DNA of 64,000 bases, taken from positions 4,608,001 through 4,672,000 of the forward strand of contig CAVYRF010000002.1 of NCBI GenBank assembly GCA_963770895.1. The letters run 5' to 3'. Position 1 is the first letter of the stretch, and the number at the start of each line of letters is the position of its first letter. The notes beneath the pieces were generated by a model. That model was not told where the DNA came from. It saw only the letters and a list, made by a program, of their open reading frames with translations, and did not search any database. Source of the DNA: an uncultured Acidobacteriota bacterium. GTDB lineage: Bacteria; Acidobacteriota; Thermoanaerobaculia; Multivoradales; UBA5704. The translations under genes and the position numbers were made by a program. Shown here piece after piece: positions 1 to 64,000 of the stretch.

Positions 1-2
1 CG

Positions 3-191
3 TTCGACAACCGTCTGGTGCCGCAGGTCGACGCTGACCCGAGCACGCCGGTCAAGGTCGCAAAGATTCAGCCTGCGATCTGTCCGAAGCGTCACACCTA
101 CACGCCGCAGATCTCCCACGGCAGGACAGGCGCCACCACGCAATCGAGCCATCCGGCATGCGCCATGGCGGTCTTTTACGACTTCCAGTAG
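3..191 (+). CDS. 3' end of a hypothetical protein entering from the left edge (partial)
   Basis: Frame +3 is open from the window edge (FDNRLVPQVDADP...AVFYDFQ) to TAG at 189-191, 6 nt before the next ORF. No motif recognised. Confidence 0.35.
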   Translation, partial: FDNRLVPQVDADPSTPVKVAKIQPAICPKRHTYTPQISHGRTGATTQSSHPACAMAVFYDFQ

Positions 192-197
192 CGGCGG

Positions 198-1385
198 GTG
201 CCGCTTATGATTCCTGCCATGGGGGCCGACATCGACTGGACGATCGACGAGCGGATCGAGCGGGCGGCGACGCTGCCGGGGGCGGCGTATTGCGATCCGG
301 GGGTGTTCGAGGTGGGGCGGGAGCGGGTGTTTGCGCGCTCATGGCAGTGGGCGGGCGACGTGGACGCGGCGCGGGTGCCGGGGCAGGTGCAGCCGTTCAC
401 GCTGCTGGAGGGGCTGTTGGACGAGCCGCTGCTGCTGGCTCGCGACGCGCAGGACGAGCTGCGCTGCCTGTCCAATGTGTGCACCCACCGCGGCACCGTG
501 CTGTGCGAAGGGGGCGGGGTCGAACAGGTGCTGCGCTGCCGGTACCATGGGCGGCGGTTCGGGCTGGACGGCACCATGCTGTCGATGCCTGAGTTCGAGG
601 GGGTCCAGGGCTTTCCGGGACCGGCGGACCACCTGCGCCGGGTGCCGCTGGGCGGGTGGGGTCGGTTCCTGTTCGTGAACCTGGCCGGTTGCAGCCAGGG
701 GGGGCTGCCGATGGGGTCGCCGGCGCCGGCGTCTCCAACTTTGCGGGCGGCGCCGATGATGCCCTTCGAGGAGTGGGTGGCGCCGCTGGTGGAGCGCCTG
801 GGCTGGCTGCCGCTCGGGTCGGTGACGCTGGATGCGACGCGGTCGCGCGACTACCTGGTGCGGGCGAATTGGGCGCTGTACTGCGACAACTACCTGGAAG
901 GATTCCACATCCCGTACGTGCACGCCGGTCTGGCCGGGGCCCTGGACTATGGGGCCTACCGCACCGAGCTCTTCCCCTGGGCCAGCTTGCAGGTGGGCGT
1001 GGCTCGCGGCGGCGAAGACGTTTTCGAGCTGCCGGCGGGCTCGCCCGACCACGGCCAGGCGATTGCCGCCTACTACTTCTGGATGTTCCCCAATACGATG
1101 GTGAACGTGTACCCCTGGGGCATTTCGATCAACGTGGTGCGGCCGCTGGCGGTCGACCGCACCAAGGTGTCGTTCCTGAGCTACGTCTGGGACGCGAGCC
1201 GCCTGGACCGCGGCGCCGGCGCCGGCCTGGACCGGGTGGAGCGCGAGGACGAAGCGGTGGTGGAGAGCGTGCAGCGCGGCCTGCGCTCGCGCATCTACCG
1301 GCGCGGCCGCTATTCGCCGGCGCGCGAGCAGGGCGTCCACCACTTCCACCGCCTGCTGACCCGCTGCCTGGCGGGCGAGATCTGA
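198..1385 (+). CDS. Rieske non-heme iron oxygenase alpha subunit (choline monooxygenase/CntA-like)
   Basis: Rieske motifs CTHRG and CRYHG; mononuclear iron motif DNYLEGFHIPYVH and ED..VVESVQRG. Start could be 207 or 219. Confidence 0.9.
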   Translation: MPLMIPAMGADIDWTIDERIERAATLPGAAYCDPGVFEVGRERVFARSWQWAGDVDAARVPGQVQPFTLLEGLLDEPLLLARDAQDELRCLSNVCTHRGTVLCEGGGVEQVLRCRYHGRRFGLDGTMLSMPEFEGVQGFPGPADHLRRVPLGGWGRFLFVNLAGCSQGGLPMGSPAPASPTLRAAPMMPFEEWVAPLVERLGWLPLGSVTLDATRSRDYLVRANWALYCDNYLEGFHIPYVHAGLAGALDYGAYRTELFPWASLQVGVARGGEDVFELPAGSPDHGQAIAAYYFWMFPNTMVNVYPWGISINVVRPLAVDRTKVSFLSYVWDASRLDRGAGAGLDRVEREDEAVVESVQRGLRSRIYRRGRYSPAREQGVHHFHRLLTRCLAGEI

Positions 1386-1410
1386 CGCGCCGCCGCGGGC
1401 AGCGGCGCCC

Positions 1411-4400
1411 CTATTTGGGCTTCTGCAGGCGCGTCGCGGGATCGCCGAACAGGTTGTAGGTGGCGAGCGTCGCGGCGCTGCCGCCGGCGGCGCTGAACGC
1501 CTTGTTCCCTTGCAGGATGGCGGTGCCGAGCGTCGAGGCCTGGGTGGTGAGCAGATAGGGCAGGAGCGCGCGGTCCAGGGTGGCGGTCTGGGCGGAGTAC
1601 GTCAGCCCTGAGGGCGCCCAGACGGCGACGGCGCCGCCCGCGGGATTGGCGAGCAGGGCGGCGGCCAGCGGCTGGAAACCGGGGATCTCGAAGCGCCCCA
1701 GGATGCAGGAGGCGGCGGCGACGACCGGCAGGCGGGCGCCGTTGGTGAGCGCCGCGGCGTCTGGGGTGGTGAGCAGGGCGTCGCTCGAGAAGCGGTCCAG
1801 GCCGGAGTGGCCGATGTAGTTGAGGACGTAGGCGCCGCTCTGCAGGTCGTCGATCAGGGTCTGGTGCGCGACGTCGGGGGTGAGCTCCGCGATGTAGATC
1901 TTGGTGGCGGCAAAGGGCGGCGGCACCAGGGCGTCCGCCAGGTTGCTCTCCCATTCGAACTCGCCGCCGGTGTCGGGAACGTCGGCGGCCAGCAGCACCT
2001 GCTGCTGCCAGGCGCCGGCGCCGGCGGATTCGTAGGCGATCAGCTTGGCGATCATGCCCGACAGCTCCTGCGGCGAGGTCGCGGGCAGCCGGCCGACGGT
2101 CATCGCGGAGCCCTGCGGGAAGGCGACGTACTGGCTGTCGGCGGCATACAGACCGTCCGGGGTGGCGATCATCAGCGGCGGCACCAGGTTGCCGCCCAGG
2201 CCCAGGTAGTTCCTGAAATCGTAGTTGCCGTCGCCGGCCAGCACGACGTCGACCGGCGGCTTGCTCCACGAGCTGGCGGCGTAGGCGAGGAAGCTCTGGA
2301 TCGCCAGCGGGCTGGGCAGGCCGTTGTTGAACTCGTCGTAGATCTGCTCGACCGTCACCACCTGCGATGCCAGGCCCTGCGCCTGGCGGAAGGCGGCCAG
2401 CGGGGCCGCGGCGCTCGCCGCCGCGGCGTCGGTGATGACCAGGTGGCTGGCGTGGTTCGAGCCGGCGCGCAGAAGCTGCGCCGGCGGCTGCCAGACCGCG
2501 ATGGCGGGCGCCGGCATGGCCGCGACGTCGAGCGCCAGGTAGGTGCGTCCGGACGCCGCCGGCGCGAAGGTGACGCGCTGGGTGCCGCCGGCGCCGTCCA
2601 CGGTGAGAGCGCCCAGCTCTTCGGGGGCCGCCGGGTCGGTGACGTCGTAGACCGCCAGGTCGGTCGAAGCGAAGCCGGAGACGGTCACCGGGACCTGGGA
2701 TACCGAGGTGACGGTGACCGGCGAGCCGTCGCCGGCCGGCAGCCGCAGGTAGGACAGGTCGAAGGACTGCGTGTAGGTGACGCTGGTCGGCACGCCGGGA
2801 TCGAGCACGCCGGTGACCTGGACGGTGTTGGCGCCTTCTTGCAGCAGCGTCGCGGGGAAGTAGAGCGTCGCGGTCTGGGCGGTCATGCCCTGCCACGAGG
2901 TCTGGCCGATCGCCGTGCCGTTGAGCTGGAACTGCAGGTGGTGCTCGCCGGGGACGCCCGAATCGCTCGCCCCCTGCAGGTGGACCGCCAGCGCGGCGGT
3001 GCCCGCACCGGCGACGCCCTGCACGGTGAGCGGGAAGCTGACGGTGCCGTAGGACGGGTCGCCGCTGATGACGGCGGCCCAATACCAGTAGTCGGACTGC
3101 GGATCGAGGTCGAGCGAGACGCCGGCAAACAGGTCCTGCTCGAAGTGCAGGTTTGCCGGGTAGGGGAGCGCCGCGTTGGTGGGCGTGGGCGGCGAGCCCT
3201 GCACGGTGTGCATCACCGCGCCGGCCTGGCCCAGGATCAGCCAGTAGACGTTCTGGGCGGTGAAGACGGTGGGCGGGCCCTGGCCCAGAAACGAGATCTC
3301 GGTGTCCTGGGCGCCGCTGTGCCAGGGGATCGCGACCCCCTGATTGGTCAGGTTGAGCGTGTGCTGGCTGATCGCCTGCGTCACCGTCGCCACCGGCACG
3401 CCCAGGGCGCCGGCGATGGCGGCGGCGGACAGACCGTAGATGCCCGGCGTCGCGACGTACAGCTTGAGCTCGCTGGCCGTGCTCTTGGTGGCCTGGACGA
3501 CGATCGGCGCCGCCGCGGCGGGGGCGCCGGCGGCGCGGCTTGCGGCGGTGGCCGCCGCCTGGGCGGTGGTGGTGGCGGCGCCGGCCGCGGCGGTGGCCGC
3601 GAGCGTTCTGGCGGCGCCGGCGGTCGCGGTGTCAGCGCCGTCGTCGGCGCCGGCCGTTGCGGTCGGCGGGTGCGCGGCGCGCGCGTAGTCGCCGGCGAGC
3701 GGCGCCGGCCGGCCGGCGGCCCAATCGGTTGCCACGGTGTAGGGGCCGTAGCGGCGCTGCTTGCCGCCGGCCTCGACCTCGACCAGCGAGTAGGAGTGGC
3801 GCTCGAAGGGCGACGCCGTGGCGTCGCGGAAGCGGTACACCGCCCCCTGCGGCGATTCGATCGCCGCCGGCAGCAGCACGTCGTTGAGGCGCAGCCAGGC
3901 GCCGGTCGCGGGGTCGAGGCGCAGCAGGTAGAAGCCGGCGGTGCCCACCTGCGAGGCGGTCTCCCATTCGACCACCAGGCCGCCGTCCAGCGGCAGCACG
4001 CGGAAGGCCGACGTCACGGCCTGCGAGACGACGCAGGTATAGCCGGGGCGGGCGCCGGTAAAGGTGATCGCGCCGGTGGTCGTGCTGCCGTTCGCACCGT
4101 CCTGCGAGCCGAACTGCGTGTCGTCGGTGGTGGGGTTGCCGGCGGCGCCGTGGGCGCCCTTGGCGACGCTGGTCGTCGCCCCGGTGACCGAGAGGAAGAT
4201 CCTGCCGCCGCCGCCGCCGCCGCCAGGTCCATGCGGATCGGTGTCGGGCCAGTTCACGTCGCCGCCGTCGCCGCCGTCGGCGTCGATGGTCAGGCCGGTC
4301 GTCGAGTCGCCGCCCGGCGGCTTGGTGGTGTTGACGTCCACCAGCACGCTGCCGCCCGCGCCGCCGCCGCCGGCGGCGTCCTGCGTCGAGCCGGTCTGCC

Positions 4401-5667
4401 CGGAGCCGTTGACGTTGGTGCAGGTCGCCGTCGCGGTGCACGGCTTGACGCCGTTGGCGGACAGCGTGCCGGTGCCGCTGACCGCATTGGTGCGGATGAC
4501 GATGATGCCGCCGCCGGGACCGCCGTGGCCGGGTCCGGCGTTGTTGCTGTCGCCGGCGCCGGCGCCGCCCCCCATCACCACGGTGGCGGGGGTTCGGGAC
4601 GCGGTGAACGCGGCGCCGCCGATGCCGCCGCTGGTGACGTCGGTGTTCCAGCACTCACCGCCCTGGCCGCCGGCGCCGCCGTTGCCGCCGCCGCCGCCGC
4701 CGCAGTTGTCCTCGTTGGTGGTGTCGCCGCTGCCGCTGTTGTCGCCGTCGGTGCCGCCGCCGCCGGCGTTGCCCGGCGCGCCGCGGCCCCAGCTGCCGTT
4801 GGGGTAGCCTTCGTTGGTCGCGCCGTTGTCGGTTTCGGTCGCGCCGTTGTAGACGTAGCGGGGAGTGCCGGCGATGCCTTCGCCCTTGGAACCGTCGAAC
4901 TGCACCGTCGAGATGCGCCGGTAGTCGGTGTTGGCGAAATTGTTGCCGTTGCTGCCGCCCACCGTCTGGCCGCCGCCGCCGCGGAACCCCAGCGAATCGA
5001 CGATGGCCGTGCCGCCGTTGAGCTTGAGCGTGCCGTCCACGTCGATCACCAGCACTCCGCCGACCGAGCCGTTCCAGCCCAGGGCGGTGAGCGCCGTCGA
5101 CGCGCTGAGCGTGGGGCTGCCGTACTGCGGCACGCGGATCACCTGGAAGGTGCGCTGGCCGTGGCCGCCGCTGGTGCCGTTGCCGTCGGCCCAGGCGCCG
5201 GTGACGTAGGAGTTGACCAGCACGCCGCCGTTGCCGCCCGCCAGGATCGGCACCGAGCCGCTGGCCACCGGACCGGTGGCGGTGACGTACTCCAGCTTGC
5301 CGGTGCTGTTGACCGCCGAAGCGCCCGCGCCGGACGTGCCGCCGGCGCCATAGGCGTCGGTGTTGTTGGAATTGATGTCGGCGTCCTGCATCTGGATCAC
5401 CAGCAGCAGGTCGCCGGCGGCGATCGCGGTGCTGGCGCCCTGGGGCGAACCGACCGAGATCGAGGTGGCGCCGGCGGCGGCGTTGGCGGTGCCGGGATAG
5501 TAGGTGTTGACGATGCCGCTGATCGTCCCCGAGCCATCCCGGCCGGGGGTACCGCACGGTTGAGCGGCGACCGCCGCCGGCAGCGCGATCGCCAGCGCGA
5601 TCGTCAGCATCGCGAAGGGGGCTCGGTCGCCGTTGGCTACGGTTCGTGTTTGCTCAATTTGATGCAT
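1411..5667 (-). CDS. Large secreted protein: Gly-rich adhesin-like N-terminus plus C25 (gingipain-family) cysteine peptidase domain
   Basis: Signal peptide (LTIALAIALPAAVAAQ); Gly-rich repeats; C25 hallmarks IYDEFNNG, VLAGDGNYD, VGRLP, NYIGHSG (His), AASCILG (Cys), YNLFGDPA. Converges on the Rieske gene. Confidence 0.85.
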   Translation of the reverse strand: MHQIEQTRTVANGDRAPFAMLTIALAIALPAAVAAQPCGTPGRDGSGTISGIVNTYYPGTANAAAGATSISVGSPQGASTAIAAGDLLLVIQMQDADINSNNTDAYGAGGTSGAGASAVNSTGKLEYVTATGPVASGSVPILAGGNGGVLVNSYVTGAWADGNGTSGGHGQRTFQVIRVPQYGSPTLSASTALTALGWNGSVGGVLVIDVDGTLKLNGGTAIVDSLGFRGGGGQTVGGSNGNNFANTDYRRISTVQFDGSKGEGIAGTPRYVYNGATETDNGATNEGYPNGSWGRGAPGNAGGGGTDGDNSGSGDTTNEDNCGGGGGGNGGAGGQGGECWNTDVTSGGIGGAAFTASRTPATVVMGGGAGAGDSNNAGPGHGGPGGGIIVIRTNAVSGTGTLSANGVKPCTATATCTNVNGSGQTGSTQDAAGGGGAGGSVLVDVNTTKPPGGDSTTGLTIDADGGDGGDVNWPDTDPHGPGGGGGGGRIFLSVTGATTSVAKGAHGAAGNPTTDDTQFGSQDGANGSTTTGAITFTGARPGYTCVVSQAVTSAFRVLPLDGGLVVEWETASQVGTAGFYLLRLDPATGAWLRLNDVLLPAAIESPQGAVYRFRDATASPFERHSYSLVEVEAGGKQRRYGPYTVATDWAAGRPAPLAGDYARAAHPPTATAGADDGADTATAGAARTLAATAAAGAATTTAQAAATAASRAAGAPAAAAPIVVQATKSTASELKLYVATPGIYGLSAAAIAGALGVPVATVTQAISQHTLNLTNQGVAIPWHSGAQDTEISFLGQGPPTVFTAQNVYWLILGQAGAVMHTVQGSPPTPTNAALPYPANLHFEQDLFAGVSLDLDPQSDYWYWAAVISGDPSYGTVSFPLTVQGVAGAGTAALAVHLQGASDSGVPGEHHLQFQLNGTAIGQTSWQGMTAQTATLYFPATLLQEGANTVQVTGVLDPGVPTSVTYTQSFDLSYLRLPAGDGSPVTVTSVSQVPVTVSGFASTDLAVYDVTDPAAPEELGALTVDGAGGTQRVTFAPAASGRTYLALDVAAMPAPAIAVWQPPAQLLRAGSNHASHLVITDAAAASAAAPLAAFRQAQGLASQVVTVEQIYDEFNNGLPSPLAIQSFLAYAASSWSKPPVDVVLAGDGNYDFRNYLGLGGNLVPPLMIATPDGLYAADSQYVAFPQGSAMTVGRLPATSPQELSGMIAKLIAYESAGAGAWQQQVLLAADVPDTGGEFEWESNLADALVPPPFAATKIYIAELTPDVAHQTLIDDLQSGAYVLNYIGHSGLDRFSSDALLTTPDAAALTNGARLPVVAAASCILGRFEIPGFQPLAAALLANPAGGAVAVWAPSGLTYSAQTATLDRALLPYLLTTQASTLGTAILQGNKAFSAAGGSAATLATYNLFGDPATRLQKPK

Positions 5668-5710
5668 GTGCGGGTTCCCTCGGTTGTCAAATTACACGAA
5701 CGTCCCGGTC

Positions 5711-5716
5711 ATTATA
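5711..5716 (-). promoter_or_regulatory. Possible sigma70 -10 box for the C25 gene
   Basis: Perfect TATAAT on the minus strand ~44 nt upstream of ATG 5667 in an AT-richer intergenic region; no good -35 seen. Confidence 0.3.
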
Positions 5717-6002
5717 ACCGCGCAAGCGGATTTGAGTTCCCCCTCCTGGCACGCCGCGTCGATGCCTGGCGCTGGTTTGCGCTCTGTCTATCGAGATATG
5801 CGCGATCTTTTATATCTCCGCGACGCCGGCCGCGGGCGCGGCGCAGGGCTTGTAGGACAAACCCTTATGGCAACTTGCTGGAAACCCTTCTTTTCTCGCC
5901 GCCTCCCGGCAGATAGCCTTACCGAAACCGAGAATTCGCAATTGCTCGTGCCGCCGCCCAGGGCCGGCGCGCAGGTGCAGCGCGAGAGAGAGGAGAGGCA
6001 TC

Positions 6003-6554
6003 ATGGTATCGAAAAGATCGCTTTTGGGAGCGCTGTCGTCGTTCGCCCTGGCCGGGGCCGCCGCGGCCTGGGGCCAGACCGTCGTCACCCTGCCCGATTC
6101 CAGCCAGACGACGACGCTGACCGCCGACGTCACCGAGCAGGCGCAGGTCACGGTGCCGGCGACCGTCACCTTCAATGTCGGCGACGTCTCGTCCAGCACG
6201 CCGTCCAGCGCCGCCTCGGTGTCGGCGACCAATATCGTGCTTTCGTCGGCCACCCGGCAGCTCCAGGTCTCCATCCAGGCGGCCGCGGCGTCGTTCACCC
6301 CGCCGGTCACCGGCGCCACCACCTGGGCGGCTTCCGACGTGAGCTGGAACGCCCCCACCTGGACCGGCAGCGCCAGCCCGGCCGCCGGGACGCTGTCGAG
6401 CAGCGCCTACACCACGGTCGCCACCTGCGACGCCAACGTCAGCACCTGCGCCACCACCGCCCTGGTCTTCACGCTGGCCGCCAAACCCAGCGTCAACCGG
6501 GCGGGCAACCACACCTTGGTGATCAACTGGAAATTCGCCGGGATCGGCACCTGA
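6003..6554 (+). CDS. Secreted pilin-like/WxL-like beta-sandwich subunit
   Basis: RBS GGAGAGG; signal peptide; Thr/Ser/Val-rich; Cys pair (TCDANVSTC); C-terminal RAGNHTLVINW strand typical of pilin/WxL/SCPU-like subunits. Confidence 0.65.
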   Translation: MVSKRSLLGALSSFALAGAAAAWGQTVVTLPDSSQTTTLTADVTEQAQVTVPATVTFNVGDVSSSTPSSAASVSATNIVLSSATRQLQVSIQAAAASFTPPVTGATTWAASDVSWNAPTWTGSASPAAGTLSSSAYTTVATCDANVSTCATTALVFTLAAKPSVNRAGNHTLVINWKFAGIGT

Positions 6555-6593
6555 GACGGCCGTGGGACGCGAGAGCGCGGCGGCGGCCGGCAC

Positions 6594-6643
6594 CCGGCCC
6601 CCGCCGCGCTCTCCGGCCCCCGCCGCGCTCTCCGGCCCCCGCC
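6594..6643. repeat. Short tandem repeat, ~2.6 copies of a 19-bp unit
   Basis: ccggcccccgccgcgctct at 6594 and 6613, then a partial copy at 6632, in the gap between subunit and chaperone genes. Confidence 0.75.
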
Positions 6644-6661
6644 CGCGGAGAAAGACGCGCC

Positions 6662-7492
6662 ATGAGGTTCCTGCGCTTTGCGGCGATCGCCGCCATCGCC
6701 TGCTGGCTCGCGCCCGCCGGCGCGGTGGCGATCCAGTTCACCTCGACGTTCGAAAGCATCAAGATTCAGACCCGGCCCGGCAAGACGGTGACGCGCACGT
6801 TCACCCTCCACCTGCAGCCGGGGGAATCGCGCGCGCGCTTCGCCGCCAAGATCGAAGACTGGTGGCAGAGCGAAGATGGCGCGCAATCCTTCTATCGCCC
6901 GGTCGGCAGCGTGCCGCGGTCGTGCGGCAGCTGGGTCACCATCGACCCGGTCGAATCGATGGTGGATGCGGGCGGCATCCTGGCGGTGCGGGTCACCACC
7001 AACGTGCCGGCGGCGGCCGAGCCGGGCGGCTACTGGTGCGTGCTCACCCTGGACGAGCTGCCCGATCCGCTGGCGGCGTCGCCCGATGGCGTCGGCCTGC
7101 GCGTGGTCGCCTCGGTCTCGACCGGCATCTTCGTCTATCTCAATCCGGTGGTGCGCGACGTGCGCGTCGTCGCCGTGGACGTGACCAGGGACAGGGCCCA
7201 GGTCACCCTGCGCAACGCCGGCAATGCGCCGGTCGGGATCGACGGGCGCTTCGAAGTCCTGAGCGGCGACGGCTCGCGGACGATGGCTTCGGTCCCCTTC
7301 GCGCGCACCACGGTGCTCACCGAGCCGGTGGCGCGCCGTCGCCTGGCGGTGGCGCTGCCGGACCTCTCGGCGCTGCCGGCCGGCCGGTACCTGGCGCGGG
7401 TGGTGCTCGACCTGGGCCTCGACCACGACGTCGGCGTCGAACGCGAGCTCAGGATCCCCGATGATCTGCAGCGTCCGCCGGCGGCGCACTGA
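6662..7492 (+). CDS. Putative periplasmic pilus chaperone (PapD-like/DUF916-like)
   Basis: ATG 6662 with GGAG upstream (the track's 5666 start is an over-extension); signal peptide; motifs RSCGSWVTIDP, GGYWCVL, LRNAGN, GRYLARVVLDLG. Confidence 0.65.
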   Translation: MRFLRFAAIAAIACWLAPAGAVAIQFTSTFESIKIQTRPGKTVTRTFTLHLQPGESRARFAAKIEDWWQSEDGAQSFYRPVGSVPRSCGSWVTIDPVESMVDAGGILAVRVTTNVPAAAEPGGYWCVLTLDELPDPLAASPDGVGLRVVASVSTGIFVYLNPVVRDVRVVAVDVTRDRAQVTLRNAGNAPVGIDGRFEVLSGDGSRTMASVPFARTTVLTEPVARRRLAVALPDLSALPAGRYLARVVLDLGLDHDVGVERELRIPDDLQRPPAAH

Positions 7493-9473
7493 AGCCGCCG
7501 CGGTCGCCGCGCGTCGTGGCGCACGGAGCGCCGGCACGGTCCTGCTCGCGTTGCTCGTCGGCGGCGGGATCACGGCGGCACGGGCGGCGGCGGACGCGGC
7601 GGGGACCGCGGCGCCGGCGAGCGCGCCTGACGATGCGGCGGCGCCGGCCGGGTGGCGCGCGGTGTCCCTGGCCAAACCAGCCGACGCGGTGCCGGCGGCG
7701 CCCGGCGTGCTGGGCGGCGACAATCCGCTGCCGGACGTCCTGCCGCTCGACCACGACACGGTGCGGATCGGCGCCACGGTGGGTCACATCCTGGGCGCCG
7801 ATTGGGGGAGCGAAGTCGATGCGGCGGGCGACTGGGGCGGCCGGGCGGTGCGCGCCTACGGCGTCGCCACCACCGGACCGGCCGGCACCGAGCTGCGCAA
7901 CGGCTATGCCGGCATCGATCAGCCGGACGGCTGGGGCGCCGAGGGCGGCGACCTGGCAAGCGACATCTGGGGCATGGCCCAGGGCGTGCGCTACGTCAGC
8001 CAGCCCTGGGCCGGCGGCCGTCCGGCGTTCTCGCTCTACCTGCCGACCGGCTCTTCCGGTCTCACCCGCCAGGTGGCGGCGGCATCCGACGACGTCGCCT
8101 TCGGCCGCTACGCCACCCTGGGCGGCGAGCTGGCGAGCGACGGTTCAGGCATGCTGCGCGGCCATTACGACGGCCAGAGCTTCGGCCTGTTCGCCTTCGA
8201 CCGCCAGGCCGGCGGCATCCTGGGGCCGGCGCGCGGCGTCTCCGGCTATACGGACCTGCCGGGAGGGCTGGAGCTGCAAGGTGGCTGGGATCGCAGCGGC
8301 AGCCCGGCGTTCGCCATCTCCTCGAACGACGGGTCGCTGCGGTTCCCTCTGTGGCACCTGGGCGCCTTTACCATTTCGAGCCTGGGCATCGACACCGACG
8401 ACGTGCGCCTGCGCCTCAACCAGGCAAGCTTGGACGCCGGCGCCGGTCCGCTCCTGGCGCGCGCCACCTACCAGATCGAAAGCGGCGGCATCGTGGCGTT
8501 CGACGGCGCCCGCTCGCCGATCGGGGAGCGCCAGGCGCTCGCCACCCTGGCCTGGCTGGCGGGCGCGCGGCTGCGTCTGGAGCTGATGGCGGTGCACAAC
8601 CAACCCGCGCAGGGCGCCAGCTCCAGCTGGCAGCAGCTGGCGGCGAGTCTCCGACTGTTCTCCCACACCAGCCTGGGGCTGGTCTTCCAGACTCCCGGAG
8701 CGCCCGAGCGCGATCCGCTGCACGTCTACCTCCAGCAGAGCCTCCGCGGCGGCTGGACGCTCTTCGCCGAAGCCGGACGCATGCCCACCTTTCAAGGGCT
8801 GGGCGGGCTCGACAACCCGGTGCGCTGCAAGCTCGCGCTGCGCAAGGTCTGGGACGTGGCGACGCCGGCCGGCGGCGGCGAAGTGAGGGGGCAGGTCACC
8901 GGCGCCGCGGACGCGGCGAGCGTCGGGGAGGGCGTGCCGGTGGAGCTGGGCCGCTACCGCACCTCGACCGACGCGCAGGGCAACTTCGTGTTCCACAACG
9001 TGCCGCCCGGAAGCTATGCCGTGGGCGTGCCGGCGGCCTACGTGCCGGCGGCCTTTGCCGGCGCGCCGCCACCGCAGAAGGTGCTGGTGCTGCCGCGCGG
9101 CGCGCAGCCGGTGGCGCTGCCCCTGGTGCCGCTCGGCACCGTCAGCGGCCGCGTGCTGCTTGCCGCCGGCGGCGCCGGCGGCGAAGGAGCCGGGGGCGGG
9201 GCGCGGCCGGCCGAGCGGGGCGCCGCCGGCATCGTGGTGCGCCTGGACGAGCAGGTCACGGCGACCGACCGCGACGGCGCGTTTTCCTTCCACGACGTGC
9301 TGCCGGGCACCCACCGCCTGAGCGTGGATGCGGCGCGCCTGCCGCACGGCATCCTGGCCGCCGCCCCGGCGGCGATGGAGCTGGGTCTGCCCGCCGGCGC
9401 ATCGCTCGATTCCGTGCGCTTCCACCTGGCGCCGCGCCCCCAGCCGCTGGTCATGGACAGGATCGGCCGATGA
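7461..9473 (+). CDS. Putative outer-membrane usher-like protein with C-terminal carboxypeptidase-regulatory-like domains
   Basis: Signal-like hydrophobic stretch; amphipathic beta-strand-rich middle; two TDxxGxFxFxxVxPGxY/H repeats; overlaps both neighbours. Start uncertain. Confidence 0.6.
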   Translation: MICSVRRRRTEAAAVAARRGARSAGTVLLALLVGGGITAARAAADAAGTAAPASAPDDAAAPAGWRAVSLAKPADAVPAAPGVLGGDNPLPDVLPLDHDTVRIGATVGHILGADWGSEVDAAGDWGGRAVRAYGVATTGPAGTELRNGYAGIDQPDGWGAEGGDLASDIWGMAQGVRYVSQPWAGGRPAFSLYLPTGSSGLTRQVAAASDDVAFGRYATLGGELASDGSGMLRGHYDGQSFGLFAFDRQAGGILGPARGVSGYTDLPGGLELQGGWDRSGSPAFAISSNDGSLRFPLWHLGAFTISSLGIDTDDVRLRLNQASLDAGAGPLLARATYQIESGGIVAFDGARSPIGERQALATLAWLAGARLRLELMAVHNQPAQGASSSWQQLAASLRLFSHTSLGLVFQTPGAPERDPLHVYLQQSLRGGWTLFAEAGRMPTFQGLGGLDNPVRCKLALRKVWDVATPAGGGEVRGQVTGAADAASVGEGVPVELGRYRTSTDAQGNFVFHNVPPGSYAVGVPAAYVPAAFAGAPPPQKVLVLPRGAQPVALPLVPLGTVSGRVLLAAGGAGGEGAGGGARPAERGAAGIVVRLDEQVTATDRDGAFSFHDVLPGTHRLSVDAARLPHGILAAAPAAMELGLPAGASLDSVRFHLAPRPQPLVMDRIGR

Positions 9474-10330
9474 TGGTCCGCTTCCTGGCGTGCCGCGCAG
9501 TGGCGGTAGATGCCGCAGCCTGCCTGTTCGGCGCGCGTCGCGTCTGCGCAACGCTCGCCGCGTTGGCCACGTTAGGCCTGGGCCTGGTGGCGGCAGGTGC
9601 CGCGACCGGCCGGGCCGCCGGCGCGCCGGCGGTCGCGGTCGCGGGTTCTCTGGCGGGGGCCGCGGCAAGCAAGGCGGGCACGCCGGCGGTACCTCAGGCG
9701 GCGACGCCGCCTGGCGGCACGGTGGCAACTGCCGCAACCGCGGCGGCCGCGGCGCTGACGCCGGCGGTTCCCGGTGTGGGGAGCGGCGAACAGGTCGAAG
9801 TCGACCTGCCGCAACACATCGCCTTCGAGGTGACCGACCTGGCCGGCGGCGCCGTCAGCGCCCTGTCGCCGGCACCCATCGCCTTTCGCGGCGCCCGTCT
9901 GGCCCCCGGCCGCGCGCTGCACATCAGCGTGCGCCTGGACACGCCCCTGCCGCCGGGCGCGGTGGTTTCGTTTCGCGGCCGCAACGCCCAGGGCGGCACC
10001 TGCCGCTCCGCCGGCCTGTCCGCCGCCACCTTTACCGAGATCTTCGCCGGCACCGGCAGTGCCAGCGCGGGCGGCTGCCAGCTCGCCTGGACCCTCGCCT
10101 GCGGATCGCGCGTCCACCGCGCCGGGCGCTACGCCCTGACTCTCCGCTGGCGCCTGGAATCCACCCTCTCCGACCGCGCCGCCGCCCTGGCCGCCGCCGG
10201 CGCCAGCCAGGCGCAGCCTGCTGCCCTGGCCGCGCCGTCGCCGCCAGCCCCCGCCCGCATCCCTGTCGCCGCGACGTCCAGAGACGGCGCCGCCGGCTTC
10301 ACCGTCCCCTGGCTCAAGCCGCCGTCCTGA
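9470..10330 (+). CDS. Second pilin-like subunit with Ala/Pro-rich extensions
   Basis: ATGA overlap with the upstream stop; segment LPQHIAFEVTDL...RAGRYALTLRW resembles the 6003 protein (VPATVTFNVGDV...RAGNHTLVINW). Confidence 0.6.
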   Translation: MMVRFLACRAVAVDAAACLFGARRVCATLAALATLGLGLVAAGAATGRAAGAPAVAVAGSLAGAAASKAGTPAVPQAATPPGGTVATAATAAAAALTPAVPGVGSGEQVEVDLPQHIAFEVTDLAGGAVSALSPAPIAFRGARLAPGRALHISVRLDTPLPPGAVVSFRGRNAQGGTCRSAGLSAATFTEIFAGTGSASAGGCQLAWTLACGSRVHRAGRYALTLRWRLESTLSDRAAALAAAGASQAQPAALAAPSPPAPARIPVAATSRDGAAGFTVPWLKPPS

Positions 10331-10489
10331 CCGCGCGCGAGGCGGCGAGCGCAGTCTGGCAGGGCCGCGCAAGGCCAGCGTTATAGTCACCGGCAGCGTC
10401 CGGCCTCGGTGGTGCTGCTATCCTTGCGCGACCGTGTCTGACCGCCGGCCCGTCTCCGGCGCGGTGGGAGGGGTACGCACAGCCACCTC

Positions 10490-12478
10490 ATGATCGATCT
10501 CCAGGATCTCCAGCTGCGCGAAAGCGAGCAGACCGAATGGAAGGAGAACGTCGCCGACATCGACGACGTGGTCGAGACTCTCGCAGCCTACGCCAACGAC
10601 CTCGCCAACCTCGGCGGAGGTTATGTGGTGTGTGGAGCACGCGAGGTCAAGGACGCCCACGGCTTCCCAAAGGTAGAGAGGGTGGGGCTGCAGGCAGCAA
10701 GGCTCAAAGAGGTGCAAGGCACGGTAATGACCCGCTGCCGGGAGCGCGTATCGCCGCCGATCACGCCGCTCGTGGAGGTGCTGCCTGGAGCCACGGACGA
10801 GGCAAAGATCCTGGCGTTCGTGCAACCTGCGACTGGTCAAGCACAGACCTTCCGCCGCGGTGATCATGGAGCCAAGCATTTCGTGCGGGTCGGGCACTCC
10901 ACGATCGAAGCTCGCAACGGCGTGCTGCGTGACCTCCTGGTGCGCAAGGGTGCACTTGAGCCGTGGGATCGCCGCCCGTGCGCGGGAGCGACGACCGCCG
11001 ACTTGGACCTGCTGGCGTTGCGCGACGCCCTTCAGCGGATGGCCTCGTTCCACGTCGATCGGGGCGTCGAAGGCTATCTCTCGGACGAGGTCCAGCTCAG
11101 TCCATTCGTGCCGCCGCTGTGCGCCCGCGAAGCGCTGACGGGCACCCTGCGTCCGCGCAATTTCGCTCTGCTGCTCTTCGGCCGCGAGACGCAACGCTGG
11201 GTGCCGGGCGCGTTCAGTATCTTCTCAATCTATCCTGGGGTGGACCGGTCTGACTCGCATGCCGAGCGGCATGAGCTGGCCGGGAACCTATTAGAGCAGG
11301 CGCGGCGGCTTCGCCAGCTCCTCGACGTGCAGTCATATGCCGCCTTCGACAAAACCGACCCGGCGTCACCTAACGCCCTAACGTACCCGCAGCGCGCCCT
11401 CTACGAAGCGATGGGCAACGCGCTCGCGCACCGGGACTACGAACTCGTCGATCCGACGCGGGTCACCGTCTTCGCCGACCGGCTCGAGATCCTCTCGCCG
11501 GGCTCCCTGCCCCCGGGCGTCGAGGTCACGGCGTTCCGCGAGGGACGCGCGGGAGCGAGGTGGCGCAACCAGGCCCTCGCCTGGTTCCTGAGCCGCCTGC
11601 AGTTCGCACAGGCGGAGGGACAGGGCATTCCGACCATCCTCCGTGTCATGCGCGAGGAAGGCAGTCCGCCTCCTGTCTTCGAGGTGAACGGCACGCGAGT
11701 TGTCTGCATCTTGCCTGCACATCCTCGGCATGCCCTCCTGCAGGAGCTGCGCGGCTCCGAGCAAGCGCTGGCCCTCGGCGAATTCCGCCAGGCGCAAGCT
11801 CAGGTACAGCAGGTACTTACCCAAGATCCGCTCAATTACCGCGCACTGCAGCTGCTGGCCGAGGTGCAGCACGCTCTGCACGACCCCGCACCGGTGGTGG
11901 CAGCCGTGTCTCGGCACCTCGAACGTATGGCGGGAATGCCTTCCACGGTCTTGATTCAGCTGGCGGAAGCGCTGACTGTCGGTGACGATACCGCGGAGGC
12001 GAACCGCATCCTCTCCCGCAAGCTACTGGGATTCGCGGTGCGGGCGCGTCTCGAAGAGCGCGAGCTTCGGCGGATCGCCGTGGCCCTCCTCCGGGCTCAG
12101 GATGCCCAAGCTGCCCTGGATCTGCTTGATTTGCAGTTGAGTGAGCACCCGGAATGGAGGCAGAGCGCATCCCTGCACCAGCTGCGCGGGGATGCCATGC
12201 TCGGCCTCGCAAAGCGCTGCCGGGTGACCGCGAGGAACCACGACCTGAAACCGGCCACCCGACAGCGCGCTTGGCGCGAGTTCCACGCCCATCTCGATGC
12301 AGCGGAGCATGAGCTACGCGAGGCCCTCGCTCTTTCCGTCGACACCGGCTTGAATGAGCTGATCGACCGTAACCTTGGCTTCCTCGACCGCTTCCGGCGA
12401 GAGAACCAGCCTTCACGTTCCTCCACCGAGCGCCGGCAGCGCAACGGGTCCGGCCACACTAATGGCCGTAGGCGCTGA
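10490..12478 (+). CDS. AlbA_2 (Schlafen-like) domain + RecG-C/HATPase_c_4 domain + C-terminal TPR-like helices
   Basis: N-terminal ESEQTEWKE...LAAYANDLANLGGGYVVCG; YPQRALYEAMGNALAHRDY, LEILSPG, RNQALA, AEGQGIPTI; helical C-terminus. Confidence 0.85.
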   Translation: MIDLQDLQLRESEQTEWKENVADIDDVVETLAAYANDLANLGGGYVVCGAREVKDAHGFPKVERVGLQAARLKEVQGTVMTRCRERVSPPITPLVEVLPGATDEAKILAFVQPATGQAQTFRRGDHGAKHFVRVGHSTIEARNGVLRDLLVRKGALEPWDRRPCAGATTADLDLLALRDALQRMASFHVDRGVEGYLSDEVQLSPFVPPLCAREALTGTLRPRNFALLLFGRETQRWVPGAFSIFSIYPGVDRSDSHAERHELAGNLLEQARRLRQLLDVQSYAAFDKTDPASPNALTYPQRALYEAMGNALAHRDYELVDPTRVTVFADRLEILSPGSLPPGVEVTAFREGRAGARWRNQALAWFLSRLQFAQAEGQGIPTILRVMREEGSPPPVFEVNGTRVVCILPAHPRHALLQELRGSEQALALGEFRQAQAQVQQVLTQDPLNYRALQLLAEVQHALHDPAPVVAAVSRHLERMAGMPSTVLIQLAEALTVGDDTAEANRILSRKLLGFAVRARLEERELRRIAVALLRAQDAQAALDLLDLQLSEHPEWRQSASLHQLRGDAMLGLAKRCRVTARNHDLKPATRQRAWREFHAHLDAAEHELREALALSVDTGLNELIDRNLGFLDRFRRENQPSRSSTERRQRNGSGHTNGRRR

Positions 12479-12506
12479 GCTGATTACGGTGTCCGATGTT
12501 TCGGAT

Positions 12507-12541
12507 AGGCCGAGGCAGCGCGAGGCTTAGGGCCTCGGCCT
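12507..12541. terminator. Hairpin downstream of the AlbA_2 gene
   Basis: aggccgaggc ... gcctcggcct, 10-bp inverted repeat with a 15-nt loop; weak U-tract. Confidence 0.3.
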
Positions 12542-12594
12542 CCTTCCAGGGCACCTTGAGGTAGTCGAGACGGGAATCCAACCGCGAAGGTTTA

Positions 12595-13059
12595 GTGACA
12601 AGACGTGCACGCACCCCTGGGGCCGCGTGCATAAGTGTTCGTGTCCGCTTACGAGGACGGAAGTCGAGTCCGCAGGGTTACCCGGAGGCACCCCGGACCA
12701 TTGGCGAGCATCTCCGGCGGGCGCGCCTTGACCGCGGCCTCGGCCAGAGACACGCGGCCCGCGAGATCGGCTGCTCGCAGGCGAGCCTCGCGAGTTGGGA
12801 GGCGGGGCGGGGCGCGCCGGGGCTGCGCTTCCTGCCCGGCATCCTGGCCTTCCTCGGGTACGACCCGCGGCCGGAGCCCGAAACCTTCGGCGGGCGGGTA
12901 AGGGCCGCGCGGGAGGGGAAGGGACTCTCCGCGGCAGCACTGGCCCGCCGGTTCGGTCTCGACCCATCGACCGTCTCTGCCTGGGAGCGCGACGAGATCA
13001 AACGGCCATGCCCCCGCATCCGGCGGGTCTTCGAGCGCTGGCTCGGAGGCGAGCCCTAG
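12595..13059 (+). CDS. Tandem double XRE-family helix-turn-helix domain spanning attL
   Basis: Two HTH_3-like units (IGEHLRRARLDRGLGQRHAAREIGCSQASLASWE; FGGRVRAAREGKGLSAAALARRFGLDPSTVSAWE). The track's GTG start at 12595 lies outside the element, left of the att core. Confidence 0.75.
   Translation: MTRRARTPGAACISVRVRLRGRKSSPQGYPEAPRTIGEHLRRARLDRGLGQRHAAREIGCSQASLASWEAGRGAPGLRFLPGILAFLGYDPRPEPETFGGRVRAAREGKGLSAAALARRFGLDPSTVSAWERDEIKRPCPRIRRVFERWLGGEP
12607..12641. other. attL site
   Basis: B arm gcacgcac, core with central TG (12618-12619), P' arm tgcataagtgttcg. Confidence 0.8.
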
Positions 13060-13247
13060 TCCTCCATCCCCAAGATTCGCCGGAGCCCTTCCCGGAGGAT
13101 CTCCGCCTCCGTGCGGCGCTCGGCGTAGGCCCTTTCCCGGAGCGCTTCGGCCTCGTCCGGGTGAAGCCAGACATTCTTGCGGATCATGCCCGTCTTCGAG
13201 ACCGTGGTTTCGCCGCCGCGCGGTCCGAGGCGCTTCTTCTCGTTCAT
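13056..13247 (-). CDS. Small ribbon-helix-helix (CopG-like) DNA-binding protein
   Basis: MNEKKRLG...RKNVWLHPDEAEALRERAYAERRTEAEILREGLRR shows a beta strand plus two helices. Its stop overlaps the HTH stop in the palindrome CTAG (13056-13059). Confidence 0.7.
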   Translation of the reverse strand: MNEKKRLGPRGGETTVSKTGMIRKNVWLHPDEAEALRERAYAERRTEAEILREGLRRILGMED

Positions 13248-13464
13248 CCCCAGAACATAGTGAAGCCCCACAAACCCATCGGCGCCGGCTTTCCGAGCTG
13301 CCCCTAGAGTTCCCGCGCGCGAGACGCAGGAATCCTCGCCCACCTGTTCAGGCTCGATCCGCCGCCGCAGTGCCTCGGGAGCGCGGCGCGATCCGGCGCT
13401 TCCATCGGTGCACCTGTTAGGGGTTCCGGGTGCTGCCTCGCCTCGCTCTGGTAGCCCCGCCCCG

Positions 13465-13650
13465 TTATTCCTCGTCGAGGCGACTGGTGTTTGCGGGCGA
13501 ACCTCTGACGGTCAGTAGGGTTGACGGTCTCGCTCCTTCGAGCGCCCGGCAGCCTGGGCAGATTCCGAGGTGGTGCGCCACCCGTTCCACCTCAGCGACT
13601 CTCGCCCCGGCCGTGCGCAGAAGTTCCGCCTCGGAGAGATGCGCTGTCAT
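13465..13650 (-). pseudogene. Truncated N-terminal fragment of an HxxxCxxC/TPR family gene
   Basis: MTAHLSEAELLR...EVERVAHHLGICPGCRA aligns by eye with PHVSKKDLLR...EVARLAAHLAGCAACRS of the 27640 protein, then similarity is lost. Confidence 0.6.
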
Positions 13651-13799
13651 TCTTTCTCGCTCTTAAATGCGAATGCCCGCCACGACATTTTAGGCTACCT
13701 CCAAGTACGAGTCACTGTAGATTGCCGAAGTTACGGAGAGGCTGCTTCGCACTTCGAGATGAAAGGCCGCGGGCCGTCCGTACCTACTAAAAATTTGGA

Positions 13800-13829
13800 T
13801 TGACGCAGCTGCGCTGATACCGGTAGGCT
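13800..13829 (+). promoter_or_regulatory. Candidate sigma70 promoter for the surface-protein operon
   Basis: TTGACG (13800-13805), 18-nt spacer, TAGGCT (13824-13829), with an A/T-rich UP-like tract upstream. Confidence 0.35.
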
Positions 13830-13960
13830 GTATTCAGTTTAGAGCTTCAGACGCCGGAATTAGCAAACGCGCGGGCGTGGCGCTTGACCGCTGCCGAGAA
13901 CGTACTTGGCGGCCAGCGCCAGATCGTCCGAGGTTTCTCACTGACTTGCCGGAGGTGGTA

Positions 13961-16900
13961 ATGCGGCACGTGGTTCGAGCGCCTGTGCGGTTCCGAATCG
14001 GTATATCGGGTGCGGCCCGAGCCGGCAGGAGGCTCGTTTTCGCAGCATGCTCCCTCGCAGCTCTGGCCACCACCGCGCTGGCCGCCCAGACCGTGACGCT
14101 TCAGGCGAGCGCCGACACCACTCTTAAGCAGGGCAGTCCTAACAAGAGCTTTGGCGGTGAGACGACCCTGACCATCAAGGAAGGCGGCAGCCGCGTGCTC
14201 CTCCGGTTCGACGGAGCCGCCATCGCTGCGACGGTGGGCAGCGACAGCCTGGCCTCGGCAGCACTTCAAGTCTACGTGGGCGCCAATGCAGCGAATTGGG
14301 GCGCCACGGGCCGCACCGTGGACATCTATCAGCTTACCTCAGCGTGGACGGAGGCTGGAGCGACCTGGAACTGCGCCGCCGATCCGAACCCTGGGCATGC
14401 CGGCGCCGGCTGCACGAGTCCCTGGTCCGGTGGCACCCCCGCACAGGGCGCCAACGGCGCGAGCGGCGACGGCGAGCCGACCGACACGGCGCTCATCACG
14501 AACGGCACAAGCGGCTGGGTGACGTTCGACGTGACCTCGGATGTCGCGGCGTTTCTCACCGGCACGCCGAATAACGGATGGCTTCTCCAGAAGACGGACG
14601 AGGGCCAGGCGGGTCGGATCGATCTGGTCTCGCGGGAAGGAACGGCGGGCCTCGCTCCGCGGCTCATCCTCGTGAGCCAAAGCGCCACCTCCGATGCGGT
14701 GCCGCCGTCACTCGCCATTGTTTCGCCGTCAGAGCCGGTCTTGGTGAACGTGCCCGCACCGGCGGTCGGCCTCGCCTATCAGGACCCCGGCTCGGGCGTC
14801 GACACCTCGACACTTCGAGTCGCAATCGACGGTCAGGATTTCAGCTCGGGATGCAGCATCGGAGCGCAGGCGGCGAGTTGTCAGGCGCCTGTGCTGGCTG
14901 CCGGCGCGCACACCATTACGGCGAGCCTGAAAGATCACGCGGGCAACCTCGCCACGGCCACGAGTAGCTTCCAGCTGCTCCTCGGTCCCGGCATCTCGAC
15001 CCTCACCTTCCCGGTGAGCACCGACACCTTCATCACCGCCAAGAGCCCCGACCGTGAGCACGGGCGCGCCGCCGTGCTGCGGGTCGAAAAGAGCGGCCCG
15101 AGCCGGGCGCTGGTCGGGTTCGACCCCGGAAGCCTCGCGGCCGCGGTGGCCGGGAACCAGGTGCTGGCGGCCCAGCTTCAGCTCGGCGTCGCCGCGAATG
15201 CCAAGAATTGGGGAAGTGCCGGGCGCACCATCGGCGCCTACCGGCTGACCACGGCCTGGTCCGAGGCGGCGGCCACCTGGGACTGCCCGGCCGATACCAA
15301 CTTGGACAATGCCACACCCGACTGCGCGGCACCGTGGAACGGCGGCTCGTTCGTGGCCGCGCCAACGGCAACGGCGCTCATCACGCGGCAGACGACAGGG
15401 AGCGTGAGCTTCGATGTGACCACCGATGTGACCGCCTTTCTCGCCGGCACCGCGAACGACGGATGGCTGATCGGGAAGACCGACGAAGGGCTCGCCGGGC
15501 GGATCGATTTCACCTCGCGCGAGGCGAGCTCCGGCCAAGCGGCGCAGCTCATCGTTCAGGTCCAGGTCCCGGCGCCGCTGCCAACGGTTGCAATCACCTC
15601 GCCGCTCGACGGCTCCTACTCGCGCACGGCGAACGTCCAGGTCACCGGGCAGGCGGGCGGCTCCGCGACCAGCGTGTCGGTGAACGGCCAGGTGGCAACG
15701 CTCGGTCAGGGCGGCACCTTTACCACGCAAGTCACCTTGATCCCAGGTGCGAACTCGATCGTCGCAGTCGCCTCCGACGCTGCCGGAAACCAGGCGACGG
15801 CCACGGTCAGCGTCATTCTCGACACCACGCCTCCGGCCGTGACGCTGACCTCGCCGCTGCCCGGAGCCATCACGAACCAGCCGCAGGTCGTGGTCTCCGG
15901 CACTGCGCTCGACGACAACGGCGTCGCCTCCCTCACGGTTGCCGGCCAGGCGGTTGCGCTCTCGGGCAGTCAGTTCTCAACCACGGTCCAGCTGGCTGCG
16001 GGATCGAACCCGATCACGGTCACCGCCACCGACTTGGCGGGCAACACAGAGACCGTCTCGGTCACCGTGACGCAGTTCAGCGTGCCGGTCGTCTCGATCA
16101 CGGCGCCGGCCGACCTGAGCTATGTGAACGCCACGACGGTTACCGTGAGCGGCACCGCCACCGGCGCCACGAGCCTCAGCGTGAACGGCGTGGCCGCGGT
16201 GCTCTCGGCCTCTGGCTTTACCGCCACCGGCGTGCCGCTCATCGAGGGCGGCAATACGCTGACCGCCACGGCTACCGACGGTCAGGGCCACGTGGGGATC
16301 GCAAGCATCAACGTAGTGCGCGACCTGACGCCGCCGCATGTCGCGATCTATACCCCGGCCGCCGGCGCCGCGATCACCGGCTCGTCGGTCACCGTGTCGG
16401 GCCTCGTGAACGACATCGTGGCCGGCACGGTGAACACGAGCAATGCGACGGTGACCGTGAACGGCATTCCGGCGACGGTCGCCAACCGCTCCTTTATAGT
16501 CCCCAATGTGCCGCTGCAACCGGGCAGCAATATCCTGACGGCCGTGGCGGTCGATGCCGCCGGCAACCAGGCACAGGCAACGGTCACGGTGCGCCAGATG
16601 ACCCCGGCCGGTGCGCGCATCGCGGTGGCGGCCGGCAACGGCCAGAGCGCGCCGATGGCGACGCCGTTGCCGCAGCCCCTGGTGGCCGTGCTGCTCGACG
16701 TTTCCGGGCAGCCGGTCGTGGGCCGGCAGGTGCTCTTTCAGGCCGTTGGCACCGACGGTACCTTCGACAACGGGCGGCGCACCTATGCCGTGACGAGCGA
16801 TGTTTCGGGCCAGGCCACGGTGCACTTTACGGTGGGAAGCCATGCCGGCGCTGGCAACCAGATGGTGAAGGCGTCGGCGCCCGGCTTCAGCGGGCCGGCG

Positions 16901-18565
16901 CAGTTCGTGGCCAGCGCGCAGCCGGGAACCCCGGCGCTCCTCGTGGTCGATTCGGGTGACCAGCAGCAGGGCGTCGCTGGCCAGGCCCTGCCGCTGCCCC
17001 TCGTGGCAGTCGTGGTCGATGCCGGCGGCAACCGTCTGGCCGGCGTCGCGGTGACGCTCAAGGTGGCGAAGGGGGCCGGCACCTTCACGAACGGCCAGCC
17101 GACGCTCTCCTTGGCATCCGATACCGACGGCCGGCTCATTGCCTCGTTCATCACCGATCCCGCGGAGGGAGTGGCCAATAACGTCGTGGAAGCGACGATT
17201 GACGCTCTGCCCGCCGGGCCGGTGGTGAGCTTCACCGCCTCCGCGCTCGCAGCCTACGACCCGGCGCTCACCGCGATCAGCGGCGTCGTGCTCGACAACA
17301 GCAACCAGCCGGTGCCGGGAGCCACCCTCCGCATCCTCGGCACGGCGCTCACTACCGAGAGCGACCCGCAGGGCCTCTTCCAGCTCACAGCAGTACCCGC
17401 CGGCACGCTCCAACTCGTCGTGGACGGCACGACCGTCCAGCGTCCCGGCTCCTGGCCACAGCTGGAGTTCAACCTGACCCCCGTACCCGGCCGTAACAAC
17501 TCTCTCCGCATGCCCGTCTACCTGCTACCGCTGAACCTCGAAAACGGCATCGTCGTGGACGAGACGCACGGCGGCACGCTGACGCTGCCGGAGTTGCCGG
17601 GCTTCGCCCTCACTGTCCAGCCGGGATCGGTCACCTATCCCGGCGGGGGCAGGAGCGGCACCGTGAGCGTGACCGTGGTGCACAGCGACAAGGTGCCGAT
17701 GGTGCCGAACTTCGGCCAACAGCCGCGCCTCATCGTCACCATTCAGCCGGCGGGAGCGCAGTTCAATCCGCCCGCGACGATCAGCATGCCGAACGTCGAG
17801 GGATTACCGGCCGGCAAGATCACCGAGTTCTACTCCTTCGACCACGACCTCGGCCACTTCGTGAGCATCGGCCCCGGCACCGTGAGCGACGATGGCACGG
17901 TCATTACCTCGAACGCGGGGGTCGGCATCGTCAAAGCCGGATGGCACTGCGATGGCTCCCCGCAGGCTGCCGGCTCGCCGAATGCCTGTCCAACCTGCAC
18001 GCAATGCACAGGTAGCCAGTGCGCTCCCCAACCGCTCTGCCAGGCTTGTGGATCTAATGGTTCGCAGATGGCTTGCGACGGACAGGGGAGCTGCGATACC
18101 GGGCTTCAGTTGCTTCCTCAGATTTGCAGCCAGGTCAGCATGATCTCGTCTCAGCAGCAAAGCGTCCCCTGTAGCGCATATACAGGCGCCGTACCAGGAT
18201 CAACTTGTGGCGCTGGCATACAGATTCTCTATCAAACCCTCAAGGTGGCAAACTGCAATGGCGTAGATCTCGCCGGAGCAACTGTTCACGAAATTGTCAC
18301 AAGCGACCAAGGCTGCACTCGCCAAAAGCTAAATACAGGCTCGTGCACCGTCTCGGCGGGCAACCACATTGGCCAACCTGGGCATGATTGCCAGGACAAT
18401 TACTTCCTTTGCACTCCGCCCGGCGGATTCACGAGAACGGGGAGTTGCACGCAACACTACACCCAACAGATTTACGTTGGACCGTGTCTCGTGGAGACGC
18501 ATCTGATCACCATCCACTTCGAGGCTAGCCCTACCGGTTGCAGTGCTACGGCAACGAGGAATTGA
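13961..18565 (+). CDS. Giant secreted protein: two DNRLRE-like domains, Ig-like repeats, carboxypeptidase-regulatory-like domain, Cys-rich variable C-terminus
   Basis: RBS GGAGGT before ATG 13961; signal peptide; two repeats of DT...R.L..FD...W.E..ATW.C...FDVT.DV.AFL.G..N.GWL..KTDE...SRE; many D.AGN/DTTPP Ig repeats; about 20 Cys after KAGWH. Confidence 0.85.
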   Translation: MRHVVRAPVRFRIGISGAARAGRRLVFAACSLAALATTALAAQTVTLQASADTTLKQGSPNKSFGGETTLTIKEGGSRVLLRFDGAAIAATVGSDSLASAALQVYVGANAANWGATGRTVDIYQLTSAWTEAGATWNCAADPNPGHAGAGCTSPWSGGTPAQGANGASGDGEPTDTALITNGTSGWVTFDVTSDVAAFLTGTPNNGWLLQKTDEGQAGRIDLVSREGTAGLAPRLILVSQSATSDAVPPSLAIVSPSEPVLVNVPAPAVGLAYQDPGSGVDTSTLRVAIDGQDFSSGCSIGAQAASCQAPVLAAGAHTITASLKDHAGNLATATSSFQLLLGPGISTLTFPVSTDTFITAKSPDREHGRAAVLRVEKSGPSRALVGFDPGSLAAAVAGNQVLAAQLQLGVAANAKNWGSAGRTIGAYRLTTAWSEAAATWDCPADTNLDNATPDCAAPWNGGSFVAAPTATALITRQTTGSVSFDVTTDVTAFLAGTANDGWLIGKTDEGLAGRIDFTSREASSGQAAQLIVQVQVPAPLPTVAITSPLDGSYSRTANVQVTGQAGGSATSVSVNGQVATLGQGGTFTTQVTLIPGANSIVAVASDAAGNQATATVSVILDTTPPAVTLTSPLPGAITNQPQVVVSGTALDDNGVASLTVAGQAVALSGSQFSTTVQLAAGSNPITVTATDLAGNTETVSVTVTQFSVPVVSITAPADLSYVNATTVTVSGTATGATSLSVNGVAAVLSASGFTATGVPLIEGGNTLTATATDGQGHVGIASINVVRDLTPPHVAIYTPAAGAAITGSSVTVSGLVNDIVAGTVNTSNATVTVNGIPATVANRSFIVPNVPLQPGSNILTAVAVDAAGNQAQATVTVRQMTPAGARIAVAAGNGQSAPMATPLPQPLVAVLLDVSGQPVVGRQVLFQAVGTDGTFDNGRRTYAVTSDVSGQATVHFTVGSHAGAGNQMVKASAPGFSGPAQFVASAQPGTPALLVVDSGDQQQGVAGQALPLPLVAVVVDAGGNRLAGVAVTLKVAKGAGTFTNGQPTLSLASDTDGRLIASFITDPAEGVANNVVEATIDALPAGPVVSFTASALAAYDPALTAISGVVLDNSNQPVPGATLRILGTALTTESDPQGLFQLTAVPAGTLQLVVDGTTVQRPGSWPQLEFNLTPVPGRNNSLRMPVYLLPLNLENGIVVDETHGGTLTLPELPGFALTVQPGSVTYPGGGRSGTVSVTVVHSDKVPMVPNFGQQPRLIVTIQPAGAQFNPPATISMPNVEGLPAGKITEFYSFDHDLGHFVSIGPGTVSDDGTVITSNAGVGIVKAGWHCDGSPQAAGSPNACPTCTQCTGSQCAPQPLCQACGSNGSQMACDGQGSCDTGLQLLPQICSQVSMISSQQQSVPCSAYTGAVPGSTCGAGIQILYQTLKVANCNGVDLAGATVHEIVTSDQGCTRQKLNTGSCTVSAGNHIGQPGHDCQDNYFLCTPPGGFTRTGSCTQHYTQQIYVGPCLVETHLITIHFEASPTGCSATATRN

Positions 18566-18568
18566 GCT

Positions 18569-19567
18569 ATGTGCACTTTGCGAGTCGGCTGCCTATTCGT
18601 GCTTGTGCTACTGCTTCATCTGGATGAGGCGGCAGCGATGCATGAGGTACCAAGTCCACCAGCAGGCCAACCCACGAACTGCAATTGGGTGGCGCTCTCT
18701 GCCGACAACCTTCTTGGTCAGCGCCTTGGCACGATCGAGCTTCGCGACGGCGATCTGACCGCGGTATTCGAGCATATCCTTAGCGATCGCGGTGTGCCAG
18801 TGTCCTATATCGAGGCTGAGGATCACCCGCCTATCACACTACGGCTGACAAACCCAACTGTGCGGGAGCTCTTGGACGCTCTGATCTCACAATCGCCAAC
18901 GTACCGCTATGGATTCCTCCATCAGCATCTCGTCTTCTACCCTCGGGTGCCCCCCTACGAATCGCTGCTGGCAGGCATGGTCTTGCCTGCGCTACCGCGC
19001 TTAAGCGCTTCATATCGCATGGTCAAAGAGTTAAAAAAACGGTACAGTGAATTTGCAAAATTGCAGCCGCCGATTTTGGTCGGCGATCCGCAAGATTTTC
19101 TTTTCACTGACGGCGTCATCGTTACCAAGCCCACCAGCGTACTAGACGGTTTGGTACAACTGCTGGGTAATCGGCCATCAGCTTGTTTCAGCGTGACGCA
19201 TAAGAGGTGGACCGGGCTAAGCGTCTCTGAGGGGCTCAGTTATTTGGATCTCTTTTATGTGAGAGTGCTGGAGAAGGTGGAGGTTAAGCCGATCCTGACC
19301 TTGGTTCGCGCAGGAGACGTTATTCCTCTCTCGGTTCGGGCAACGTTTGTCGCCGGTGGCGAGCAGGATGTAACCTCTGCATCTTGTGGGACGACATACT
19401 ACGCTGCCTATCCAGAACGGACCGCGGTTGACGAGAAGGGCGTGATGCGGGCGCTCGCTCCTGGGAATGCGGTTATTGTCGTGAGAAACGAGATGGAGAC
19501 AATTAGCCTGCCATTCACCGTAGTGGCGGGAACGACGGCGACCGCACCGCACCCAGGGACTAAATGA
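18569..19567 (+). CDS. Secreted hypothetical protein with an STN-like region and a C-terminal Big_2 Ig-like domain
   Basis: Starts 3 nt after the upstream stop; signal peptide; PITLRLTNPTVRELLDALI; LSVRATF..G...DVT....GTTY.....VDEKG.MRAL..G; low GC. Confidence 0.7.
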   Translation: MCTLRVGCLFVLVLLLHLDEAAAMHEVPSPPAGQPTNCNWVALSADNLLGQRLGTIELRDGDLTAVFEHILSDRGVPVSYIEAEDHPPITLRLTNPTVRELLDALISQSPTYRYGFLHQHLVFYPRVPPYESLLAGMVLPALPRLSASYRMVKELKKRYSEFAKLQPPILVGDPQDFLFTDGVIVTKPTSVLDGLVQLLGNRPSACFSVTHKRWTGLSVSEGLSYLDLFYVRVLEKVEVKPILTLVRAGDVIPLSVRATFVAGGEQDVTSASCGTTYYAAYPERTAVDEKGVMRALAPGNAVIVVRNEMETISLPFTVVAGTTATAPHPGTK

Positions 19568-19593
19568 AAGCCTTACGGCTATAGCGTGAGCCT

Positions 19594-22500
19594 ATGAACC
19601 TTGCTCTCGATCGTACTCCGATGACTTCCCTCGCGCCGAACCATCGGCGCGCATTCTTCCTGCCCTTGCTGATCCATTTGCTCACGGCCGCGACATCCTT
19701 TGCCCAACTCGACCAAACCTGCACGGTAAGCGCCCTGAACCGGACGGCACAGGTGGATGCCAACGGCGTGTGGGTACTCACAAACGTGCCGGCAGGGACT
19801 GGCCAAGTGCGAGTGCGCGCAGCGTGCATGGCAAACGGCACGACCCGGTATGGGCAGTCGGACCTCTTCACGGTGCCGGTGAACGGCGCCATTCTGGTGA
19901 GCGATATTTCCTTCGCGAGCCAGGTACCGATTCCGTCGAGCCTGACGCTCACGGGACCGGGCTCGCCGCTGTCAGGTGCCGGCCAGCAGGCGCAGCTTTC
20001 GGCCATTGCGACCTACCCTGGCGGCACGACGGGTGACCTCACGCCCGGCAGCACGGGCACCGGGTACGTGTCGAGCAACCCGGCGGTGGTGAGCGTGGAT
20101 GCGAATGGAGCGGTGACGGCCATCGCCAGCGGCACGGTGGTGATCAGCGCATTGAACGAGGGTGTGCTTGGCGTGGTGCAGGTACAGGTGGTGCTTTCCG
20201 GCAGCACGGTGGGCGACGGCATCCCGGACGATTGGAAAGTGGCGCACGGACTCGATCCCAACGATCCATACTGCGCGTTGGAAGATCCCGACAACGACGG
20301 ACTGACTAACCTGGAGGAGTACCAGAACGGCACCGATCCGAACAACCCCGACACCGACGGCGACGGTCTGTCGGACGGCGACGAGGTGCACCTCTACCAT
20401 ACGAACCCGCTCCTATGGGACACGGATGGGGACGGGATCTCGGACGGGGTCGAGGTGAGGACGGGCAGCGATCCGCTCAACATCCACAGTTTCAACCTGG
20501 CGGCGGCGCTCTCTTCGATCACGGTCTCTCCGGGCGCGTTCACCTTGGTCTTCAACACGGTGAGCGGCCAGGCGTCGCGGCAGCTCGTGGCGACGGGCAA
20601 CGTCATCGACGGCCGCACCATCGATCTCTTTAATCCGCTCTACCAAACCCAGGTCGCATCGAGCAACCTCGCGGTCGCGAGCTTCGGAGTGCAACCGGGC
20701 CAGGTGTTCGCCGGGCAGAGCGGCACGGCGACGGTTACGGTGAGCAACAGCGGCTGGTCGGCGGCGTCCGCCGTGACGGTGACGACGTTCTCGCCCACGG
20801 CCCTGGCGTTCCTGCCGCTTCCCGGATTTCAGAATGCGGTGGAGGTGGCAGGCGACTTCGTATTCGTGGCCTCCGGTGGCTTCGGGCTTTCGGTCGTGGA
20901 TGTGACGAACCTGCAAGCGCCGGTCTTGATCGCTCAGGCGCCCACTCCGGGCAGTGCGAACGATGTGCGGGTCTCGGGCACCGTGGCGTATGTGGCCGAG
21001 GATGTCGGCCTGCAACTCATGGACGTGAGCGATCCGGCCCACCCGGCGCGGCTCGGCAGCCTGAACCTCCCCGATGGCGACCAGGTGCGCCTGGCGGTAG
21101 CCGGCAACCTGGTCTATCTCGCCGACATGAACTTCGGCCTGCACGTCGTGGATGTGACGAACCCCATGCAGCCGGTCGAGGTCGGCTCGCTCGCGCTCGG
21201 GGGCACGCCGCGGGCGGTCGGTCTCGGCGGCACCGGGCTCGGCGGGTTCGCTCTCAGCGGATCGTATGCGGTGGTCGCCTGCGGCGACGGGGGCGTGGCG
21301 GTGGTGGACGTGAGCGATCCGACGGCGCCGGCCCTCGTGGGCGCTACGCCGGAGGATGCCCCGCGCGCCGGCAGCGTAACGGTGCGCGGCCACTACGCCT
21401 ACGTTGCCGCCGGAGAGGAGGCGGTCTACGGCGGCCTGCACGTCGTGGAGCTTGCCGACCCGACGAACCCCGTCGAGGTGGGGGCGAGTGAGGATGACCT
21501 GGGGGTGACCCGTGCGGCGCTCCAAGACGGGTTTGCCCTGGGCGCGCAGTTCTTCCTGGCCGCGCAGGTGGCGATCTTCGATGTCAGCGCCGTTCCTCCG
21601 GTCTACACGGCGGTGCTCGACCTCTCGACCTTGCCCGGCGGCGAGGTGGTCGTCGCGCCGCGCGCCAATGACATCGCGGTGCGAAACGGCGCGGTCTTCC
21701 TGGCGGCCAACGGCCAGCAGCTGGGTGAGTTTGCGAGCTACGCGATCGAGCAGGGCGGCCTCTACACCGGCCTTTTCGAGCTGCCGAACGACGGCGACAC
21801 GACTCCGCCGACGGTGAGCCTCTCCTCGCCGGCGGCCGGGTCCTCGGTGATGGAGCGGCTGCCCGTGACGGTGACCGTGGCGGCGCAGGATGAGGTCTCG
21901 GTCACTTCGGTCGGCATCCTGGTCGACGGTGCTCTGGTCGAAACCCTATACAAGCCGCCGTACCAGGCGACTATTCACGTGCCGTCCGGTCAGCCGACCA
22001 TGACGCTCGGAGCGGTGGCGACGAACATCAGCGGCGTCCAGGCGACGGCCACGGAGACGCTCACCGTCCAGCCGTACCCCTTGCCGGTCGCCACCCTCCT
22101 CGCGCCCGCGCCCGGCCAGGTTCTGATCGACGGCACGCCGCTCACGATCGCGGTTGCGGCGAGCGACGCCGTGGCGGTCACTCGGGTCGAGGTCTATGTG
22201 AACGGCGCGCTCGTCGGCACGGCCTTGACGCCGCCGTACCTCTTTCAGGTCACGCTGCCGCGCGGCTCGGCGACGCTCGCGGTGACGGCGCTCGCATACA
22301 ACGCGCTGGGGCCGGGCGCGATGTCGGCGCCGGTCGCGGTGACGGTAGAGCCGGACGTGCCGCCCACGGTTGCGATCTTCTCGCCGGCCGACGGCGCGCA
22401 GGTGACCGAGGGAAGCGTGGTCTCGATCGTTGCAGGCGCAAGCGACCTGACCGGAATCGCGAGCGTGCTCTTCGAGCTTGACGGCGTCGAGTTCCAGGGC

Positions 22501-23637
22501 ACCGCCACCGCGCCGTACGTTGCCCAGGTCGTGGCGCCGCCGGCAGGCCAGACCATGGTGCTCGATGTTGTCGCGACCGATACCGTGAACCTGGCGGCGC
22601 AGTCAGCACCGGTCACCATCACGAGCGTGGTCGATCCGGGAACGGCGGTAAGCGGCTATGTGCTCGATCCGACCGGCGCCCCGGTCTCGGGAGCGAGCAT
22701 CGTCGTGGTCGCGGGCGCTTCCTCGGTGAGCGCCACCTCCGGTGCGGACGGGTCCTTCACGGTGGGCGGCCTGCCGACCGGGAGCGGCACCTTCGAGGTG
22801 AGCGCGACGGGCACGGTGGGCGGCTGCCAGGCGGAGGCCGATGCCGAGCTGCCGCCGCCCCCGCCGGGCCAGAGCGAATCGGTCGGCAACCTGACGCTCG
22901 TCCGACCTCCGGCACCGGCGCCCACGACCGTGACCGGCATCGTTGTCGGTGCCGACGGCCAGGGGCTCTCCGGCGTCACGGTGACGGTTTCGAGCGCCGA
23001 CCTGGCGGACACCGCCACCGCCCTAAGCGGTCCCGGCGGCGCCTTCCTGGTGCCGGCCTTCCCGGCGCGGGCCTGGACCCTCCAGGCGGAGGCGACGATC
23101 GTGAGCGGCGGTGTCCTGCTCTCCGCCGCAAGCGGCCTGCATGGCCCGCATGCAGTCGCGGGCGGCGCGACGGACCTTGGCACCCTGACCCTGAGCCCCT
23201 ATCCCTTCACCGGCCCCGATCCCTTGACCACGGTCACCGGCCAGGCCACGAACCTCGACGGCTCCCCGGCCGCCGGCGCCCAGGTGGTGGTCGACACGGG
23301 CAGCGGCCAGCTCCTCGCGACCGCCGCCGCCGACGGAAGCTTCGCGGTTTCCGGAGTGCCCACCCTGCAAGGCTCGCTGAAGATCACCGCCTCGCTCCAC
23401 CTGCCGTGCAACATGCTTCTGGTTGCCGGCCCCATGACGGTGAGCGAGCTTGTGGCCGGCGGCCAGACCGCCGTGAGCCTCCCGCAGCTCGTGCCCGACC
23501 CGGGGCCGCCGCCGCCGATCATCTTCGCTTCGGCGCCGGTCGGAGGGTGGCCCGCGGACGAGGAGCGGTGCGTACCCGCTCCGAGGGCCGCCGACGGATG
23601 GATTGCAACGCTCCTGGCCGCGGAGTTCCTGCGTTGA
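19594..23637 (+). CDS. Large secreted protein: Big_2, Ca-binding DxDxDG repeats, LVIVD repeats, Ig-like and carboxypeptidase-regulatory-like domains
   Basis: Signal peptide; DPDNDGLTNLEE, DTDGDGLSDGDE, DTDGDGISDGVE; GL.VVDV(T/S)(N/D)P..P repeats; DTTPPTVSL Ig domains. Confidence 0.85.
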   Translation: MNLALDRTPMTSLAPNHRRAFFLPLLIHLLTAATSFAQLDQTCTVSALNRTAQVDANGVWVLTNVPAGTGQVRVRAACMANGTTRYGQSDLFTVPVNGAILVSDISFASQVPIPSSLTLTGPGSPLSGAGQQAQLSAIATYPGGTTGDLTPGSTGTGYVSSNPAVVSVDANGAVTAIASGTVVISALNEGVLGVVQVQVVLSGSTVGDGIPDDWKVAHGLDPNDPYCALEDPDNDGLTNLEEYQNGTDPNNPDTDGDGLSDGDEVHLYHTNPLLWDTDGDGISDGVEVRTGSDPLNIHSFNLAAALSSITVSPGAFTLVFNTVSGQASRQLVATGNVIDGRTIDLFNPLYQTQVASSNLAVASFGVQPGQVFAGQSGTATVTVSNSGWSAASAVTVTTFSPTALAFLPLPGFQNAVEVAGDFVFVASGGFGLSVVDVTNLQAPVLIAQAPTPGSANDVRVSGTVAYVAEDVGLQLMDVSDPAHPARLGSLNLPDGDQVRLAVAGNLVYLADMNFGLHVVDVTNPMQPVEVGSLALGGTPRAVGLGGTGLGGFALSGSYAVVACGDGGVAVVDVSDPTAPALVGATPEDAPRAGSVTVRGHYAYVAAGEEAVYGGLHVVELADPTNPVEVGASEDDLGVTRAALQDGFALGAQFFLAAQVAIFDVSAVPPVYTAVLDLSTLPGGEVVVAPRANDIAVRNGAVFLAANGQQLGEFASYAIEQGGLYTGLFELPNDGDTTPPTVSLSSPAAGSSVMERLPVTVTVAAQDEVSVTSVGILVDGALVETLYKPPYQATIHVPSGQPTMTLGAVATNISGVQATATETLTVQPYPLPVATLLAPAPGQVLIDGTPLTIAVAASDAVAVTRVEVYVNGALVGTALTPPYLFQVTLPRGSATLAVTALAYNALGPGAMSAPVAVTVEPDVPPTVAIFSPADGAQVTEGSVVSIVAGASDLTGIASVLFELDGVEFQGTATAPYVAQVVAPPAGQTMVLDVVATDTVNLAAQSAPVTITSVVDPGTAVSGYVLDPTGAPVSGASIVVVAGASSVSATSGADGSFTVGGLPTGSGTFEVSATGTVGGCQAEADAELPPPPPGQSESVGNLTLVRPPAPAPTTVTGIVVGADGQGLSGVTVTVSSADLADTATALSGPGGAFLVPAFPARAWTLQAEATIVSGGVLLSAASGLHGPHAVAGGATDLGTLTLSPYPFTGPDPLTTVTGQATNLDGSPAAGAQVVVDTGSGQLLATAAADGSFAVSGVPTLQGSLKITASLHLPCNMLLVAGPMTVSELVAGGQTAVSLPQLVPDPGPPPPIIFASAPVGGWPADEERCVPAPRAADGWIATLLAAEFLR

Positions 23638-25244
23638 CCGCCGGGGCTGGAGGGCCGCCGAGCCTGCCGGTGGGCATCAGCCGGCGGCGCCTGCTCGAAG
23701 GCGGCGCCGCGCTTACGGGCCTCATCGTGGCACACGGGGCCGGTGCGAGCCCGGTCGATCGGTCTGCCAGAGTCAGGGATTCGGCGCGCGCCGCCGCGGC
23801 ACGGCTCGAGGCGGAGCTGCCAGAGCCCACCCATGCCACAAACGGCGACGAAACCGCGCTGCCAGGCTGGATCGCCTGCTACTCCAAGGCCCTACCCCAC
23901 AATGCGGCAGGCGAGGTGGACCCGGCGGCCTATCGGCTGCTCCTGCGGGCGATCGCAAGCCGCGACCCGGCCGACTTCGAGTCCATCCCGCTCGGCGGCT
24001 TCTTGAAGCTCGCGAACCCCCAGGCCGCCTTGGCCGAGAACCTCATCGGTCCCGATCCGGGCCGCCTCGATCTCGTCCCCCCGCCGCGCTTTGCGAGCGC
24101 CGAGCAGGCATCCGAGGTCATCGAGCTCTATTGGCAGGCGCTCCTGCGCGACGTCGCCTTCGAGGACTACGAAACCCACCCCATGGCCCAGCTGGCGGCG
24201 GCGGACCTGTCGCGCCTGGCCGATTTCAAGGGGCCGCGGGCAGGGGGTGCAGTCACCCCGCGCACGCTCTTCCGCGGCGTCGGTGCAGGTTCGGCGACCG
24301 GCCCCTACCTCTCGCAGTTCCTCTACCGCGACGTCTTCCTGCCCCCGGTGTGGGTGAAGCAACAGGAGCGCACGGCCGCCGCCGGCATCGACTTCATGAC
24401 CCGGCACGACACCTGGCTCGATTGCCAGAACGGCGCCCTGACCGGTGTGAACCGGTTCGATCCGCACCCGCGCTTCGTCCGCAACGGCCGCGATCTCGGC
24501 GAATGGGTGCACCGCGACTTCACCTACCAGGCGGCGCTCGACGCCTGCCTGGTGCTCCTGAAGCTCGGTGCGCCCCCGAGCGGCGCCAACCCCTACAAGC
24601 ACTCGCGCACGCAGACCGGCTTCGCCACCTTCGGCGCGCCCTACCTCTTCTATCTCTTGGCGGTGGTCACGCAGGTGGCGCTCACCGCCTCCTGGTATCA
24701 GAAGTGGTGCGTGCACCGCAGGCTGCGCCCGGAGGAGTTCGCCGGCAGGGTAGAGACGGTTCGTGCCGGCCGCGGCGGCTATCCGATCGCGCGGGCGGTC
24801 TTCGAAAGCGATGCGGTGGCCGAAACGCTCCGGCGGCACGGCGCGGCGCTCCTGCCGCAGGCGTACCCGGAGGGCGCGCCCACGCACCCCTCCTACCCGG
24901 CCGCGCACGCGGTGATCGCCGGCGCCGGCGTCACGGTGCTGAAGGCTCTCTTCGATGATTCGCACGAGTTGCCGAATTCCGTGGTCGCGACCGCCGACGG
25001 CCTCGGCTTGAAGCCCTACGTCGGCCCGCCCCTTACCGTCGGCGGCGAGCTCGACAAGCTCGCCTGGAACGTGGGCATGGGACGCGATTTCGCCGGCATC
25101 CATTGGCGCTCCGACGCGGCGGCCGGGATCGAGTTTGGCGAACGGGCCGCGGTCGCGGTGTTGCGTGAGATGAAGCTCACCGGACACGAAATCTTCGCCG
25201 GCTTCACCCTGCGGCAATTCGACGGCCGGCGCGTGGCGATCTGA
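23634..25244 (+). CDS. Vanadium-dependent haloperoxidase (algal/cyanobacterial bromoperoxidase type) with a Tat signal
   Basis: TTGA overlap with the upstream stop; twin-Arg ISRRRLL; SKALPHN, ELYWQALLRDV; vanadate-site motifs KWCVHRRLRPE, HPSYPAAH, RDFAGIHWRSD. Confidence 0.9.
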   Translation: MTAGAGGPPSLPVGISRRRLLEGGAALTGLIVAHGAGASPVDRSARVRDSARAAAARLEAELPEPTHATNGDETALPGWIACYSKALPHNAAGEVDPAAYRLLLRAIASRDPADFESIPLGGFLKLANPQAALAENLIGPDPGRLDLVPPPRFASAEQASEVIELYWQALLRDVAFEDYETHPMAQLAAADLSRLADFKGPRAGGAVTPRTLFRGVGAGSATGPYLSQFLYRDVFLPPVWVKQQERTAAAGIDFMTRHDTWLDCQNGALTGVNRFDPHPRFVRNGRDLGEWVHRDFTYQAALDACLVLLKLGAPPSGANPYKHSRTQTGFATFGAPYLFYLLAVVTQVALTASWYQKWCVHRRLRPEEFAGRVETVRAGRGGYPIARAVFESDAVAETLRRHGAALLPQAYPEGAPTHPSYPAAHAVIAGAGVTVLKALFDDSHELPNSVVATADGLGLKPYVGPPLTVGGELDKLAWNVGMGRDFAGIHWRSDAAAGIEFGERAAVAVLREMKLTGHEIFAGFTLRQFDGRRVAI

Positions 25245-25311
25245 GAAGGTCCTGGCGCGGCAGCGCGCAAGGGTGTTGGAGGCAGCGGGGGTGGCCGGGC
25301 CTCGATGCGCC

Positions 25312-26706
25312 CTACCGCGGCGAGAACTCCGCCTCCGGTACATGCCAGTAGCGGCGGTAGTGGAGGCGAAACCGCCGAAAGATCCCAGCCACCATAAGGG
25401 TTTCGTCTTGAAGCTCCTCCTGGAACCGGAGCCAGGCATCCAGGAGGTTGCGGTGGGGATTCCAGCTCGCCAGGAGCGGCGTCACTTCGGTGAGGACGCG
25501 CAGGGCGGTCGCCGTCTCTCCCTGCGCCACATGGGCTTCCGCGAGGTCGATCGAGACCAGAAGAAAATCCTGCCGCAAATCCCTGGCCCGAAACTCCTCC
25601 TGCCCCTGGAGGAGGACCGCCACCGCGTCGGCGGCCTCGCCGAGCGCTAGGCTCACGCGGCCCTGGAGCCAGTGGAGCTGCAGTTGGGCCTCCTCGTCCG
25701 GAAACTCGCGGTAGAGAGGACGAACGCGGTCAAGGATCGCGAGCGCCTCCTCCGGCCGGCCGGCGGCGCACAAGAACTCCGCGAGCAGGTGCTGCGCGCA
25801 GAGTTCGAGGCGCGGCGCGCGCACCGGATTCAAGAGCTGCAACGCCGCCTCAAGGTGCGCGATGCCCCGGTCGGGATCGGCGTACCCAATCATTCTCGCC
25901 ATGGTGATGAGCGTCCTGCCTTGGAGATGCGGTTGGTCGGCGGTGCGGTAGAGGGAGAGCGCCTTTTCGAGGACGACCACCGCGATGTCGAGCTCGCCGA
26001 TCGCCGCCGCATAGGAGGCGTCCGCGATGTAGATCCGCGCCTTGTCCAGGGGATCGCCCGCGCCCTCTTCGTTCCACCGCCACGCCTCGGCGATGGCCTG
26101 GCGGGCGCCGTCGAGATCGCCGGCGCGCCGGAGGCAGTCGGCGAGCACGACCCACCCTTCGGCACGCAGATCCCAGGCCGCCGCTTCGCTCCCGGCGTCG
26201 AAAGGGTACAAGAGGCGAGCGGTGTCGAGCGCGAGCCGTGCGATGTCGGCCGCCTCCTCTGGATCGCGGGCGAGGTACCAATGGGCGGCATCGAGGAGCG
26301 CCCGGAAAAGCCCCCAATGGTGCCAGTCCTTCCGCTCGATGATCGTGGGGAGCCGCTCATCGGGCAAGAGCGGGTCCAGGGCCGACCAGTGCGCCCAGCC
26401 ATGCAAGCGCTCCAGGGCCACCCGGCGGGCGGCCTGGCTCGCGAATCGGAATGCAGCCTGGAACGCCTCGGCGTAGTCGCGGTCGATATATGCCTCGGCG
26501 CCGGGCTTGCCGAACCAGTACCCGCTCTCGGCGCTGATCCGTCCGAGGAGGCCGAGGCACTCCGGGCATTGGGTGATGAGGTGGCGCATCACCGCCCGGC
26601 GCTCGGGAGCGGAGACCCGCCCTTCGAGGAAGCGTCTGCACAGTTCCGCCGAGACATGCCACCTTGCGGGAGCATCTCCCTGGCCGGGAGGCACGGTCTC
26701 GCTCAT
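25312..26706 (-). CDS. TPR-like protein with an N-terminal HxxxxCxxC (zf-HC2-like) motif
   Basis: ATG 26706 overlaps the GNAT stop (ATGA); RHLITQCPEC; helical repeats with GAGDPL and LRRAGDLDGA. Confidence 0.8.
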   Translation of the reverse strand: MSETVPPGQGDAPARWHVSAELCRRFLEGRVSAPERRAVMRHLITQCPECLGLLGRISAESGYWFGKPGAEAYIDRDYAEAFQAAFRFASQAARRVALERLHGWAHWSALDPLLPDERLPTIIERKDWHHWGLFRALLDAAHWYLARDPEEAADIARLALDTARLLYPFDAGSEAAAWDLRAEGWVVLADCLRRAGDLDGARQAIAEAWRWNEEGAGDPLDKARIYIADASYAAAIGELDIAVVVLEKALSLYRTADQPHLQGRTLITMARMIGYADPDRGIAHLEAALQLLNPVRAPRLELCAQHLLAEFLCAAGRPEEALAILDRVRPLYREFPDEEAQLQLHWLQGRVSLALGEAADAVAVLLQGQEEFRARDLRQDFLLVSIDLAEAHVAQGETATALRVLTEVTPLLASWNPHRNLLDAWLRFQEELQDETLMVAGIFRRFRLHYRRYWHVPEAEFSPR

Positions 26707-27278
26707 GGGTCGCGTCGGGCGCTGAGGCGTGGTCGCGGGGCTATCTCTCGGAAGTAGGTGTCGCGGTCGAGGCCATAGACGAGCATCTCCCGGCCGGCGT
26801 GATTGATGCCGCCTTCGAGCTGCTCGCCGATCCGCTCGACCACCCGAATCGAGGCGTGATTCGCCGGGTCCACGAGGCTGATGATGTGGTCCTTCCGTAG
26901 CACGTTGAAGGCAAACGCCATCGCCGCCCGCGCGCCCTCGCTCGCATAGCCCTTGCCCCAATGGCATCGCGCGAGATGCCCGCCCAACTCGAAGCCGGGC
27001 CAGGTCTCGGGCTCTGCAAAGCCGATCATGCCCGCGAAGCTGCCGCTTGCCGTCTCCTCCACGACCCACATGCCGGCTCCACCAAGCCACCAGTGCCCAT
27101 GGACGAAGGCCATGTGCCGCCATGCCCGGCCCCGGTCCCAGGTTTCGCCGTTCTGACCGATGAACCGGGTCACTTCCGGGTCGGCATACAGGGCAGCGTA
27201 GTCCTCGTAGTCGCTTCCGCGAAGCCCTCTGAGCCGCAGGCGCGCGGTCGTGAGGGTAGGTATCTCGGGTATGCCCAT
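26703..27278 (-). CDS. GNAT N-acetyltransferase (RimJ/RimL family)
   Basis: LTTARLRLR, ELGGHL...WGKGYASEGA, N.ASIRVVERIG; RBS GGAGG. Confidence 0.92.
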   Translation of the reverse strand: MGIPEIPTLTTARLRLRGLRGSDYEDYAALYADPEVTRFIGQNGETWDRGRAWRHMAFVHGHWWLGGAGMWVVEETASGSFAGMIGFAEPETWPGFELGGHLARCHWGKGYASEGARAAMAFAFNVLRKDHIISLVDPANHASIRVVERIGEQLEGGINHAGREMLVYGLDRDTYFREIAPRPRLSARRDP

Positions 27279-27419
27279 GGGTAAAAACCTCCTTCCAACC
27301 CCTTCATTAAATAAAGCAGCAGCTTGTCCTCAGCCTCCGACAGGCGGAGACTCCGGGCATAGGGACACCCTCCGCGGGCAACGACGCTCGCCGATCACCT
27401 GTCCCTGAAGGGAGAAGCC

Positions 27420-27515
27420 ATGCTTCGGCTGCTCTACCTGCTCATGTCCGTATTCGGCGTTTCCTCCACCCCCCCGGACCCTGACTACGGCGGGGGCTAC
27501 GACCCAAACGGCTAG
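27420..27515 (+). CDS. 31-aa small peptide MLRLLYLLMSVFGVSSTPPDPDYGGGYDPNG (below the ORF-track cutoff)
   Basis: RBS AAGGGAG just upstream; hydrophobic N-terminus, acidic/Gly C-terminus ending DPNG; strong hairpin immediately after the stop. Confidence 0.7.
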   Translation: MLRLLYLLMSVFGVSSTPPDPDYGGGYDPNG

Positions 27516-27524
27516 GGAGAGCCC

Positions 27525-27558
27525 CGGAAGGGGAGGTCTGTCGGCGCCTCCCCTTCCG
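27525..27558 (+). terminator. Hairpin (terminator or RNA stabiliser) after the small peptide
   Basis: cggaaggggagg / cctccccttccg, perfect 12-bp stem with a 10-nt loop; only a short T run follows. Confidence 0.6.
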
Positions 27559-27639
27559 TTCCCCCCAATGTACAGAGGCTCTTATTTTGAGTTACTCTAA
27601 AACCGCTGTTGGCCTAATTTGTTTTGGGAGAGAGGGAAC

Positions 27640-30081
27640 GTGCCGCACGTCTCGAAGAAAGATCTGCTGCGTGCAAGCGACGCCGGCCGGTCCGAGGTCG
27701 CACGGCTCGCCGCGCATCTGGCCGGATGCGCTGCGTGCCGGTCCCGCGCCTTGAGCCTTTTGCGGGACCGGGCGCTGCCCGCGAAGCGCCAAGTGCCCCT
27801 GCGGACCCTCCTTGAACTCGCCGCCTTCGAGGAGAGGGAGGCAGTCGAGCGGCTCCGCGTGCGGGCGGAGTTTGCGGCACTCCGCCGCCTTACGCGCGCC
27901 GCCCAAAAAGAGCGCCTTATTCTCTCCCGGCTATGTCACTCGCTCGCCTTCGTTGATGTGCTTCTTGCCGCGGTGCGCGCTCCGCACCCGCGGGAGGAAG
28001 CCGAGTTCCTTTCGGGCCTCGCGGTCCTTGCCGTACAGGGCATGAAGCACATCTCGGAGGCGTTTCGAAACGATCTCCTCTCGTCCATCTGGACAGAGAC
28101 CGCGAACAACCGCCGCGTGAACGGCGAGTGGAGCAACGCGCAGGTGGCCCTTGCGCGCGGCAAGACCAATCTTGACCGCGGGACCGGGAATCCCTCGATC
28201 CTGGCGCGATGGCTTTCTGTCGGCGCATCACTGCGCGCCGACCAAGGCGCGCGCGACGATGCCATGGCCCAACTTGACGAGTGCCGGCGAATCTGCGAGG
28301 CAGAACCCAATTGGCCGCTCGTGGCCCGCACCATGGTGCAGATGGCACACGTCATCGTGGATCGCGACCCGGACGCGAGTCTCGCTTTGCTCGACCGGGC
28401 TGGTGTCTACCTACCTCTGGAGGACGCGACGCTCCGATGGCTCGCGGAGAGTATCCGGGCGGAGAGCCTCATTATCCTTGGCCGCATCGAGGATGCCTTG
28501 GTTGTCTTCGACCGTGCCGAACGATTGCGTCCATTGCAGCAGCGGCGAAACGGCAAGCTCCGCTCCGTTTGGACCGCAGCCCGTCTCCTTGAGGCGCTCG
28601 GCTGCATGCGGGAGGCGGAAGGGCTCTTCGATGAAACTCTTGCAGGCGACCTTCACGAGGGGCTCCACAAGGATGCGCTTCTCGACATGGCCTATATCGT
28701 CGGCTTTCACGCCCGCTCCGGCAGACCGGAGCGGGCGGAAGAGATCGGCCTCCAGACCCTCGCCGAGATCGAGGAGCAAGGCACGGTGCTTCACGACCAG
28801 CTCCGGCGTGTACTCCGGGGATTTATCGATGCCGCGCGAGGACAAACGCTTGACCAGAACGTGCTCCGAGAGGTAGACGAATACCTCCGCGCGCATTGGA
28901 AGTACCCAGCGGCGGTCGATCCCGTCATTCCCACCGGAGAGAAGGTGCCCGTCTCTCCGGCTCCCGCCGCTGCTCTGGTAGACAAAGCACTCGTGGTGCC
29001 GCTCCTCATGCGGGCGCTCTGGTCCCGCATCCGCCGCGGAACGAGAAGAGTACAGCAGGCGCAGGTCGGTGCCTCGCCCGAGTGCCATACGAAAGAGTTT
29101 CTGGACCTGCTCTTGGGCGAGCTGGCTGCCACTGAGTCGCGGGACGAGGCGGAGTTCATCGCGCACCTGGCGCTCCGGGCCGTGGAGGAATCGGCCGAGC
29201 CGGCCGAGGCAAGAGAAGACTTCAGGGCACAGGTCTGGACCGAAATCGCGAACGTCCGCCGAATCGCCGCCGAGTGGAATCACGCGGAGACCGCACTTCA
29301 CCGAGCGCATGAGCACCTCGGCCGGGGTGCCGGGAGCCCGCTCCTCAAGGCGCGCGCGCAATCGGTTGCAGCATCCCTTCTCTTCGACCAGGGACGACGC
29401 GCACAAGCTGTTGCTGCCCTGGAAGAGTGCCTGAAGCTCTATGAAGATGCGAAGGCATGGCCTTTGGTTGCCCGCACTCTGGTCCAAACGGCGCACGCGC
29501 TCGTTGAGAACGCTCCCGAGTGCGCGCTCTCGGTCGCCGAAAAGGCGCTTCCATTCATACCGGCAGAGGATTCGGTGCTTCGGTGGCTTACCGAGAGTAT
29601 CCGTACCGAAAGCCTCATCGAGATGGGCGAAACCGGCCAGGCGCTTCAGGCGTTCCATCTCGCGGAGTCTTTGCGCGGCGGCCACGCGCGGCCGGACGCG
29701 GATCTCCGCAGCAACTACACCGCGGCCCGCCTGCTCGAAGCCCTCGGACGTTTCGACGAGGCGGAGCAACTTTTCGAGGCGGTGATTGCGGAAGCGTTCG
29801 ACCGGGAGGCGTACCGGGCGGCCTTCCTCGACACGCTCTATCTGTTTGGGCTTCACATTCGCCGGGAGGCCAGAGACAAGGCAGTCGCGCTTTGCCGCGC
29901 CGCGATCGCCCGGCTTGATGTCCCAGATGTGGGCCATGAGCAGCTTCGCGCCGTATGGATGGAACTGATGGACGCGGCCATGCTGCGAGCCATACGTCTT
30001 GAAGGGCTCGCCGAGGTGCGAGAGTTCCTCAAGGTGTACTGGAAATATCCTGCCTCGAAGCCTCCCAGGTTTTCCTTCTGA
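27640..30081 (+). CDS. Internally duplicated TPR-like protein with an N-terminal HxxxCxxC motif
   Basis: GTG 27640 with a GAGGG RBS; AHLAGCAAC; two homologous halves (WTE.AN.RR...EW, WPLVART.VQ.AH, LRWL.ESIR.ESLI, TAARLLEALG, WKYPA). Confidence 0.85.
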   Translation: MPHVSKKDLLRASDAGRSEVARLAAHLAGCAACRSRALSLLRDRALPAKRQVPLRTLLELAAFEEREAVERLRVRAEFAALRRLTRAAQKERLILSRLCHSLAFVDVLLAAVRAPHPREEAEFLSGLAVLAVQGMKHISEAFRNDLLSSIWTETANNRRVNGEWSNAQVALARGKTNLDRGTGNPSILARWLSVGASLRADQGARDDAMAQLDECRRICEAEPNWPLVARTMVQMAHVIVDRDPDASLALLDRAGVYLPLEDATLRWLAESIRAESLIILGRIEDALVVFDRAERLRPLQQRRNGKLRSVWTAARLLEALGCMREAEGLFDETLAGDLHEGLHKDALLDMAYIVGFHARSGRPERAEEIGLQTLAEIEEQGTVLHDQLRRVLRGFIDAARGQTLDQNVLREVDEYLRAHWKYPAAVDPVIPTGEKVPVSPAPAAALVDKALVVPLLMRALWSRIRRGTRRVQQAQVGASPECHTKEFLDLLLGELAATESRDEAEFIAHLALRAVEESAEPAEAREDFRAQVWTEIANVRRIAAEWNHAETALHRAHEHLGRGAGSPLLKARAQSVAASLLFDQGRRAQAVAALEECLKLYEDAKAWPLVARTLVQTAHALVENAPECALSVAEKALPFIPAEDSVLRWLTESIRTESLIEMGETGQALQAFHLAESLRGGHARPDADLRSNYTAARLLEALGRFDEAEQLFEAVIAEAFDREAYRAAFLDTLYLFGLHIRREARDKAVALCRAAIARLDVPDVGHEQLRAVWMELMDAAMLRAIRLEGLAEVREFLKVYWKYPASKPPRFSF

Positions 30082-30165
30082 CACCCACCATCGCAGCTCT
30101 GTATGAAAAGACCCCAAGCGCCTGGCTTGGGGTTGAAACATTGATCGAAGAGAAGAGAGCATCAG

Positions 30166-30525
30166 CTAAGCGGCCTTGAGGAGCCGCGACACTCGCCGCT
30201 CCAGAGTAACCCGTTCGTCGGCGTGCGGGATGGCGCGGGCAAGGGCGGTGCCGCCCTGGACAAGCTGCCAGAGGGTGCGGGCGCCGCCCTCCTCGCTCTT
30301 CGCGAGCTCGATTACCCGCTCGCCTTCCCGCTTCGTGAAGTCGTGGGACCTGAGCCACCCGAGGACTTCCTCGTCCGAGCCCGCGACCTTCTTCCGCGCC
30401 GCTCGCGCAAGCTGCTCCTTTGCGTCCACCACCGAGGACTCCGTGTAGGCCGAGAGCCGAGGCAGGGCCTCGCGGATGAAGCGCTCGGGGGCGTTCCTGG
30501 TGTGCCGGATCTCGATCTCCTTTAC
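30166..30525 (-). pseudogene. C-terminal fragment of a DUF932-like mobile-element protein, truncated by the IS
   Basis: Frame VKEIEIRHTRNAPERFIREALPRL...RTLWQLVQGGTALARAIPHADERVTLERRVSRLL stays open right up to the IS end, with no start. Family call is from recall. Confidence 0.65.
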
Positions 30526-30589
30526 TGTATAGCTCGGAGATCTTGGGACTCGGGATAATGTAGGCCGAGAAGGCCTGAGGAGACCGGAG

Positions 30590-30898
30590 ATGCCCAGGAA
30601 GAGCGACCGTAAGCCGGAAGAGCGGGTGGAGGTGGTACTGGCGTTGTTGAGGCGCGAGGAGTCAGCGGCGGCGCTGGCGCGGCGGTACCAGGTCAGCGAG
30701 GCGACGATCTACCGCTGGCGGGACCAGTTCGTGGCGGCGGGCACGGCGGGCGTGGCAAAGCCAGACGGCGCCGGCGACCAGGCGTCAGCGCGCCGGATCG
30801 AGCAGCTCGAGCGGGAAGTGGACAAGCGCTCGCAGATCATCGGTGAGTTGTCGATCGCCAACGGCATTTTAAAAAAACTTCAAACTCGTTTGTCGTGA
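30590..30898 (+). CDS. IS3 transposase OrfA (HTH + leucine zipper)
   Basis: SAAALARRYQVSEATIYRWRDQF HTH; coiled-coil C-terminus; slippery TTTTAAAAAAAC at 30867-30878. Confidence 0.9.
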   Translation: MPRKSDRKPEERVEVVLALLRREESAAALARRYQVSEATIYRWRDQFVAAGTAGVAKPDGAGDQASARRIEQLEREVDKRSQIIGELSIANGILKKLQTRLS

Positions 30899-31887
30899 CC
30901 GAAGAGCTCAGAGTCATGATCCGCGATGCGGTTAAGGTTCAGGCGAAAGCGCGGCTCAAGGCCGTCGTTCGCGCTTTGGGGTTGCCTTGTTCGAGCTTCT
31001 TTCGGCGGCCTGTCGCGTCGTCTCGTCGTCGCCCAGGACCAGCACCGCGTCCGCTCGATCCAGAACGTAGCTCGGTCGTCCGGAGCTTCGCTCTGCTGTA
31101 TCCCTGGTGGGGTTACAAGCGGCTGGCCGTGGTGCTGAGACGTGCCGGCGAGGCGGTCACGAATCGCTTTGTCTACCGGGTTCTGAAGGCTGCGGACCTA
31201 CTCATCCGCAAGCGCAGCCGAAACGCCGAGCTCTACCAGGCGGCCCGGCTCTTCGAGTTGTTGCCGCAAGGCCCGAACGAGTTGTGGCAGGCCGACGTGA
31301 CGTACATTCACATCCCAGGGCACGGCTGGTGGTACGCGGTCACAGTCATCGACTACTACAGTCGCTACTTGCTGGCAATGCACCTGTCGGCAAGCTTCGA
31401 CGCCTCGGCGCTGATCGTCGGCATTGATCGGGCCATCGCGGAAGCTGAGCGTCTTCACGGCCCTCTGCGGCGACGACCGACACTGGTCACTGACAACGGC
31501 ACGAGCTTCTTGTCGCGGCGCTTCCGAGGGCACATCGCCACGAGCCTGGATCACATGCGGACGCGCAACCGCACTCCCGAGCAGCTCGGACTGCTCGAGC
31601 GCTTCCACAGAACTCTCAAGGCCGAAGAGGTGCACTGGCAGCTCTACAGCTCGCCCCAGGAAGCAAGGGAGAAGCTTGAGGCCTTCCGCCAGAGGTACAA
31701 CGAGATCAGGCCGCACTGGGCTCTGGTGCCGCCTTCGTGCGTCGATCCCATCACGCCTGCCGAGGTCTACCGTGACGCCAAAGTCGTCCAATTACCGGCG
31801 TGGCAAGGTTGGGCCAGGGCTGCCAAGGAAAAGCTTGAAAAGCTCCAGGTAGGGCAACTACTGCAAGCGGAGGCGATCCCGGCCTGA
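30895..31887 (+). CDS. IS3 transposase OrfB (rve DDE catalytic domain)
   Basis: WGYKRL, NELWQADVTYI, VIDYYSRY, TDNGTSF, ERFHRTLKAE, YNEIRPH. The frame is open back to the slippery site. Confidence 0.92.
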   Translation: MTEELRVMIRDAVKVQAKARLKAVVRALGLPCSSFFRRPVASSRRRPGPAPRPLDPERSSVVRSFALLYPWWGYKRLAVVLRRAGEAVTNRFVYRVLKAADLLIRKRSRNAELYQAARLFELLPQGPNELWQADVTYIHIPGHGWWYAVTVIDYYSRYLLAMHLSASFDASALIVGIDRAIAEAERLHGPLRRRPTLVTDNGTSFLSRRFRGHIATSLDHMRTRNRTPEQLGLLERFHRTLKAEEVHWQLYSSPQEAREKLEAFRQRYNEIRPHWALVPPSCVDPITPAEVYRDAKVVQLPAWQGWARAAKEKLEKLQVGQLLQAEAIPA

Positions 31888-31951
31888 CGGCCGGGTCCAA
31901 GCTCACACATAAATCGACCACTCGGGTCCACTTGATCTGCGAGCCAAGACA

Positions 31952-34360
31952 CAACTCCGGGCCTTCTTCCCCGAGGTCTCGATCGCGGCTGAGCCGGAGG
32001 GGCTGCGACAGGTATGGAAGAAGAACGAGAGCGAGACCATCCTTGTCCACTTCGGCCTGGCGCGCGAGTTCATGCTGCCCCTCGCTTCTTTCCGGTCCCT
32101 CGACCCCGATCCGCTCCTGCCGCTTTTCGGGGCGCTCGCCGAGCTTGAAGCCGGCGAAGCCGGCCTCGTGCAAGTCCTCTTTGAGCGAGTCCGCGAGCGG
32201 TGGGCCGAAAGCGTCATGCGCGCCGTCGTGACCGGGGGCGGCGAACCCTTCTTCGCCGACTATCCAGAACTCACGAAGGCTGCGCGGGAGAAAGTCTCCC
32301 GGCCCCTGTACGCCGTCTGCCTGCGGATAGCAGCGAAGAGCAGCGATGCGACCGGCGCTTGGCGGATCGTGCGCGATCTTGCCGGAGCAGTGACCCATTT
32401 CGGCGCTCCTGGCGGCAACGAGCTTCTCCCGCTCGCCTCCGAGGAGGGTGCCGACGCAACCGAGCAAATCTTCGAGAGGGTGAGCCGCCGGCCGGGCATG
32501 ATCGTAGGAAGCGATGAGCTGGCGGCCCTCGCGCACCTCCCGAGCGCCTCAGTGCGGGTGCCGAAATTCCTCCGGGAGATACGGCGCTCGAAAGCGGCGC
32601 CCGCTCTCTCCCAAGGCGCGGGGATTCTTCTTGGCGAGAACCTTCATCACGGCAAGACCCTTGCCGTGCGGCTGCCCAATGATCTCCGTCTCCGGCATCT
32701 CCATGTGATCGGCGCCTCGGGCTCCGGCAAGTCCACTCTTCTCATCGATCTCATCATGCAGGACATCGAAGAGGGCCGGGGCGTCGGCGTCCTCGACCCT
32801 CACGGCGATCTCGTGGATGAGATCGCAGGCCGCATCCAGAAGGCGCGACTTCAGGACGCCATCCTCTTCGACCCGGCGGACACTGCCTACCCGGTTGCCT
32901 GGAACATCCTCGAAGCGCACAGCGAGCTTGAGCGCACCCTCTTGTCCTCGGATCTCGTCGGCATCTTCCGCCGCTTCTCGACCTCCTGGGGCGACCAGAT
33001 GACCAGCGTTCTCGGGAACGCGGTCCTCGTGCTCCTGGAGAATCCCGGCTCGACCCTGCTTGACCTGCGCGAGTTCCTCGTGGATCGGCAGACCCGCGAG
33101 CGCTTGCTTGCCGCGGTCGATGATCCATACCTCCTCTCGTACTTCCGACACGAGTTCGCTCTCGCGGCCGGGAAGAGCGTGGGTGCGATCCTCACCCGGC
33201 TTGATGGCTTCCTGCGCAGCAAGACCGTGCGGCAGATCGTGGGCGCCAGGGAGAGCCGACTCAACCTGCGCACCGTCGTAGATCAAGGGCAGATTTTCCT
33301 GGCCCGGCTCTCCGAGGGCGCGATCGGCGAAGAGAACGCTGGGCTCTTGGGCTCCCTCCTCGTCTCCAAGTTCCACCAGATCACGATGAGCCGGCAGGAG
33401 GTGAAGCGGGAGGAACGCCGTGCCTTCTTCCTCTACGCCGCCGAATGCCAGGAGTTCGCAACGGCTTCCATGGCGCTCCTCCTTTCGGGAGCGAGGAAGT
33501 ACGGCCTGGGGCTCGTCCTCGCCCACCAAGACCTGCGCCAACTCGAAGCGAAGGCCCCGGAGGTTGCCTCCGCTCTCCTCGGAAACGCCGGTACGCGCAT
33601 CGCCTTCCGCGTCGGCGACCGGGATGCGAAGGCGCTCTCTGAGGGCCTATCCTTCTTCGGACCCGGTGACCTCATGAGTCTCAGGGTAGGGGAAGCCATC
33701 GCCCGGATCGACAACGCTCAAGGCGACTGCAACCTGAAGACGCAGCTTTTGCCGGCGGTGGCACCCGAGACGGCCGCCGAGCGGCGCGAGGCAATCACCG
33801 CCCTCTCGCGGGAGCGTTATGCCGTGCGGCGTGAAGAGCGGCCAAGAGCGGCCGAGCCCGCGGCAGAGGTAGCACGGCCGGCAGCTCCACGAGCGGAGAG
33901 GACGCCACCGCCGATCCCGATCCCACCAGCACCCGCCCCGCCGCAGCCGGCACCGGCCCGCGAGCGAACTCCGCCCATCGCTCCGGCGCCCCTCGGTCGT
34001 GGCGGACCGGAGCACCAGTACCTCCAAGAACTCGTAAAGCGGTGGGGAGAGGCCAAGGGCTATCGGGCGACGGTGGAAGAGCCCCTGCCCTCCGGCGGCC
34101 GGGTGGATGTGGCCCTGCGGCGAGAGGGACATTCCCTGGCCTGCGAGATCTCGGTCTCGACAGGGGCGGAGCACGAAACCGGGAACGTGAAAAAGTGCCT
34201 CCATGCTGGATTTGACGAGGTGATCCTTCTCTCCCTCAGTCGAGGTACACTCGGGAAGGTGCGGGGTGCGGTATATGCGGGATTGCCGGAGCAGGACCGG
34301 AGCCGCCTCCACTTCATGAGCCCGGAGGAGTTCTTCACCTTCCTCGATGCGCCGGCGCCG
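31952..34360 (+). pseudogene. 5'-truncated type IV coupling protein/TraD-HerA-like ATPase with a C-terminal PD-(D/E)xK-like domain
   Basis: Frame is open from the IS end (QLRAFFPE...HFGLAREFMLPL); Walker A GASGSGKST; LDPHGDL; Walker B reads FLYAAE instead of ..DE; ARKYGLGLVLAHQ; C-terminal VDVAL...ACEIS. Confidence 0.8.
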
Positions 34361-34666
34361 GCGGCGCGGCGCGAGGAGCTCGAAGCCGAGATCCCCCGGC
34401 TCCAAGGCGAGATCGACTTCCTCAAAATCCAGCATCTCTCCCAGGAAGAGGTCGTCACCGGAGCCCACGACCTCTACGAGCGCTGGGACGACCTATCCCA
34501 GGAAGACCGCCGCGGCGTCATCCAGGCCATCGTGGAGCGGGTGAGCGTTGGCAAAGACGAGATCGAGATCACCCTTGCCTGCCTTCCGAGGACCGCGGAA
34601 CACCCGCCGCCCCCGCCTCCTCTGAAGATTGCGAACACTTATGCATACAACCCTGGGGCCGCGTGC
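34361..34666 (+). pseudogene. Putative C-terminal remnant of a large serine recombinase, fused in frame to the ATPase remnant
   Basis: Coiled coil RREELEAEIPRLQGEIDFLKIQHLS, then LYERWDDLSQEDRRGVIQAIVERVSVGKDEIEITL, the pattern I recall for large serine recombinase tails; abuts attR. Confidence 0.65.
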
Positions 34667-34670
34667 GCAG
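34632..34670. other. attR site
   Basis: P arm cgaacacttatgca, 8-nt spacer, central TG (34654-34655), remainder of the core, then host sequence. Confidence 0.8.
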
Positions 34671-34747
34671 CGTTCGGCAGTTCCGGCGGCAAGCATGTCG
34701 GCGGCCCGCTGCGCATCAAGGCGCCGCATCTGGCGAGGATGGAAGTC

Positions 34748-36613
34748 ATGACCAACACCTGGCAGGCGCGATCGAGTGCGGCGCGGTGGGCCGCGTGGAC
34801 CCTTGGATGTGCGGCGATGGCCGCGGGTGTGCCGGGATGGGCGGCGACCGCCGGCACGCCCGGCGATTGGCAGCAGTTCGGCTACGACGCCCGGCACAGC
34901 GGCGTCAATCCGCTCGAAACGACTCTGCAGCAGAGCAACGTCGCGAGCCTGCACGTGCGCTACAAGGTGGCGCTGCCCGGCGTGGTCGACGACACGGTGG
35001 TCTTGCTCTCGGACGTGACGACGGCGAGCGGCATTCACGACGTGCTGTTTGCCACCACCCAGGGCGGGCAGCTGCTGGCGCTCGACGCCGACAGCGGCGC
35101 CGTGCTGTGGTCGCGGCAGCCGGCCAGCGGGCCGCGCTACACCACGTCGGCGCCGGCGATCGATCCCAACCGCAAGTTCGTCTATTCCTATGGCCTCGAA
35201 GGGAAGGTGCACAAATACAAGGTGGGCGACGGCACCGAGGTGACGACCGGGGGCTGGCCCGAGCTGGCGACGCTCAAGCCGCAGGTGGAGAAGTGCTCGC
35301 CGGCGCTCGCGGTGGCCGGCGCCGCCGACGGCCACACCTATCTGTACGTGGCCAACGGCGGCTATCCCGGCGACCAGGGGGACTACCAGGGACACGTCAC
35401 GGCGATCGACCTGGCCAGCGGCGCGCAGAACGTATGGAACGCCGACTGCAGCAACCAGGCGGTGCACTTCACGACCGGCAGCCCCGATTGCCCGCAGGTG
35501 CAGTCGGCGGTATGGGCACGCGGCGGCGTGGTGTACGACTCCGACTTCGATCGCATTTTCTTCGCCACCGGCAACGGCCAGTTCGACGCGTCGCAGGGCG
35601 GCCGCGATTGGGGCGACACGGTGGTGGAGCTGCGGCCCGACGGGACCGGCGGCAGCGGCGGCCTGCCCACCGACAGCTACACTCCGGTCGATTTCGCCGA
35701 GCTCGACGACCAGGACCTCGATCTCGGCAGCACGGCCCCGGCGCTCCTGCCGGTCGTGGCCGGCAGCCGCTTTCCCCACCTGGGCGTGCAGAGCGGCAAG
35801 GACGGCATGCTGCGCCTGATCAACCTGGACAATCTCTCCGGCCACGGTGCGCCGGGCAACGTCGGCGGCGAGCTGCAGCTGATCCCCGTGCCGCAGGGCG
35901 GCCAGGTGCTGACGGCGCCCGCCGTCTGGACCGATCCCAGCACGGGCAGCGTCTGGCTGTTCCTCGCCAACAATTACGGCATCGCCGGCCTGCAGCTGGT
36001 GGTGGGCGCTGGCGGCATGCCGTCCCTGGCCCTGCAGTGGATGAACAGCGCCGGCGGGACCTCGCCGGTGGTTGCCGACGGCATCGTCTTCTACGTCGGC
36101 ACGGCCGGTCTGCAGGCGCTCACGCCGCGCCATGGCGCCGTGCTGTGGCAGGACCCTTCGCCCGGCTCCATCCACTGGCAGAGCCCGATCGTGGTCAACG
36201 GCCGGGTGTACGTCGCCGACGGCGATGGCAATCTCTGGGCGTACGAGCCGACGGTGCGGGCGACCTGCACCGCCGGCGCCACCACGCTCTGTCTGGCCGG
36301 CTCGCGCTTCCAGGTGCGCGCCAGCTGGCAGACCAGCGCCGGCGCCAGCGGTGCCGGGCAGGCCGTGGCGCTCACCGCCGACACCGGCACCTTCTGGTTC
36401 TTCGCCGCGAGCAACGTCGAGGTCATCGCCAAGGTGCTCAACGGTTGCGGCCTCAACAGCCAGTACTGGTTCTTTGCCGGCGGCCTGACCGACGTGTCGG
36501 TGGCGCTGACCGTCACCGACACCACCGACGGCCAGAGCCGCACCTACCTCAACCCCCAGGGAGCGCCGTTTCAGCCGATCCAGGACACCAGCGCCTTTGC
36601 GACCTGCCCCTGA
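34748..36613 (+). CDS. Secreted PQQ-like/BamB-like beta-propeller protein with a C-terminal 'LCLxxxRF' domain
   Basis: Own ATG (34739 or 34748) with GAGGA; signal peptide; DWQQFGYDARHSG, ALDA.SG.VLW, DLDLGS, SPIVVNGRVYV; host-like codon use resumes here. Confidence 0.85.
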   Translation: MTNTWQARSSAARWAAWTLGCAAMAAGVPGWAATAGTPGDWQQFGYDARHSGVNPLETTLQQSNVASLHVRYKVALPGVVDDTVVLLSDVTTASGIHDVLFATTQGGQLLALDADSGAVLWSRQPASGPRYTTSAPAIDPNRKFVYSYGLEGKVHKYKVGDGTEVTTGGWPELATLKPQVEKCSPALAVAGAADGHTYLYVANGGYPGDQGDYQGHVTAIDLASGAQNVWNADCSNQAVHFTTGSPDCPQVQSAVWARGGVVYDSDFDRIFFATGNGQFDASQGGRDWGDTVVELRPDGTGGSGGLPTDSYTPVDFAELDDQDLDLGSTAPALLPVVAGSRFPHLGVQSGKDGMLRLINLDNLSGHGAPGNVGGELQLIPVPQGGQVLTAPAVWTDPSTGSVWLFLANNYGIAGLQLVVGAGGMPSLALQWMNSAGGTSPVVADGIVFYVGTAGLQALTPRHGAVLWQDPSPGSIHWQSPIVVNGRVYVADGDGNLWAYEPTVRATCTAGATTLCLAGSRFQVRASWQTSAGASGAGQAVALTADTGTFWFFAASNVEVIAKVLNGCGLNSQYWFFAGGLTDVSVALTVTDTTDGQSRTYLNPQGAPFQPIQDTSAFATCP

Positions 36614-36627
36614 CGACCTGCCCCGGA

Positions 36628-39039
36628 CTAGCGGTTGCTTTCTGGGCCGGTGGGGGCGGCGGGTAGCTCGGTTGCGGGATCGCAGGTGTCGGCCTTGGGC
36701 AGCCAGCGCAGGCGTTGGGCGGCGCGGCCCAGGTCGGTGGCGCTGCAGCAGGCGACCAGCGAGCGGTAGAAGGGCTGCGCCGCGGCGGGGTCGCGCAGCG
36801 CCAGCCACTGGCCGGCGGTGACCAGCATGCCGGCCCGCTGGGCGGCGCCGGCGGGCAGCAGGTCGGCGGCGGCGCGCGCCAGGTCGGCCGCGCGATAGCG
36901 GTAGTGGAAGCGCTTGAAGGGGGTCACCCGGTTGGTTTGGGCGCGGGCGATCTCCGCGGCGGTCGCCGGCAGGTGGGGGTTCTGTTGCCGCCGGTCCCGC
37001 TCCGCCACCAGGTCGTCCAGCGTCTCCTCGCCGGCAAAGATGTGCCAGTCGGGATCGATCTCGGTGCCCTGCAAATCAAGGCCTTGGTAGCGCGTACGGC
37101 ACGCCGCTTCGAACAGCGCGGCGGCGCGATCGCCGGCCGGCCGCGCCGCGTCGCCGCCCGCCGCGAGCGCCGCGGCCAGCCGGGCAAGCGCCGGATGCAG
37201 CGCCGGCGGCAGATATTGGGCGGCGAGCGCCAGCTGCATGCCATGCCCTTCGCGCACCAGCCGGCGGCCCAGCAGGTAGCGGATCTCGACCGCCAGGCGC
37301 GACGCCGGCGGCGGCTCCTGCGCGTCCTGCAGCGACCAGGTCGCGAGCCCTCCGGGCGCCTGAGCATCCGGCGCCACGCCCTCAGCCAGCCGGGCAGGCC
37401 AGGCCCGGTCCACGTACGCCCGCAGCTCCTGGAGGCTCAACACCCGCTCGGCCAGGTAGGCCGTGTCCAGCCAATACCCGGCGCGCAGGAAGTGGTCCAG
37501 CGCCGTTGCCATGTCGCCGCGCGACAGCGCCGCCGCGCCCGCTTCGCCCAGCGCCCGCGCCGAAGTCGCCAGGTAGGGGTCGCCGATCCAGGCCTCCACC
37601 TCGTGCGCCGGCACCTCTCCTTCGTTCTTGACGATGGCCTGGTCCGCCGGCAGCGTCCCGATCGCCGCCAGCAGCGTTTCGGCTTCCGCCAGCTTGCCCT
37701 GGCGCAGCAGCAGCCGCGCTCGCACCCACCGGCTGACCGGACTGTCCGCCGCCCGGCCGGCCCAGCTGGCCGCCAGCGCAAAATCCCCCGCCCGGTACGC
37801 CGCCCAGGCCAGCCGGTCCGCCCCCTTGGCGTCCGTCACCCCCGCCGCGCGCACCGCCGCCATCCAAACCACCGCCCTGGGAGGCGACGGCGCCCCATCC
37901 AGCGGCGCATACGAATCGATCTCCTGCGCCAGCACGAACGACGTCACCGCGGCCCGCGCCTGGCCATCGCGCGCCACCGCCGCCAGCGCCTCGCCCCCCG
38001 CCGCCAGTGCCGCCCGGCAGGCCAGCCGCAGCGACACCACGGCCGTCGGGTCACCCGTACGCTGCTGCGCCGCATACAGGTCCAGCGCCTGGGCAAAGCG
38101 CTTGCGGCGCAGCTCGGCGCGCGCCTCCCACCCCAGACTGGCCGCCGCCAGACCCAGCCGATCGCTGAACCCCTGCGCCGCCAGCTCGCGCGTCCGTTGG
38201 AAGAATCCCACCGCCGCGTCTGGGTCCGCCGCCGCCCCGCCCTGCCCGCCGCGCAGCGCCACCTTGCCCAACATGAATGCCGCCCAGGTGGACCGGTGCC
38301 GCCGCTGCGCCGCCGGCAGCGCCAGCACCCCCTGCCAGGCCCGCCGCGCCCGCGCGTCGTCGCCACCCCGATACGCCAGCGCCCCCTCCAGGTACCCCGC
38401 AAACTCCGCCGGCAGCCCCGCCGGCACCTGCGGCAGGGGCGGCAGCGGTGCCAGAGGCGGCGCCTCCGCGGTGCCCGAACCAGGCGCTGGGGTCGAAGAG
38501 GGTGCGCCTCCGTCCGCCGAACCCTCCACCGCCGCCGGTGCCGCGGCGGCTGCCAGGTCGCGGCGCAGCAGCTCGTCGCGCACCTGTCCGTAGGTCGCGG
38601 CAAGCGCCCGCTGCCGCTCCGGCGGCATGCCCGCCTCGCGCAGCGCCTCCGCCACCTCCTGCCGATCGATCGCCGCCGTCCGGCTGTGGGGATCGTCGGC
38701 AGCGCCGTTGGCTTGCAGGACCGCATGCGGCCCCACGCTGGCCGGCGGATACAGGAACCGCACCTCATCGTCGAACGCCGCCGTCGGCCCCTGCAGCACC
38801 AGCTTGTCGTCGCCCAGCAGCCAATTGGGAAAGAACGGCCCGCAAGCCCGCGCCGCCATCCCGCTCGCCAGGGCCACTGCTAACCCCAACGCAACCCTCC
38901 CACGTCCACGTCGCGATGCCCTCACACCGCACCTCCCGTTGCGATCCCTGTTCCGAACGCTGCCTTGCCGGGCGCCTTCGCCGGCATCAGCCCGCTGCTG
39001 CTCTCCCAGCCATAGCCATCTGACCAAGCGCGCTTTCAC
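36628..39039 (-). CDS. Secreted TPR-like helical protein (type usually found next to DUF3142)
   Basis: Signal ending ARA-CGPFFPNWLL; RSTWAAFMLG, D.LGLAAASLG.EAR, YW.D.AYLAERVL, RFHYRY. Start uncertain. Confidence 0.75.
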   Translation of the reverse strand: MKARLVRWLWLGEQQRADAGEGARQGSVRNRDRNGRCGVRASRRGRGRVALGLAVALASGMAARACGPFFPNWLLGDDKLVLQGPTAAFDDEVRFLYPPASVGPHAVLQANGAADDPHSRTAAIDRQEVAEALREAGMPPERQRALAATYGQVRDELLRRDLAAAAAPAAVEGSADGGAPSSTPAPGSGTAEAPPLAPLPPLPQVPAGLPAEFAGYLEGALAYRGGDDARARRAWQGVLALPAAQRRHRSTWAAFMLGKVALRGGQGGAAADPDAAVGFFQRTRELAAQGFSDRLGLAAASLGWEARAELRRKRFAQALDLYAAQQRTGDPTAVVSLRLACRAALAAGGEALAAVARDGQARAAVTSFVLAQEIDSYAPLDGAPSPPRAVVWMAAVRAAGVTDAKGADRLAWAAYRAGDFALAASWAGRAADSPVSRWVRARLLLRQGKLAEAETLLAAIGTLPADQAIVKNEGEVPAHEVEAWIGDPYLATSARALGEAGAAALSRGDMATALDHFLRAGYWLDTAYLAERVLSLQELRAYVDRAWPARLAEGVAPDAQAPGGLATWSLQDAQEPPPASRLAVEIRYLLGRRLVREGHGMQLALAAQYLPPALHPALARLAAALAAGGDAARPAGDRAAALFEAACRTRYQGLDLQGTEIDPDWHIFAGEETLDDLVAERDRRQQNPHLPATAAEIARAQTNRVTPFKRFHYRYRAADLARAAADLLPAGAAQRAGMLVTAGQWLALRDPAAAQPFYRSLVACCSATDLGRAAQRLRWLPKADTCDPATELPAAPTGPESNR

Positions 39040-39138
39040 TCTACGCGGTGGAATGGGTGAGGAGCAACGAAGTCAGTCGTCAAGGGAGCGTTGTGCGCGG
39101 GTGGCGGCAGAGTCGCTGGTTTCGTACCCTTTCTTGAG

Positions 39139-42100
39139 CTACACGATCGCCGCCAGCCGCTTTAGGGCACGTGCCTCACCGGAACGTCTACGAGGCCCTT
39201 CGTCATCGAGGATTTCTTGACAGTGCTGGGCAAGCACTGTGTCGTCGATGGCCTGTTTGTACCAGGCGACAATCACCACGGCTGACCTCTCGTGGCGGGC
39301 ATGAGGCTTCGCTAGGTCAGTGATCAAATCATCGAGTAGTTCCGGTGGCACGGTGGCGCACTGCCCATCATCTCGGCGAGGCGCAAGGCGTTGCGCAGAT
39401 AGAGCCCAGGCTGCAATGCGGCAGATTTCGCCGTGGTTGGCGCCCTGCCAAAGCGCAAAGAGGCGGCCAAGGATGTCCGGGTCAGGAGGCGGCACCCAGA
39501 CCTGATATTCGCCAAGCCAGGCGAGTGCCCAGCAGGCCGCGTACTGTTCTCTTGGCTCGGCAGAAAATACCATCGGGATCAGTAGGTCGGCGCTCTCTCG
39601 CAGAGCCTTGGCATTTCCTTTGGCGGTAACCCGGGAGGATTCCGGAAAGACTCTTGGCTCGGTATAGAGAGTGCCGCCATAGGAGGTTTCATAACACCAT
39701 GTCATCAGGACGAGAGCGCCTTCGCATCGATCGATCATGTCTCGACTCTGTAAGTGCTCTGTGCACCATCGCAGTACAGCTTGGTGGCTGCCTGCCGTCT
39801 GCCAAATGGCAACTTCAGTCAAAACATTGATAGTTGCTGTGAGGTCTGAGCCGATTGATAGGAACTCTCGCCTTGTCTCGTTTCGGAAATCATTTCCATA
39901 TCGGCCAATCGACAAATTTCGTGAAAAGTCTGCCCTTTTAAAATCGCGCCCCAGTCGTATTATCTGTCTGAGGGCGCCCCGGATTGTCTCTGGGCGGGCG
40001 GCTGCCTCATCAGCGAGACAGTGCCCAAGGTTTTGGAAAAGCGGCCGATGCTCTGATTTGTGAGGATCGACCAACGATGCTTCGGCGGTCAAGCTCTGAA
40101 TCAAGTCCTCAGTTTCCTTGCCGGCGAGAACGGCGGCGAGCGCAATGACTTCCCGCCATTCACTTTGAGCGAAATGAGGCCGCAGGACGTCCACGAGCCG
40201 GTCTTGGTCCTGACGCCCGGGGTGCCAGCCTTCCACCATCCCGCGTGCGGTCAGGAACTCCTGGAAGGTGAGATGGCGAAACTCGAAGAATTCCACGAGC
40301 CTTCCATCTTCGACGTCGAGCCCGCTCATCATCAGGAGGCTGCTGCGATCTTCGACGCGGTGGATGAACTGGTCCACCGTGTCCCGCACGTAGCCCAGCT
40401 CCGTCGGGAGAGCCTCGCGAGCCTCTTTGAGCAGGGCTGCCAGGCGCGGGCGACTGATTTTTTGGACGCCGCCCAGCATCATTGCTGAAGCGATGTAGCA
40501 GAGCTGCGGCAGTGCTTCTTCCTCGGGGATGGGTTCGTGGCCTTCGGTGTTCCAGGTCATCAGCAGGACCTCGACCGCCTTGCCGTAGAGCACCGCGCGC
40601 CGGGTGGGCAGGGAGCCGACCCAGCGCTTGACCAGCAGCAGGGTGGTAAGGAGCAGCGGGTTGATCGCGAGGCTTTCGATCCGCTCGTTGTTGACGATGA
40701 CCGCTGCCAACTCCTCCGCGTCGGCGCGAACCTTCTCGGTGTCTCCGGCCACCTCACGGTACCAGGCAGTGGTGAGGCGGTGGATGTCTTCGGCGTCGAA
40801 GGGCGAAAGCGTTGCGCGCGTGCAGACCGACGCTAGATGGGCCGCCACGTGGCGAAACCCGGCTTCGCGGGAGGTGACGACGAGGGATATTCCAGGGTAG
40901 GCCTGGAGCGTGGTGCGCAGGGTGCAGACGAAGGCGGCACGGTCTCCTGGGTCGGAAATCTCGTCGAGACCATCCACCAGCAGCAGCACGTGGCCGGCCA
41001 GCAAAGCCCGATCGACATGGGCGCGAAACAAAGCTGCGTACTGCCGAACCGGTTCGCGTTGCGACAGGGCTAGCAGAAGAGCGGCGAACGAACCGCGAGC
41101 CAGGTCGCGGAGCTCGCGGCAGCGAAAAAAGAGCGGCAGCCAATTCCGTTCCGGCAGATTGTCGGCAGCCAATTGGCGCCGCTCTGGATCGGCGTAGGCC
41201 ATGGCAAGGCGCTTGATCAGAGTCGATTTGCCACCGCCGGGCGCTGCCAGCAGCGCAATATGCTGAAGGTGGGTCAGGGCTATGCCAACGGGCATAGGCT
41301 CCGGTCCCGGCCCGCTGGCCTGGTCGGTGTTGGAGAGCTCCAGGCGCAAGGGAACAAACAGGTTTTCCAGCCGCAGGCGCCGCGATCCCACCTCGCCATC
41401 GGCAGGTAGTCCATCCAGTTGGATAAAACCGCATTCGTTTTCCAGGTAGCGACGATAGCTGGCGAGCGCGTCAGGAAGGCCTGGATCTTTGTCGATTCCA
41501 GGCGCAATGCCCGCATTCAGGCAGGTCAAGGTATGAAGGCTTCCTCCGCACCGGTGATCGGCTGCGATAACCCCGTCTGCCACCGGCCTGGCCAGTGGTG
41601 TGCCGTCGGCATGGATCAGCACCAGATGGGTGCGCGATTTGCCCTGGAGGTAGTACACCGCCCAGATCCAGCCGCGTTCGTGGGCGAGCAGGTGCCCGGT
41701 GGGGTCGAGCTGTAATTGCGGGACCGCCGCGCGGGCCTGGCCCGCTACGTCCGTTGCCCGGTCCCGCGAGATCAAAATGCGGCCTTCGATCAACTCGCGG
41801 ACGACATCGCTGCCCGATAGCAGAATCACTTTCTGGCCACGGCGATGCTTTTCCTGCTCCCTCGCAGGTTCGGTGAACCCGGCGAGCGAGATGAAGTAGC
41901 CGGTCAAGCGCTGTTTCTTGCTGCGTTCGGCGCTCAGAGCGCCGACGAACTTGTTCAGGTCGTCGCCGCCAATGGGACTGGCGGTTGCCTTGCACTCGGC
42001 GATCGCGCGCCGGGGTTCGAGCCGGTGGTCGGCCGACAGGTCCAGCTCGCGGCCGGGCTTGTGGATGTTGAGCTGTGCCTGCTCATAGCCCAGGGCGATG

Positions 42101-42204
42101 AAGAGATCGACCATGAGCCGCCCGAACAGGTCGCCGCGCCGGTTGTTTTCTTCCTCAAGGATGAGGATGGGCGGATCGGCCTTTTCGGCTTTCTTGGAGC
42201 GCAT
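39139..42204 (-). CDS. Restriction endonuclease-like (Mrr/PD-(D/E)xK) domain + NACHT NTPase; bacterial NLR-like candidate defence protein
   Basis: RBS GGAGGT before ATG 42204; ELDL...IAECK; Walker A AAPGGGKST; Walker B LLLVDGLDE; VTSR, NPLLLT, F.HLTFQEFL, WREVI; helical C-terminus. Confidence 0.9.
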   Translation of the reverse strand: MRSKKAEKADPPILILEEENNRRGDLFGRLMVDLFIALGYEQAQLNIHKPGRELDLSADHRLEPRRAIAECKATASPIGGDDLNKFVGALSAERSKKQRLTGYFISLAGFTEPAREQEKHRRGQKVILLSGSDVVRELIEGRILISRDRATDVAGQARAAVPQLQLDPTGHLLAHERGWIWAVYYLQGKSRTHLVLIHADGTPLARPVADGVIAADHRCGGSLHTLTCLNAGIAPGIDKDPGLPDALASYRRYLENECGFIQLDGLPADGEVGSRRLRLENLFVPLRLELSNTDQASGPGPEPMPVGIALTHLQHIALLAAPGGGKSTLIKRLAMAYADPERRQLAADNLPERNWLPLFFRCRELRDLARGSFAALLLALSQREPVRQYAALFRAHVDRALLAGHVLLLVDGLDEISDPGDRAAFVCTLRTTLQAYPGISLVVTSREAGFRHVAAHLASVCTRATLSPFDAEDIHRLTTAWYREVAGDTEKVRADAEELAAVIVNNERIESLAINPLLLTTLLLVKRWVGSLPTRRAVLYGKAVEVLLMTWNTEGHEPIPEEEALPQLCYIASAMMLGGVQKISRPRLAALLKEAREALPTELGYVRDTVDQFIHRVEDRSSLLMMSGLDVEDGRLVEFFEFRHLTFQEFLTARGMVEGWHPGRQDQDRLVDVLRPHFAQSEWREVIALAAVLAGKETEDLIQSLTAEASLVDPHKSEHRPLFQNLGHCLADEAAARPETIRGALRQIIRLGRDFKRADFSRNLSIGRYGNDFRNETRREFLSIGSDLTATINVLTEVAIWQTAGSHQAVLRWCTEHLQSRDMIDRCEGALVLMTWCYETSYGGTLYTEPRVFPESSRVTAKGNAKALRESADLLIPMVFSAEPREQYAACWALAWLGEYQVWVPPPDPDILGRLFALWQGANHGEICRIAAWALSAQRLAPRRDDGQCATVPPELLDDLITDLAKPHARHERSAVVIVAWYKQAIDDTVLAQHCQEILDDEGPRRRSGEARALKRLAAIV

Positions 42205-42309
42205 GAAGATACCTCCCAAGACCTATTGGCTGCGCAGCTCTTCCTTCGGGCGTAAGTGCGAATTGTAGCAGGGCTCTAATTCTTGATGGCAAAGCGGTCC
42301 GCGTGCCGA

Positions 42310-42894
42310 TTTGGCAAAACAGCGCCGCTCGGCCCCCCGGCCCGATCGCGGACGCGCCGCAGGCGCGCCGCGGTCGGGGCAACCCGCAAGGGAGCGGCCA
42401 GGAACACCCGCCCCTGATGAAGAGGTCGGCGGAGCCCGCAACATGCCAGAGCCCTACCTCCGGCTCCCGAAACGGTCGCCGAGATTGCCAGCGTCGGTCT
42501 CACCGGCCAGCGAGCACGGCGGAAGCTGACAACAGGACGCCTGCGATCCTTTTCGAGGCTGCACTACCGCCGCACCATGCCGCTATGGACTGGCAAGAAC
42601 TCCCCGCCCGCCCCCCAGGCCCGGATGCGGTCGCGCCGTCAGGCGCGCCGCGGCCGGGGCAACAGAACGCCCAGCGCGATCACCGGGAGGGACGGGATTG
42701 GTGCGCCCGCATCAGCTTGCTCCCAGGACATGTCCGCTACCGCGGTAACAAGGCTTCGGTGTGTGCCGGCTCGGGCCGGTCGCTTCCTGCGGGCGGTTGT
42801 TCCTGGCCGTGGCCCCGCGGGTTGCCCCGGCCGCGGCGCGCCTGCGGCGCGACCGCGATCGGGCCGGGGGGCCGAGGGGAGCTGTTTTGCCAAA
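42310..42894. repeat. Pair of ~104-bp imperfect inverted repeats plus a third partial copy (REP/REPIN- or MITE-like)
   Basis: 42310-42413 (tttggcaaaacagc...ggccaggaacacccgccc) is the reverse complement of 42791-42894 with scattered mismatches. A degenerate direct copy lies at ~42591-42663. Confidence 0.8.
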
Positions 42895-42968
42895 CCGGAG
42901 CGTAGAAGTCCGGCGCCTCGGCAAAGCCAACTCTTCGGCGTCGAAAGCGGCCCAATGCGGTGAGGGTT

Positions 42969-44486
42969 TTACCTTGGGGTGGGGTGGGTGCTGGCCTCGA
43001 CTCGGACTACCGTGGGGCGGTCGAAGCGGAGCCAGCCGATCGGGCGGTGCGTGGCCGGGGGGAGTGTGGGCGGGTCCTGGGGGTTGGGGCTGCGGGGGAG
43101 CTGGGGCTGGGTGGGTGGCGGCGGTGGGGTGGGAGACCAGATGATGGTGGCTGCGCCGGGGCGGGGGGAGTGGACCTGGTAGCCGGCCAGACCGTCGGCG
43201 GCCAGGAGGGTGGCGCCGGACCAGCGGAGGTGGATGGGGGTGGGCCAGGGCTCGTCGGCTTCGCCGCGGTTGGCGATTTCGATTTGCGCCAGGTTTGGCG
43301 GGTCGCTGGGGGCGGCGGGGGCCTGGGTGATGCGGAGGTCGTGGCGCGGGGGGCGGCCGGCCATGACGGCGCGGAGGGTGGGCCAGGTCCAGTTGAGGCG
43401 GTCCTGGGGCGCGGGGAGGCGGTACCAGAGGATGCCGGTGAGCTGGCGGGGGCGGTCGCGGGTCCAGGCGCGGACCAGGGCGGCCATGGCGGCGGGATCG
43501 CTGCGGGCGGTGCGCAGGAGGGTGCCGGGGGGCCAGCGGACGGGGGGGCCTTCGGCCCATAGGCCGAGAAAGGGTCTGCCGGCGGCGGCGAAGGCGGCGG
43601 TGTAGCCGTAGGTGGGGAGCGCCACCCGGAAGGGGCGGTGGAAACCGGCGGCGGTGTCGACGGCGGCGCGGGCGGCGACGGGATCGCTGAGGACCAGGGG
43701 CGAGGAGGCGCTGGCCGGCCGGACCAGCGAGTGGACCTGGAGGACGTAGCCGTCGGCGGCCGCGGCCAGGTGGGCGAAGGCGGCTCGGCGGGCCAGCCAG
43801 TTGGGGAGCGCGGTGATCACGACTGGCACCGGCGCGACGGCCTGGCGGAGGCGGGCGACGAGCTGGGCGTAGTCGTCGAGGCGGGCCGACGCGCAGTCGA
43901 AATCGATCTGCAGCTCGCTGACGCGCCACCCCGCGGCGGTCGCCCGCGTCACCGCGTGGCGGGCCAGGGCGATCACCTGGTCGGCTGCCTGCGGCGCTTC
44001 TGCGAAGGGCTTGGGAAATGGGCCAATGCGCAGCGCGAGGCCCAGCGGGGGAGCAATGGCTTGGCGGCCGTGGCCGGGCAGCGGCACCACGGCGCCGGCG
44101 GCCGCCGTGCCGGGCTTGCTGGGTTGCTGCGGGGTGTCCGGGCGGGGTGCGGTAACGGGCGTCACGCGCTGGTCCGGGGCGAGGGCCGGAGTGACGGCGA
44201 GCTCGGCGATGCGGGGGGGCTGGTGGGCCAGGTCGGCTTCCGCTGCCAGGACGACGACGCCGGTCAAACCGGCCTGGCGGGCTTCGGCGATGACCTGGCT
44301 GGGCCAGTTTCGCTGCCAGACGTAGCCTTCTTGCGGCAGCGGTCCGGTGGCTCGGGTGCCGCGGCCGGCCCACCAGCCGGCGGCGGCGAGGGCCAGGGCT
44401 ACGGCGAGCCCGGCGAGGGCGGCGGCGGTGTGGGTGCGGGGCGCGTCGGCCCGCGGGTGCCGCTTCGGGGCGAGGTTCTGGCTCAC
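42969..44486 (-). CDS. DUF3142-like (glycoside hydrolase-like TIM barrel) secreted protein
   Basis: GTG 44486 just after the decarboxylase stop; TM/signal segment; YVWQR.W, ELQIDFDC....L..Y, ITALPNWL, YVLQVH, FRVALPTYG, WYRLP...DRLNW. Confidence 0.75.
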   Translation of the reverse strand: MSQNLAPKRHPRADAPRTHTAAALAGLAVALALAAAGWWAGRGTRATGPLPQEGYVWQRNWPSQVIAEARQAGLTGVVVLAAEADLAHQPPRIAELAVTPALAPDQRVTPVTAPRPDTPQQPSKPGTAAAGAVVPLPGHGRQAIAPPLGLALRIGPFPKPFAEAPQAADQVIALARHAVTRATAAGWRVSELQIDFDCASARLDDYAQLVARLRQAVAPVPVVITALPNWLARRAAFAHLAAAADGYVLQVHSLVRPASASSPLVLSDPVAARAAVDTAAGFHRPFRVALPTYGYTAAFAAAGRPFLGLWAEGPPVRWPPGTLLRTARSDPAAMAALVRAWTRDRPRQLTGILWYRLPAPQDRLNWTWPTLRAVMAGRPPRHDLRITQAPAAPSDPPNLAQIEIANRGEADEPWPTPIHLRWSGATLLAADGLAGYQVHSPRPGAATIIWSPTPPPPPTQPQLPRSPNPQDPPTLPPATHRPIGWLRFDRPTVVRVEASTHPTPR

Positions 44487-44497
44487 GCGGGGCAAGA

Positions 44498-45985
44498 CTA
44501 CCTGTTGGTGAACTGCGGCAGCACTTCGCCCGCGGCGGCGTGCAGATCTTCGATGGCCTGCTGGAGGCGGTCGCGGTGGGTGCGGAACGACAGGACGCAG
44601 ATGCGCAGGGCGAAGCGGTCTGCGAGCAGGGTGCCGGTGAGGTGCACGCGCTGGCGGGCGTTGACGTTGGCGAGCCAGGCGCGGTTGAGGCCGTCGAGGG
44701 CGGGTCCCTGGATGCCGGGCGGCGCCAGGCGGAAGGCGAAGAGCGACAGCTGGGGCTCGGCGAGGATCTGGACGTGCGGCATGGCGCGCACCTGGCCGGC
44801 GGCCCATTGCGCCAGGTCGAGCTTCTCGTCGAGGGCCTGGCGGAAGGGGGCGGCGCCCAGGAGCTTGAGCGATAGCCAGACGGGGAGGCCGCGGAAGGGC
44901 CGCGACAGCTCGGGGGAGATCTCGCAGAAATCGATCAGGTCGGCGTCGTCCGACATCGGCGGCAGGTAGTCGGCGGCGACGGCGTGGGCGCGGCGCAGCG
45001 CCTGGCCGTCGCGGACCAGGAGCGCTCCGGTGCCGTAGGGCAGGAACAGGCTCTTGTGCGGATCGAGGACGATCGAGTCGGCGCGCTCGATGCCGGCGAG
45101 GGCGCGCCGCCCGCGCTCGGTGAGCAGGAAGAATCCGCCGTAGGCGGCGTCGACGTGCATCCAGAGGCGCTCGCGGGCGCAGTAGTCCGCCAGGCTGCCC
45201 AGCGGGTCGACGGCGCCGGTGTTGGTGGTGCCGGCGTTGGCGACGACCAGGAAGGGGAGGTGCCCGGCGCGGCGATCGGCGGCGACGCGATCGGCGAGCA
45301 GGTCGAGCCGCAGGCGAAACTCCGGGTCGCTGGGGATGGAGCGCACGCTGGCTGGCGGGAAGCCGGCCAGCAGGGCTGCCTTCTGCACCGAATGGTGGAC
45401 CTGGTCGGAGGCGTACAGGGTGCCGGCCAGGAAGTGCTCCGGCAGGCGCTCGCGGCGCGCCGTCACCAGGGCGGTGAAGTTGGCGAGCGAGCCGCCGCTG
45501 GTGAGCAGGCCGCGCGCCTCGGGCGGGTAGCCGGCGATGGCGGCGAACCAGCGGATGACGTTGGCTTCCAGCTGCGCCAGCGCGGGCGCCGCGGCCAGGA
45601 CGCCGACGTAGCGGTTGACGGTGGCGGCGATCAGCTCGCCCACCGCCGCGTGCGGCAGGCCGCCGCCGGGGATGTAGGCCAGGTAGCCGGGGCCCGCGGT
45701 GTTGAAGCTCTTTGGGATGGCCCGCTCGAACAGCAGGTCCAGCACCGCCGCGAGCGGCGCGGGTCGCTCGGGCAGCGGCTCGATCAGCGCGCGCGCCAGG
45801 TCCAGGGCGCCCGCCGTGTCGGCCGCCGGCTGCGCGGGCAGCGAATCGAGGTGCGGCGCGATCCTGTCCAGGGCCGCTTCGACCAGCTGCCGCAGCTGCC
45901 CGCCGGACAGCTCCAGTCTCGATCCCAGGTCCGATCCCAAGCCCGAGCCAAATCCCGCACCCATCTCTCCGTGTCCGATCTCCAC
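44498..45985 (-). CDS. Group II PLP-dependent amino-acid decarboxylase (aromatic-L-amino-acid decarboxylase-like)
   Basis: SGGSLANF, HHSVQKA, AGTTNTGAVD, WMHVDAAYGG, DPHK (PLP Lys). GTG 45985 has an AGGGGG RBS, and the longer track start overlaps the next gene. Confidence 0.9.
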   Translation of the reverse strand: MEIGHGEMGAGFGSGLGSDLGSRLELSGGQLRQLVEAALDRIAPHLDSLPAQPAADTAGALDLARALIEPLPERPAPLAAVLDLLFERAIPKSFNTAGPGYLAYIPGGGLPHAAVGELIAATVNRYVGVLAAAPALAQLEANVIRWFAAIAGYPPEARGLLTSGGSLANFTALVTARRERLPEHFLAGTLYASDQVHHSVQKAALLAGFPPASVRSIPSDPEFRLRLDLLADRVAADRRAGHLPFLVVANAGTTNTGAVDPLGSLADYCARERLWMHVDAAYGGFFLLTERGRRALAGIERADSIVLDPHKSLFLPYGTGALLVRDGQALRRAHAVAADYLPPMSDDADLIDFCEISPELSRPFRGLPVWLSLKLLGAAPFRQALDEKLDLAQWAAGQVRAMPHVQILAEPQLSLFAFRLAPPGIQGPALDGLNRAWLANVNARQRVHLTGTLLADRFALRICVLSFRTHRDRLQQAIEDLHAAAGEVLPQFTNR

Positions 45986-46153
45986 GATCGCGCTCCCCCT
46001 CTTTTCCGGCGCCAAGCCTACACTCGGGGCCGGCTGCCGGGCCATCCTGGGGGAGCGCGGGGGGCGCCCTGGCACGTGTCTTGCCCTTAGAATGGGGGAT
46101 GGCGCGCCGCCGGTGGATCGGCGGGTGCGCCAAGCGGAAAGGGGTTTGTCATC

Positions 46154-46675
46154 ATGCAGAGCTCGACAGGCGGGTTCGACGACGGCGGCGCGCAGGTGCC
46201 GCCGGCCTACCATGGCGACCGTGACGATCATGGCGACCGCGGCGCCCCCGGCGAGCACCGGTGGCAGGGCGCGTCGCGGGCCGGCGGCAGTGTCCGCGGC
46301 GAGGGAGCGCGGCTGGCGCGCGAGACGCGGGCGGAGCTGCGCGGCCTGGTGCAGCGGCGCAAGGAGCGGCTGGCGGCGCGGCTGGACGGCGTGGCGGCGG
46401 CGCTGCGCGACACGGGGGAGCGCCTGGACGAAGAGATCGTCGACGGCCTGGGCGAGGTGGCGGAGCGCGGTGCACGCCGCGTCGCGCAGGCGGCGCGCTA
46501 CGTGAACGATCGCGAGATCGAGGACATGGCGCGCGACGCCGGCGACCTGGCGCGGCGGCGGCCGGCGCTGTTCGTGGCCGGCACCCTGCTGACGGGTTTC
46601 CTGCTGGCGCGCTTCTTCAAGAGCACCCGCGACCGCGACACATTGTTCGACCAGGAGGTGTCGTATGAGGCCTGA
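46154..46675 (+). CDS. Small helical membrane-anchored protein (ElaB/YqjD-like)
   Basis: Helical N-terminus; RRPALFVAGTLLTGFLLARFFKS C-terminal anchor. Confidence 0.65.
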   Translation: MQSSTGGFDDGGAQVPPAYHGDRDDHGDRGAPGEHRWQGASRAGGSVRGEGARLARETRAELRGLVQRRKERLAARLDGVAAALRDTGERLDEEIVDGLGEVAERGARRVAQAARYVNDREIEDMARDAGDLARRRPALFVAGTLLTGFLLARFFKSTRDRDTLFDQEVSYEA

Positions 46676-47045
46676 CTACGAAACCATCGAGTCCGGCGCC
46701 ACGGCGTTGCAGCGCCTGGGGGAGCGGGCAGCCGCCGTCGCCGGCCGCGTGCTGCGCGCCGCCGGCGAGCGCCCGCGCGCGGTGGGCGGGGCCTGCCTGG
46801 CGGCCGGTTTCTTGATCGGCTTCGCCCTGCCGGCCACTCGCCGCGAAGACGAGCTGCTGGGCGCCTCCCGCGACGAGGTGCTGGAGCGGGCGCGGGCCGC
46901 GGGCCGCGAGGTGGCGGCGGCGGGCCGCTCGGCGGGGCGTCAGATCGTGCGCGAGGCGGCCGAGACGTTGCGCGCCGCCCAGGCCGACCTGGCGAGTTCG
47001 CTCGCCGCCGAGCCCGATCTGCCACCGCCGCCGCAGCTGATGTAG
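46665..47045 (+). CDS. Small membrane protein resembling the C-terminal part of DUF3618-type proteins
   Basis: RBS GGAGGT; P.AVG...LAAG.LIG.ALPATRREDELLG.SRD. Confidence 0.6.
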   Translation: MRPDYETIESGATALQRLGERAAAVAGRVLRAAGERPRAVGGACLAAGFLIGFALPATRREDELLGASRDEVLERARAAGREVAAAGRSAGRQIVREAAETLRAAQADLASSLAAEPDLPPPPQLM

Positions 47046-47048
47046 CGC

Positions 47049-48110
47049 TCAGTCGTCGATCAGGCTTTCGAAGCGCGCCTTGTTGGTGGCCTTCATGTAG
47101 GCCTCGCGCGGGGTGACGCGCTTGGCGTCGACCAGCGCGCCCAGGGCGTCGTCCATCAGCTGCATGCCGGCGGCGCGGCCGCCTTGCATGATGGTCTGGA
47201 TCATCGGGGTGTTGCCCTCGCGGATGACGTTGGGCAGCCCCGCGGTCTTGAGCAGGATCTCATTGACGGCGCAGCGCCCGCGACCGTCGGCGGTGCGCAG
47301 CAGCAGCTGCGAGACCACGGCCGCCAGCGATTCGGCGAGCGTGGTGCGCACCTGGGCCTGCTCGTCCGCCGGGAAGGCGTCGATCAGGCGGTCGATGGTG
47401 TTGGCGGCGCCGTTGGTGTGCAGGGTGCCGAACACCACGGCGCCCATTTCGGCGGCGGTGATGGCGAGCGAAATGGTTTCCAGGTCGCGCATCTCGCCCA
47501 CCAGGATGACGTCGGCGTCCTGCCGGATGGCGGCTCGCAGCGCGGCGCTGAAGCTTTCGGTGTCGGCGCCGACCTCGCGCTGCGAGAAGCGGCACAGCTT
47601 GTCGCGGTGCACGAACTCGATGGGATCTTCGATCGTGACGATGTGCTTGCTGTAGGTGGAGTTGATGCGGTCGATGACCGCCGCCAGGGTGGTGGACTTG
47701 CCGGAGCCGGTGGGGCCGGTGACCAGGATGAGCCCCGAGCGCAGGTGCGCCAGCCCTTCGATGGCCTTGGGCAGGCCCAGCTCTTCGAGCGAGATGATGC
47801 TTTCGGGGATCATGCGGAACACGGCGCCGGCGCCGTTCTGCTGGTAGAAGTAGTTGCAGCGGAAGCGCGCGACGCCGGGGATGCCGTGGGCGAAGTCCAG
47901 GTCGTGGGTGTCTTCGAAGTCCCGCCACTGCGCTTCGGTGGTGATCTCGCTGAGCAGCGCCAGCAGCAGCGCCGGTTCGAGCACCGGCCACTGCGGCACG
48001 GCTTCCAGGGCGCCGTTGCGCCGGATGCGCGGCTCGCGTCCGGCGGCAAGGTGAAGGTCCGAGCCGCGGTGATCCTTCACATAGATCAGCAGGTCTTGCA
48101 GATTGGCCAT
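47049..48110 (-). CDS. pilT: Type IV pilus retraction ATPase, PilT family
   Basis: GSDLHL, GPTGSGKSTT, TIEDPIEF, ILVGEMRD, GTLHT; start MANLQDLL at 48110. Confidence 0.9.
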   Translation of the reverse strand: MANLQDLLIYVKDHRGSDLHLAAGREPRIRRNGALEAVPQWPVLEPALLLALLSEITTEAQWRDFEDTHDLDFAHGIPGVARFRCNYFYQQNGAGAVFRMIPESIISLEELGLPKAIEGLAHLRSGLILVTGPTGSGKSTTLAAVIDRINSTYSKHIVTIEDPIEFVHRDKLCRFSQREVGADTESFSAALRAAIRQDADVILVGEMRDLETISLAITAAEMGAVVFGTLHTNGAANTIDRLIDAFPADEQAQVRTTLAESLAAVVSQLLLRTADGRGRCAVNEILLKTAGLPNVIREGNTPMIQTIMQGGRAAGMQLMDDALGALVDAKRVTPREAYMKATNKARFESLIDD

Positions 48111-48142
48111 GGTGGTTTGCTTCGCGGACGCTGGCGGCCTTG

Positions 48143-49645
48143 CTAGGGCGGCAGCTTGGACGGGTCCTCGGCCTGCAGCAACGCCTCCTCGCGCGAGACG
48201 ATGCGGCGCTTCACCAGGTCGGCGAGCGAGGCGTCGAGCTGGATCATGCCGTGCGACACGCCGGTCTGCAGGATGGAGCGGATCTGAAAGGTTTTGTTTT
48301 CGCGGATCAGGTTGCTGACCGCCTTGGTGATCATGAGGATTTCCAGCGCCGGCACGCGGCCGTTGCCGTCGAGACGCGGCAGCAGCCGTTGCGACACCAC
48401 GGCGCGCAGCGATTCCGAGATCATGGTGCGCATCTGCGCCTGCTGGTTGGGCGGGAAGACGCCGAGCATGCGGTTGATGGTGCGGATCGAATTGTTGGTG
48501 TGCAGCGTCGCCAGCACCAGGTGGCCGGTTTCGGCGGCGGTGACGGCCAGGCTGATGGTTTCCAGGTCGCGCAGCTCGCCGATGGCGATCACGTCGGGGT
48601 CCTCGCGCAGGGCGGCGCGCAGGGCGCGCGCGAACGACTGGGTATGCGGCCCGACCTGGCGCTGGTTGACGGCGCACATGCGCGATACGTGAATGGTTTC
48701 GATCGGGTCTTCGACCGTGATGATGTGGTCGCTGCGGGTGCGGTTGACGATGTCGATGAGCGCCGCCATGGTGGCGGACTTGCCGCACCCCGCCGGGCCG
48801 GTGATCAGCACCATGCCCTGGTGGTAGTCGGCCAGGCGGGCGAGCGACTCGGGCATGCCGAGCGCCTGCAGGGTCGGCGGCTCTTCCGGGATGGCGCGGA
48901 ACACCGCGTCCAGCCCGCGCTGCTGGCGGTAGGCGTTGGCGCGGAAGCGGGCGCGGCCGGGCATGTTGTAGGCCAGGTCCACCTGGCCGTGGCGGTTGAG
49001 GCGCGCGCGCTGGTCGTCGTTGAGGATCTCGTCGATCAGGCGCGCCGCGACGTCGGGCGCCAGCGGCTGCGGCCCCAGGTCGGAAATGCGGCCGTTGATG
49101 CGCACGCCGATCGGCGATCCGCAGTGGAAGTGCACGTCGCTCGCGCCGCGCGCGATCGCCTCGAGCAGCACGCCGTCGATCTGCCGGGCGCCGCCCGAGA
49201 ACACCGGCAGCGCGCCCGTTGCAGGCGTGGCGCGCGTGGCGGCAGGGGTGCCGAAGGCGGCGAGCGGCGGCAGGGTGGCGCCGCCCTCGGGGCTGATCGC
49301 GGGGCCGATCGCCCCCGGTGCGGCGGTGATCAGCGGGGTTGCCGAGGTCGCCGGCGTCGCGGGCGCGGCCGCGGGCGGCGGTGCGGCGGGCACTTCGACC
49401 AGCTGCGGCGTGGCGTGGGCCGCCGCCTGCTGGCGCCGCTTTTCGAGGTATTCGTGCTGCACGATCTGCAGCTGCTCGACCTGGCGCTGGGTCAGGTAGC
49501 CCATCTCCACCAGGATGTCGGGCAGCTGGCGGCGGCCGCCGGCCAGCGCGTGCAGGGCGTGCACCTGGTCGAGCTGGCTGGGCGTGATCAGCTTGTAGTG
49601 CAGGGCCAGACGGCCGAACAGCAGTTCGTCTTGCCCGGATGCCAT
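48143..49645 (-). CDS. pilT: PilT/PilU-family ATPase with an N-terminal MshEN-like domain and Pro/Ala linker
   Basis: ASDVH, GPAGCGKS, TVEDPIE, ALREDPD..IGELRD, GHLVLATLH, AVSNLIRE; N-terminal LFGRLAL..KLIT..QL and LPDILVEMGYLT. Confidence 0.85.
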   Translation of the reverse strand: MASGQDELLFGRLALHYKLITPSQLDQVHALHALAGGRRQLPDILVEMGYLTQRQVEQLQIVQHEYLEKRRQQAAAHATPQLVEVPAAPPPAAAPATPATSATPLITAAPGAIGPAISPEGGATLPPLAAFGTPAATRATPATGALPVFSGGARQIDGVLLEAIARGASDVHFHCGSPIGVRINGRISDLGPQPLAPDVAARLIDEILNDDQRARLNRHGQVDLAYNMPGRARFRANAYRQQRGLDAVFRAIPEEPPTLQALGMPESLARLADYHQGMVLITGPAGCGKSATMAALIDIVNRTRSDHIITVEDPIETIHVSRMCAVNQRQVGPHTQSFARALRAALREDPDVIAIGELRDLETISLAVTAAETGHLVLATLHTNNSIRTINRMLGVFPPNQQAQMRTMISESLRAVVSQRLLPRLDGNGRVPALEILMITKAVSNLIRENKTFQIRSILQTGVSHGMIQLDASLADLVKRRIVSREEALLQAEDPSKLPP

Positions 49646-49799
49646 GGCGCGAACTCTATCCCAGGAGCGCGCGGCGTGGGGCTCCCCGCGAGGCGGGCGC
49701 GGCCTGCTGTCCCGGAGCCGGCCGCGCCCGGCACAGTGGTAACGTAAGGTTCGATCTCGCGCTTTTTTCTCAATCTCAATCCAGGCAGACCGGGAGGCA

Positions 49800-52244
49800 A
49801 TGCAGATGGCCGAGCGGCACGAGCACCACGATGCGACGCAAGCGACGGGGGCGTCCCGCGCGATCTCCGCCGCCGGCGCACCCGCAGGGCGGACTCCCGA
49901 AGGCGGCGTGCCGCGCGGCGGGCAGGCATGGCCGGGGCAGGCCGGCGGCGCCAGCGCGCTGTCCCTGCTGCTGGTGTTGCTCGCCCTCACCCTGCTGTTG
50001 GTGATCGTCCGCCACAATCCGCCGGACCCGGCGCCGGCCAGCTCGCTCGCCAGCGAGTATTCGGGTGAGCGGGCGCGCCAGGTGTTGAGCCAGCTGGTGG
50101 GCGACGGCCAGCCGCACCCGGCGGGCAGCGCCGCCGACGACCGGGTGCGCCAGCAGATCCTGGCCATCCTGACGCAGAACGGCTACCAGCCGCACGTCGA
50201 AGAGGGTTTTGCCTGTCATCCCACCGGCGCGTGCGCCCACGTGCGCAACGTCGTGGCGCGCCTGGACGGGCGCGAGCCCGGCTCGGCCGTGGCACTGGCC
50301 GCCCACTACGACTCGGTGGGCGCCGGTCCCGGCGCCAGCGACGACCTGGCCGGCGTGGCGGCCATCCTGGAGATCGCGCGCGCCCTCAAGGCCACGGCCC
50401 CGCCGCGCCATTCGATCCTGATGCTGCTCGACGAAGGCGAGGAGACGGGGCTGCTGGGCGCCGCGGTGTTCGAAGATTCGGGTCCGGAGCACGACGACGT
50501 CAAGGCGGTGGTCAACCTGGAGGCGCGCGGCGCCAACGGACCCAGCTACATGTTCGAAACCAGCGGTGAGAACGCCTGGTTGATCGACAGCTGGGCGCCC
50601 CACGCCGAGCGGCCGGTGACCACGTCGCTGGCGGCGTTTCTCTACACGCTGCTGCCCAACGACACCGACCTGACCGTGTTCCGCCAGCATCGCGTCGCCG
50701 GCCTCAACTTCGCCTTCATCGGCGGCGCCCCCTTCTACCACACGCCGTACGACAACCTTGCCAACTCCTCGCCGGCCAGCCTGCAGCACCAGGGGGCCAA
50801 TGCGATGGCCGCGATCACCGGCCTGGCGGGCGCCGACATCGATCACCCGCGGCGCGGCAACCTGGTGTTCTTCGACGTGCTCAGCATGGGTGTGGTGCGC
50901 TGGCCGGTCGGCTGGTGCCTGTGGATGGCGGTCCTGGCCCTGGTGGTGCTCATCGGCACGATCGTGGCGGCGGTGCGCGCCCGCGCGCTGAGCGGCAGCG
51001 ACCTGGTGCTGGGCCTGCTGGTGGTGCCGGTGACGTTGCTCGTCACCACGCTGGCTGCCTTCGGCATCTCGCTGGGGCTCGGGGCCACCGGCGCCTTCGC
51101 TGCCGTCTTGTGGCTGGCGCATCCGCTGCCCGCCCTGGCGGCGTTCTGGCTGCTCGGCCTTGCCGTGGTGGCGGCGCTGGCGATCGCGCTCGGCCGCCGT
51201 GGCGAGCCGCTGGGGCTGTGGGCGGGCGTATGGACCTGGTGGGCGCTGCTGGCGCTGGTGCTGTCGGTGGTGGCGCCGGCCACCAGCTATCTGTTCGCCC
51301 TGCCGGCACTGATCGCCGCCGTGTGCGGCGCGGCCTTCGGCATCTGGCGCGTGCAGCCGGCCGGCGCCGAGCCCACTCCGCCCGGCGTCGCCTTGGCGGT
51401 GATCGTGCCGAGCGTGGTGGCGGCGCTGCTCTGGTTCAGCGTCCTGCCCGCGATCTATGCGGGCATCGGCGTGCCGGTGCTGCCGGTGATCTCGGCCCTG
51501 GTCGCGATCGCCCTGACCACCGCGGCGCCGCTGATCACGGCCGGCGGCACGCTCGGCCGGCGCCTGTGGCAGCCGGCACTGGCGTTGACCCTGGTGGCGG
51601 TGGTGGTGGCGCTGCCGCAACCGCGCTACTCGCCGTCGTCGCCGCAGCGCACGACCTTGGTCTTCTTCCAGGATGCCGACGCGGCCAAGGCCAGGTGGGT
51701 GGTGGGCAGCCAGGGGCCGGTCCCGGCGGCGGTCCTGCAGGCCGCATCGTTCGGAAAACCCGGTCCTGCCTTCCCCTGGTCGCAGGCGAGCGCGCTCACC
51801 CGCTGCGCTGACGCTCCGTCGCTCGCCGCCGCGACCGGTCCCGAGCTGCAGCTGCTGGGCAGCTCCGTCGTCGACGGCAAGCGCCACGTGAAGCTGCGGC
51901 TGATCTCGCACCGCGACGCTCGCTCCATCACCCTCTGGGTGCCGGCCGCGGCGCGCGTCTCGTCGGTCGCCATCGACGGCCACGAGGTGCCCGCCAGCGG
52001 CTCCAAGTCCGCGCCCAGCTTCAACGCCGGCGACTGGCGCTCGTTCAGCGACGTCACCCTGGCGCCGGCCGGCTGCCAGGTCGAAGTGGTCCTCGACGAC
52101 CTGGCGACGCACGACTGGTACGTCGTCGACAGCACCCCCGGCCTGCCTGCCGGCGGCGCCGCCCTGATCGCCGCGCGGCCCCCGTCGGCGGTGCCGATGC
52201 AGAACGGCGACGTCACCCTGGTGGCGCACAAGGCGGCCATCTAA
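49800..52244 (+). CDS. Membrane-bound M28 family metallopeptidase (ERMP1-like)
   Basis: AHYDSV, GASDD.AGV, GEETGLLGA, NLEARG..GP, PNDTD, YHTPYD, followed by multiple TM helices. Confidence 0.9.
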   Translation: MQMAERHEHHDATQATGASRAISAAGAPAGRTPEGGVPRGGQAWPGQAGGASALSLLLVLLALTLLLVIVRHNPPDPAPASSLASEYSGERARQVLSQLVGDGQPHPAGSAADDRVRQQILAILTQNGYQPHVEEGFACHPTGACAHVRNVVARLDGREPGSAVALAAHYDSVGAGPGASDDLAGVAAILEIARALKATAPPRHSILMLLDEGEETGLLGAAVFEDSGPEHDDVKAVVNLEARGANGPSYMFETSGENAWLIDSWAPHAERPVTTSLAAFLYTLLPNDTDLTVFRQHRVAGLNFAFIGGAPFYHTPYDNLANSSPASLQHQGANAMAAITGLAGADIDHPRRGNLVFFDVLSMGVVRWPVGWCLWMAVLALVVLIGTIVAAVRARALSGSDLVLGLLVVPVTLLVTTLAAFGISLGLGATGAFAAVLWLAHPLPALAAFWLLGLAVVAALAIALGRRGEPLGLWAGVWTWWALLALVLSVVAPATSYLFALPALIAAVCGAAFGIWRVQPAGAEPTPPGVALAVIVPSVVAALLWFSVLPAIYAGIGVPVLPVISALVAIALTTAAPLITAGGTLGRRLWQPALALTLVAVVVALPQPRYSPSSPQRTTLVFFQDADAAKARWVVGSQGPVPAAVLQAASFGKPGPAFPWSQASALTRCADAPSLAAATGPELQLLGSSVVDGKRHVKLRLISHRDARSITLWVPAAARVSSVAIDGHEVPASGSKSAPSFNAGDWRSFSDVTLAPAGCQVEVVLDDLATHDWYVVDSTPGLPAGGAALIAARPPSAVPMQNGDVTLVAHKAAI

Positions 52245-52383
52245 CGTCGCGCTGCAAGATGATTTGACGATGAGGCATCCGTATGCGTTAAAATAAAAAG
52301 AACCAGTGATTGCTGAGGAGACATCGGCGACGGCTGCCGCGAGTCAGGGTCGCGCCGCAGGGCCGAGAGGGCATAGGGGCGCC

Positions 52384-55300
52384 ATGAGGTTTGGCATACC
52401 GCGGTTGCTGCTGGGCGTGATCTTGCTGGCGGTGGTCGCAGCGGGCGGCGGGGCGGCGCAGGCCCAGACCGCCTACCTGGTGACGGATCTGAGCCCGGGA
52501 GAAGGCGGCGGCGCCGGCTCCAACCCGGTCGCCCTCATGCCGGCGGGCAACCGCCTGTTCTTTATCGCCGAGCCCTCGGATGGCATTCAGGGGTTTGGAA
52601 CGGCGGAACTGTGGGTCACCGACGGCACCGCGGCAGGCACCCAGCGCCTGCCGGCACCGTGCGCCGGGATCCTCTGCGGTCTCTCGTTCGTGGCCAGCCT
52701 GGGCAATCTCCTGTTCTACATCGACGACTCGCAGCTCTGGCGCTCCGACGGCACGCGAGCCGGCACCTTCCTGCTTACGGATGCCGTGGGGGGCGGCTAT
52801 CCCACCTACCCCAGCCCGTTCGCGGTGCTCGGCGGAGTGCTGTACTTCATCACCTACCAATACGAGCACTCGTCCCCGGAGCCCTCGGAGCAGCTGTGGC
52901 GCTCCGACGGCACGGTTGCCGGGACCTACCTGGTCGCCGACGTCGGACCGGGTCTGTACTTCTTCCATCAGGACGTGCTGGTCGTCGCCGGGAACAAGGT
53001 GTTCTTCGCGGCACCGCTCGACACCGGGGAGGCCCTCTGGTCGAGCGACGGCACCGCGCAGGGCACCGCACCGGTGACCTCTCAGCAGCAGGCACCGGCG
53101 CTGCTGACCGCGGCCGGCGGCCGGGTGTTCTTCGTCACCGCGGCGCCCGGCTCGCCGAGCGCGCTGTGGGTGAGCGACGGCAGCGCGGGCGGCACGCGAT
53201 CGGTCAGCCCGGCGCCCGGCGCCCTCTGGATTGCCGCCACCGGCGACGATGTGATCTTCGCCGCGCCGGACGCCGCTCAACTGCCGCAGATCTGGCAGAG
53301 CGACGGCACGCCGGCCGGCACTCGGCAGGTCACCTCCGGGAGCGGCTTCGGCCTGCTGAACGACCCTGCCCAGGTCGCGGCGATCGGTGCCCGGCTGGTC
53401 TTCGTGGGCGCTGGCAAGCTGTGGGCCGCCGCCCTCGGGTCCACCGGACCACCCACCAGCCTCTGCGGCGCCGGCGGTTGCGGTCCGCTCGACCAGTACA
53501 CGCGGTTGTCGAATCTCGGTAGCCGCGTCGCCTTCCTCGACGGCAGCTCCGACGCCGGCTATGGGCTGTGGGCCAGCGATGGCACCCCGGCAGGCACTCT
53601 GCAGCTTGAGGAGGCCTGTCCAGGCTTCTGCTTCTCACCGCCGCTGGCGACCCAGGCGGGCAACGCCCTGTTCTTCGGCGTGGCGGACGGCAATCAAGAT
53701 TTCGATCAGCTGTGGCGCAGCGACGGCACGCCGGCGGGCACCGGCCGCTTCGCCGCCCCGCTGCTGAGCAGCGAAGTCACGGCTCCTCCCGTGGTGGCGG
53801 TGCTGCAGAACAACGTCTTCTTCGCCGCCACCGACGGCACCGGCAACTCCTCCTTTCCCCCCTACGAGCTCTGGGAGAGCGACGGCACCCCGGCAGGAGC
53901 GCGCCAGCTCACCGACGCCACCGACCCGCTGAGCTCTTCGCCCTCCAACCTGACGGCGATCGGCGACCAGGTGTTCTTCACGGCCACTGCCGATCTCACC
54001 GTCTGGCGCAGTGCCGGCACCGCCGCCAGCACGCAGATGCTGCCGGTTTCGCCGGTGGCGGGCGCCCCTGTGGTGGCCGGCTTCGGCGGTGTCGTGTTCG
54101 TCAGCGCCTCCGGCGGCCCGCTGCAGCTCTGGCGGTCCGACGGGACGGCCGCCGGCTCGGTGCAGCTGACCGACTTCAGCTCGGCACTCGCGCCGTCCCA
54201 GACGGTCGCCCCGGTCGCCGCCGGCGGGCAGGTGTACTTCCTGGCCATCCTCGACTCCGGTGGCGGTTCCATCTGGAAGAGCGACGGCACCCCGGCGGGG
54301 ACGGTGTTATGGCTCGAGCTGCCGGCAGCGATCTCCCAGGTGACGGGACTGGCGGTTGCCGGCAACGATCTCTATATCGTGACCGGCGGCGCGGGTGTGT
54401 GGAAAAGCGACGGCACGCTGGGCGGGACGGTGCAGCTGACCCCCTTCCCAGCTCCTGTGCCGGTCGGCGGCGCTCCCACCTTCCTGGCGCTCGACGGCCT
54501 GGTCTACTTCGTCGCCACGGACGAGCAGGACAACGCCAGCACGCATCTCTATCGAACCGACGGCACGGCGGCCGGCACCGCCGTGGTGCAGGCGGGCGCG
54601 GTCTCGTTCGGCGACGTCACCGACCTGCTCGGCGTCGGCGGGACGCTCTACTTCTTCGCCGACGCGCCCGACTTCTCGAGCCGCGACCTCTGGCGCACCG
54701 ACGGCACCGCGGCGGGCACCCAGGTTCTGGGCAAGTTCAGCGACGGCATCGGTGGCGAGCGGCTGCCGGGCGGTCTGATCCTCTTCGGCAACGGTCTGGC
54801 CTTCTACGCCGACGACGACGTGCACGGCTCGGAGCTGTGGGTCTCCGACGGCACCGCCGCCGGCACCCGGTTGGTCAGCGACATCCAGCCGGGCAGCCTG
54901 GGCTCCAACCCGAGCGGCCTGGCCGCGGCCGGTGCGCGGCTGTACTTCGCGGCCGACGACGGCATCCACGGCAACGAGCTGTGGGAGAGCGACGGCACCG
55001 CGGCGGGCACCCGCCTGGTGCAGGACATCAACCCCGGCCCCGCCCCCTCGAACCCGTCGGGGATGATCGCCGCCGGCAGCCTGCTGTTCTGGAGCGCCGA
55101 CGACGGCCTCACCGGCCAGGAGCTGTGGGCGCTGCCGCTCGCCGGTCCCGCGGGGTGCGCGCCTGGGGCGACGGCCCTCTGCCTGGCCGGCAACCGCTTC
55201 AAGGTCGAGGCGTTCTGGCGCGACTTCCAGGGCAACAGCGGCGCCGGCCAGGCCAAGCCGTTGACCGGCGACACCGGCACCTTCTGGTTCTTCAGCCCGG

Positions 55301-56001
55301 ACAATGTCGAGGTGGTCGTCAAGGTCCTGGACGGCAGGGCGATCGACGGCGACTTCTGGGTGTTCTACGGCGCGCTCTCGAACGTCGAGTACTCGATCAC
55401 CGTCACCGACACCGTGACCGGCCTGACCAAGCGCTACCTCAACCCCCTGGGCGAGCTGGCGAGCGTCGGCGACACCACCGCCTTCGGCCCCACGGGAGCC
55501 ACCGCGATCGGCGGGACGCCGGCAGGGACGGCGGCCACGCCGGCGCAGCAGGCGGCCGGGCTGGCCGGCACGTCCAGGCAGGCGCCTGGAGCGAGCGCGA
55601 CCAGGACCGTGACCGCCGCCAGATCCGCCATGCCCGCGCCCGAAGCGCCCGAGGCGGCCGGCGGCAGCTGCCAGCCGGGGCCGCTGCAGCTGTGCCTGAA
55701 CGGCGGCCGCTTCGCGGTGAGGGCGCGCTGGACGGACTTCAACGGCAACAGCGGCGTCGGCAGCGCGGTCGGGCTCAGCGGCGAGACCGGATACTTCTGG
55801 TTCTTCAGCGCCGGCAATGTCGAGACGGTGCTGAAGGTGATCGACGGGCGCAGCGTGAACGGCCACTTCTGGGTGTTCTACGGCGCGCTGTCGGACGTGC
55901 AGTACACGCTGATCGTCACCGACACCAGGACCGGCTTGAAGAAGACCTACACCAATCCGGCCGGCCAGTTCGCCAGCGTCGCCGACACCGCGGCGTTCTG
56001 A
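52384..56001 (+). CDS. Secreted ELWxxDGT-repeat beta-propeller protein with two C-terminal 'LCLxxxRF' domains
   Basis: Signal peptide from ATG 52384; many LW.(S/T)DGT..GT repeats. Confidence 0.9.
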   Translation: MRFGIPRLLLGVILLAVVAAGGGAAQAQTAYLVTDLSPGEGGGAGSNPVALMPAGNRLFFIAEPSDGIQGFGTAELWVTDGTAAGTQRLPAPCAGILCGLSFVASLGNLLFYIDDSQLWRSDGTRAGTFLLTDAVGGGYPTYPSPFAVLGGVLYFITYQYEHSSPEPSEQLWRSDGTVAGTYLVADVGPGLYFFHQDVLVVAGNKVFFAAPLDTGEALWSSDGTAQGTAPVTSQQQAPALLTAAGGRVFFVTAAPGSPSALWVSDGSAGGTRSVSPAPGALWIAATGDDVIFAAPDAAQLPQIWQSDGTPAGTRQVTSGSGFGLLNDPAQVAAIGARLVFVGAGKLWAAALGSTGPPTSLCGAGGCGPLDQYTRLSNLGSRVAFLDGSSDAGYGLWASDGTPAGTLQLEEACPGFCFSPPLATQAGNALFFGVADGNQDFDQLWRSDGTPAGTGRFAAPLLSSEVTAPPVVAVLQNNVFFAATDGTGNSSFPPYELWESDGTPAGARQLTDATDPLSSSPSNLTAIGDQVFFTATADLTVWRSAGTAASTQMLPVSPVAGAPVVAGFGGVVFVSASGGPLQLWRSDGTAAGSVQLTDFSSALAPSQTVAPVAAGGQVYFLAILDSGGGSIWKSDGTPAGTVLWLELPAAISQVTGLAVAGNDLYIVTGGAGVWKSDGTLGGTVQLTPFPAPVPVGGAPTFLALDGLVYFVATDEQDNASTHLYRTDGTAAGTAVVQAGAVSFGDVTDLLGVGGTLYFFADAPDFSSRDLWRTDGTAAGTQVLGKFSDGIGGERLPGGLILFGNGLAFYADDDVHGSELWVSDGTAAGTRLVSDIQPGSLGSNPSGLAAAGARLYFAADDGIHGNELWESDGTAAGTRLVQDINPGPAPSNPSGMIAAGSLLFWSADDGLTGQELWALPLAGPAGCAPGATALCLAGNRFKVEAFWRDFQGNSGAGQAKPLTGDTGTFWFFSPDNVEVVVKVLDGRAIDGDFWVFYGALSNVEYSITVTDTVTGLTKRYLNPLGELASVGDTTAFGPTGATAIGGTPAGTAATPAQQAAGLAGTSRQAPGASATRTVTAARSAMPAPEAPEAAGGSCQPGPLQLCLNGGRFAVRARWTDFNGNSGVGSAVGLSGETGYFWFFSAGNVETVLKVIDGRSVNGHFWVFYGALSDVQYTLIVTDTRTGLKKTYTNPAGQFASVADTAAF

Positions 56002-59000
56002 GCCGGCCGGCGCGCGCAGACGAGGAGGACCGATGGGGACCCCGAGGCGAAGGCGCAGGCTGGCTCTGCTCGGCTTGACGTCGCTGCTCTGGCTTGGCGC
56101 CGGCGCGGCTGGCGCCAGGGCGCAGACCGCCTCCCTGGTCGTGGACCTGAGCCCGGGCGAGGGGGCCAACGAAGGATCCTCTCCGTCCCAGGCGCTCGCC
56201 GCCGGCAACCGGCTGTTCTTCCTGGCGAACCCCGCGTTGGTCGACCAGCGGAGCACCGAGGAGCTGTGGGTGACCGACGGCACCGCCGCCGGCACGCAGC
56301 AGCTGCCCGACCCCTGCACCGACAACTTCTGCGGGAACGGCTCGCAGCTGGTCGCCGCCGTGGGTGGTCTCGCCTTCCTCGCAGAGACGCCACCCGAGGG
56401 TCCGGCGCTGTGGCGGACCGACGGCACCCGGGCGGGGACGTTCCCGCTGCCTGTGGCCGCCAGCGGCCTCGGCCTTGCGACGCTCGGCAGCAACCTCTAC
56501 CTGATCTCCTACGCCGAGAACGGCCCCGTGCAGGTGCAGCTCTGGCGCACCGACGGGACGGTGGCGGGAACCAGCGTGATCGCCAATCTCCAGACCCCCC
56601 AGGCCGGGCTTCCCGCCACGACGCTGCTTGCCGCCGGCGGGAAGCTCTTCTTCCTGCAGCAAGAGCCGTCGAACGGCGGCTTCCTCGACCTCTGGGCAAG
56701 CGATGGCACGGCACAAGGCACGGCCCTGGTCAGCAGCCTCGGCACGACGGAGGTGAGCTCGCTCACCGTGGCCGGGAACCGGCTCTTCTTCGTCGCCTCA
56801 CCGCCGCCCAGCTACTCCACCAGCCAGCTCTGGGTGAGCGACGGCACCAGTGCAGGCACCAGGCTGGTGACGCCACAGACGTTCTCCTCGATGGCATGGC
56901 TCAAGGCGGAGGGCGACCAGCTCTACTTCGAGGCCGACGACGGCACCCACGGACCGCAGATCTGGCGCAGCGATGGCACCGCGGCGGGCACGCAGCAGCT
57001 CACCGCGGTCGCGAGCTCCTTCAACCTCCCCGGCGCCGGTGGGCTCGCGGTAGCCGGCGGCAAGGTGGTGCTGGTCGGCGGCACCGCCCTGGGGAGCTAC
57101 AGCCTGTGGGTGGTCGCGCCGGGGGCGGCCGGCGCGGTCGCCGATCTCTGCCCCGGCGGCGGCTGTGGCTACCTCACCTTCGACTCCACCCTGCTCGAGG
57201 CCGGCAGCCGCGTGCTCTTCGCCATCTCGCCCGGCGAAGCCAGCTTCGACGACTCCTTGTGGGCCACCGACGGCACTCCTGGCGGCACCGTGCCGCTGAT
57301 CGACTGCTCCGGCGGCTGTTTTGCCGGGTCGTCGGGCCCGTTCCTGGCCGGCGGCACGTTGTACTTCACGGTGCAGGAGAGCGACGGCATGATACGGCTC
57401 TGGCGCACCGACGGCACCGCCGGGGGCACCGCGCGGGTTGCCCCGACGCCGCTCGACCCCTTCGCATCGCTGCTGCTCGCCAGCCTTCCGGGCAAAGTGT
57501 TCTTCAGCGCCCCTGGCCAGCCGGGAGACTCTTCCTTCGAAGACGAGCTCTTCGTCAGCGACGGCACGGTGGCCGGCACGCTCCAGCTCACCGCTACCAC
57601 CGATCCCCTGTCGTCCTCGCCGGCAGGCCTGATTGCCGCGGGCAGCGAGCTGTTCTTCACCGCTTCGTCCTCCCTCAACCCGGCGACGTTCTGGCGCAGC
57701 GCCGGAACCGCCGCCAGCACCATGCCGGCGGCGGGGTCGCCGGCGCCAGGTACGCCTGCGCCGGTGGCCGCCTTCGGGGGGCTGGTCTACCTGCAGTATT
57801 CCGACGCCTCGTTGCAGCTGTGGCGATCCGACGGCACCGCGGCCGGCACGCTGGCGCTGACCAGTTTCAGCGTGCCCCAGGCGGCGGCGCCGGTCGCACC
57901 GGTGGCCTGCGGCACGGGCGTCTGCTTCGCGGTCGTGACGGTGGGCGGCGGCGGGGCCGTGTGGCGGAGCGACGGCACCCGGCAGGGAACCGGCCAGCTC
58001 TTCACCCTGCCCGTCACGGTGCGCGGAATCGAGCGGCTGGCGGTGCTCGGCAACGACTACTACCTGGAAGTCGACAACCAGTCCGGCGGCATCGACTTCT
58101 GGCACAGCGACGGCACCGCGGGCGGCACCGATCAGCTGACCGACTTTCAGAGCGGGCGCGGGGACCCGAGCGTCGACCCGGGGTTCGTGCGTCTCGGCAG
58201 CCGGGTCTACTTCATCGCCGGCGAAACGCTGTGGCAGACCGACGGCACGCGGGCCGGCACGGTCCAGTTCCAGTTCGGCGACAACGTCTTCATCGACGTG
58301 TCCCAGCTGGTGGGCGCCGGCGGGGCGCTGTACCTCTTCGCCGACGAAGGGGTGATCAACTTCGGTCTCTGGCGCACCGACGGCACCGCCGCGGGCACGT
58401 CGTTGCTCCACCCCTTCCAGGGAGGTTCCAACGTGGGGGCCCACACCGGCGGGCTGACGCCTTTCGGCAACGGCTTCGCCTTCTACGGCGACGACGGCGT
58501 TCACGGTTCCGAGCTATGGTTCACCGACGGCACGCCGGGCGGCACCCGGATGGTCAGCGACATCCAGCCGGGCAGCCTGGGCTCGAATCCCACCGGCCTG
58601 GTGGTGGCCGGCGGGCAGCTGTACTTCGCTGCCGACGACGGCACCCACGGCAACGAGCTGTGGCAGAGCGACGGCACCGCCGCGGGCACCCGCCTGGCGC
58701 AGGACATCAACCCCGGCCCCAACTCCTCGAACCCGTCGGGAATGACCGTGGCGGGCGGCCTGCTGTTCTGGAGCGCCGACGACGGCCTCACCGGCCAGGA
58801 GCTGTGGGCGCTGCCGCTTGCCGGTGCTGCGCGGTGCGCGCCGTCGGCGACGGCCCTCTGCCTGGCCGCCAACCGCTTCAAGGTCGAGGCGTTCTGGCGC
58901 GACTTCCAGGGCAACAGCGGCGCCGGCCAGGCCAAGCCGTTGACCGGCGACACCGGCACCTTCTGGTTCTTCAGCCCGGACAATGTCGAGGTGGTCGTCA

Positions 59001-59695
59001 AGGTCCTGGACGGCAGGGCGATCGACGGCGACTTCTGGGTGTTCTACGGCGCGCTCTCGAACGTCGAGTACTCGATCACCGTCACCGACACCGCGACCGG
59101 CCTGACCAAGCGCTACCTCAACCCCCTGGGCGAGCTGGCGAGCGTCGGCGACACCACCGCCTTCGGCCCCACGGGAGCCACCGCGATCGGCGGGACGCCG
59201 GCAGGGACGGCGGCCACGCCGGCGCAGCAGGCGGCCGGGCTGGCCGGCACGTCCGGGCAAGCGCCTGCGAGCGCGACCAACACCGTGACCGCCGCGAGGT
59301 CCGCCACGCCCGCGCCCGAGGCGCCCGAGGTGTCCGAGGCGGCTGCGGCGGCCGGCGGCGGCTGCCAACCGGGGCCGCTGCAGCTGTGCTTGAACGGCGG
59401 CCGCTTCGCGGTGAGGGCGCGCTGGACGGACTTCAGCGGCAACAGCGGCGTCGGCACCGCGGTCGGGCTGAGCGGCGAGACCGGATATTTCTGGTTCTTC
59501 AGCGCCGGCAATGTCGAGACGGTGTTGAAGGTGATCGACGGGCGCAGCGTGAACGGCCACTTCTGGGTGTTCTACGGCGCGCTGTCGGACGTGCAGTACA
59601 CGCTGATCGTCACCGACACCGTGACCGGCTTGAAGAAGACCTACACCAATCCGGCCGGCCAGTTCGCCAGCGTCGCCGACACGGCCGCGTTCTGA
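55081..59695 (+). repeat. ~0.9-kb near-identical direct repeat (55081-56001 vs 58760-59695)
   Basis: The 3' ends of the two ELWxxDGT genes match almost base for base, including much of the low-complexity linker. Confidence 0.85.
56033..59695 (+). CDS. Secreted ELWxxDGT-repeat protein, tandem paralog
   Basis: RBS GAGGAGG; same architecture as the upstream gene. Confidence 0.9.
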   Translation: MGTPRRRRRLALLGLTSLLWLGAGAAGARAQTASLVVDLSPGEGANEGSSPSQALAAGNRLFFLANPALVDQRSTEELWVTDGTAAGTQQLPDPCTDNFCGNGSQLVAAVGGLAFLAETPPEGPALWRTDGTRAGTFPLPVAASGLGLATLGSNLYLISYAENGPVQVQLWRTDGTVAGTSVIANLQTPQAGLPATTLLAAGGKLFFLQQEPSNGGFLDLWASDGTAQGTALVSSLGTTEVSSLTVAGNRLFFVASPPPSYSTSQLWVSDGTSAGTRLVTPQTFSSMAWLKAEGDQLYFEADDGTHGPQIWRSDGTAAGTQQLTAVASSFNLPGAGGLAVAGGKVVLVGGTALGSYSLWVVAPGAAGAVADLCPGGGCGYLTFDSTLLEAGSRVLFAISPGEASFDDSLWATDGTPGGTVPLIDCSGGCFAGSSGPFLAGGTLYFTVQESDGMIRLWRTDGTAGGTARVAPTPLDPFASLLLASLPGKVFFSAPGQPGDSSFEDELFVSDGTVAGTLQLTATTDPLSSSPAGLIAAGSELFFTASSSLNPATFWRSAGTAASTMPAAGSPAPGTPAPVAAFGGLVYLQYSDASLQLWRSDGTAAGTLALTSFSVPQAAAPVAPVACGTGVCFAVVTVGGGGAVWRSDGTRQGTGQLFTLPVTVRGIERLAVLGNDYYLEVDNQSGGIDFWHSDGTAGGTDQLTDFQSGRGDPSVDPGFVRLGSRVYFIAGETLWQTDGTRAGTVQFQFGDNVFIDVSQLVGAGGALYLFADEGVINFGLWRTDGTAAGTSLLHPFQGGSNVGAHTGGLTPFGNGFAFYGDDGVHGSELWFTDGTPGGTRMVSDIQPGSLGSNPTGLVVAGGQLYFAADDGTHGNELWQSDGTAAGTRLAQDINPGPNSSNPSGMTVAGGLLFWSADDGLTGQELWALPLAGAARCAPSATALCLAANRFKVEAFWRDFQGNSGAGQAKPLTGDTGTFWFFSPDNVEVVVKVLDGRAIDGDFWVFYGALSNVEYSITVTDTATGLTKRYLNPLGELASVGDTTAFGPTGATAIGGTPAGTAATPAQQAAGLAGTSGQAPASATNTVTAARSATPAPEAPEVSEAAAAAGGGCQPGPLQLCLNGGRFAVRARWTDFSGNSGVGTAVGLSGETGYFWFFSAGNVETVLKVIDGRSVNGHFWVFYGALSDVQYTLIVTDTVTGLKKTYTNPAGQFASVADTAAF

Positions 59696-59876
59696 CGCCG
59701 CACCCGGCGTCGGTCTGGGGCGTGACCTCGGCGGCGGGGGCCTGTGCGCCAGGAATAATCGAAGAAGAAGCTGATTGCGCTGGAGGCCGCGGTGGCCATG
59801 CGGCGGGTAGGGGAAGGATTGCTACGGCCGCCGTGGAGCCACGGCGGCCGAGGTAGAGCGGACCGCGGGGCTACGG

Positions 59877-60224
59877 CTACTTGCTGCCTTTGGCTGGCGG
59901 GGCGGTGGCGGCGGTGATCTGGTCGACGGCGATCTTGTCGCCGGTGACGGTGCCGGTCACGGTGACTTCGTCGCCGGTGAACTTCTTGGCCAGGTCCTGG
60001 CGGTCGAGGTGGTAGATCTTCTTGTCGGCGCTGTTGAGCAGGACCAGGGGGCTGCCCTTTTCGGCGCACTTGATGGCGCAGTTCTTGTGGTCGGCGCTGT
60101 GCCCCTTGACGCCGCACGCTTCGTCGGTGATCCAGCCGCTCCAGCTGGCGGCCGACGCGACTGCGGGAAGGGCCAGCAGGCAGAGTACAGCCAGACACGC
60201 CATCGCCGCGATCGATCTCTTCAT
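59877..60224 (-). CDS. Small secreted Cys-containing protein (possible OB-fold)
   Basis: RBS GGAGGT; signal peptide; WSGWITDEACG...H.NCA.KC...G; VTVTGTV.GD.I.V. Confidence 0.8.
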   Translation of the reverse strand: MKRSIAAMACLAVLCLLALPAVASAASWSGWITDEACGVKGHSADHKNCAIKCAEKGSPLVLLNSADKKIYHLDRQDLAKKFTGDEVTVTGTVTGDKIAVDQITAATAPPAKGSK

Positions 60225-60361
60225 GGCAACCTCCAGACGCTAAGAGTGGGTGGTGGTGCTAGGTTCAAGTCGGTACGGAAAGTTGAGTTTAGTCTATCAT
60301 GGCGAGCGCCTGACCGGCCGTGGCGCACGGCTGGGCGGGCCGCCGCCACCGACCCCTCCCG

Positions 60362-61186
60362 ATGCCCAACTACCGCCTCACCCTTGAATACGAGGGCACG
60401 CGCTATCACGGATGGCAGGAGCAGCAGAACGCGCGCTCGATCGCCGGCGAGCTGCGGCGGGCGCTGCAGGAGGCGCTGGGCGAGGGCAATGCGCTCAAGG
60501 AGCTGGGGGGAGCGGGGCGCACCGACGCCGGCGTCCACGCCCTGGCTCAGACGGCCCACCTGCGCCTGGCGCGGGCTGTCGATCCGGCGGCGCTGCGGCG
60601 CCAGGTCAACGACCTGCTGCCCGCCGACGTCCACGTGTTGGGCCTGTTGCCGGCTGCCGCCGACTTTCATGCGCGCCATTCGGCGCTTGCCCGCTCCTAC
60701 GTCTACCAGGTTTCGCGCCGGCGCACGGCGCTGGCCAAGCGCTTTGTCTGGTGGGTGAAGCGGCCGCTGGACCCAAGCCGCATGGCGGCTGCCGCGGCGC
60801 TGCTGCCGGGCCGCCACGATTTCCAGCTTTTCTGCGAGCGCCCCGCCGATCAGCCGAGCACCATCGTGGTGGTGGAGCGGGCCGAGGTGGTGGAGGCCGG
60901 CTCGCTCATCCTGGTCCGCCTGGTGGCCTCCCACTTCCTGTGGAAGATGGTCCGCCGCGTCACCGGCGCGCTGGTCCGCGTCGGCACCGGCGAGCTGCCG
61001 GCAGGCGATTTCGCCGCCCTGCTCGCGGGTGGTGGTGGTGGTGGTGGCAGGTCGGCCGGACTGCGGCCGGCCGAGTGGACGGCGCCGCCTTCGGGGCTGT
61101 TTCTGGAGCGGGTGCTGTATCCGGGCGATCCGCCGCTGCCTGGGCTGGCCGCAACCCCGCCTGCCGCACCCGTCCTGAGCGAGTAG
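60362..61186 (+). CDS. truA: tRNA pseudouridine(38-40) synthase
   Basis: LEYEGTRYHGWQ, AGRTDAGVHA, FHAR.SA..R.Y.Y, G.HDF..F, FLWKMVR, APPSGLFL. Confidence 0.93.
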   Translation: MPNYRLTLEYEGTRYHGWQEQQNARSIAGELRRALQEALGEGNALKELGGAGRTDAGVHALAQTAHLRLARAVDPAALRRQVNDLLPADVHVLGLLPAAADFHARHSALARSYVYQVSRRRTALAKRFVWWVKRPLDPSRMAAAAALLPGRHDFQLFCERPADQPSTIVVVERAEVVEAGSLILVRLVASHFLWKMVRRVTGALVRVGTGELPAGDFAALLAGGGGGGGRSAGLRPAEWTAPPSGLFLERVLYPGDPPLPGLAATPPAAPVLSE

Positions 61187-61194
61187 GCGTCCCC

Positions 61195-61238
61195 AAAAAA
61201 ACAACCGCCCCCTCCCGCCGAAGGGCGGGAGGGGGCGG
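61195..61238 (-). terminator. Rho-independent terminator of the S53 gene (possibly bidirectional)
   Basis: 15-bp GC stem (61205-61219 / 61224-61238) with a 4-nt loop, followed on the minus strand by TTGTTTTTTT. Confidence 0.85.
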
Positions 61239-61263
61239 GGGAAGAGGGTCGGCTGCCGGTGGC

Positions 61264-64000
61264 CTACTGGCAGTCGGTGACGGTCACATCGTCCAGGAAC
61301 CAGCCGGTGCTCACGTTCGAGCAGTCGGTGATCGTGGTGAAGCCGATGTAGAGCGTCTTGCCGGCGCAACCGGCGCTGCCGCCGGAGATCGCGTTGCAGA
61401 CCGTGTCGAGGTTGACCACGGTGTTGACGAACGAGCTCTGCGAGCCGGTGAACACCGTCGTTCCGGCGGCTCCGGCCGGCGGGCACGCGGCGTTGATGGT
61501 GCCGTTGTAGGACGAGCCCGAGATGATGGCCGAGGCCGGCACCAGAGTGTAGTTGGTGCCGTCGACCGACACGGCGACGGTGCCGCCGTCGTAGCCGGTT
61601 TCGAAGCCGTAGTGGTGCCAGAACGACAGCCGCGTGGTGCCGCCGGTCGAAGCGACCGCGATGCCCGTCGCGCCCTTGGGCTGCGCGAAGGAGAAGCGGT
61701 TGTTGCCGTAGTCGGCGGTGCAGGTGGTGCCGCCGAAGCGGAAGATGTGGGTGCCGTCGTGGGCGGTACAGGCCTGGATGCCGCGCCAGTCGACCGTGCT
61801 GCCGCCGGAGACGAAGATTCCGGTGGTCCAGTCGGACAGGCCCGAGCCGGTCTCGAAGTTATTGGTGTAGAGCGTCGTGTTGGTGCAGCTGGAGCAGGCC
61901 GAGGTGGTGGTCGAGGCCTGGCTGGAGTTGCCCGACGAGCAGCTGCCGTTGCTGGCGGTCACGACGTAGTAGTAGGTCGTGTTGCAGGACAGGCCGGTGT
62001 CGGCGAACGACGTGGTGGTGGAGGTGCCGACGGACGTGTACGGCCCGCCGTTGGTGGTCGAGCGCAGGATCGTGTAGGAGGTGGCGCCGCTGGACGCGGT
62101 CCACGACACGGTGGCGGTCGTCTGGCCGGTCGCCGTGGCGCCGACGCCGGTCGGTGCCGCCGGCGGCGTGCAGGTGGAAGAGGTCACGGTCAGGGTGACC
62201 GTGGTGTTGTGGGTGGTGCCGCCGCCGGTGCCGGTGATGGTGATCGTGTAGTTGCCGGTGACGGTGGTCGACGCGACGGTGAACGTCGCCGTCGAGGTGC
62301 CCGAACCCGGAGCGGCGATCGGGTTGGGGCTGAAGCCGACGGTCACGCCGGTGGGCTGGCCGGCGGCCGACAGCGTGATGGCGTTGTTGAAGCCGCCCGA
62401 CACCGTGGTGGTGACCGTCGAGTGGCCCGAGCTGCCCTGCACCACCGAAACCGACGTCGGCGACGCCGAAATGGTGAAGTTCGGGCTGGCGGTGCCGCCC
62501 CAGTTGTTGATCAGCACGGTGCCGTCGACCGAGCCGACGCCGGTGCACAGGTCGTAGCCGGTGCCGGCGCTGTAGCCGGTGACGCCCGGCACGCTGTTGT
62601 TGCCGCTGGTGATGTCGTGGAACACCGCGGTGCCGCCGCTGCCGTACTGCGCGGTCGCCAGCGGGTAGAGGACGGTGTTGGCGTTGCCCTGGCGGGCGCC
62701 GGTCTTCTGGTTGATCAGGGTCATGATGCCGGCGAACGACGGCGACGCCGCCGAGGTGCCGCCCACCGCCGCAAGGCCGGTGGTGCCGGTGGTGTGGCCC
62801 TGGATGATCAGGTAGCCGTCGTGGCCCGCGGCGGACAGGGAGATGTCAGGGATGTCGCGCACGCCGTCGGCCGGGACGCCCGGCGCCGACTGCCAGGAGG
62901 GCTTGGTGTAGGTCGAGCTCTTGCCGCCGCCGGTCGACCACAGGTCCGAGCCGCCGGAGACGGTGCCGGACTCGTTCCACACCACTTCCGGGATGTAGGA
63001 CAGCGCCGAAGCCTGGGTGGTGGCATTGTTGGTCGAGGACCAGTAGGTGCTGGGGTTGGCGGTGTCGTTGAACTCGGTGCCGCCGACGCAGACGTTGAAG
63101 GGCGTCGAGCAGAGGCCCGAAACCGCCAGGCCGGTGCCGGTGGTGTCGCCGCCCGCGTCGCAGCCCGAAGCGCCGGCGTCGCCGGCCGACACGTTGGAGG
63201 TGATGCCCTCGGTCGCGGCCTGCGACCACAGGCTGTTGTAGAACGACAGCTCGGTCGAGCCCATGTCCGCTTCGCAGCTGCCGAAGCTGGTGCTCATGAC
63301 CGGCGCCACGTTGTTGTCGACGATGTACTGCGCCGAAAGGTCGACGCCGTCGGTGGTGGTCGTGGACTTCGAGATGACCATGTCGACCGTGGCGCCCTTG
63401 GCCACCGCGCCCGACCATTCGACGTCCAGGTCGGCTTCGGTCTCTTCGCCGCCGCCCAGGTCGCCCGGGTCGGTGCCGTTGTGGATGAAGGTGGGGGTGT
63501 TGGCCGGCAGGCCGAACAGGCTGCGGAAGTAGGTCACGTCAGCGGTGGCGATGTCGGTGCGCGCGACGATGGCGACCGCTTCGCCGGTGCCGGTGGTGCC
63601 GGCCGTATAGGCGGTGTTCAGGTCGTAGATCGTTGCGAAGTCGGCCGGGGCCAGGTAGTGGCTGGTGCCGGTGGTGTAGTCCGGGTCGACCTGCTTGACG
63701 CCGTAGTGCAGCGCCTTGCGCGGGAAGCTGTGCAGGGTGACGATGCCGTTGACCAGGCTGGCGATGGCGCGCGGCACGGACGGGTCGATGGTGTTGGCGT
63801 GACGGACGACGCCATCCACCTTGAAGTCGTGGATTTCAGTGCCGAAGGCCTCTTCCACCTGGCCGGCGGTGCCGGAGAAGTTGACCCAGCCGCGGCCGTG
63901 GGCCACTTCGTCGACGGTGAAGCCGTGGCTGGTCAGCCAGTTGACCACGCTCTGCAGGTCGTTGTCGCCGATGCCGAAGCGGGCGCCGAACTGCTCGGGG
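61264..64000 (-). CDS. S53 (sedolisin/kumamolisin) serine peptidase with prodomain, Ig-like, FN3 and C-terminal beta-sandwich domains (5' partial)
   Basis: Prodomain ..FG..D.D...V..WL...G; EADLD, SAGDAG, GGTSAASP, YD..TG.GS; FN3 WTASSGATSY...YYYVV. The frame continues off the right edge. Confidence 0.92.
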   Translation of the reverse strand, partial: PEQFGARFGIGDNDLQSVVNWLTSHGFTVDEVAHGRGWVNFSGTAGQVEEAFGTEIHDFKVDGVVRHANTIDPSVPRAIASLVNGIVTLHSFPRKALHYGVKQVDPDYTTGTSHYLAPADFATIYDLNTAYTAGTTGTGEAVAIVARTDIATADVTYFRSLFGLPANTPTFIHNGTDPGDLGGGEETEADLDVEWSGAVAKGATVDMVISKSTTTTDGVDLSAQYIVDNNVAPVMSTSFGSCEADMGSTELSFYNSLWSQAATEGITSNVSAGDAGASGCDAGGDTTGTGLAVSGLCSTPFNVCVGGTEFNDTANPSTYWSSTNNATTQASALSYIPEVVWNESGTVSGGSDLWSTGGGKSSTYTKPSWQSAPGVPADGVRDIPDISLSAAGHDGYLIIQGHTTGTTGLAAVGGTSAASPSFAGIMTLINQKTGARQGNANTVLYPLATAQYGSGGTAVFHDITSGNNSVPGVTGYSAGTGYDLCTGVGSVDGTVLINNWGGTASPNFTISASPTSVSVVQGSSGHSTVTTTVSGGFNNAITLSAAGQPTGVTVGFSPNPIAAPGSGTSTATFTVASTTVTGNYTITITGTGGGTTHNTTVTLTVTSSTCTPPAAPTGVGATATGQTTATVSWTASSGATSYTILRSTTNGGPYTSVGTSTTTSFADTGLSCNTTYYYVVTASNGSCSSGNSSQASTTTSACSSCTNTTLYTNNFETGSGLSDWTTGIFVSGGSTVDWRGIQACTAHDGTHIFRFGGTTCTADYGNNRFSFAQPKGATGIAVASTGGTTRLSFWHHYGFETGYDGGTVAVSVDGTNYTLVPASAIISGSSYNGTINAACPPAGAAGTTVFTGSQSSFVNTVVNLDTVCNAISGGSAGCAGKTLYIGFTTITDCSNVSTGWFLDDVTVTDCQ

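Follow-up and report, generated by a model that had tools for sequence, protein, structure and literature searches.

Several large serine recombinase (LSR) systems are well established, among them phiC31, Bxb1, A118, SPbeta SprA, SCCmec Ccr, and fdxN XisF. Tn5397 (TndX) and Tn4451 (TnpX) are integrative mobilizable or conjugative elements that rely on serine recombinases. Two papers describe the size of serine integrase sites and state that excision needs a directionality factor (PMC12286644, PMC1470463). Archaeal viruses and plasmids have SSV-type ("suicidal") tyrosine integrases, in which the site lies in the integrase open reading frame (ORF), so that integration splits the gene to the element's two ends (PMC7253208). 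A paper on mycobacteriophage BPs and its relatives describes integration-dependent immunity, wherein attP lies in a regulator gene and the integrated and free forms encode different proteins (PMC4557955).

We analyzed a window, meaning the whole 64,000-nucleotide stretch, from an uncultured soil bacterium of the Acidobacteriota and consider it likely that its positions 12619-34654 belong, as a decayed and non-autonomous copy, to a family of chromosomal elements that is widespread and integrates by means of an LSR. The family shares with the LSR systems short sites with imperfect inverted arms about a non-palindromic dinucleotide, attL and attR that are attP/attB hybrids, and an enzyme with resolvase and recombinase domains and a CxC...CxxC zinc motif. 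Unlike in those systems, attP here falls within the reading frame of the recombinase itself, where it separates the LSR proper from a double helix-turn-helix (HTH) at the C terminus, the attB sites in this genome look like older att-HTH relics, and this copy has no recombinase gene; unlike the LSR phages, the carrier is, judging by the ORFs scanned, not a phage. As in Tn5397 and Tn4451, the elements are chromosomal and have a terminal LSR next to a coupling-protein-like ATPase, but the scanned ORFs revealed no relaxase, oriT, or mating-pore genes, and the ATPase of this copy is truncated. With the SSV type, the family has in common a recombination site within the integrase ORF. Membership in that class was nevertheless rejected, as the enzyme is a bacterial serine recombinase from which only the HTH tail is detached, rather than an archaeal tyrosine integrase whose catalytic gene is broken. 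As in BPs, attP is inside a regulator-like coding sequence and the two forms differ, but BPs has a tyrosine integrase and a separate repressor, whereas the HTH regulator-like part is here fused to the recombinase. The att pair itself is thus of a known kind, and the position of attP within an LSR-HTH gene is the unusual part. The features on which our argument rests are the following.

10490-12478, plus strand: left flanking gene, AlbA_2/HATPase_c_4 regulator-like, outside the element (Pfam PF13749, PF04326).
12555-12619, plus strand: the attB half B and roughly 65 bp of flank, with homologues at other attL-type sites in the genome (alignment, nhmmer).
12595-13059, plus strand: left-end ORF with two XRE-type HTH domains (Pfam HTH_31, HTH_3).
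12607-12641, plus strand: attL (B-TG-P'), central T at 12618 and G at 12619.
12615-13398, plus strand: left-end module, about 90-93% identical to two attL-type modules that stand as orphans, C2:3487259-3487704 and C2:5356841-5357861 (blastn).
13525-25274, plus strand: interior cluster with three chromosomal paralogues at 77-92% identity (blastn, Pfam), encoding a CBM96/Glucodextranase_B protein of 1562 aa, a 332-aa ORF, an LVIVD/Big_7 protein of 1347 aa, and a PAP2-like ORF.
25312-30081, both strands: a TPR protein (minus), a GNAT acetyltransferase at 26703-27278 (minus), and a TPR protein at 27619-30081 (plus) (Pfam).
30526-31963, plus strand: IS3-family element with orfA (30590-30898) and orfB (30895-31887) (Pfam HTH_Tnp_1, rve).
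31952-34359, plus strand: TraD/TrwB/HerA-like ATPase remnant, about codons 148-950 of the sibling copy's 997 (blastn 92%; Pfam PF10412).
34359/34360, no strand: deletion junction at which 1,468 bp of the sibling (C2:5378049-5379516) are missing (global alignment and junction sequences).
34360-34654, plus strand: LSR 3' remnant with the P arm at its end, codons 409 to about 507 (tblastn, aa 410-511 at 98%).
34632-34666, plus strand: attR (P-TG-B'), central T at 34654 and G at 34655.
34739-36613, plus strand: right flanking gene, PQQ-like beta-propeller, outside the element (Pfam).

The letters of attL are ...GTGCACGCACCCC-TG-GGGCCGCG-TGCATAAGTGTTCG..., and those of attR are CGAACACTTATGCA-TACAACCC-TG-GGGCCGCGTGC-GCAGCG.... 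Both ends carry the 16-bp direct repeat CCCTGGGGCCGCGTGC (12615-12630 and 34651-34666), with two matches in the window at up to one mismatch against 0.03 expected, and a perfect 14-nt inverted arm (34632-34645 on the plus strand, 12628-12641 on the minus strand), each copy 8 nt from TG, with two matches against 0.01 expected; for repeat and arm alike, two matches arose in 0 of 100 shuffles. Repeat and left arm have 3 nt in common, whereas a 5-nt gap separates the repeat from the right arm. Across the 8,164,432-bp genome the arm occurs exactly five times, every time at an att-type site. The rebuilt attP is CGAACACTTATGCA-N8-TG-N8-TGCATAAGTGTTCG, and the attB halves, GCACGCACCCC-TG-GGGCCGCGTGC, form the palindrome GCACGC-AC-CCC-TG-GGG-CC-GCGTGC from 12607-12619 plus 34655-34666; between its inner B and B' halves, 9 of 11 positions are mirrored. 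These sites have the format of LSR att sites, i.e., about 40-50 bp with inverted arms and a non-palindromic central dinucleotide. They are also hybrids: the P side is identical between the window and the sibling copy, the P' side is identical between the window and a further site, C, and the outer halves differ. The high identity to the sibling ends just past TG-GGG at attR, and that to site C ends just ahead of ccc-TG at attL. No tRNA or tmRNA gene that could serve as a target lies in the window.

A sequence-only reading had described a bounded segment of about 22 kb with perfect 14-bp arms about TG, and the sequences are as it described them, with chance excluded by the shuffles. It had also put the crossover at TG. 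The symmetry does center there, but cccTGggg is common to all four half-sites, and sequence identity places the crossover only somewhere within these letters. The quasi-palindromic attB that it proposed follows from the joined outer halves, but the right half (B') agrees with the family consensus over 11 nt only, GGGCCGCGTGC.

The attribution of the sites to an LSR, made in the same reading, was supported by the sibling copy, which lies 737 kb away in the same genome and shares the right end at 92-98% identity: window positions 31952-34365 are 92% identical to C2:5375638-5378054, and positions 34356-34666 are 98% identical to C2:5379513-5379823 (blastn). The P arm consists of the last codons of the sibling's LSR gene; arm and 305 nt inward match the 3' end of that gene at 300/305 positions (global alignment), and the sibling's P arm and spacer are identical to the window's. 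This gene (C2:5378291-5379850) is intact and encodes 519 aa with PF00239 (E 6e-31) and PF07508 (E 2e-21). Its protein matches PHROG 95 (integrase) at 1e-111, and its best NCBIfam matches, CcrB, CcrC, and XisF, are each far under their own cut-offs. In the window, neither PF00239 nor PF07508 has a match (8 and 7 matches in the genome), and the 1,468-bp deletion takes the last 47 ATPase codons and LSR codons 1-408. The sibling therefore encodes a recombinase with both domains and the window copy does not, confirming the supposed loss of the catalytic gene; the full-length recombinase to be sought in the same genome, as a match to the remnant and a candidate for action in trans, is present. In an integrated LSR, the catalytic part is whole and acquires a new, flank-encoded tail of about 12-20 residues. 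We also observed that a 1.4-kb DUF4143 segment of the sibling locus is common to the site A locus at 99.6%.

At the other end of the segment, the HTH ORF has, by a survey of start codons, GTG 12595 as its sole start, located within the host flank, and from 12619 on its frame continues that of the LSR through attP. The phase of TG is the same at attL and attR, with T as the third base of a codon and G as the first base of the next, and the rebuilt attP keeps a single frame of 653 aa, joining LSR residues 1-507 to HTH ORF residues 9-154. Natural fused LSR-HTH homologues of 634-656 aa tile co-linearly with the LSR and HTH pieces. Such fusions account for 4 of 5 proteins in one homologue list (634-647 aa), and six of 636-656 aa stand among the best 120 matches of a second search. 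In one homologue (P0109), sibling LSR residue 500 corresponds to residue 489 and window HTH residue 16 to residue 504, a distance of 15 residues by either count. One locus (L057) carries an uninterrupted 639-aa LSR-HTH ORF in 38%-GC DNA; its contig was searched for a terminal overlap, and none was found. The LSR family includes at least 5,620 proteins at E<=1e-40 among 8,000 candidates. Since attP restores a frame that is found uninterrupted in relatives, it can be checked without an empty site, and frame restoration offers a way to validate att predictions across the whole family. The 5' end of a host XRE gene as the usual LSR target was rejected: in 17 relatives' loci (89 open frames), HTH follows the LSR only in L057, where it is the same ORF. 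In titles and abstract openings, we found no description of an LSR with attP in an LSR-HTH fusion ORF.

Because the recombination site sits between recombinase and DNA-binding tail, free and integrated forms encode different proteins. We put forward, tentatively and as somewhat less than an even chance, that attP occupies the linker of an LSR-(XRE HTH)2 fusion, that the full fusion is made only from the excised circle, and that integration circularly permutes the gene, giving the element a built-in sensor of its integration state. It is possible to a similar degree that the HTH domains become stranded 22-50 kb off behind host flank, often without a start codon of their own; at site C, the HTH has none before codon 147. 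The arrangement makes integration-state sensing by an LSR element testable. If true, the sensor would be a bacterial serine-recombinase counterpart of the SSV "suicidal" integrases and of integration-dependent immunity, and it might control directionality, immunity to sister elements, or renewed integration.

Regarding the contents of the 22 kb, only the leftmost 0.8 kb and the rightmost 2.7 kb are family backbone, and about 18.5 kb have nothing in common with the sibling's interior. The backbone genes p371, p1138, p233, and primase are absent from the window. In the family, p233, the 997-aa ATPase, and the LSR form a conserved module, preceded by p1138 in four loci, for which we found no description in the literature. 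The ATPase scores 54 bits with PF10412 (cut-off 20.5) and falls far under every NCBIfam TraD/VirD4 cut-off. The IS3-like element, 84% identical to C2:3302784-3304220 (blastn), adjoins and truncates this coupling-protein-like gene. Relaxase and T4SS families were found in none of the 26+21+19+9 ORFs scanned with Pfam. Among 13 proteins scanned with PHROGs, matches were to integrase, primase, RuvC-like, and repressor-like proteins and one family of unknown function; no phage capsid, portal, or tail family was found, and the sole structural-category match, of the ATPase to terminase large subunit, is weak (E 1.2e-05, 25 bits). Prophage identity thus fails on structural genes. The notion of a stranded cargo stands insofar as the copy has no recombinase of its own, but the interior is mostly non-backbone, and the three chromosomal paralogues of its 11.7-kb cluster sit far from any arm. 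"Cargo" is a generous label for an interior that may stem from later rearrangement.

The strongest rival to a single decayed element, one that we nevertheless consider unlikely, is that the attL module and the LSR-remnant/attR module stem from two events and that the 18.5 kb between them are trapped ordinary chromosome. Two scars would then have been read as a pair, and the 22-kb element with cargo would therefore be an artifact. The missing backbone genes and the paralogues of the interior cluster fit this history, as does the variability of the entire 5.6-44.5-kb region. Furthermore, since orphan attL-type modules exist (C2:3487661 and C2:5357818, with a decayed one at C1:1999636) and in the sibling copy the attL-type site lies in inverted orientation to attR, the pairing of the window sites is not guaranteed. 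However, no other W-type attL/attR pair in the genome combines direct orientation with matched TG polarity, the inner B halves show the mirroring noted above, and the IS3-like element provides a simple route to internal replacement. In addition, the HTH end and the LSR end are ordered and oriented as expected for one integrated circle, like a second, diverged pair in the genome (HTH at C1:71823, 52% identical; LSR at C1:121880-123496, 69% identical), which shares this layout and frame phase and carries imperfect inverted arms of its own.

Much less probable is that the right junction represents a truncated attP, in which LSR-P-TG-P'-HTH was cut 11 nt into P' and the true right host junction was lost; the 16-bp repeat would then be shared inner P' sequence. 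The 11 nt 3' of TG at attR, GGGCCGCGTGC, do equal the first 11 nt of P' at attL, so the junction could be such a cut-down attP, the window has no copy of the outer B' motif GTGCACCTTTTGTGATCC, and a P'-like arm and a decayed HTH leader often come after the LSR in relatives (P0017, P0020) and in the C1 copy. Yet the same 11 nt are also the inner B' of an unoccupied palindrome at C1:2002617 and thus fit B' equally well, and positions 12-13 at attR (GC) match neither P' (AT) nor B' (AC). Under the attB reading, the empty site would read ...CACCCC-TG-GGGCCGCGTGCGCAGCG.... As for repeats arisen by chance, or a transposon bounded by terminal inverted repeats and a target site duplication, a direct repeat beside inverted repeats looks alike at first sight, but we give this practically no credence and rejected the transposon, since neither repeat was reproduced in the shuffles, the asymmetric repeat-arm spacing at the two ends fits a symmetric attP instead, the right arm is LSR coding sequence, and the sole transposase belongs to the internal IS3-like element.

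Returning to the element family, only 5 loci hold its B-type half-site, at 6 att-related places in all, the other 2 matches being four-mismatch chance ones, which rules out the B flank as a widespread REP-like repeat; a relic of the LSR 3' end found no support past the roughly 30-nt arm. The unoccupied B-TG-B' palindrome, which is paralogous, spans C1:2002602-2002645. The family attB sites in this genome may be relics of older att-HTH modules, and elements would therefore pile up at each other's scars. In relatives, the LSR sits at the element edge and is followed by the 3' part of an Mg-chelatase/comM-like gene (L054, L061; P0065) or by an SSB C terminus (L059).

Considering these data, we propose a history for the locus. 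The intact element would be a circle with attP inside one continuous frame for the LSR and, C-terminal to it, an XRE-type HTH pair. By recombination with a quasi-palindromic attB (GTGCACGCAsCCC-TG-GGGsyGCGTGCAC-like), the circle would have been inserted, leaving the HTH ORF at the left end behind host flank and the LSR at the right end, its last codons reading into host flank. Subsequent losses would comprise the LSR catalytic and DNA-binding domains, through the 1,468-bp deletion; the 5' part of the TraD/HerA-like ATPase gene, beside the IS3-like element; and the remaining family backbone, the interior now holding genes with chromosomal paralogues. Such a copy would be immobile alone, and the near-identical LSR 737 kb off, which presumably recognizes the same P/P' arms, could act on them; excision would further require a directionality factor. 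As an att pair, the sites are ordinary, one more beside thousands predictable by comparison, and they look orthogonal, with a natural enzyme in the same genome. The locus illustrates element decay by recombinase deletion, IS truncation, and interior replacement, and its scars may stay substrates for the enzyme of the sister copy, a point of relevance to how stranded islands might remain mobile.

Outside the element, the left flanking gene has, in 40 relatives, a full-length homologue in G005 only (64%) and partial ones in G015, G018, and G013 (57-71%). Orthologues of the PQQ gene (57-73% identity) align from residues 11-38 onward, and this gene shares its frame with the LSR remnant by chance, giving a 1513-aa ORF (32072-36613). 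Of an empty attB in related genomes and synteny breaking at the att sites, both anticipated by the sequence-only reading, neither was found, an outcome that by its own check formally counts against that reading. No locus joins both flanks among flanking proteins in 40 relatives or flank DNA in 5, and synteny is instead lost around 5.6 or 1.4 kb and around 44.5 kb: G002 joins window position about 5596 to about 44532, and G005 joins 1394 to 44519. In five relatives the entire surrounding 39-43-kb region is missing. These relatives are other species, 72-82% identical in flanking core genes, and are uninformative on a nested, recent insertion. With tblastx, the loci of 8 relatives share no flank beyond the PQQ gene itself, and the tail of G005:C672 shows no relation to the window.

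In JGI metagenome contigs, exact matches to a 30-nt left-flank string and a 24-nt P-arm string numbered 0 each. Metagenome cover of the junctions was taken from Logan assembled contigs of 10 runs. One X3 contig tracks the left flank to 12632 and continues with 37 unlike letters, which we regard as a lead only. A 371-nt soil-metagenome contig, which may be from the source sample, spans attL (12418-12788) without a difference, and a JGI contig of 61,791 bp carries a 95%-identical LSR (P0006).

The window sequence at both ends of the ~22-kb element reads as it was given in the sequence-only reading, which had proposed recoverable attachment (att) sites there, and two repeated sequences link the junctions:

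12615-12630 and 34651-34666, direct repeat of 16 bp, CCCTGGGGCCGCGTGC
34632-34645 (+) and 12628-12641 (-), 14-nt arm, CGAACACTTATGCA

At each end, 8 nt separate the arm from a central TG (12618-19 and 34654-55). With at most one mismatch, the direct repeat matched the window twice versus 0.03 expected and the arm twice versus 0.01, and for either sequence 0 of 100 shuffles gave two matches. Genome-wide (8,164,432 bp in 3 contigs, ~71% G+C), the arm is present in exactly five copies, each at an att-type site. No tRNA genes were found within the window.

Across the whole genome, 8 matches to PF00239 and 7 to PF07508 were detected, none of them inside the window (C2:4608001-4672000). When window positions 11000-36500 were compared with the genome by blastn, two of the alignments fell at a single other locus, a sibling copy of the family 737 kb away on contig C2: 31952-34365 matched C2:5375638-5378054 (92% identity) and 34356-34666 matched C2:5379513-5379823 (98%). 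In a global alignment, 1,468 bp of the sibling (C2:5378049-5379516) are absent from the window, with the gap falling between 34359 and 34360 and an identity of 300/305 thereafter. Two sibling genes are of particular relevance:

C2:5378291-5379850, large serine recombinase (LSR) gene, 519 aa, PF00239 (E 6e-31) and PF07508 (E 2e-21)
Sibling copy, TraD/TrwB/HerA-like ATPase gene, 997 aa, PF10412 (54 bits)

The sibling LSR contains an RVST motif and a CxC...CxxC motif and matches PHROG 95 (integrase) at 1e-111; among NCBIfam models, CcrB, CcrC, and XisF come nearest to it, all with scores far under the cut-off. The element-side (P) arm and core form the final codons of this gene (...LKIANTYAYNPG), and its ORF stops 20 codons inside the flank. 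Since the P arm is the 3' end of the LSR gene and the upstream part is deleted, the window retains only LSR codons 409 to ~507, which alignment to the sibling gene identifies as the recombinase remnant noted earlier. The 1,468-bp deletion and the lack of PF00239 and PF07508 matches in the window bear out the claimed loss of the catalytic gene, and the search for a full-length recombinase in the same genome, also proposed at that time, leads to the sibling LSR, whose P arm and spacer are identical to those of the element.

The left end of the element and a second pair of genes in the same genome revealed how attP is placed:

12595-13059, left-end ORF with two XRE-type helix-turn-helix (HTH) domains
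C1:71823, HTH ORF of a second, diverged pair, 52% identical
C1:121880-123496, LSR of that pair, 69% identical

The left-end HTH ORF has no start codon within the element, the sole ATG, GTG, or TTG 5' of its domains being a GTG in the host flank; in the sister module at site C, another attL-type site of this genome, no start codon precedes codon 147 of the HTH ORF. The codon phase is the same at both junctions, with the T of TG as third base and the G as first base, and therefore the LSR frame would continue into the HTH ORF on the circle. Rebuilt across attP, this LSR-HTH ORF comprises 507 + 146 = 653 aa, and a related locus from a metagenome-assembled genome (MAG) with 38% G+C, L057, carries an uninterrupted LSR-HTH ORF of 639 aa. 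A search with the L057 tail listed five proteins, four of them LSR-HTH fusions of 634-647 aa. In the search with the sibling LSR, 5,620 of 8,000 candidates scored at E<=1e-40; among the best 120 matches, 6 (636-656 aa) carry HTH domains, and another, P0065, runs into Mg-chelatase C-terminal domains in place of HTH. Fused proteins include P0044, P0074, P0081, P0107, P0109, and P0111, and P0006, encoded on a JGI contig of 61,791 bp, is an LSR with 95% identity. The LSR half and the HTH half tile the fused homologues co-linearly: in the alignment to P0109, LSR residue 500 corresponds to position 489 and HTH residue 16 to position 504, a distance of 15 residues by either count. The diverged C1 pair repeats the order, orientation, and codon phase seen in the window and has imperfect inverted arms of its own. 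This apparent circular permutation of an LSR-HTH gene independently supports the proposed attP, without the need for an empty site.

The att pair and enzyme belong to the LSR kind, as an additional member, and we found no description of an attP within an LSR-HTH fusion ORF in the literature, as far as the openings of abstracts indicate. Two known cases offer a functional parallel: the archaeal SSV-type integrases, whose own gene is split upon integration (PMC7253208), and the integration-dependent immunity of phage BPs (PMC4557955). Here, by contrast, the enzyme belongs to the bacterial serine recombinases, and its catalytic part is left whole.

Observation establishes the att sites, the mapped deletion, the sibling LSR, and an LSR-HTH frame that continues across attP and tiles co-linearly on fused homologues; a decayed element is the probable explanation. 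From them we infer that a circle would have been inserted through an LSR-catalyzed attP x attB exchange with crossover at TG, that decay of the inserted copy would have come later, and that the sibling enzyme may act in trans on the window sites. Excision would then require a directionality factor, a general property of LSR-mediated excision (PMC12286644 and PMC1470463).

By blastn, family sequence in the window is confined to a left-end module (12615-13398) and a right-end module (31952-34666), between and across which the following features lie:

13525-25274, interior cluster of 11.7 kb with CBM96/Glucodextranase_B, LVIVD, and PAP2-like ORFs
32072-36613 (+), ORF of 1513 aa joining the ATPase remnant, LSR remnant, attR, and a PQQ-like host gene in one frame

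The cluster has three chromosomal paralogues (77-92% identity) far from any arm, and TPR and GNAT genes are likewise located in the interior. The window ATPase gene lacks its first 147 codons, beside an IS3-like element at 30526-31963, and its last 47 codons, the latter through the same deletion that took the LSR. Four sibling genes have no counterpart in the window: the primase and the backbone genes p371, p1138 (PKD/He_PIG Ig-like domains), and p233. We regard a mosaic of two unrelated scars, rather than one insertion, as unlikely. The 1513-aa ORF is a chance in-frame run and an artefact, from which an annotation pipeline would probably predict a chimeric protein. Alignment of the PQQ orthologues begins at residues 11-38 of the frame opened by ATG 34739.

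Returning to the decayed element, its host-side (B) halves resemble those of other sites. Outer halves are alike at five sites, with GTGCACGCAsCCC 5' of TG and GGGnnnCGTGCAC 3' of TG, the latter usually followed by a CTTTTGTGATCC-like stretch, and C1:2002602-2002645 carries an unoccupied site, a long palindrome in which a B half is joined to a B' half. The B-type half-site is rare: a genome search located it at 6 places in 5 loci, all att-related, with 2 further chance matches at four mismatches. Homology among attL-type sites covers the ~65 bp that flank attL on the outside, and the flanks outside sites A and C (both attL-type), as well as the sequence 3' of the LSR in related locus L044, contain a decayed "leader + TLGEHLK*" HTH gene start. 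We infer that this family's attB sites are commonly remnants of earlier att-HTH modules. The right half in the window agrees with the B' consensus only across GGGCCGCGTGC (11 nt) and diverges beyond, and the outer B' motif was not found elsewhere in the window. Because these 11 nt equal the inner P' sequence as well, the right junction might be a cut-down attP instead of attR, which we consider very improbable.

In relative G002 (contig C50), the homologue of window 1415-5596 is joined to that of 44532-45916 within 372 bp, and in G005 (contig C666) the homologue of 234-1394 is joined to that of 44519-45916 within 23 bp; therefore, the 22 kb are nested in a variable region of 39-43 kb. Both relatives are 72-82% identical to the window in core genes, too distant to reveal an empty site. 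The variable region (~5600-44500), missing from the syntenic position in both congeners, has no integrase of its own among the ORFs scanned. At 39139-42219 (minus strand), in a patch of 57-63% G+C, it encodes a protein of 1026 aa that combines Mrr_cat restriction-endonuclease and NACHT domains and looks defence-like. Ten public runs contained part of window 11500-13700, all as assembled contigs; one 371-nt contig spans attL with 0 differences, and another tracks the left flank up to 12632, followed by 37 differing letters. Exact-match scans of JGI metagenome contigs with a 30-nt left-flank string and a 24-nt P-arm string gave 0 matches.

Related loci (L043-L062) derive from MAGs labelled Acidobacteriota, Thermoanaerobaculia, Planctomycetota, and Flavobacteriaceae. 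In 9 of these 20, the ATPase gene immediately precedes the LSR in the same orientation, accompanied by p233 in 7 and by p1138 in 4. No phage structural genes or relaxase were detected among the proteins scanned. Downstream of the LSR, 89 open frames were scanned at 17 loci.

Genes found 3' of the LSR (17 loci)
Mg-chelatase/comM-like gene, 3' part: 2 loci
SSB C-terminus: 1 locus
Second LSR: 1 locus
MazE/PIN pairs: 2 loci
Fused HTH: 1 locus (L057)

These contents place the LSR at the very edge of integrated elements.

In the sibling, the attL-type site (C2:5357818) points in the opposite direction to attR (C2:5379789), at a distance of 21,971 bp (loci L036 and L037), so an exchange between the two sites would flip the intervening DNA instead of releasing it. 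Besides the ATPase-LSR module, this segment encodes a primase, an ECF sigma factor, a Ser/Thr kinase-TPR protein, and, on the minus strand, a second LSR of 544 aa. The ORFs of ~1,170 aa at L038 (C2:5391000-5400000) have paralogues repeated hundreds of times across the genome, with 65-70% nucleotide identity; the single ORF scanned yielded no Pfam match at 1e-5. Identical PF00239/PF07508 domain scores were obtained for three LSR genes lying in open frames of 759 codons, at C1:1496435(-), C2:764394(+), and C2:3311949(-), pointing to a separate, probably active multi-copy LSR element. Att-like half-site clusters and orphan HTH modules, with two arm types within a few kb, occur at C2:3481504, 3487661, and 3492523 and at C1:1999636 and 2002602, and look as though the same spots had been used for integration repeatedly and had decayed. 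Finally, a 1.4-kb DUF4143/AAA_14 ATPase segment is 99.6% identical between two orphan-attL loci (C2:5355350-5356752 and C2:3487864-3489267) and its orientation with respect to the HTH module is reversed between the two, suggesting a recent duplication or inversion.

Follow-up and report, generated by a model that had tools for sequence, protein, structure and literature searches.

What happens to a recombinase gene if the site through which its element integrates lies inside that gene is the question raised by an interval in the DNA analyzed here (the window, a stretch of 64,000 nucleotides from an uncultured Acidobacteriota bacterium). Judged by its sequence, this interval, at window positions 12619-34654, is a decayed and non-autonomous integrative element, 22,036 bp long, from a large serine recombinase (LSR) family. 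The explanation that we favor for the observations as a whole, with a probability of about 0.8, is that this decayed LSR-family element has its attP inside an LSR-HTH open reading frame (ORF), that integration cuts this ORF, and that the cut has the consequences for protein isoforms proposed below.

Boundaries and gene content of the element

The 16-nt core CCCTGGGGCCGCGTGC is present in exactly two copies in the window, both on the plus strand (12615-12630 and 34651-34666); 0.03 matches are expected from shuffled sequence, and none of 100 shuffles contained at least two. A perfect inverted arm of 14 nt, TGCATAAGTGTTCG, occurs at 12628-12641 (plus strand) and at 34632-34645 (minus strand), against an expectation of 0.00. 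The crossover is placed inside the core because the right end of an intact paralog (see below) departs from the window sequence directly past CCCTGGGG; the inferred crossover dinucleotide is the central TG, at 12618-12619 on the left and 34654-34655 on the right. Half-site complementarity around this TG is 18/24 on the element side and 13/24 on the host side, so that an imperfectly palindromic element site and a host site share a short core around a non-palindromic dinucleotide. The left attachment site (attL) comprises a host-side (B) half at 12586-12617 (plus strand), where a GAAGG (12586-12590) precedes the GTG start of the annotated HTH ORF (12595), the left core, and an element-side (P') half-site at 12620-12643 (plus strand) that contains the arm; a flank resembling the B half, GTG included, is present at the C1 element. 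The right site (attR) comprises the element-side (P) half-site at 34630-34653, again containing the arm, and the right core with the host-side (B') half-site at 34651-34679 (both plus strand). The host genes flanking the element, both on the plus strand, encode a protein with AlbA_2, HATPase_c_4 and TPR matches in Pfam (10490-12478) and a PQQ-like beta-propeller protein with a signal peptide (34739-36613); the latter is one of a multi-copy gene family of the genus. The 9 other genomes of that genus yielded no empty site, and only one of them matched the left flank, on a different contig; the boundaries therefore rest on the repeats and on the comparison with the paralog.

At the right end, 34356-34666 shares 98% identity with the 3' end of a serine recombinase gene that is intact (G000:C2:5378285-5379850; 521 aa) and the product of which contains the Resolvase and Recombinase domains (L015:285-1847, PF00239 and PF07508); the serine recombinase similarity of 34361-34620 assumed in a preliminary description of the locus is thus confirmed. 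The same description had taken the recombinase in the window for a remnant, and this is what the comparison demonstrates: relative to the intact copy, 1,458 bp (C2:5378055-5379512) are deleted, and the deletion joins a TrwB/TraD-like ATPase gene, with the frame kept, to what remains of the recombinase gene, its last ~100 codons, which read into attR (34356-34655, plus strand). Pfam recombinase domains have no match in 32072-34738, and the full LSR domain set (Resolvase, Recombinase, zinc-ribbon/coiled-coil) is absent from the window; with only these last ~100 codons left, the gene is therefore the remnant of a member of an LSR element, and any switch encoded here is dead or unable to work alone. 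The intact paralog, which would recognize identical ends, could in principle act on the ends of the window element in trans. The ATPase gene itself (32072-34365, plus strand; Pfam, NCBIfam), which lost its last ~44 codons to the deletion, is 92% identical to C2:5375638-5378054 and 84% identical to C1:119227-121644, and its position directly upstream of the recombinase is conserved in the intact paralogs. Its assignment as a type IV coupling protein (TraD/VirD4/TrwB), as known from conjugative elements, comes from PF10412 (E 2.5e-12) and PF02534, both above cut-off; the NCBIfam TraD models match only far below theirs.

At the opposite end lies the double XRE-type HTH ORF (12595-13059, plus strand; element part from 12620 on), in which two stretches match the XRE/Cro-C1 domains HTH_31 and HTH_3 of Pfam. 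Matches of the HTH family profile include 434 Cro/repressor, P22 C2, HipB, SinR and the Xre-family regulator of ICEBs1 (7t8i, E 4e-5). The only ATG, GTG or TTG codon between the upstream stop and the first HTH is the GTG at 12595, which is located to the left of the crossover, that is, outside the element, as originally noted; from the crossover to the first HTH, there is none in the window. The HTH ORF is followed by a small convergent ORF without a family match (13056-13343, minus strand); just past it, the segment 13283-13398 is conserved beside the HTH gene of copy 2.

The rest of the interior is mostly cargo and includes, on the plus strand, a gene for a large surface protein with CBM96, Glucodextranase_B-type Ig and CarboxypepD_reg domains (13877-18565), an ORF without a family match (18569-19567), a surface protein gene with LVIVD-repeat, Big_7 and TSP3 matches (19594-23637), and an ORF with a weak PAP2-like match and an uncertain true start (23406-25244). 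Clusters paralogous to the large surface protein are found elsewhere on the chromosome. The region 25312-27278 (minus strand) encodes a GNAT acetyltransferase (26703-27278) and then a TPR protein (25312 to about 26709, a start inferred by eye); another TPR protein is encoded on the plus strand at 27619-30081. An IS3-type transposase pair, HTH orfA (30590-30898) and rve orfB (30895-31887), occupies 30590-31887 (plus strand), and a related copy of it is located at C2:3302784.

The reading frame across attP

The relatives of this element comprise a family of integrative elements of 16-65 kb that is represented in Thermoanaerobaculia, Bacteroidota, Planctomycetota and Accumulibacter (the last by the name of one source). 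As read from their sequences, the LSR gene is located at the right end, reads outward and does not contain its own stop codon; in the circle, the predicted frame runs through the LSR, a Pro/Ser-rich linker, the palindromic attP, a conserved leader and two XRE-type HTH domains, giving a putative protein of ~650 aa. Integration is predicted to cut this ORF at the central dinucleotide, so that the LSR retains all catalytic and DNA-binding domains and terminates after a few codons of host sequence, and the double HTH comes to lie at the opposite end, at a distance of 16-65 kb, with no access to the translation start of the recombinase.

The preliminary description had noted that both ends of the window element give PGAAC when the core is translated in frame with the adjoining ORFs, and had proposed that excision would join the recombinase to the double HTH without a stop. 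The first observation is correct, and the second extends to all intact relatives for which both ends could be paired: the LSR frame continues through the reconstructed attP into the double-HTH ORF in every one of 18 pairs, which come from three phyla, even where the phase is shifted. These pairs include 15 from Thermoanaerobaculia (the window, the C1 element of G000 and 13 further same-contig pairs) along with Saprospiraceae G102, Planctomycetota G106 and Bacteroidota G108; a script reproduced 16 of the pairs, and G039 and G106 were read by hand. Because the relatives share ancestry, the 18 pairs are not 18 independent trials, the independent events being two or three phase shifts. For pairs with nothing but the dinucleotide in common between attL and attR, the conserved geometry fixed the position of the crossover; G056 and G102 each have an alternative out-of-frame candidate with an equal palindrome score, and the crossover chosen for G102 puts the target gene, comM, back in frame.

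Relative to the codons, the crossover lies at 3|1 in most elements, at 2|3 in G003_C5, G002, G090 and G108, and at 1|2 in L061, L083, L030, L033-L035, P0023, P0033 and L270. All three phases thus occur, with the LSR side and the HTH side matching every time and the geometry of the att scaffold retained. Linker lengths on the LSR side are 71/79/78 nt and those on the HTH side 29/27/28 nt; each set varies modulo 3, and the totals (102/108/108) are still multiples of 3. No LSR gene has a stop before the crossover (30/30, that is, 27/27 right ends and 3/3 further genes). The leader between the P' arm and the first HTH evolves like coding sequence, with differences by codon position of 0.38/0.42/0.63 and a synonymous/non-synonymous ratio of 0.47 vs 0.48 in the first HTH; a coding signature was not seen in the codons of the arms themselves. 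Other contiguous junctions are in frame as well (L116/L209, P0023, P0033 and L083), the exception being G003:C4, which has a 1-nt frameshift in the linker and lies beside a truncated recombinase.

Another line of evidence comes from proteins that occur naturally in both forms. Locus L270 (941-2917) encodes a fused 658-aa ORF that contains Resolvase, Recombinase, Zn_ribbon, HTH_3 and HTH_31 domains (PF13408 among the matches) and has a palindromic attP inside; the contig might be a circle, a tandem array or a stable chromosomal copy. Fusions of the kind that had been predicted therefore exist, and the same 90% cluster holds the split products: among the 15 listed of its 22 members, three are fused (658 aa), five are LSR-only (519-534 aa) and five are HTH-only (131-141 aa). 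The LSR-only forms equal the fused form through ...AMKL and diverge at the next codon, at the predicted central dinucleotide. Likewise, L263 (attL) and L270 (attP) have an identical sequence rightward of the central CA, whereas their left sides are unrelated. Together with the paired ends and the leader, these proteins place the crossover inside a translated ORF, such that integration alters the protein. Among more distant LSRs, 3 of the 20 long profile matches tested are fused to HTH arrays. A full-length fusion of the subtype found in the window was not detected: no HTH domain was present in 34 relatives of the recombinase tail, no recombinase in the five longer HTH relatives, and no complete LSR upstream of the HTH in 74 genome loci (one such case was found among 80 metagenome loci).

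Alternative readings of the HTH gene

The best surviving alternative, which we nevertheless consider unlikely, is that two separate genes abut attP, with the HTH protein made from its own start in the P' arm in both states, the recombinase reading through simply for lack of selection for a stop, and any fusion from the circle being a tolerated by-product that has no role. Gene callers do place the start of split HTH proteins at P'-arm codons (P0002 and the 139-141-aa cluster members were called in this way), and the HTH gene may therefore also be translated separately. The initial claim that the HTH gene lacks a conserved internal start accordingly holds in part: it stands for the subtype of the window and others, 13 of 33 left ends in all, that have no ATG, GTG or TTG between the crossover and the leader (seven of the 33 have no start-type codon at all since the upstream stop), and does not stand for the other 20, of which the window type is not one, where such a codon is present in the P' arm. 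Chance alone would give roughly one start-type codon in every 25 codons, which makes 20/33 a near-chance value. A TTG just ahead of the PFC/HSC motif recurs across phyla, in loci from Saprospiraceae, Ignavibacteria, Sumerlaeota and Phycisphaerae, but it belongs to the palindrome or, in Saprospiraceae, to the comM-derived core. Open frames come cheap in GC-rich DNA, where spurious frames of 600 aa were observed; however, the Saprospiraceae, which are AT-rich, have an open frame as well, and their integrated recombinase terminates 4 codons beyond the crossover. Further points against two separate genes are that the recombinase lacks its own stop in all 30 cases and that a one-sided frame shift at attP is always matched on the other side.

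Still less probable is the reading in which the ORF across attP is the HTH gene alone, with its true start inside the recombinase tail. Integration would then remove start and promoter and switch the regulator off, comparable to integration-dependent immunity, and the recombinase part of the fusion would be irrelevant. An ATG or GTG is often found just ahead of the P arm (...EIMAKGP, EIVAKGP, KMTAFGQ, KMMTND), and in G003:C4 the HTH ORF is opened by a P-side ATG. This codon, however, is part of the outer palindrome and is missing in the paralog of the window element (AAG ATT GCG) and in the 2|3 and 1|2 types; moreover, this reading does not account for a recombinase frame that is kept through variable linkers and never contains a stop.

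A third reading, in which the repeats at 12615 and 34651 match by chance and no mobile element is present, can be rejected as having next to no probability: the genus offers no empty site and the interior is largely cargo with paralogs elsewhere on the chromosome, but core and arms far exceed chance expectation, identical arms border two further HTH copies as well as the intact paralog, 13 other same-contig pairs have the ATPase-recombinase module at one end and the HTH gene at the other, and in a relative it is precisely at the center that attP departs from attL.

Proposed function and relation to known systems

Because integration cuts the ORF, the circular and integrated states would be expected to make different recombinase isoforms, with the HTH module made efficiently from the circle only. 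The role of the fusion could lie in directionality, autoregulation or accessory DNA binding; most likely, the double HTH would work in cis with the integrase while integration proceeds or directly afterward, either as an accessory DNA-binding domain or as an ImmR-like regulatory one. Under what we tentatively put at slightly less than even odds, the isoform switch is encoded in DNA topology: the integrase of the circle would carry a C-terminal double-HTH domain that integration removes and silences, and that domain would bias the enzyme toward integration or shut the element down on arrival, so that direction or regulation would be set by the side of the reaction on which the DNA is found and not solely by a separate directionality factor (RDF). 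The same estimate applies to the ancient origin of the arrangement, which would be common to elements of at least three phyla and kept by compensating frame shifts.

A literature search produced no precedent for a serine recombinase with attP inside the recombinase gene. A related switch in an LSR element is that of Tn4451/Tn4453: the circle joint forms a promoter, so that circularization changes the expression of the recombinase TnpX. That switch is transcriptional and leaves the protein unchanged, whereas in the present family the protein itself appears to change. The known analogues, Mx8 IntP, the SSV integrases and the BPs-type repressors, are tyrosine systems; the window element works like these attP-inside-gene systems and is not a member of them, its recombinase being of the serine family. 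In Mx8, attP is described as lying within the integrase coding sequence (IntP/IntX), with integration supplying a new 3' end and thus an altered C-terminus (PMC6070905). Integration in Mx8 replaces a C-terminal segment of the enzyme itself, whereas in the present family it detaches a separate double-HTH module. The 'suicidal' SSV-type integrases of archaeal viruses and plasmids are likewise reported to have the site inside the integrase ORF, which is split on integration (PMC7253208); in those systems the split inactivates the enzyme, whereas here the integrated LSR keeps its Resolvase, Recombinase and zinc-ribbon/coiled-coil parts. In the mycobacteriophages BPs, Halo and Brujita, as in this family, integration decides the form of an HTH regulator, attP being located inside the regulator gene (PMC7194413). 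In those phages the repressor loses its 3' end, with a degradation tag, and the integrase is a tyrosine enzyme. In the present family, by contrast, it is the 5' end of the HTH ORF that is cut off, and in the circle this end is supplied by a serine recombinase gene. A serine integrase joined C-terminally to an accessory protein is also reported for the engineered phiC31 integrase-RDF fusion, which has altered directionality (PMC5737554, PMC6511857). That fusion is man-made, has a known RDF and not an XRE double HTH as its partner, and, unlike the fusion discussed here, is not made or broken by recombination itself.

A further lead is the ImmR/ImmA pair of ICEBs1, where genes for an M78 (ImmA/IrrE-like) peptidase and the integrase accompany that of an XRE-type regulator. 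In L270, an M78 peptidase gene is located directly upstream of the fusion ORF; ImmR, however, is a separate single-HTH protein, and the three M78 (PF06114) matches in the genome of the window include none in elements of this LSR-HTH family.

Large serine integrases are standard tools for one-way DNA insertion, and the control of their direction, which in the known cases depends on separate directionality factors, is an active question. For annotation, the findings imply that recombinase genes of integrated copies carry arbitrary host-encoded tails and that the start-less HTH ORFs at the other end are gene halves, not pseudogenes or mis-called genes. The whole family appears to alter the integrase protein itself at each integration and excision, the crossover being inside the gene. 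Should the double-HTH domain affect activity or regulation, recombinase function would be coupled to DNA state in a new, natural way, which would, if true, also offer a ready-made design for self-limiting integrases.

Boundaries of the element and the remnant of its recombinase

The element (window 12619–34654) is bounded by two copies of a 16-nt core, CCCTGGGGCCGCGTGC (12615–12630 and 34651–34666; 0.03 matches expected from shuffled sequence), which are spaced 22,036 bp apart. Directly inside each core copy lies a perfect 14-nt arm, TGCATAAGTGTTCG (12628–12641 on the plus strand and 34632–34645 on the minus strand; expectation 0.00). About the central TG, which occupies the centre of attL (12618–12619) and of attR (34654–34655), the element-side half-sites are complementary at 18 of 24 positions and the host-side half-sites at 13 of 24. 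Judged from the sequence, this layout of core and arms corresponds to the attL/attR anatomy of a large serine recombinase (LSR). The crossover can be placed inside the core because the right end of an intact paralog in the same genome (a 521-aa LSR with Resolvase and Recombinase domains, G000:C2:5378285–5379850) is identical to the window through CCCTGGGG and diverges beyond. An empty site was not found in the genus; only a single genome contains the left flank, and the gene on the right flank occurs in multiple copies.

At both ends of the element, the frame of the adjoining ORF translates the core as PGAAC, as stated in the preliminary description. The double-HTH ORF at the left end (two stretches matching Pfam HTH_31/HTH_3) has a sole start, GTG 12595, which lies on the host side, outside the element, and there is no ATG, GTG or TTG from the crossover to the first HTH. 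The original observation of an attP within a reading frame is confirmed in all details. The similarity to serine recombinases attributed to 34361–34620 is evident as well: window 34356–34666 is 98% identical to the last ~100 codons of the paralog. The window indeed contains only a remnant of the gene, with 1,458 bp missing relative to the paralog. A TrwB/TraD-like ATPase gene lies directly upstream of the recombinase gene in the paralog, in a third copy (contig C1 of the same genome) and in the window, where the 1,458-bp deletion fused it in frame with the tail of the recombinase gene through a short microhomology rich in GC. A single open frame of 1,513 aa (window 32072–36613) links the ATPase gene, the recombinase remnant, attR and a PQQ-like flanking gene with no stop between them; its final part is in frame by coincidence, the DNA being GC-rich.

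The interior of the element consists mostly of cargo: two giant surface proteins, a PAP2-like protein, GNAT, TPR proteins and IS3. The cluster of the surface protein genes and the PAP2-like gene (window 13757–25274) has 77–92% identical paralogs at C2:1888028, C2:3599726 and C2:3864757, and element ends were not seen beside any of these three clusters. Two TPR proteins (25312–27278 and 27619–30081) carry an N-terminal H-x3-C-x2-C motif, which probably corresponds to the one known from zinc-binding anti-sigma factors; the gene of one of them follows the GNAT gene, with overlapping stop and start. The copy in the window is a dead remnant laden with cargo.

Other ends of the family are scattered in the same genome. 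At G000:C2:5357394–5379850 (loci L024 and L015), the paralog recombinase end (plus strand) has no left end in direct orientation; the HTH end that matches it is inverted and situated 22 kb leftward, and the host-side half-sites of the two ends are complementary at 16 of 24 positions, as if one palindromic target was used. Such a layout is what an intramolecular inversion between attP and attB would give. Further left-end-like or attP-like sites occur at C2:3481518, 3487697 and 3492537 (−), at C1:1999645 and 2002610, and at C2:2707428, three of these following one another within 11 kb. At some such sites, the “host” arm resembles the arm found on the recombinase side in another family subtype, which suggests that related elements repeatedly inserted into one another’s ends and then decayed.

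Continuity of the reading frame across attP

Of the 101 related genomes, 33 contain relatives of the double-HTH ORF and 27 contain LSR relatives; these genomes are assigned to Thermoanaerobaculia, Acidobacteriota. In 13 cases, both ends were found on one contig, 30–50 kb apart and in the same orientation, HTH first and LSR last; with the window and the C1 element, these make up 15 pairs. Further pairs come from a Saprospiraceae genome (G102, with a 64.5-kb element inserted in comM), a Planctomycetota MAG (G106) and a Bacteroidota MAG (G108). Loci were identified with a narrow alignment (A2), a broader one (A1) being too diverse for this purpose.

In every pair, the element-side half-sites are mutual inverted repeats, and attL and attR share a dinucleotide at equal distance from the arms. 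Joining the two ends had been predicted to yield one frame, and across the attP reconstructed from the LSR-side (P) and HTH-side (P′) half-sites, the LSR frame runs on into that of the HTH ORF, uninterrupted by any stop, in all 18 pairs (16 reproduced by script; G039 and G106 read by hand). For the window, the C1 element and G003_C5, this outcome is independent of the exact crossover because the two ends read an identity block of 7–16 nt in a common frame. The crossover was placed by conserved geometry, equal dinucleotides and, in G102, restoration of comM, the crossover adopted there giving back the target its ComM motif MNPCPCG. Palindrome score alone was rejected for this purpose, given that it produced spurious sites for G033, G039, G056 and G015a and that candidates pairing the same arm bases are inseparable by it. 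An out-of-frame candidate of equal palindrome score exists in G056 and in G102; it was ruled out by geometry in the former and by comM restoration in the latter.

The att scaffold is homologous throughout, with an A-run that spans positions −18 to −15 relative to the centre and is mirrored by a T-run, and is read in three phases: GCA AAA GGG, CAA AAG GGC and AAA AGG TGC, in which the crossover is flanked by codon positions 3|1, 2|3 and 1|2, respectively. The HTH side is shifted by an equal amount in each phase class. In representatives of these classes, the LSR motif lies 71, 79 and 78 nt from the centre and the LRGR motif 29, 27 and 28 nt beyond it, for totals of 102, 108 and 108 nt including the centre; thus, the linker length on each side varies modulo 3, yet the totals are multiples of 3. 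The frame agreement goes beyond inherited geometry. A stop before the crossover was found in none of the 27 LSR right ends and in none of the 3 further ones (G102, G106 and G108); the integrated LSR of the Saprospiraceae copy, which is AT-rich, ends 4 codons past the crossover.

The Saprospiraceae insertions (L159/L188, that is, G102:C20:194297–258790, and others among L142–L175) fall in the comM codons of the conserved NPCPCG motif, antisense to the gene. A tRNA target, hinted at by a conserved upstream frame, was rejected, with a tRNA in 0 of 12 loci; the target is comM. The recombinase at G102:C20:243 kb was likewise discarded as the partner of the HTH end, its tail being unrelated; the true partner is located at 194–196 kb. 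In many Saprospiraceae genomes, the HTH frame meets no stop over ~53 codons of the comM antisense strand. In genome G101, 24.5 kb separate a full-length comM and a displaced fragment of the comM C-terminus, and a Recombinase-domain gene was not found in this genome.

Fused and split forms in nature

The natural recombinase-HTH-HTH fusion that was sought is present at one of 80 metagenome loci (L270), as an ATG-started ORF of 658 aa that encompasses, in this order, Resolvase, Recombinase, zinc ribbon, a Ser/Pro linker, a palindromic attP (its centre, CA, at codon positions 1–2), HTH_3 and HTH_31; the LSR part is 59% identical to the paralog of the window. The exact protein occurs in a public collection in a 90% cluster of 22 members, and the 15 listed members include three forms of 658 aa, five of 519–534 aa (one with the source name “recombinase family protein [Accumulibacter sp.]”) and five of 131–141 aa, which correspond to the HTH part. 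The recombinase without HTH, postulated for the integrated state, is seen here too: the LSR-only forms match the fused form up to ...AMKL and diverge from the next codon. At the DNA level, loci L263 and L270 have the same sequence rightward of the central CA; leftward of it, the two are unrelated.

At L270, an M78 (ImmA/IrrE-like) peptidase gene (315–869) precedes the fused gene, which is followed (2950–4974) by an ORF without a Pfam match and a 339-aa ORF, judged by eye a putative DNA methyltransferase.

Further contiguous junctions are observed too. Loci L116 and L209 consist of an LSR-tail remnant and then a complete HTH gene, in frame; complete LSRs read in frame into truncated HTH genes in proteins P0023 and P0033 and at locus L083; and the G003:C4 junction, beside a truncated LSR, has a 1-nt frameshift in the linker. 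At L116, a 549-aa ORF (484–2133, minus strand), judged by eye a putative transposase, takes the place of the recombinase gene body, of which the last ~50 codons are left, in frame with the complete HTH gene.

Among the 20 long profile matches scanned, three (P0161, P0122 and P0133) are distant LSRs fused to HTH-pair arrays; the recombinase domain is absent in the other 17, and multi-HTH repeat proteins mostly make up the top of the list. A word-based search for longer HTH relatives returned 5 proteins, none of them a recombinase, and a search with the recombinase tail returned 34, none with an HTH domain; the P0033 junction matched only P0033 itself. The viral contigs searched contain no relative of the HTH family and none of P0161. 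Two long frames, of 661 aa (G001:C189) and 848 aa (G002:C88), were dismissed as fusions, being spurious GC-rich frames antisense to other genes.

A joint promoter is known from Tn4451. Location of attP inside a gene is established for Mx8 IntP (PMC6070905), SSV-type integrases (PMC7253208) and BPs-type repressors (PMC7194413); these are all tyrosine recombinase systems, whereas the present family is an LSR. Engineered integrase-RDF fusions show that the direction in which a serine integrase acts can be altered by a partner at its C-terminus (PMC5737554; PMC6511857). Full-text literature searches retrieved no description of an LSR ORF that extends across attP or that integration separates from an HTH module; such a case could be contained in supplementary files.

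Start of the HTH gene and role of the module

As to a conserved internal start of the HTH gene, which the preliminary description regarded as an argument against a split gene, a TTG, GTG or ATG is present in the P′ arm of 20 of the 33 left ends and missing in 13, including the type found in the window. The rate of 20/33 is near chance for 25 codons, and the codon belongs to the palindrome or the target core; after the upstream stop, a start-type codon is wholly absent in 7 of the 33. A TTG directly ahead of the PFC/HSC motif is found repeatedly in different phyla and is used by gene callers. Given these P′-arm codons and the recurrent TTG, the HTH protein may also be made alone from the integrated copy. 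In the window and the C1 element, a GTG with GAAGG ahead of it is supplied by the host side. The leader, from the P′ arm to the first HTH, shows a coding signature (differences by codon position 0.38/0.42/0.63; synonymous/non-synonymous ratio 0.47 vs 0.48 in HTH1), which is not seen in the arm codons (0.56/0.47/0.57; ratio 0.16); therefore, translation must begin in or upstream of the arm.

The integrated LSR retains all its known domains, so that the fusion adds a module rather than completes the enzyme. The module is XRE-like, and the M78 peptidase gene ahead of the L270 fusion suggests an ImmR-like regulator; no M78 peptidase was found within the elements of the window’s genome. Most likely, the module plays an accessory DNA-binding or regulatory role in cis, from which the proposed role in directionality is inseparable on present evidence. 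The structural interpretation, that is, attP inside an LSR-HTH ORF, is supported by both comparative and direct natural evidence. The dead remnant in the window signals a real, seemingly undescribed trait of this family.
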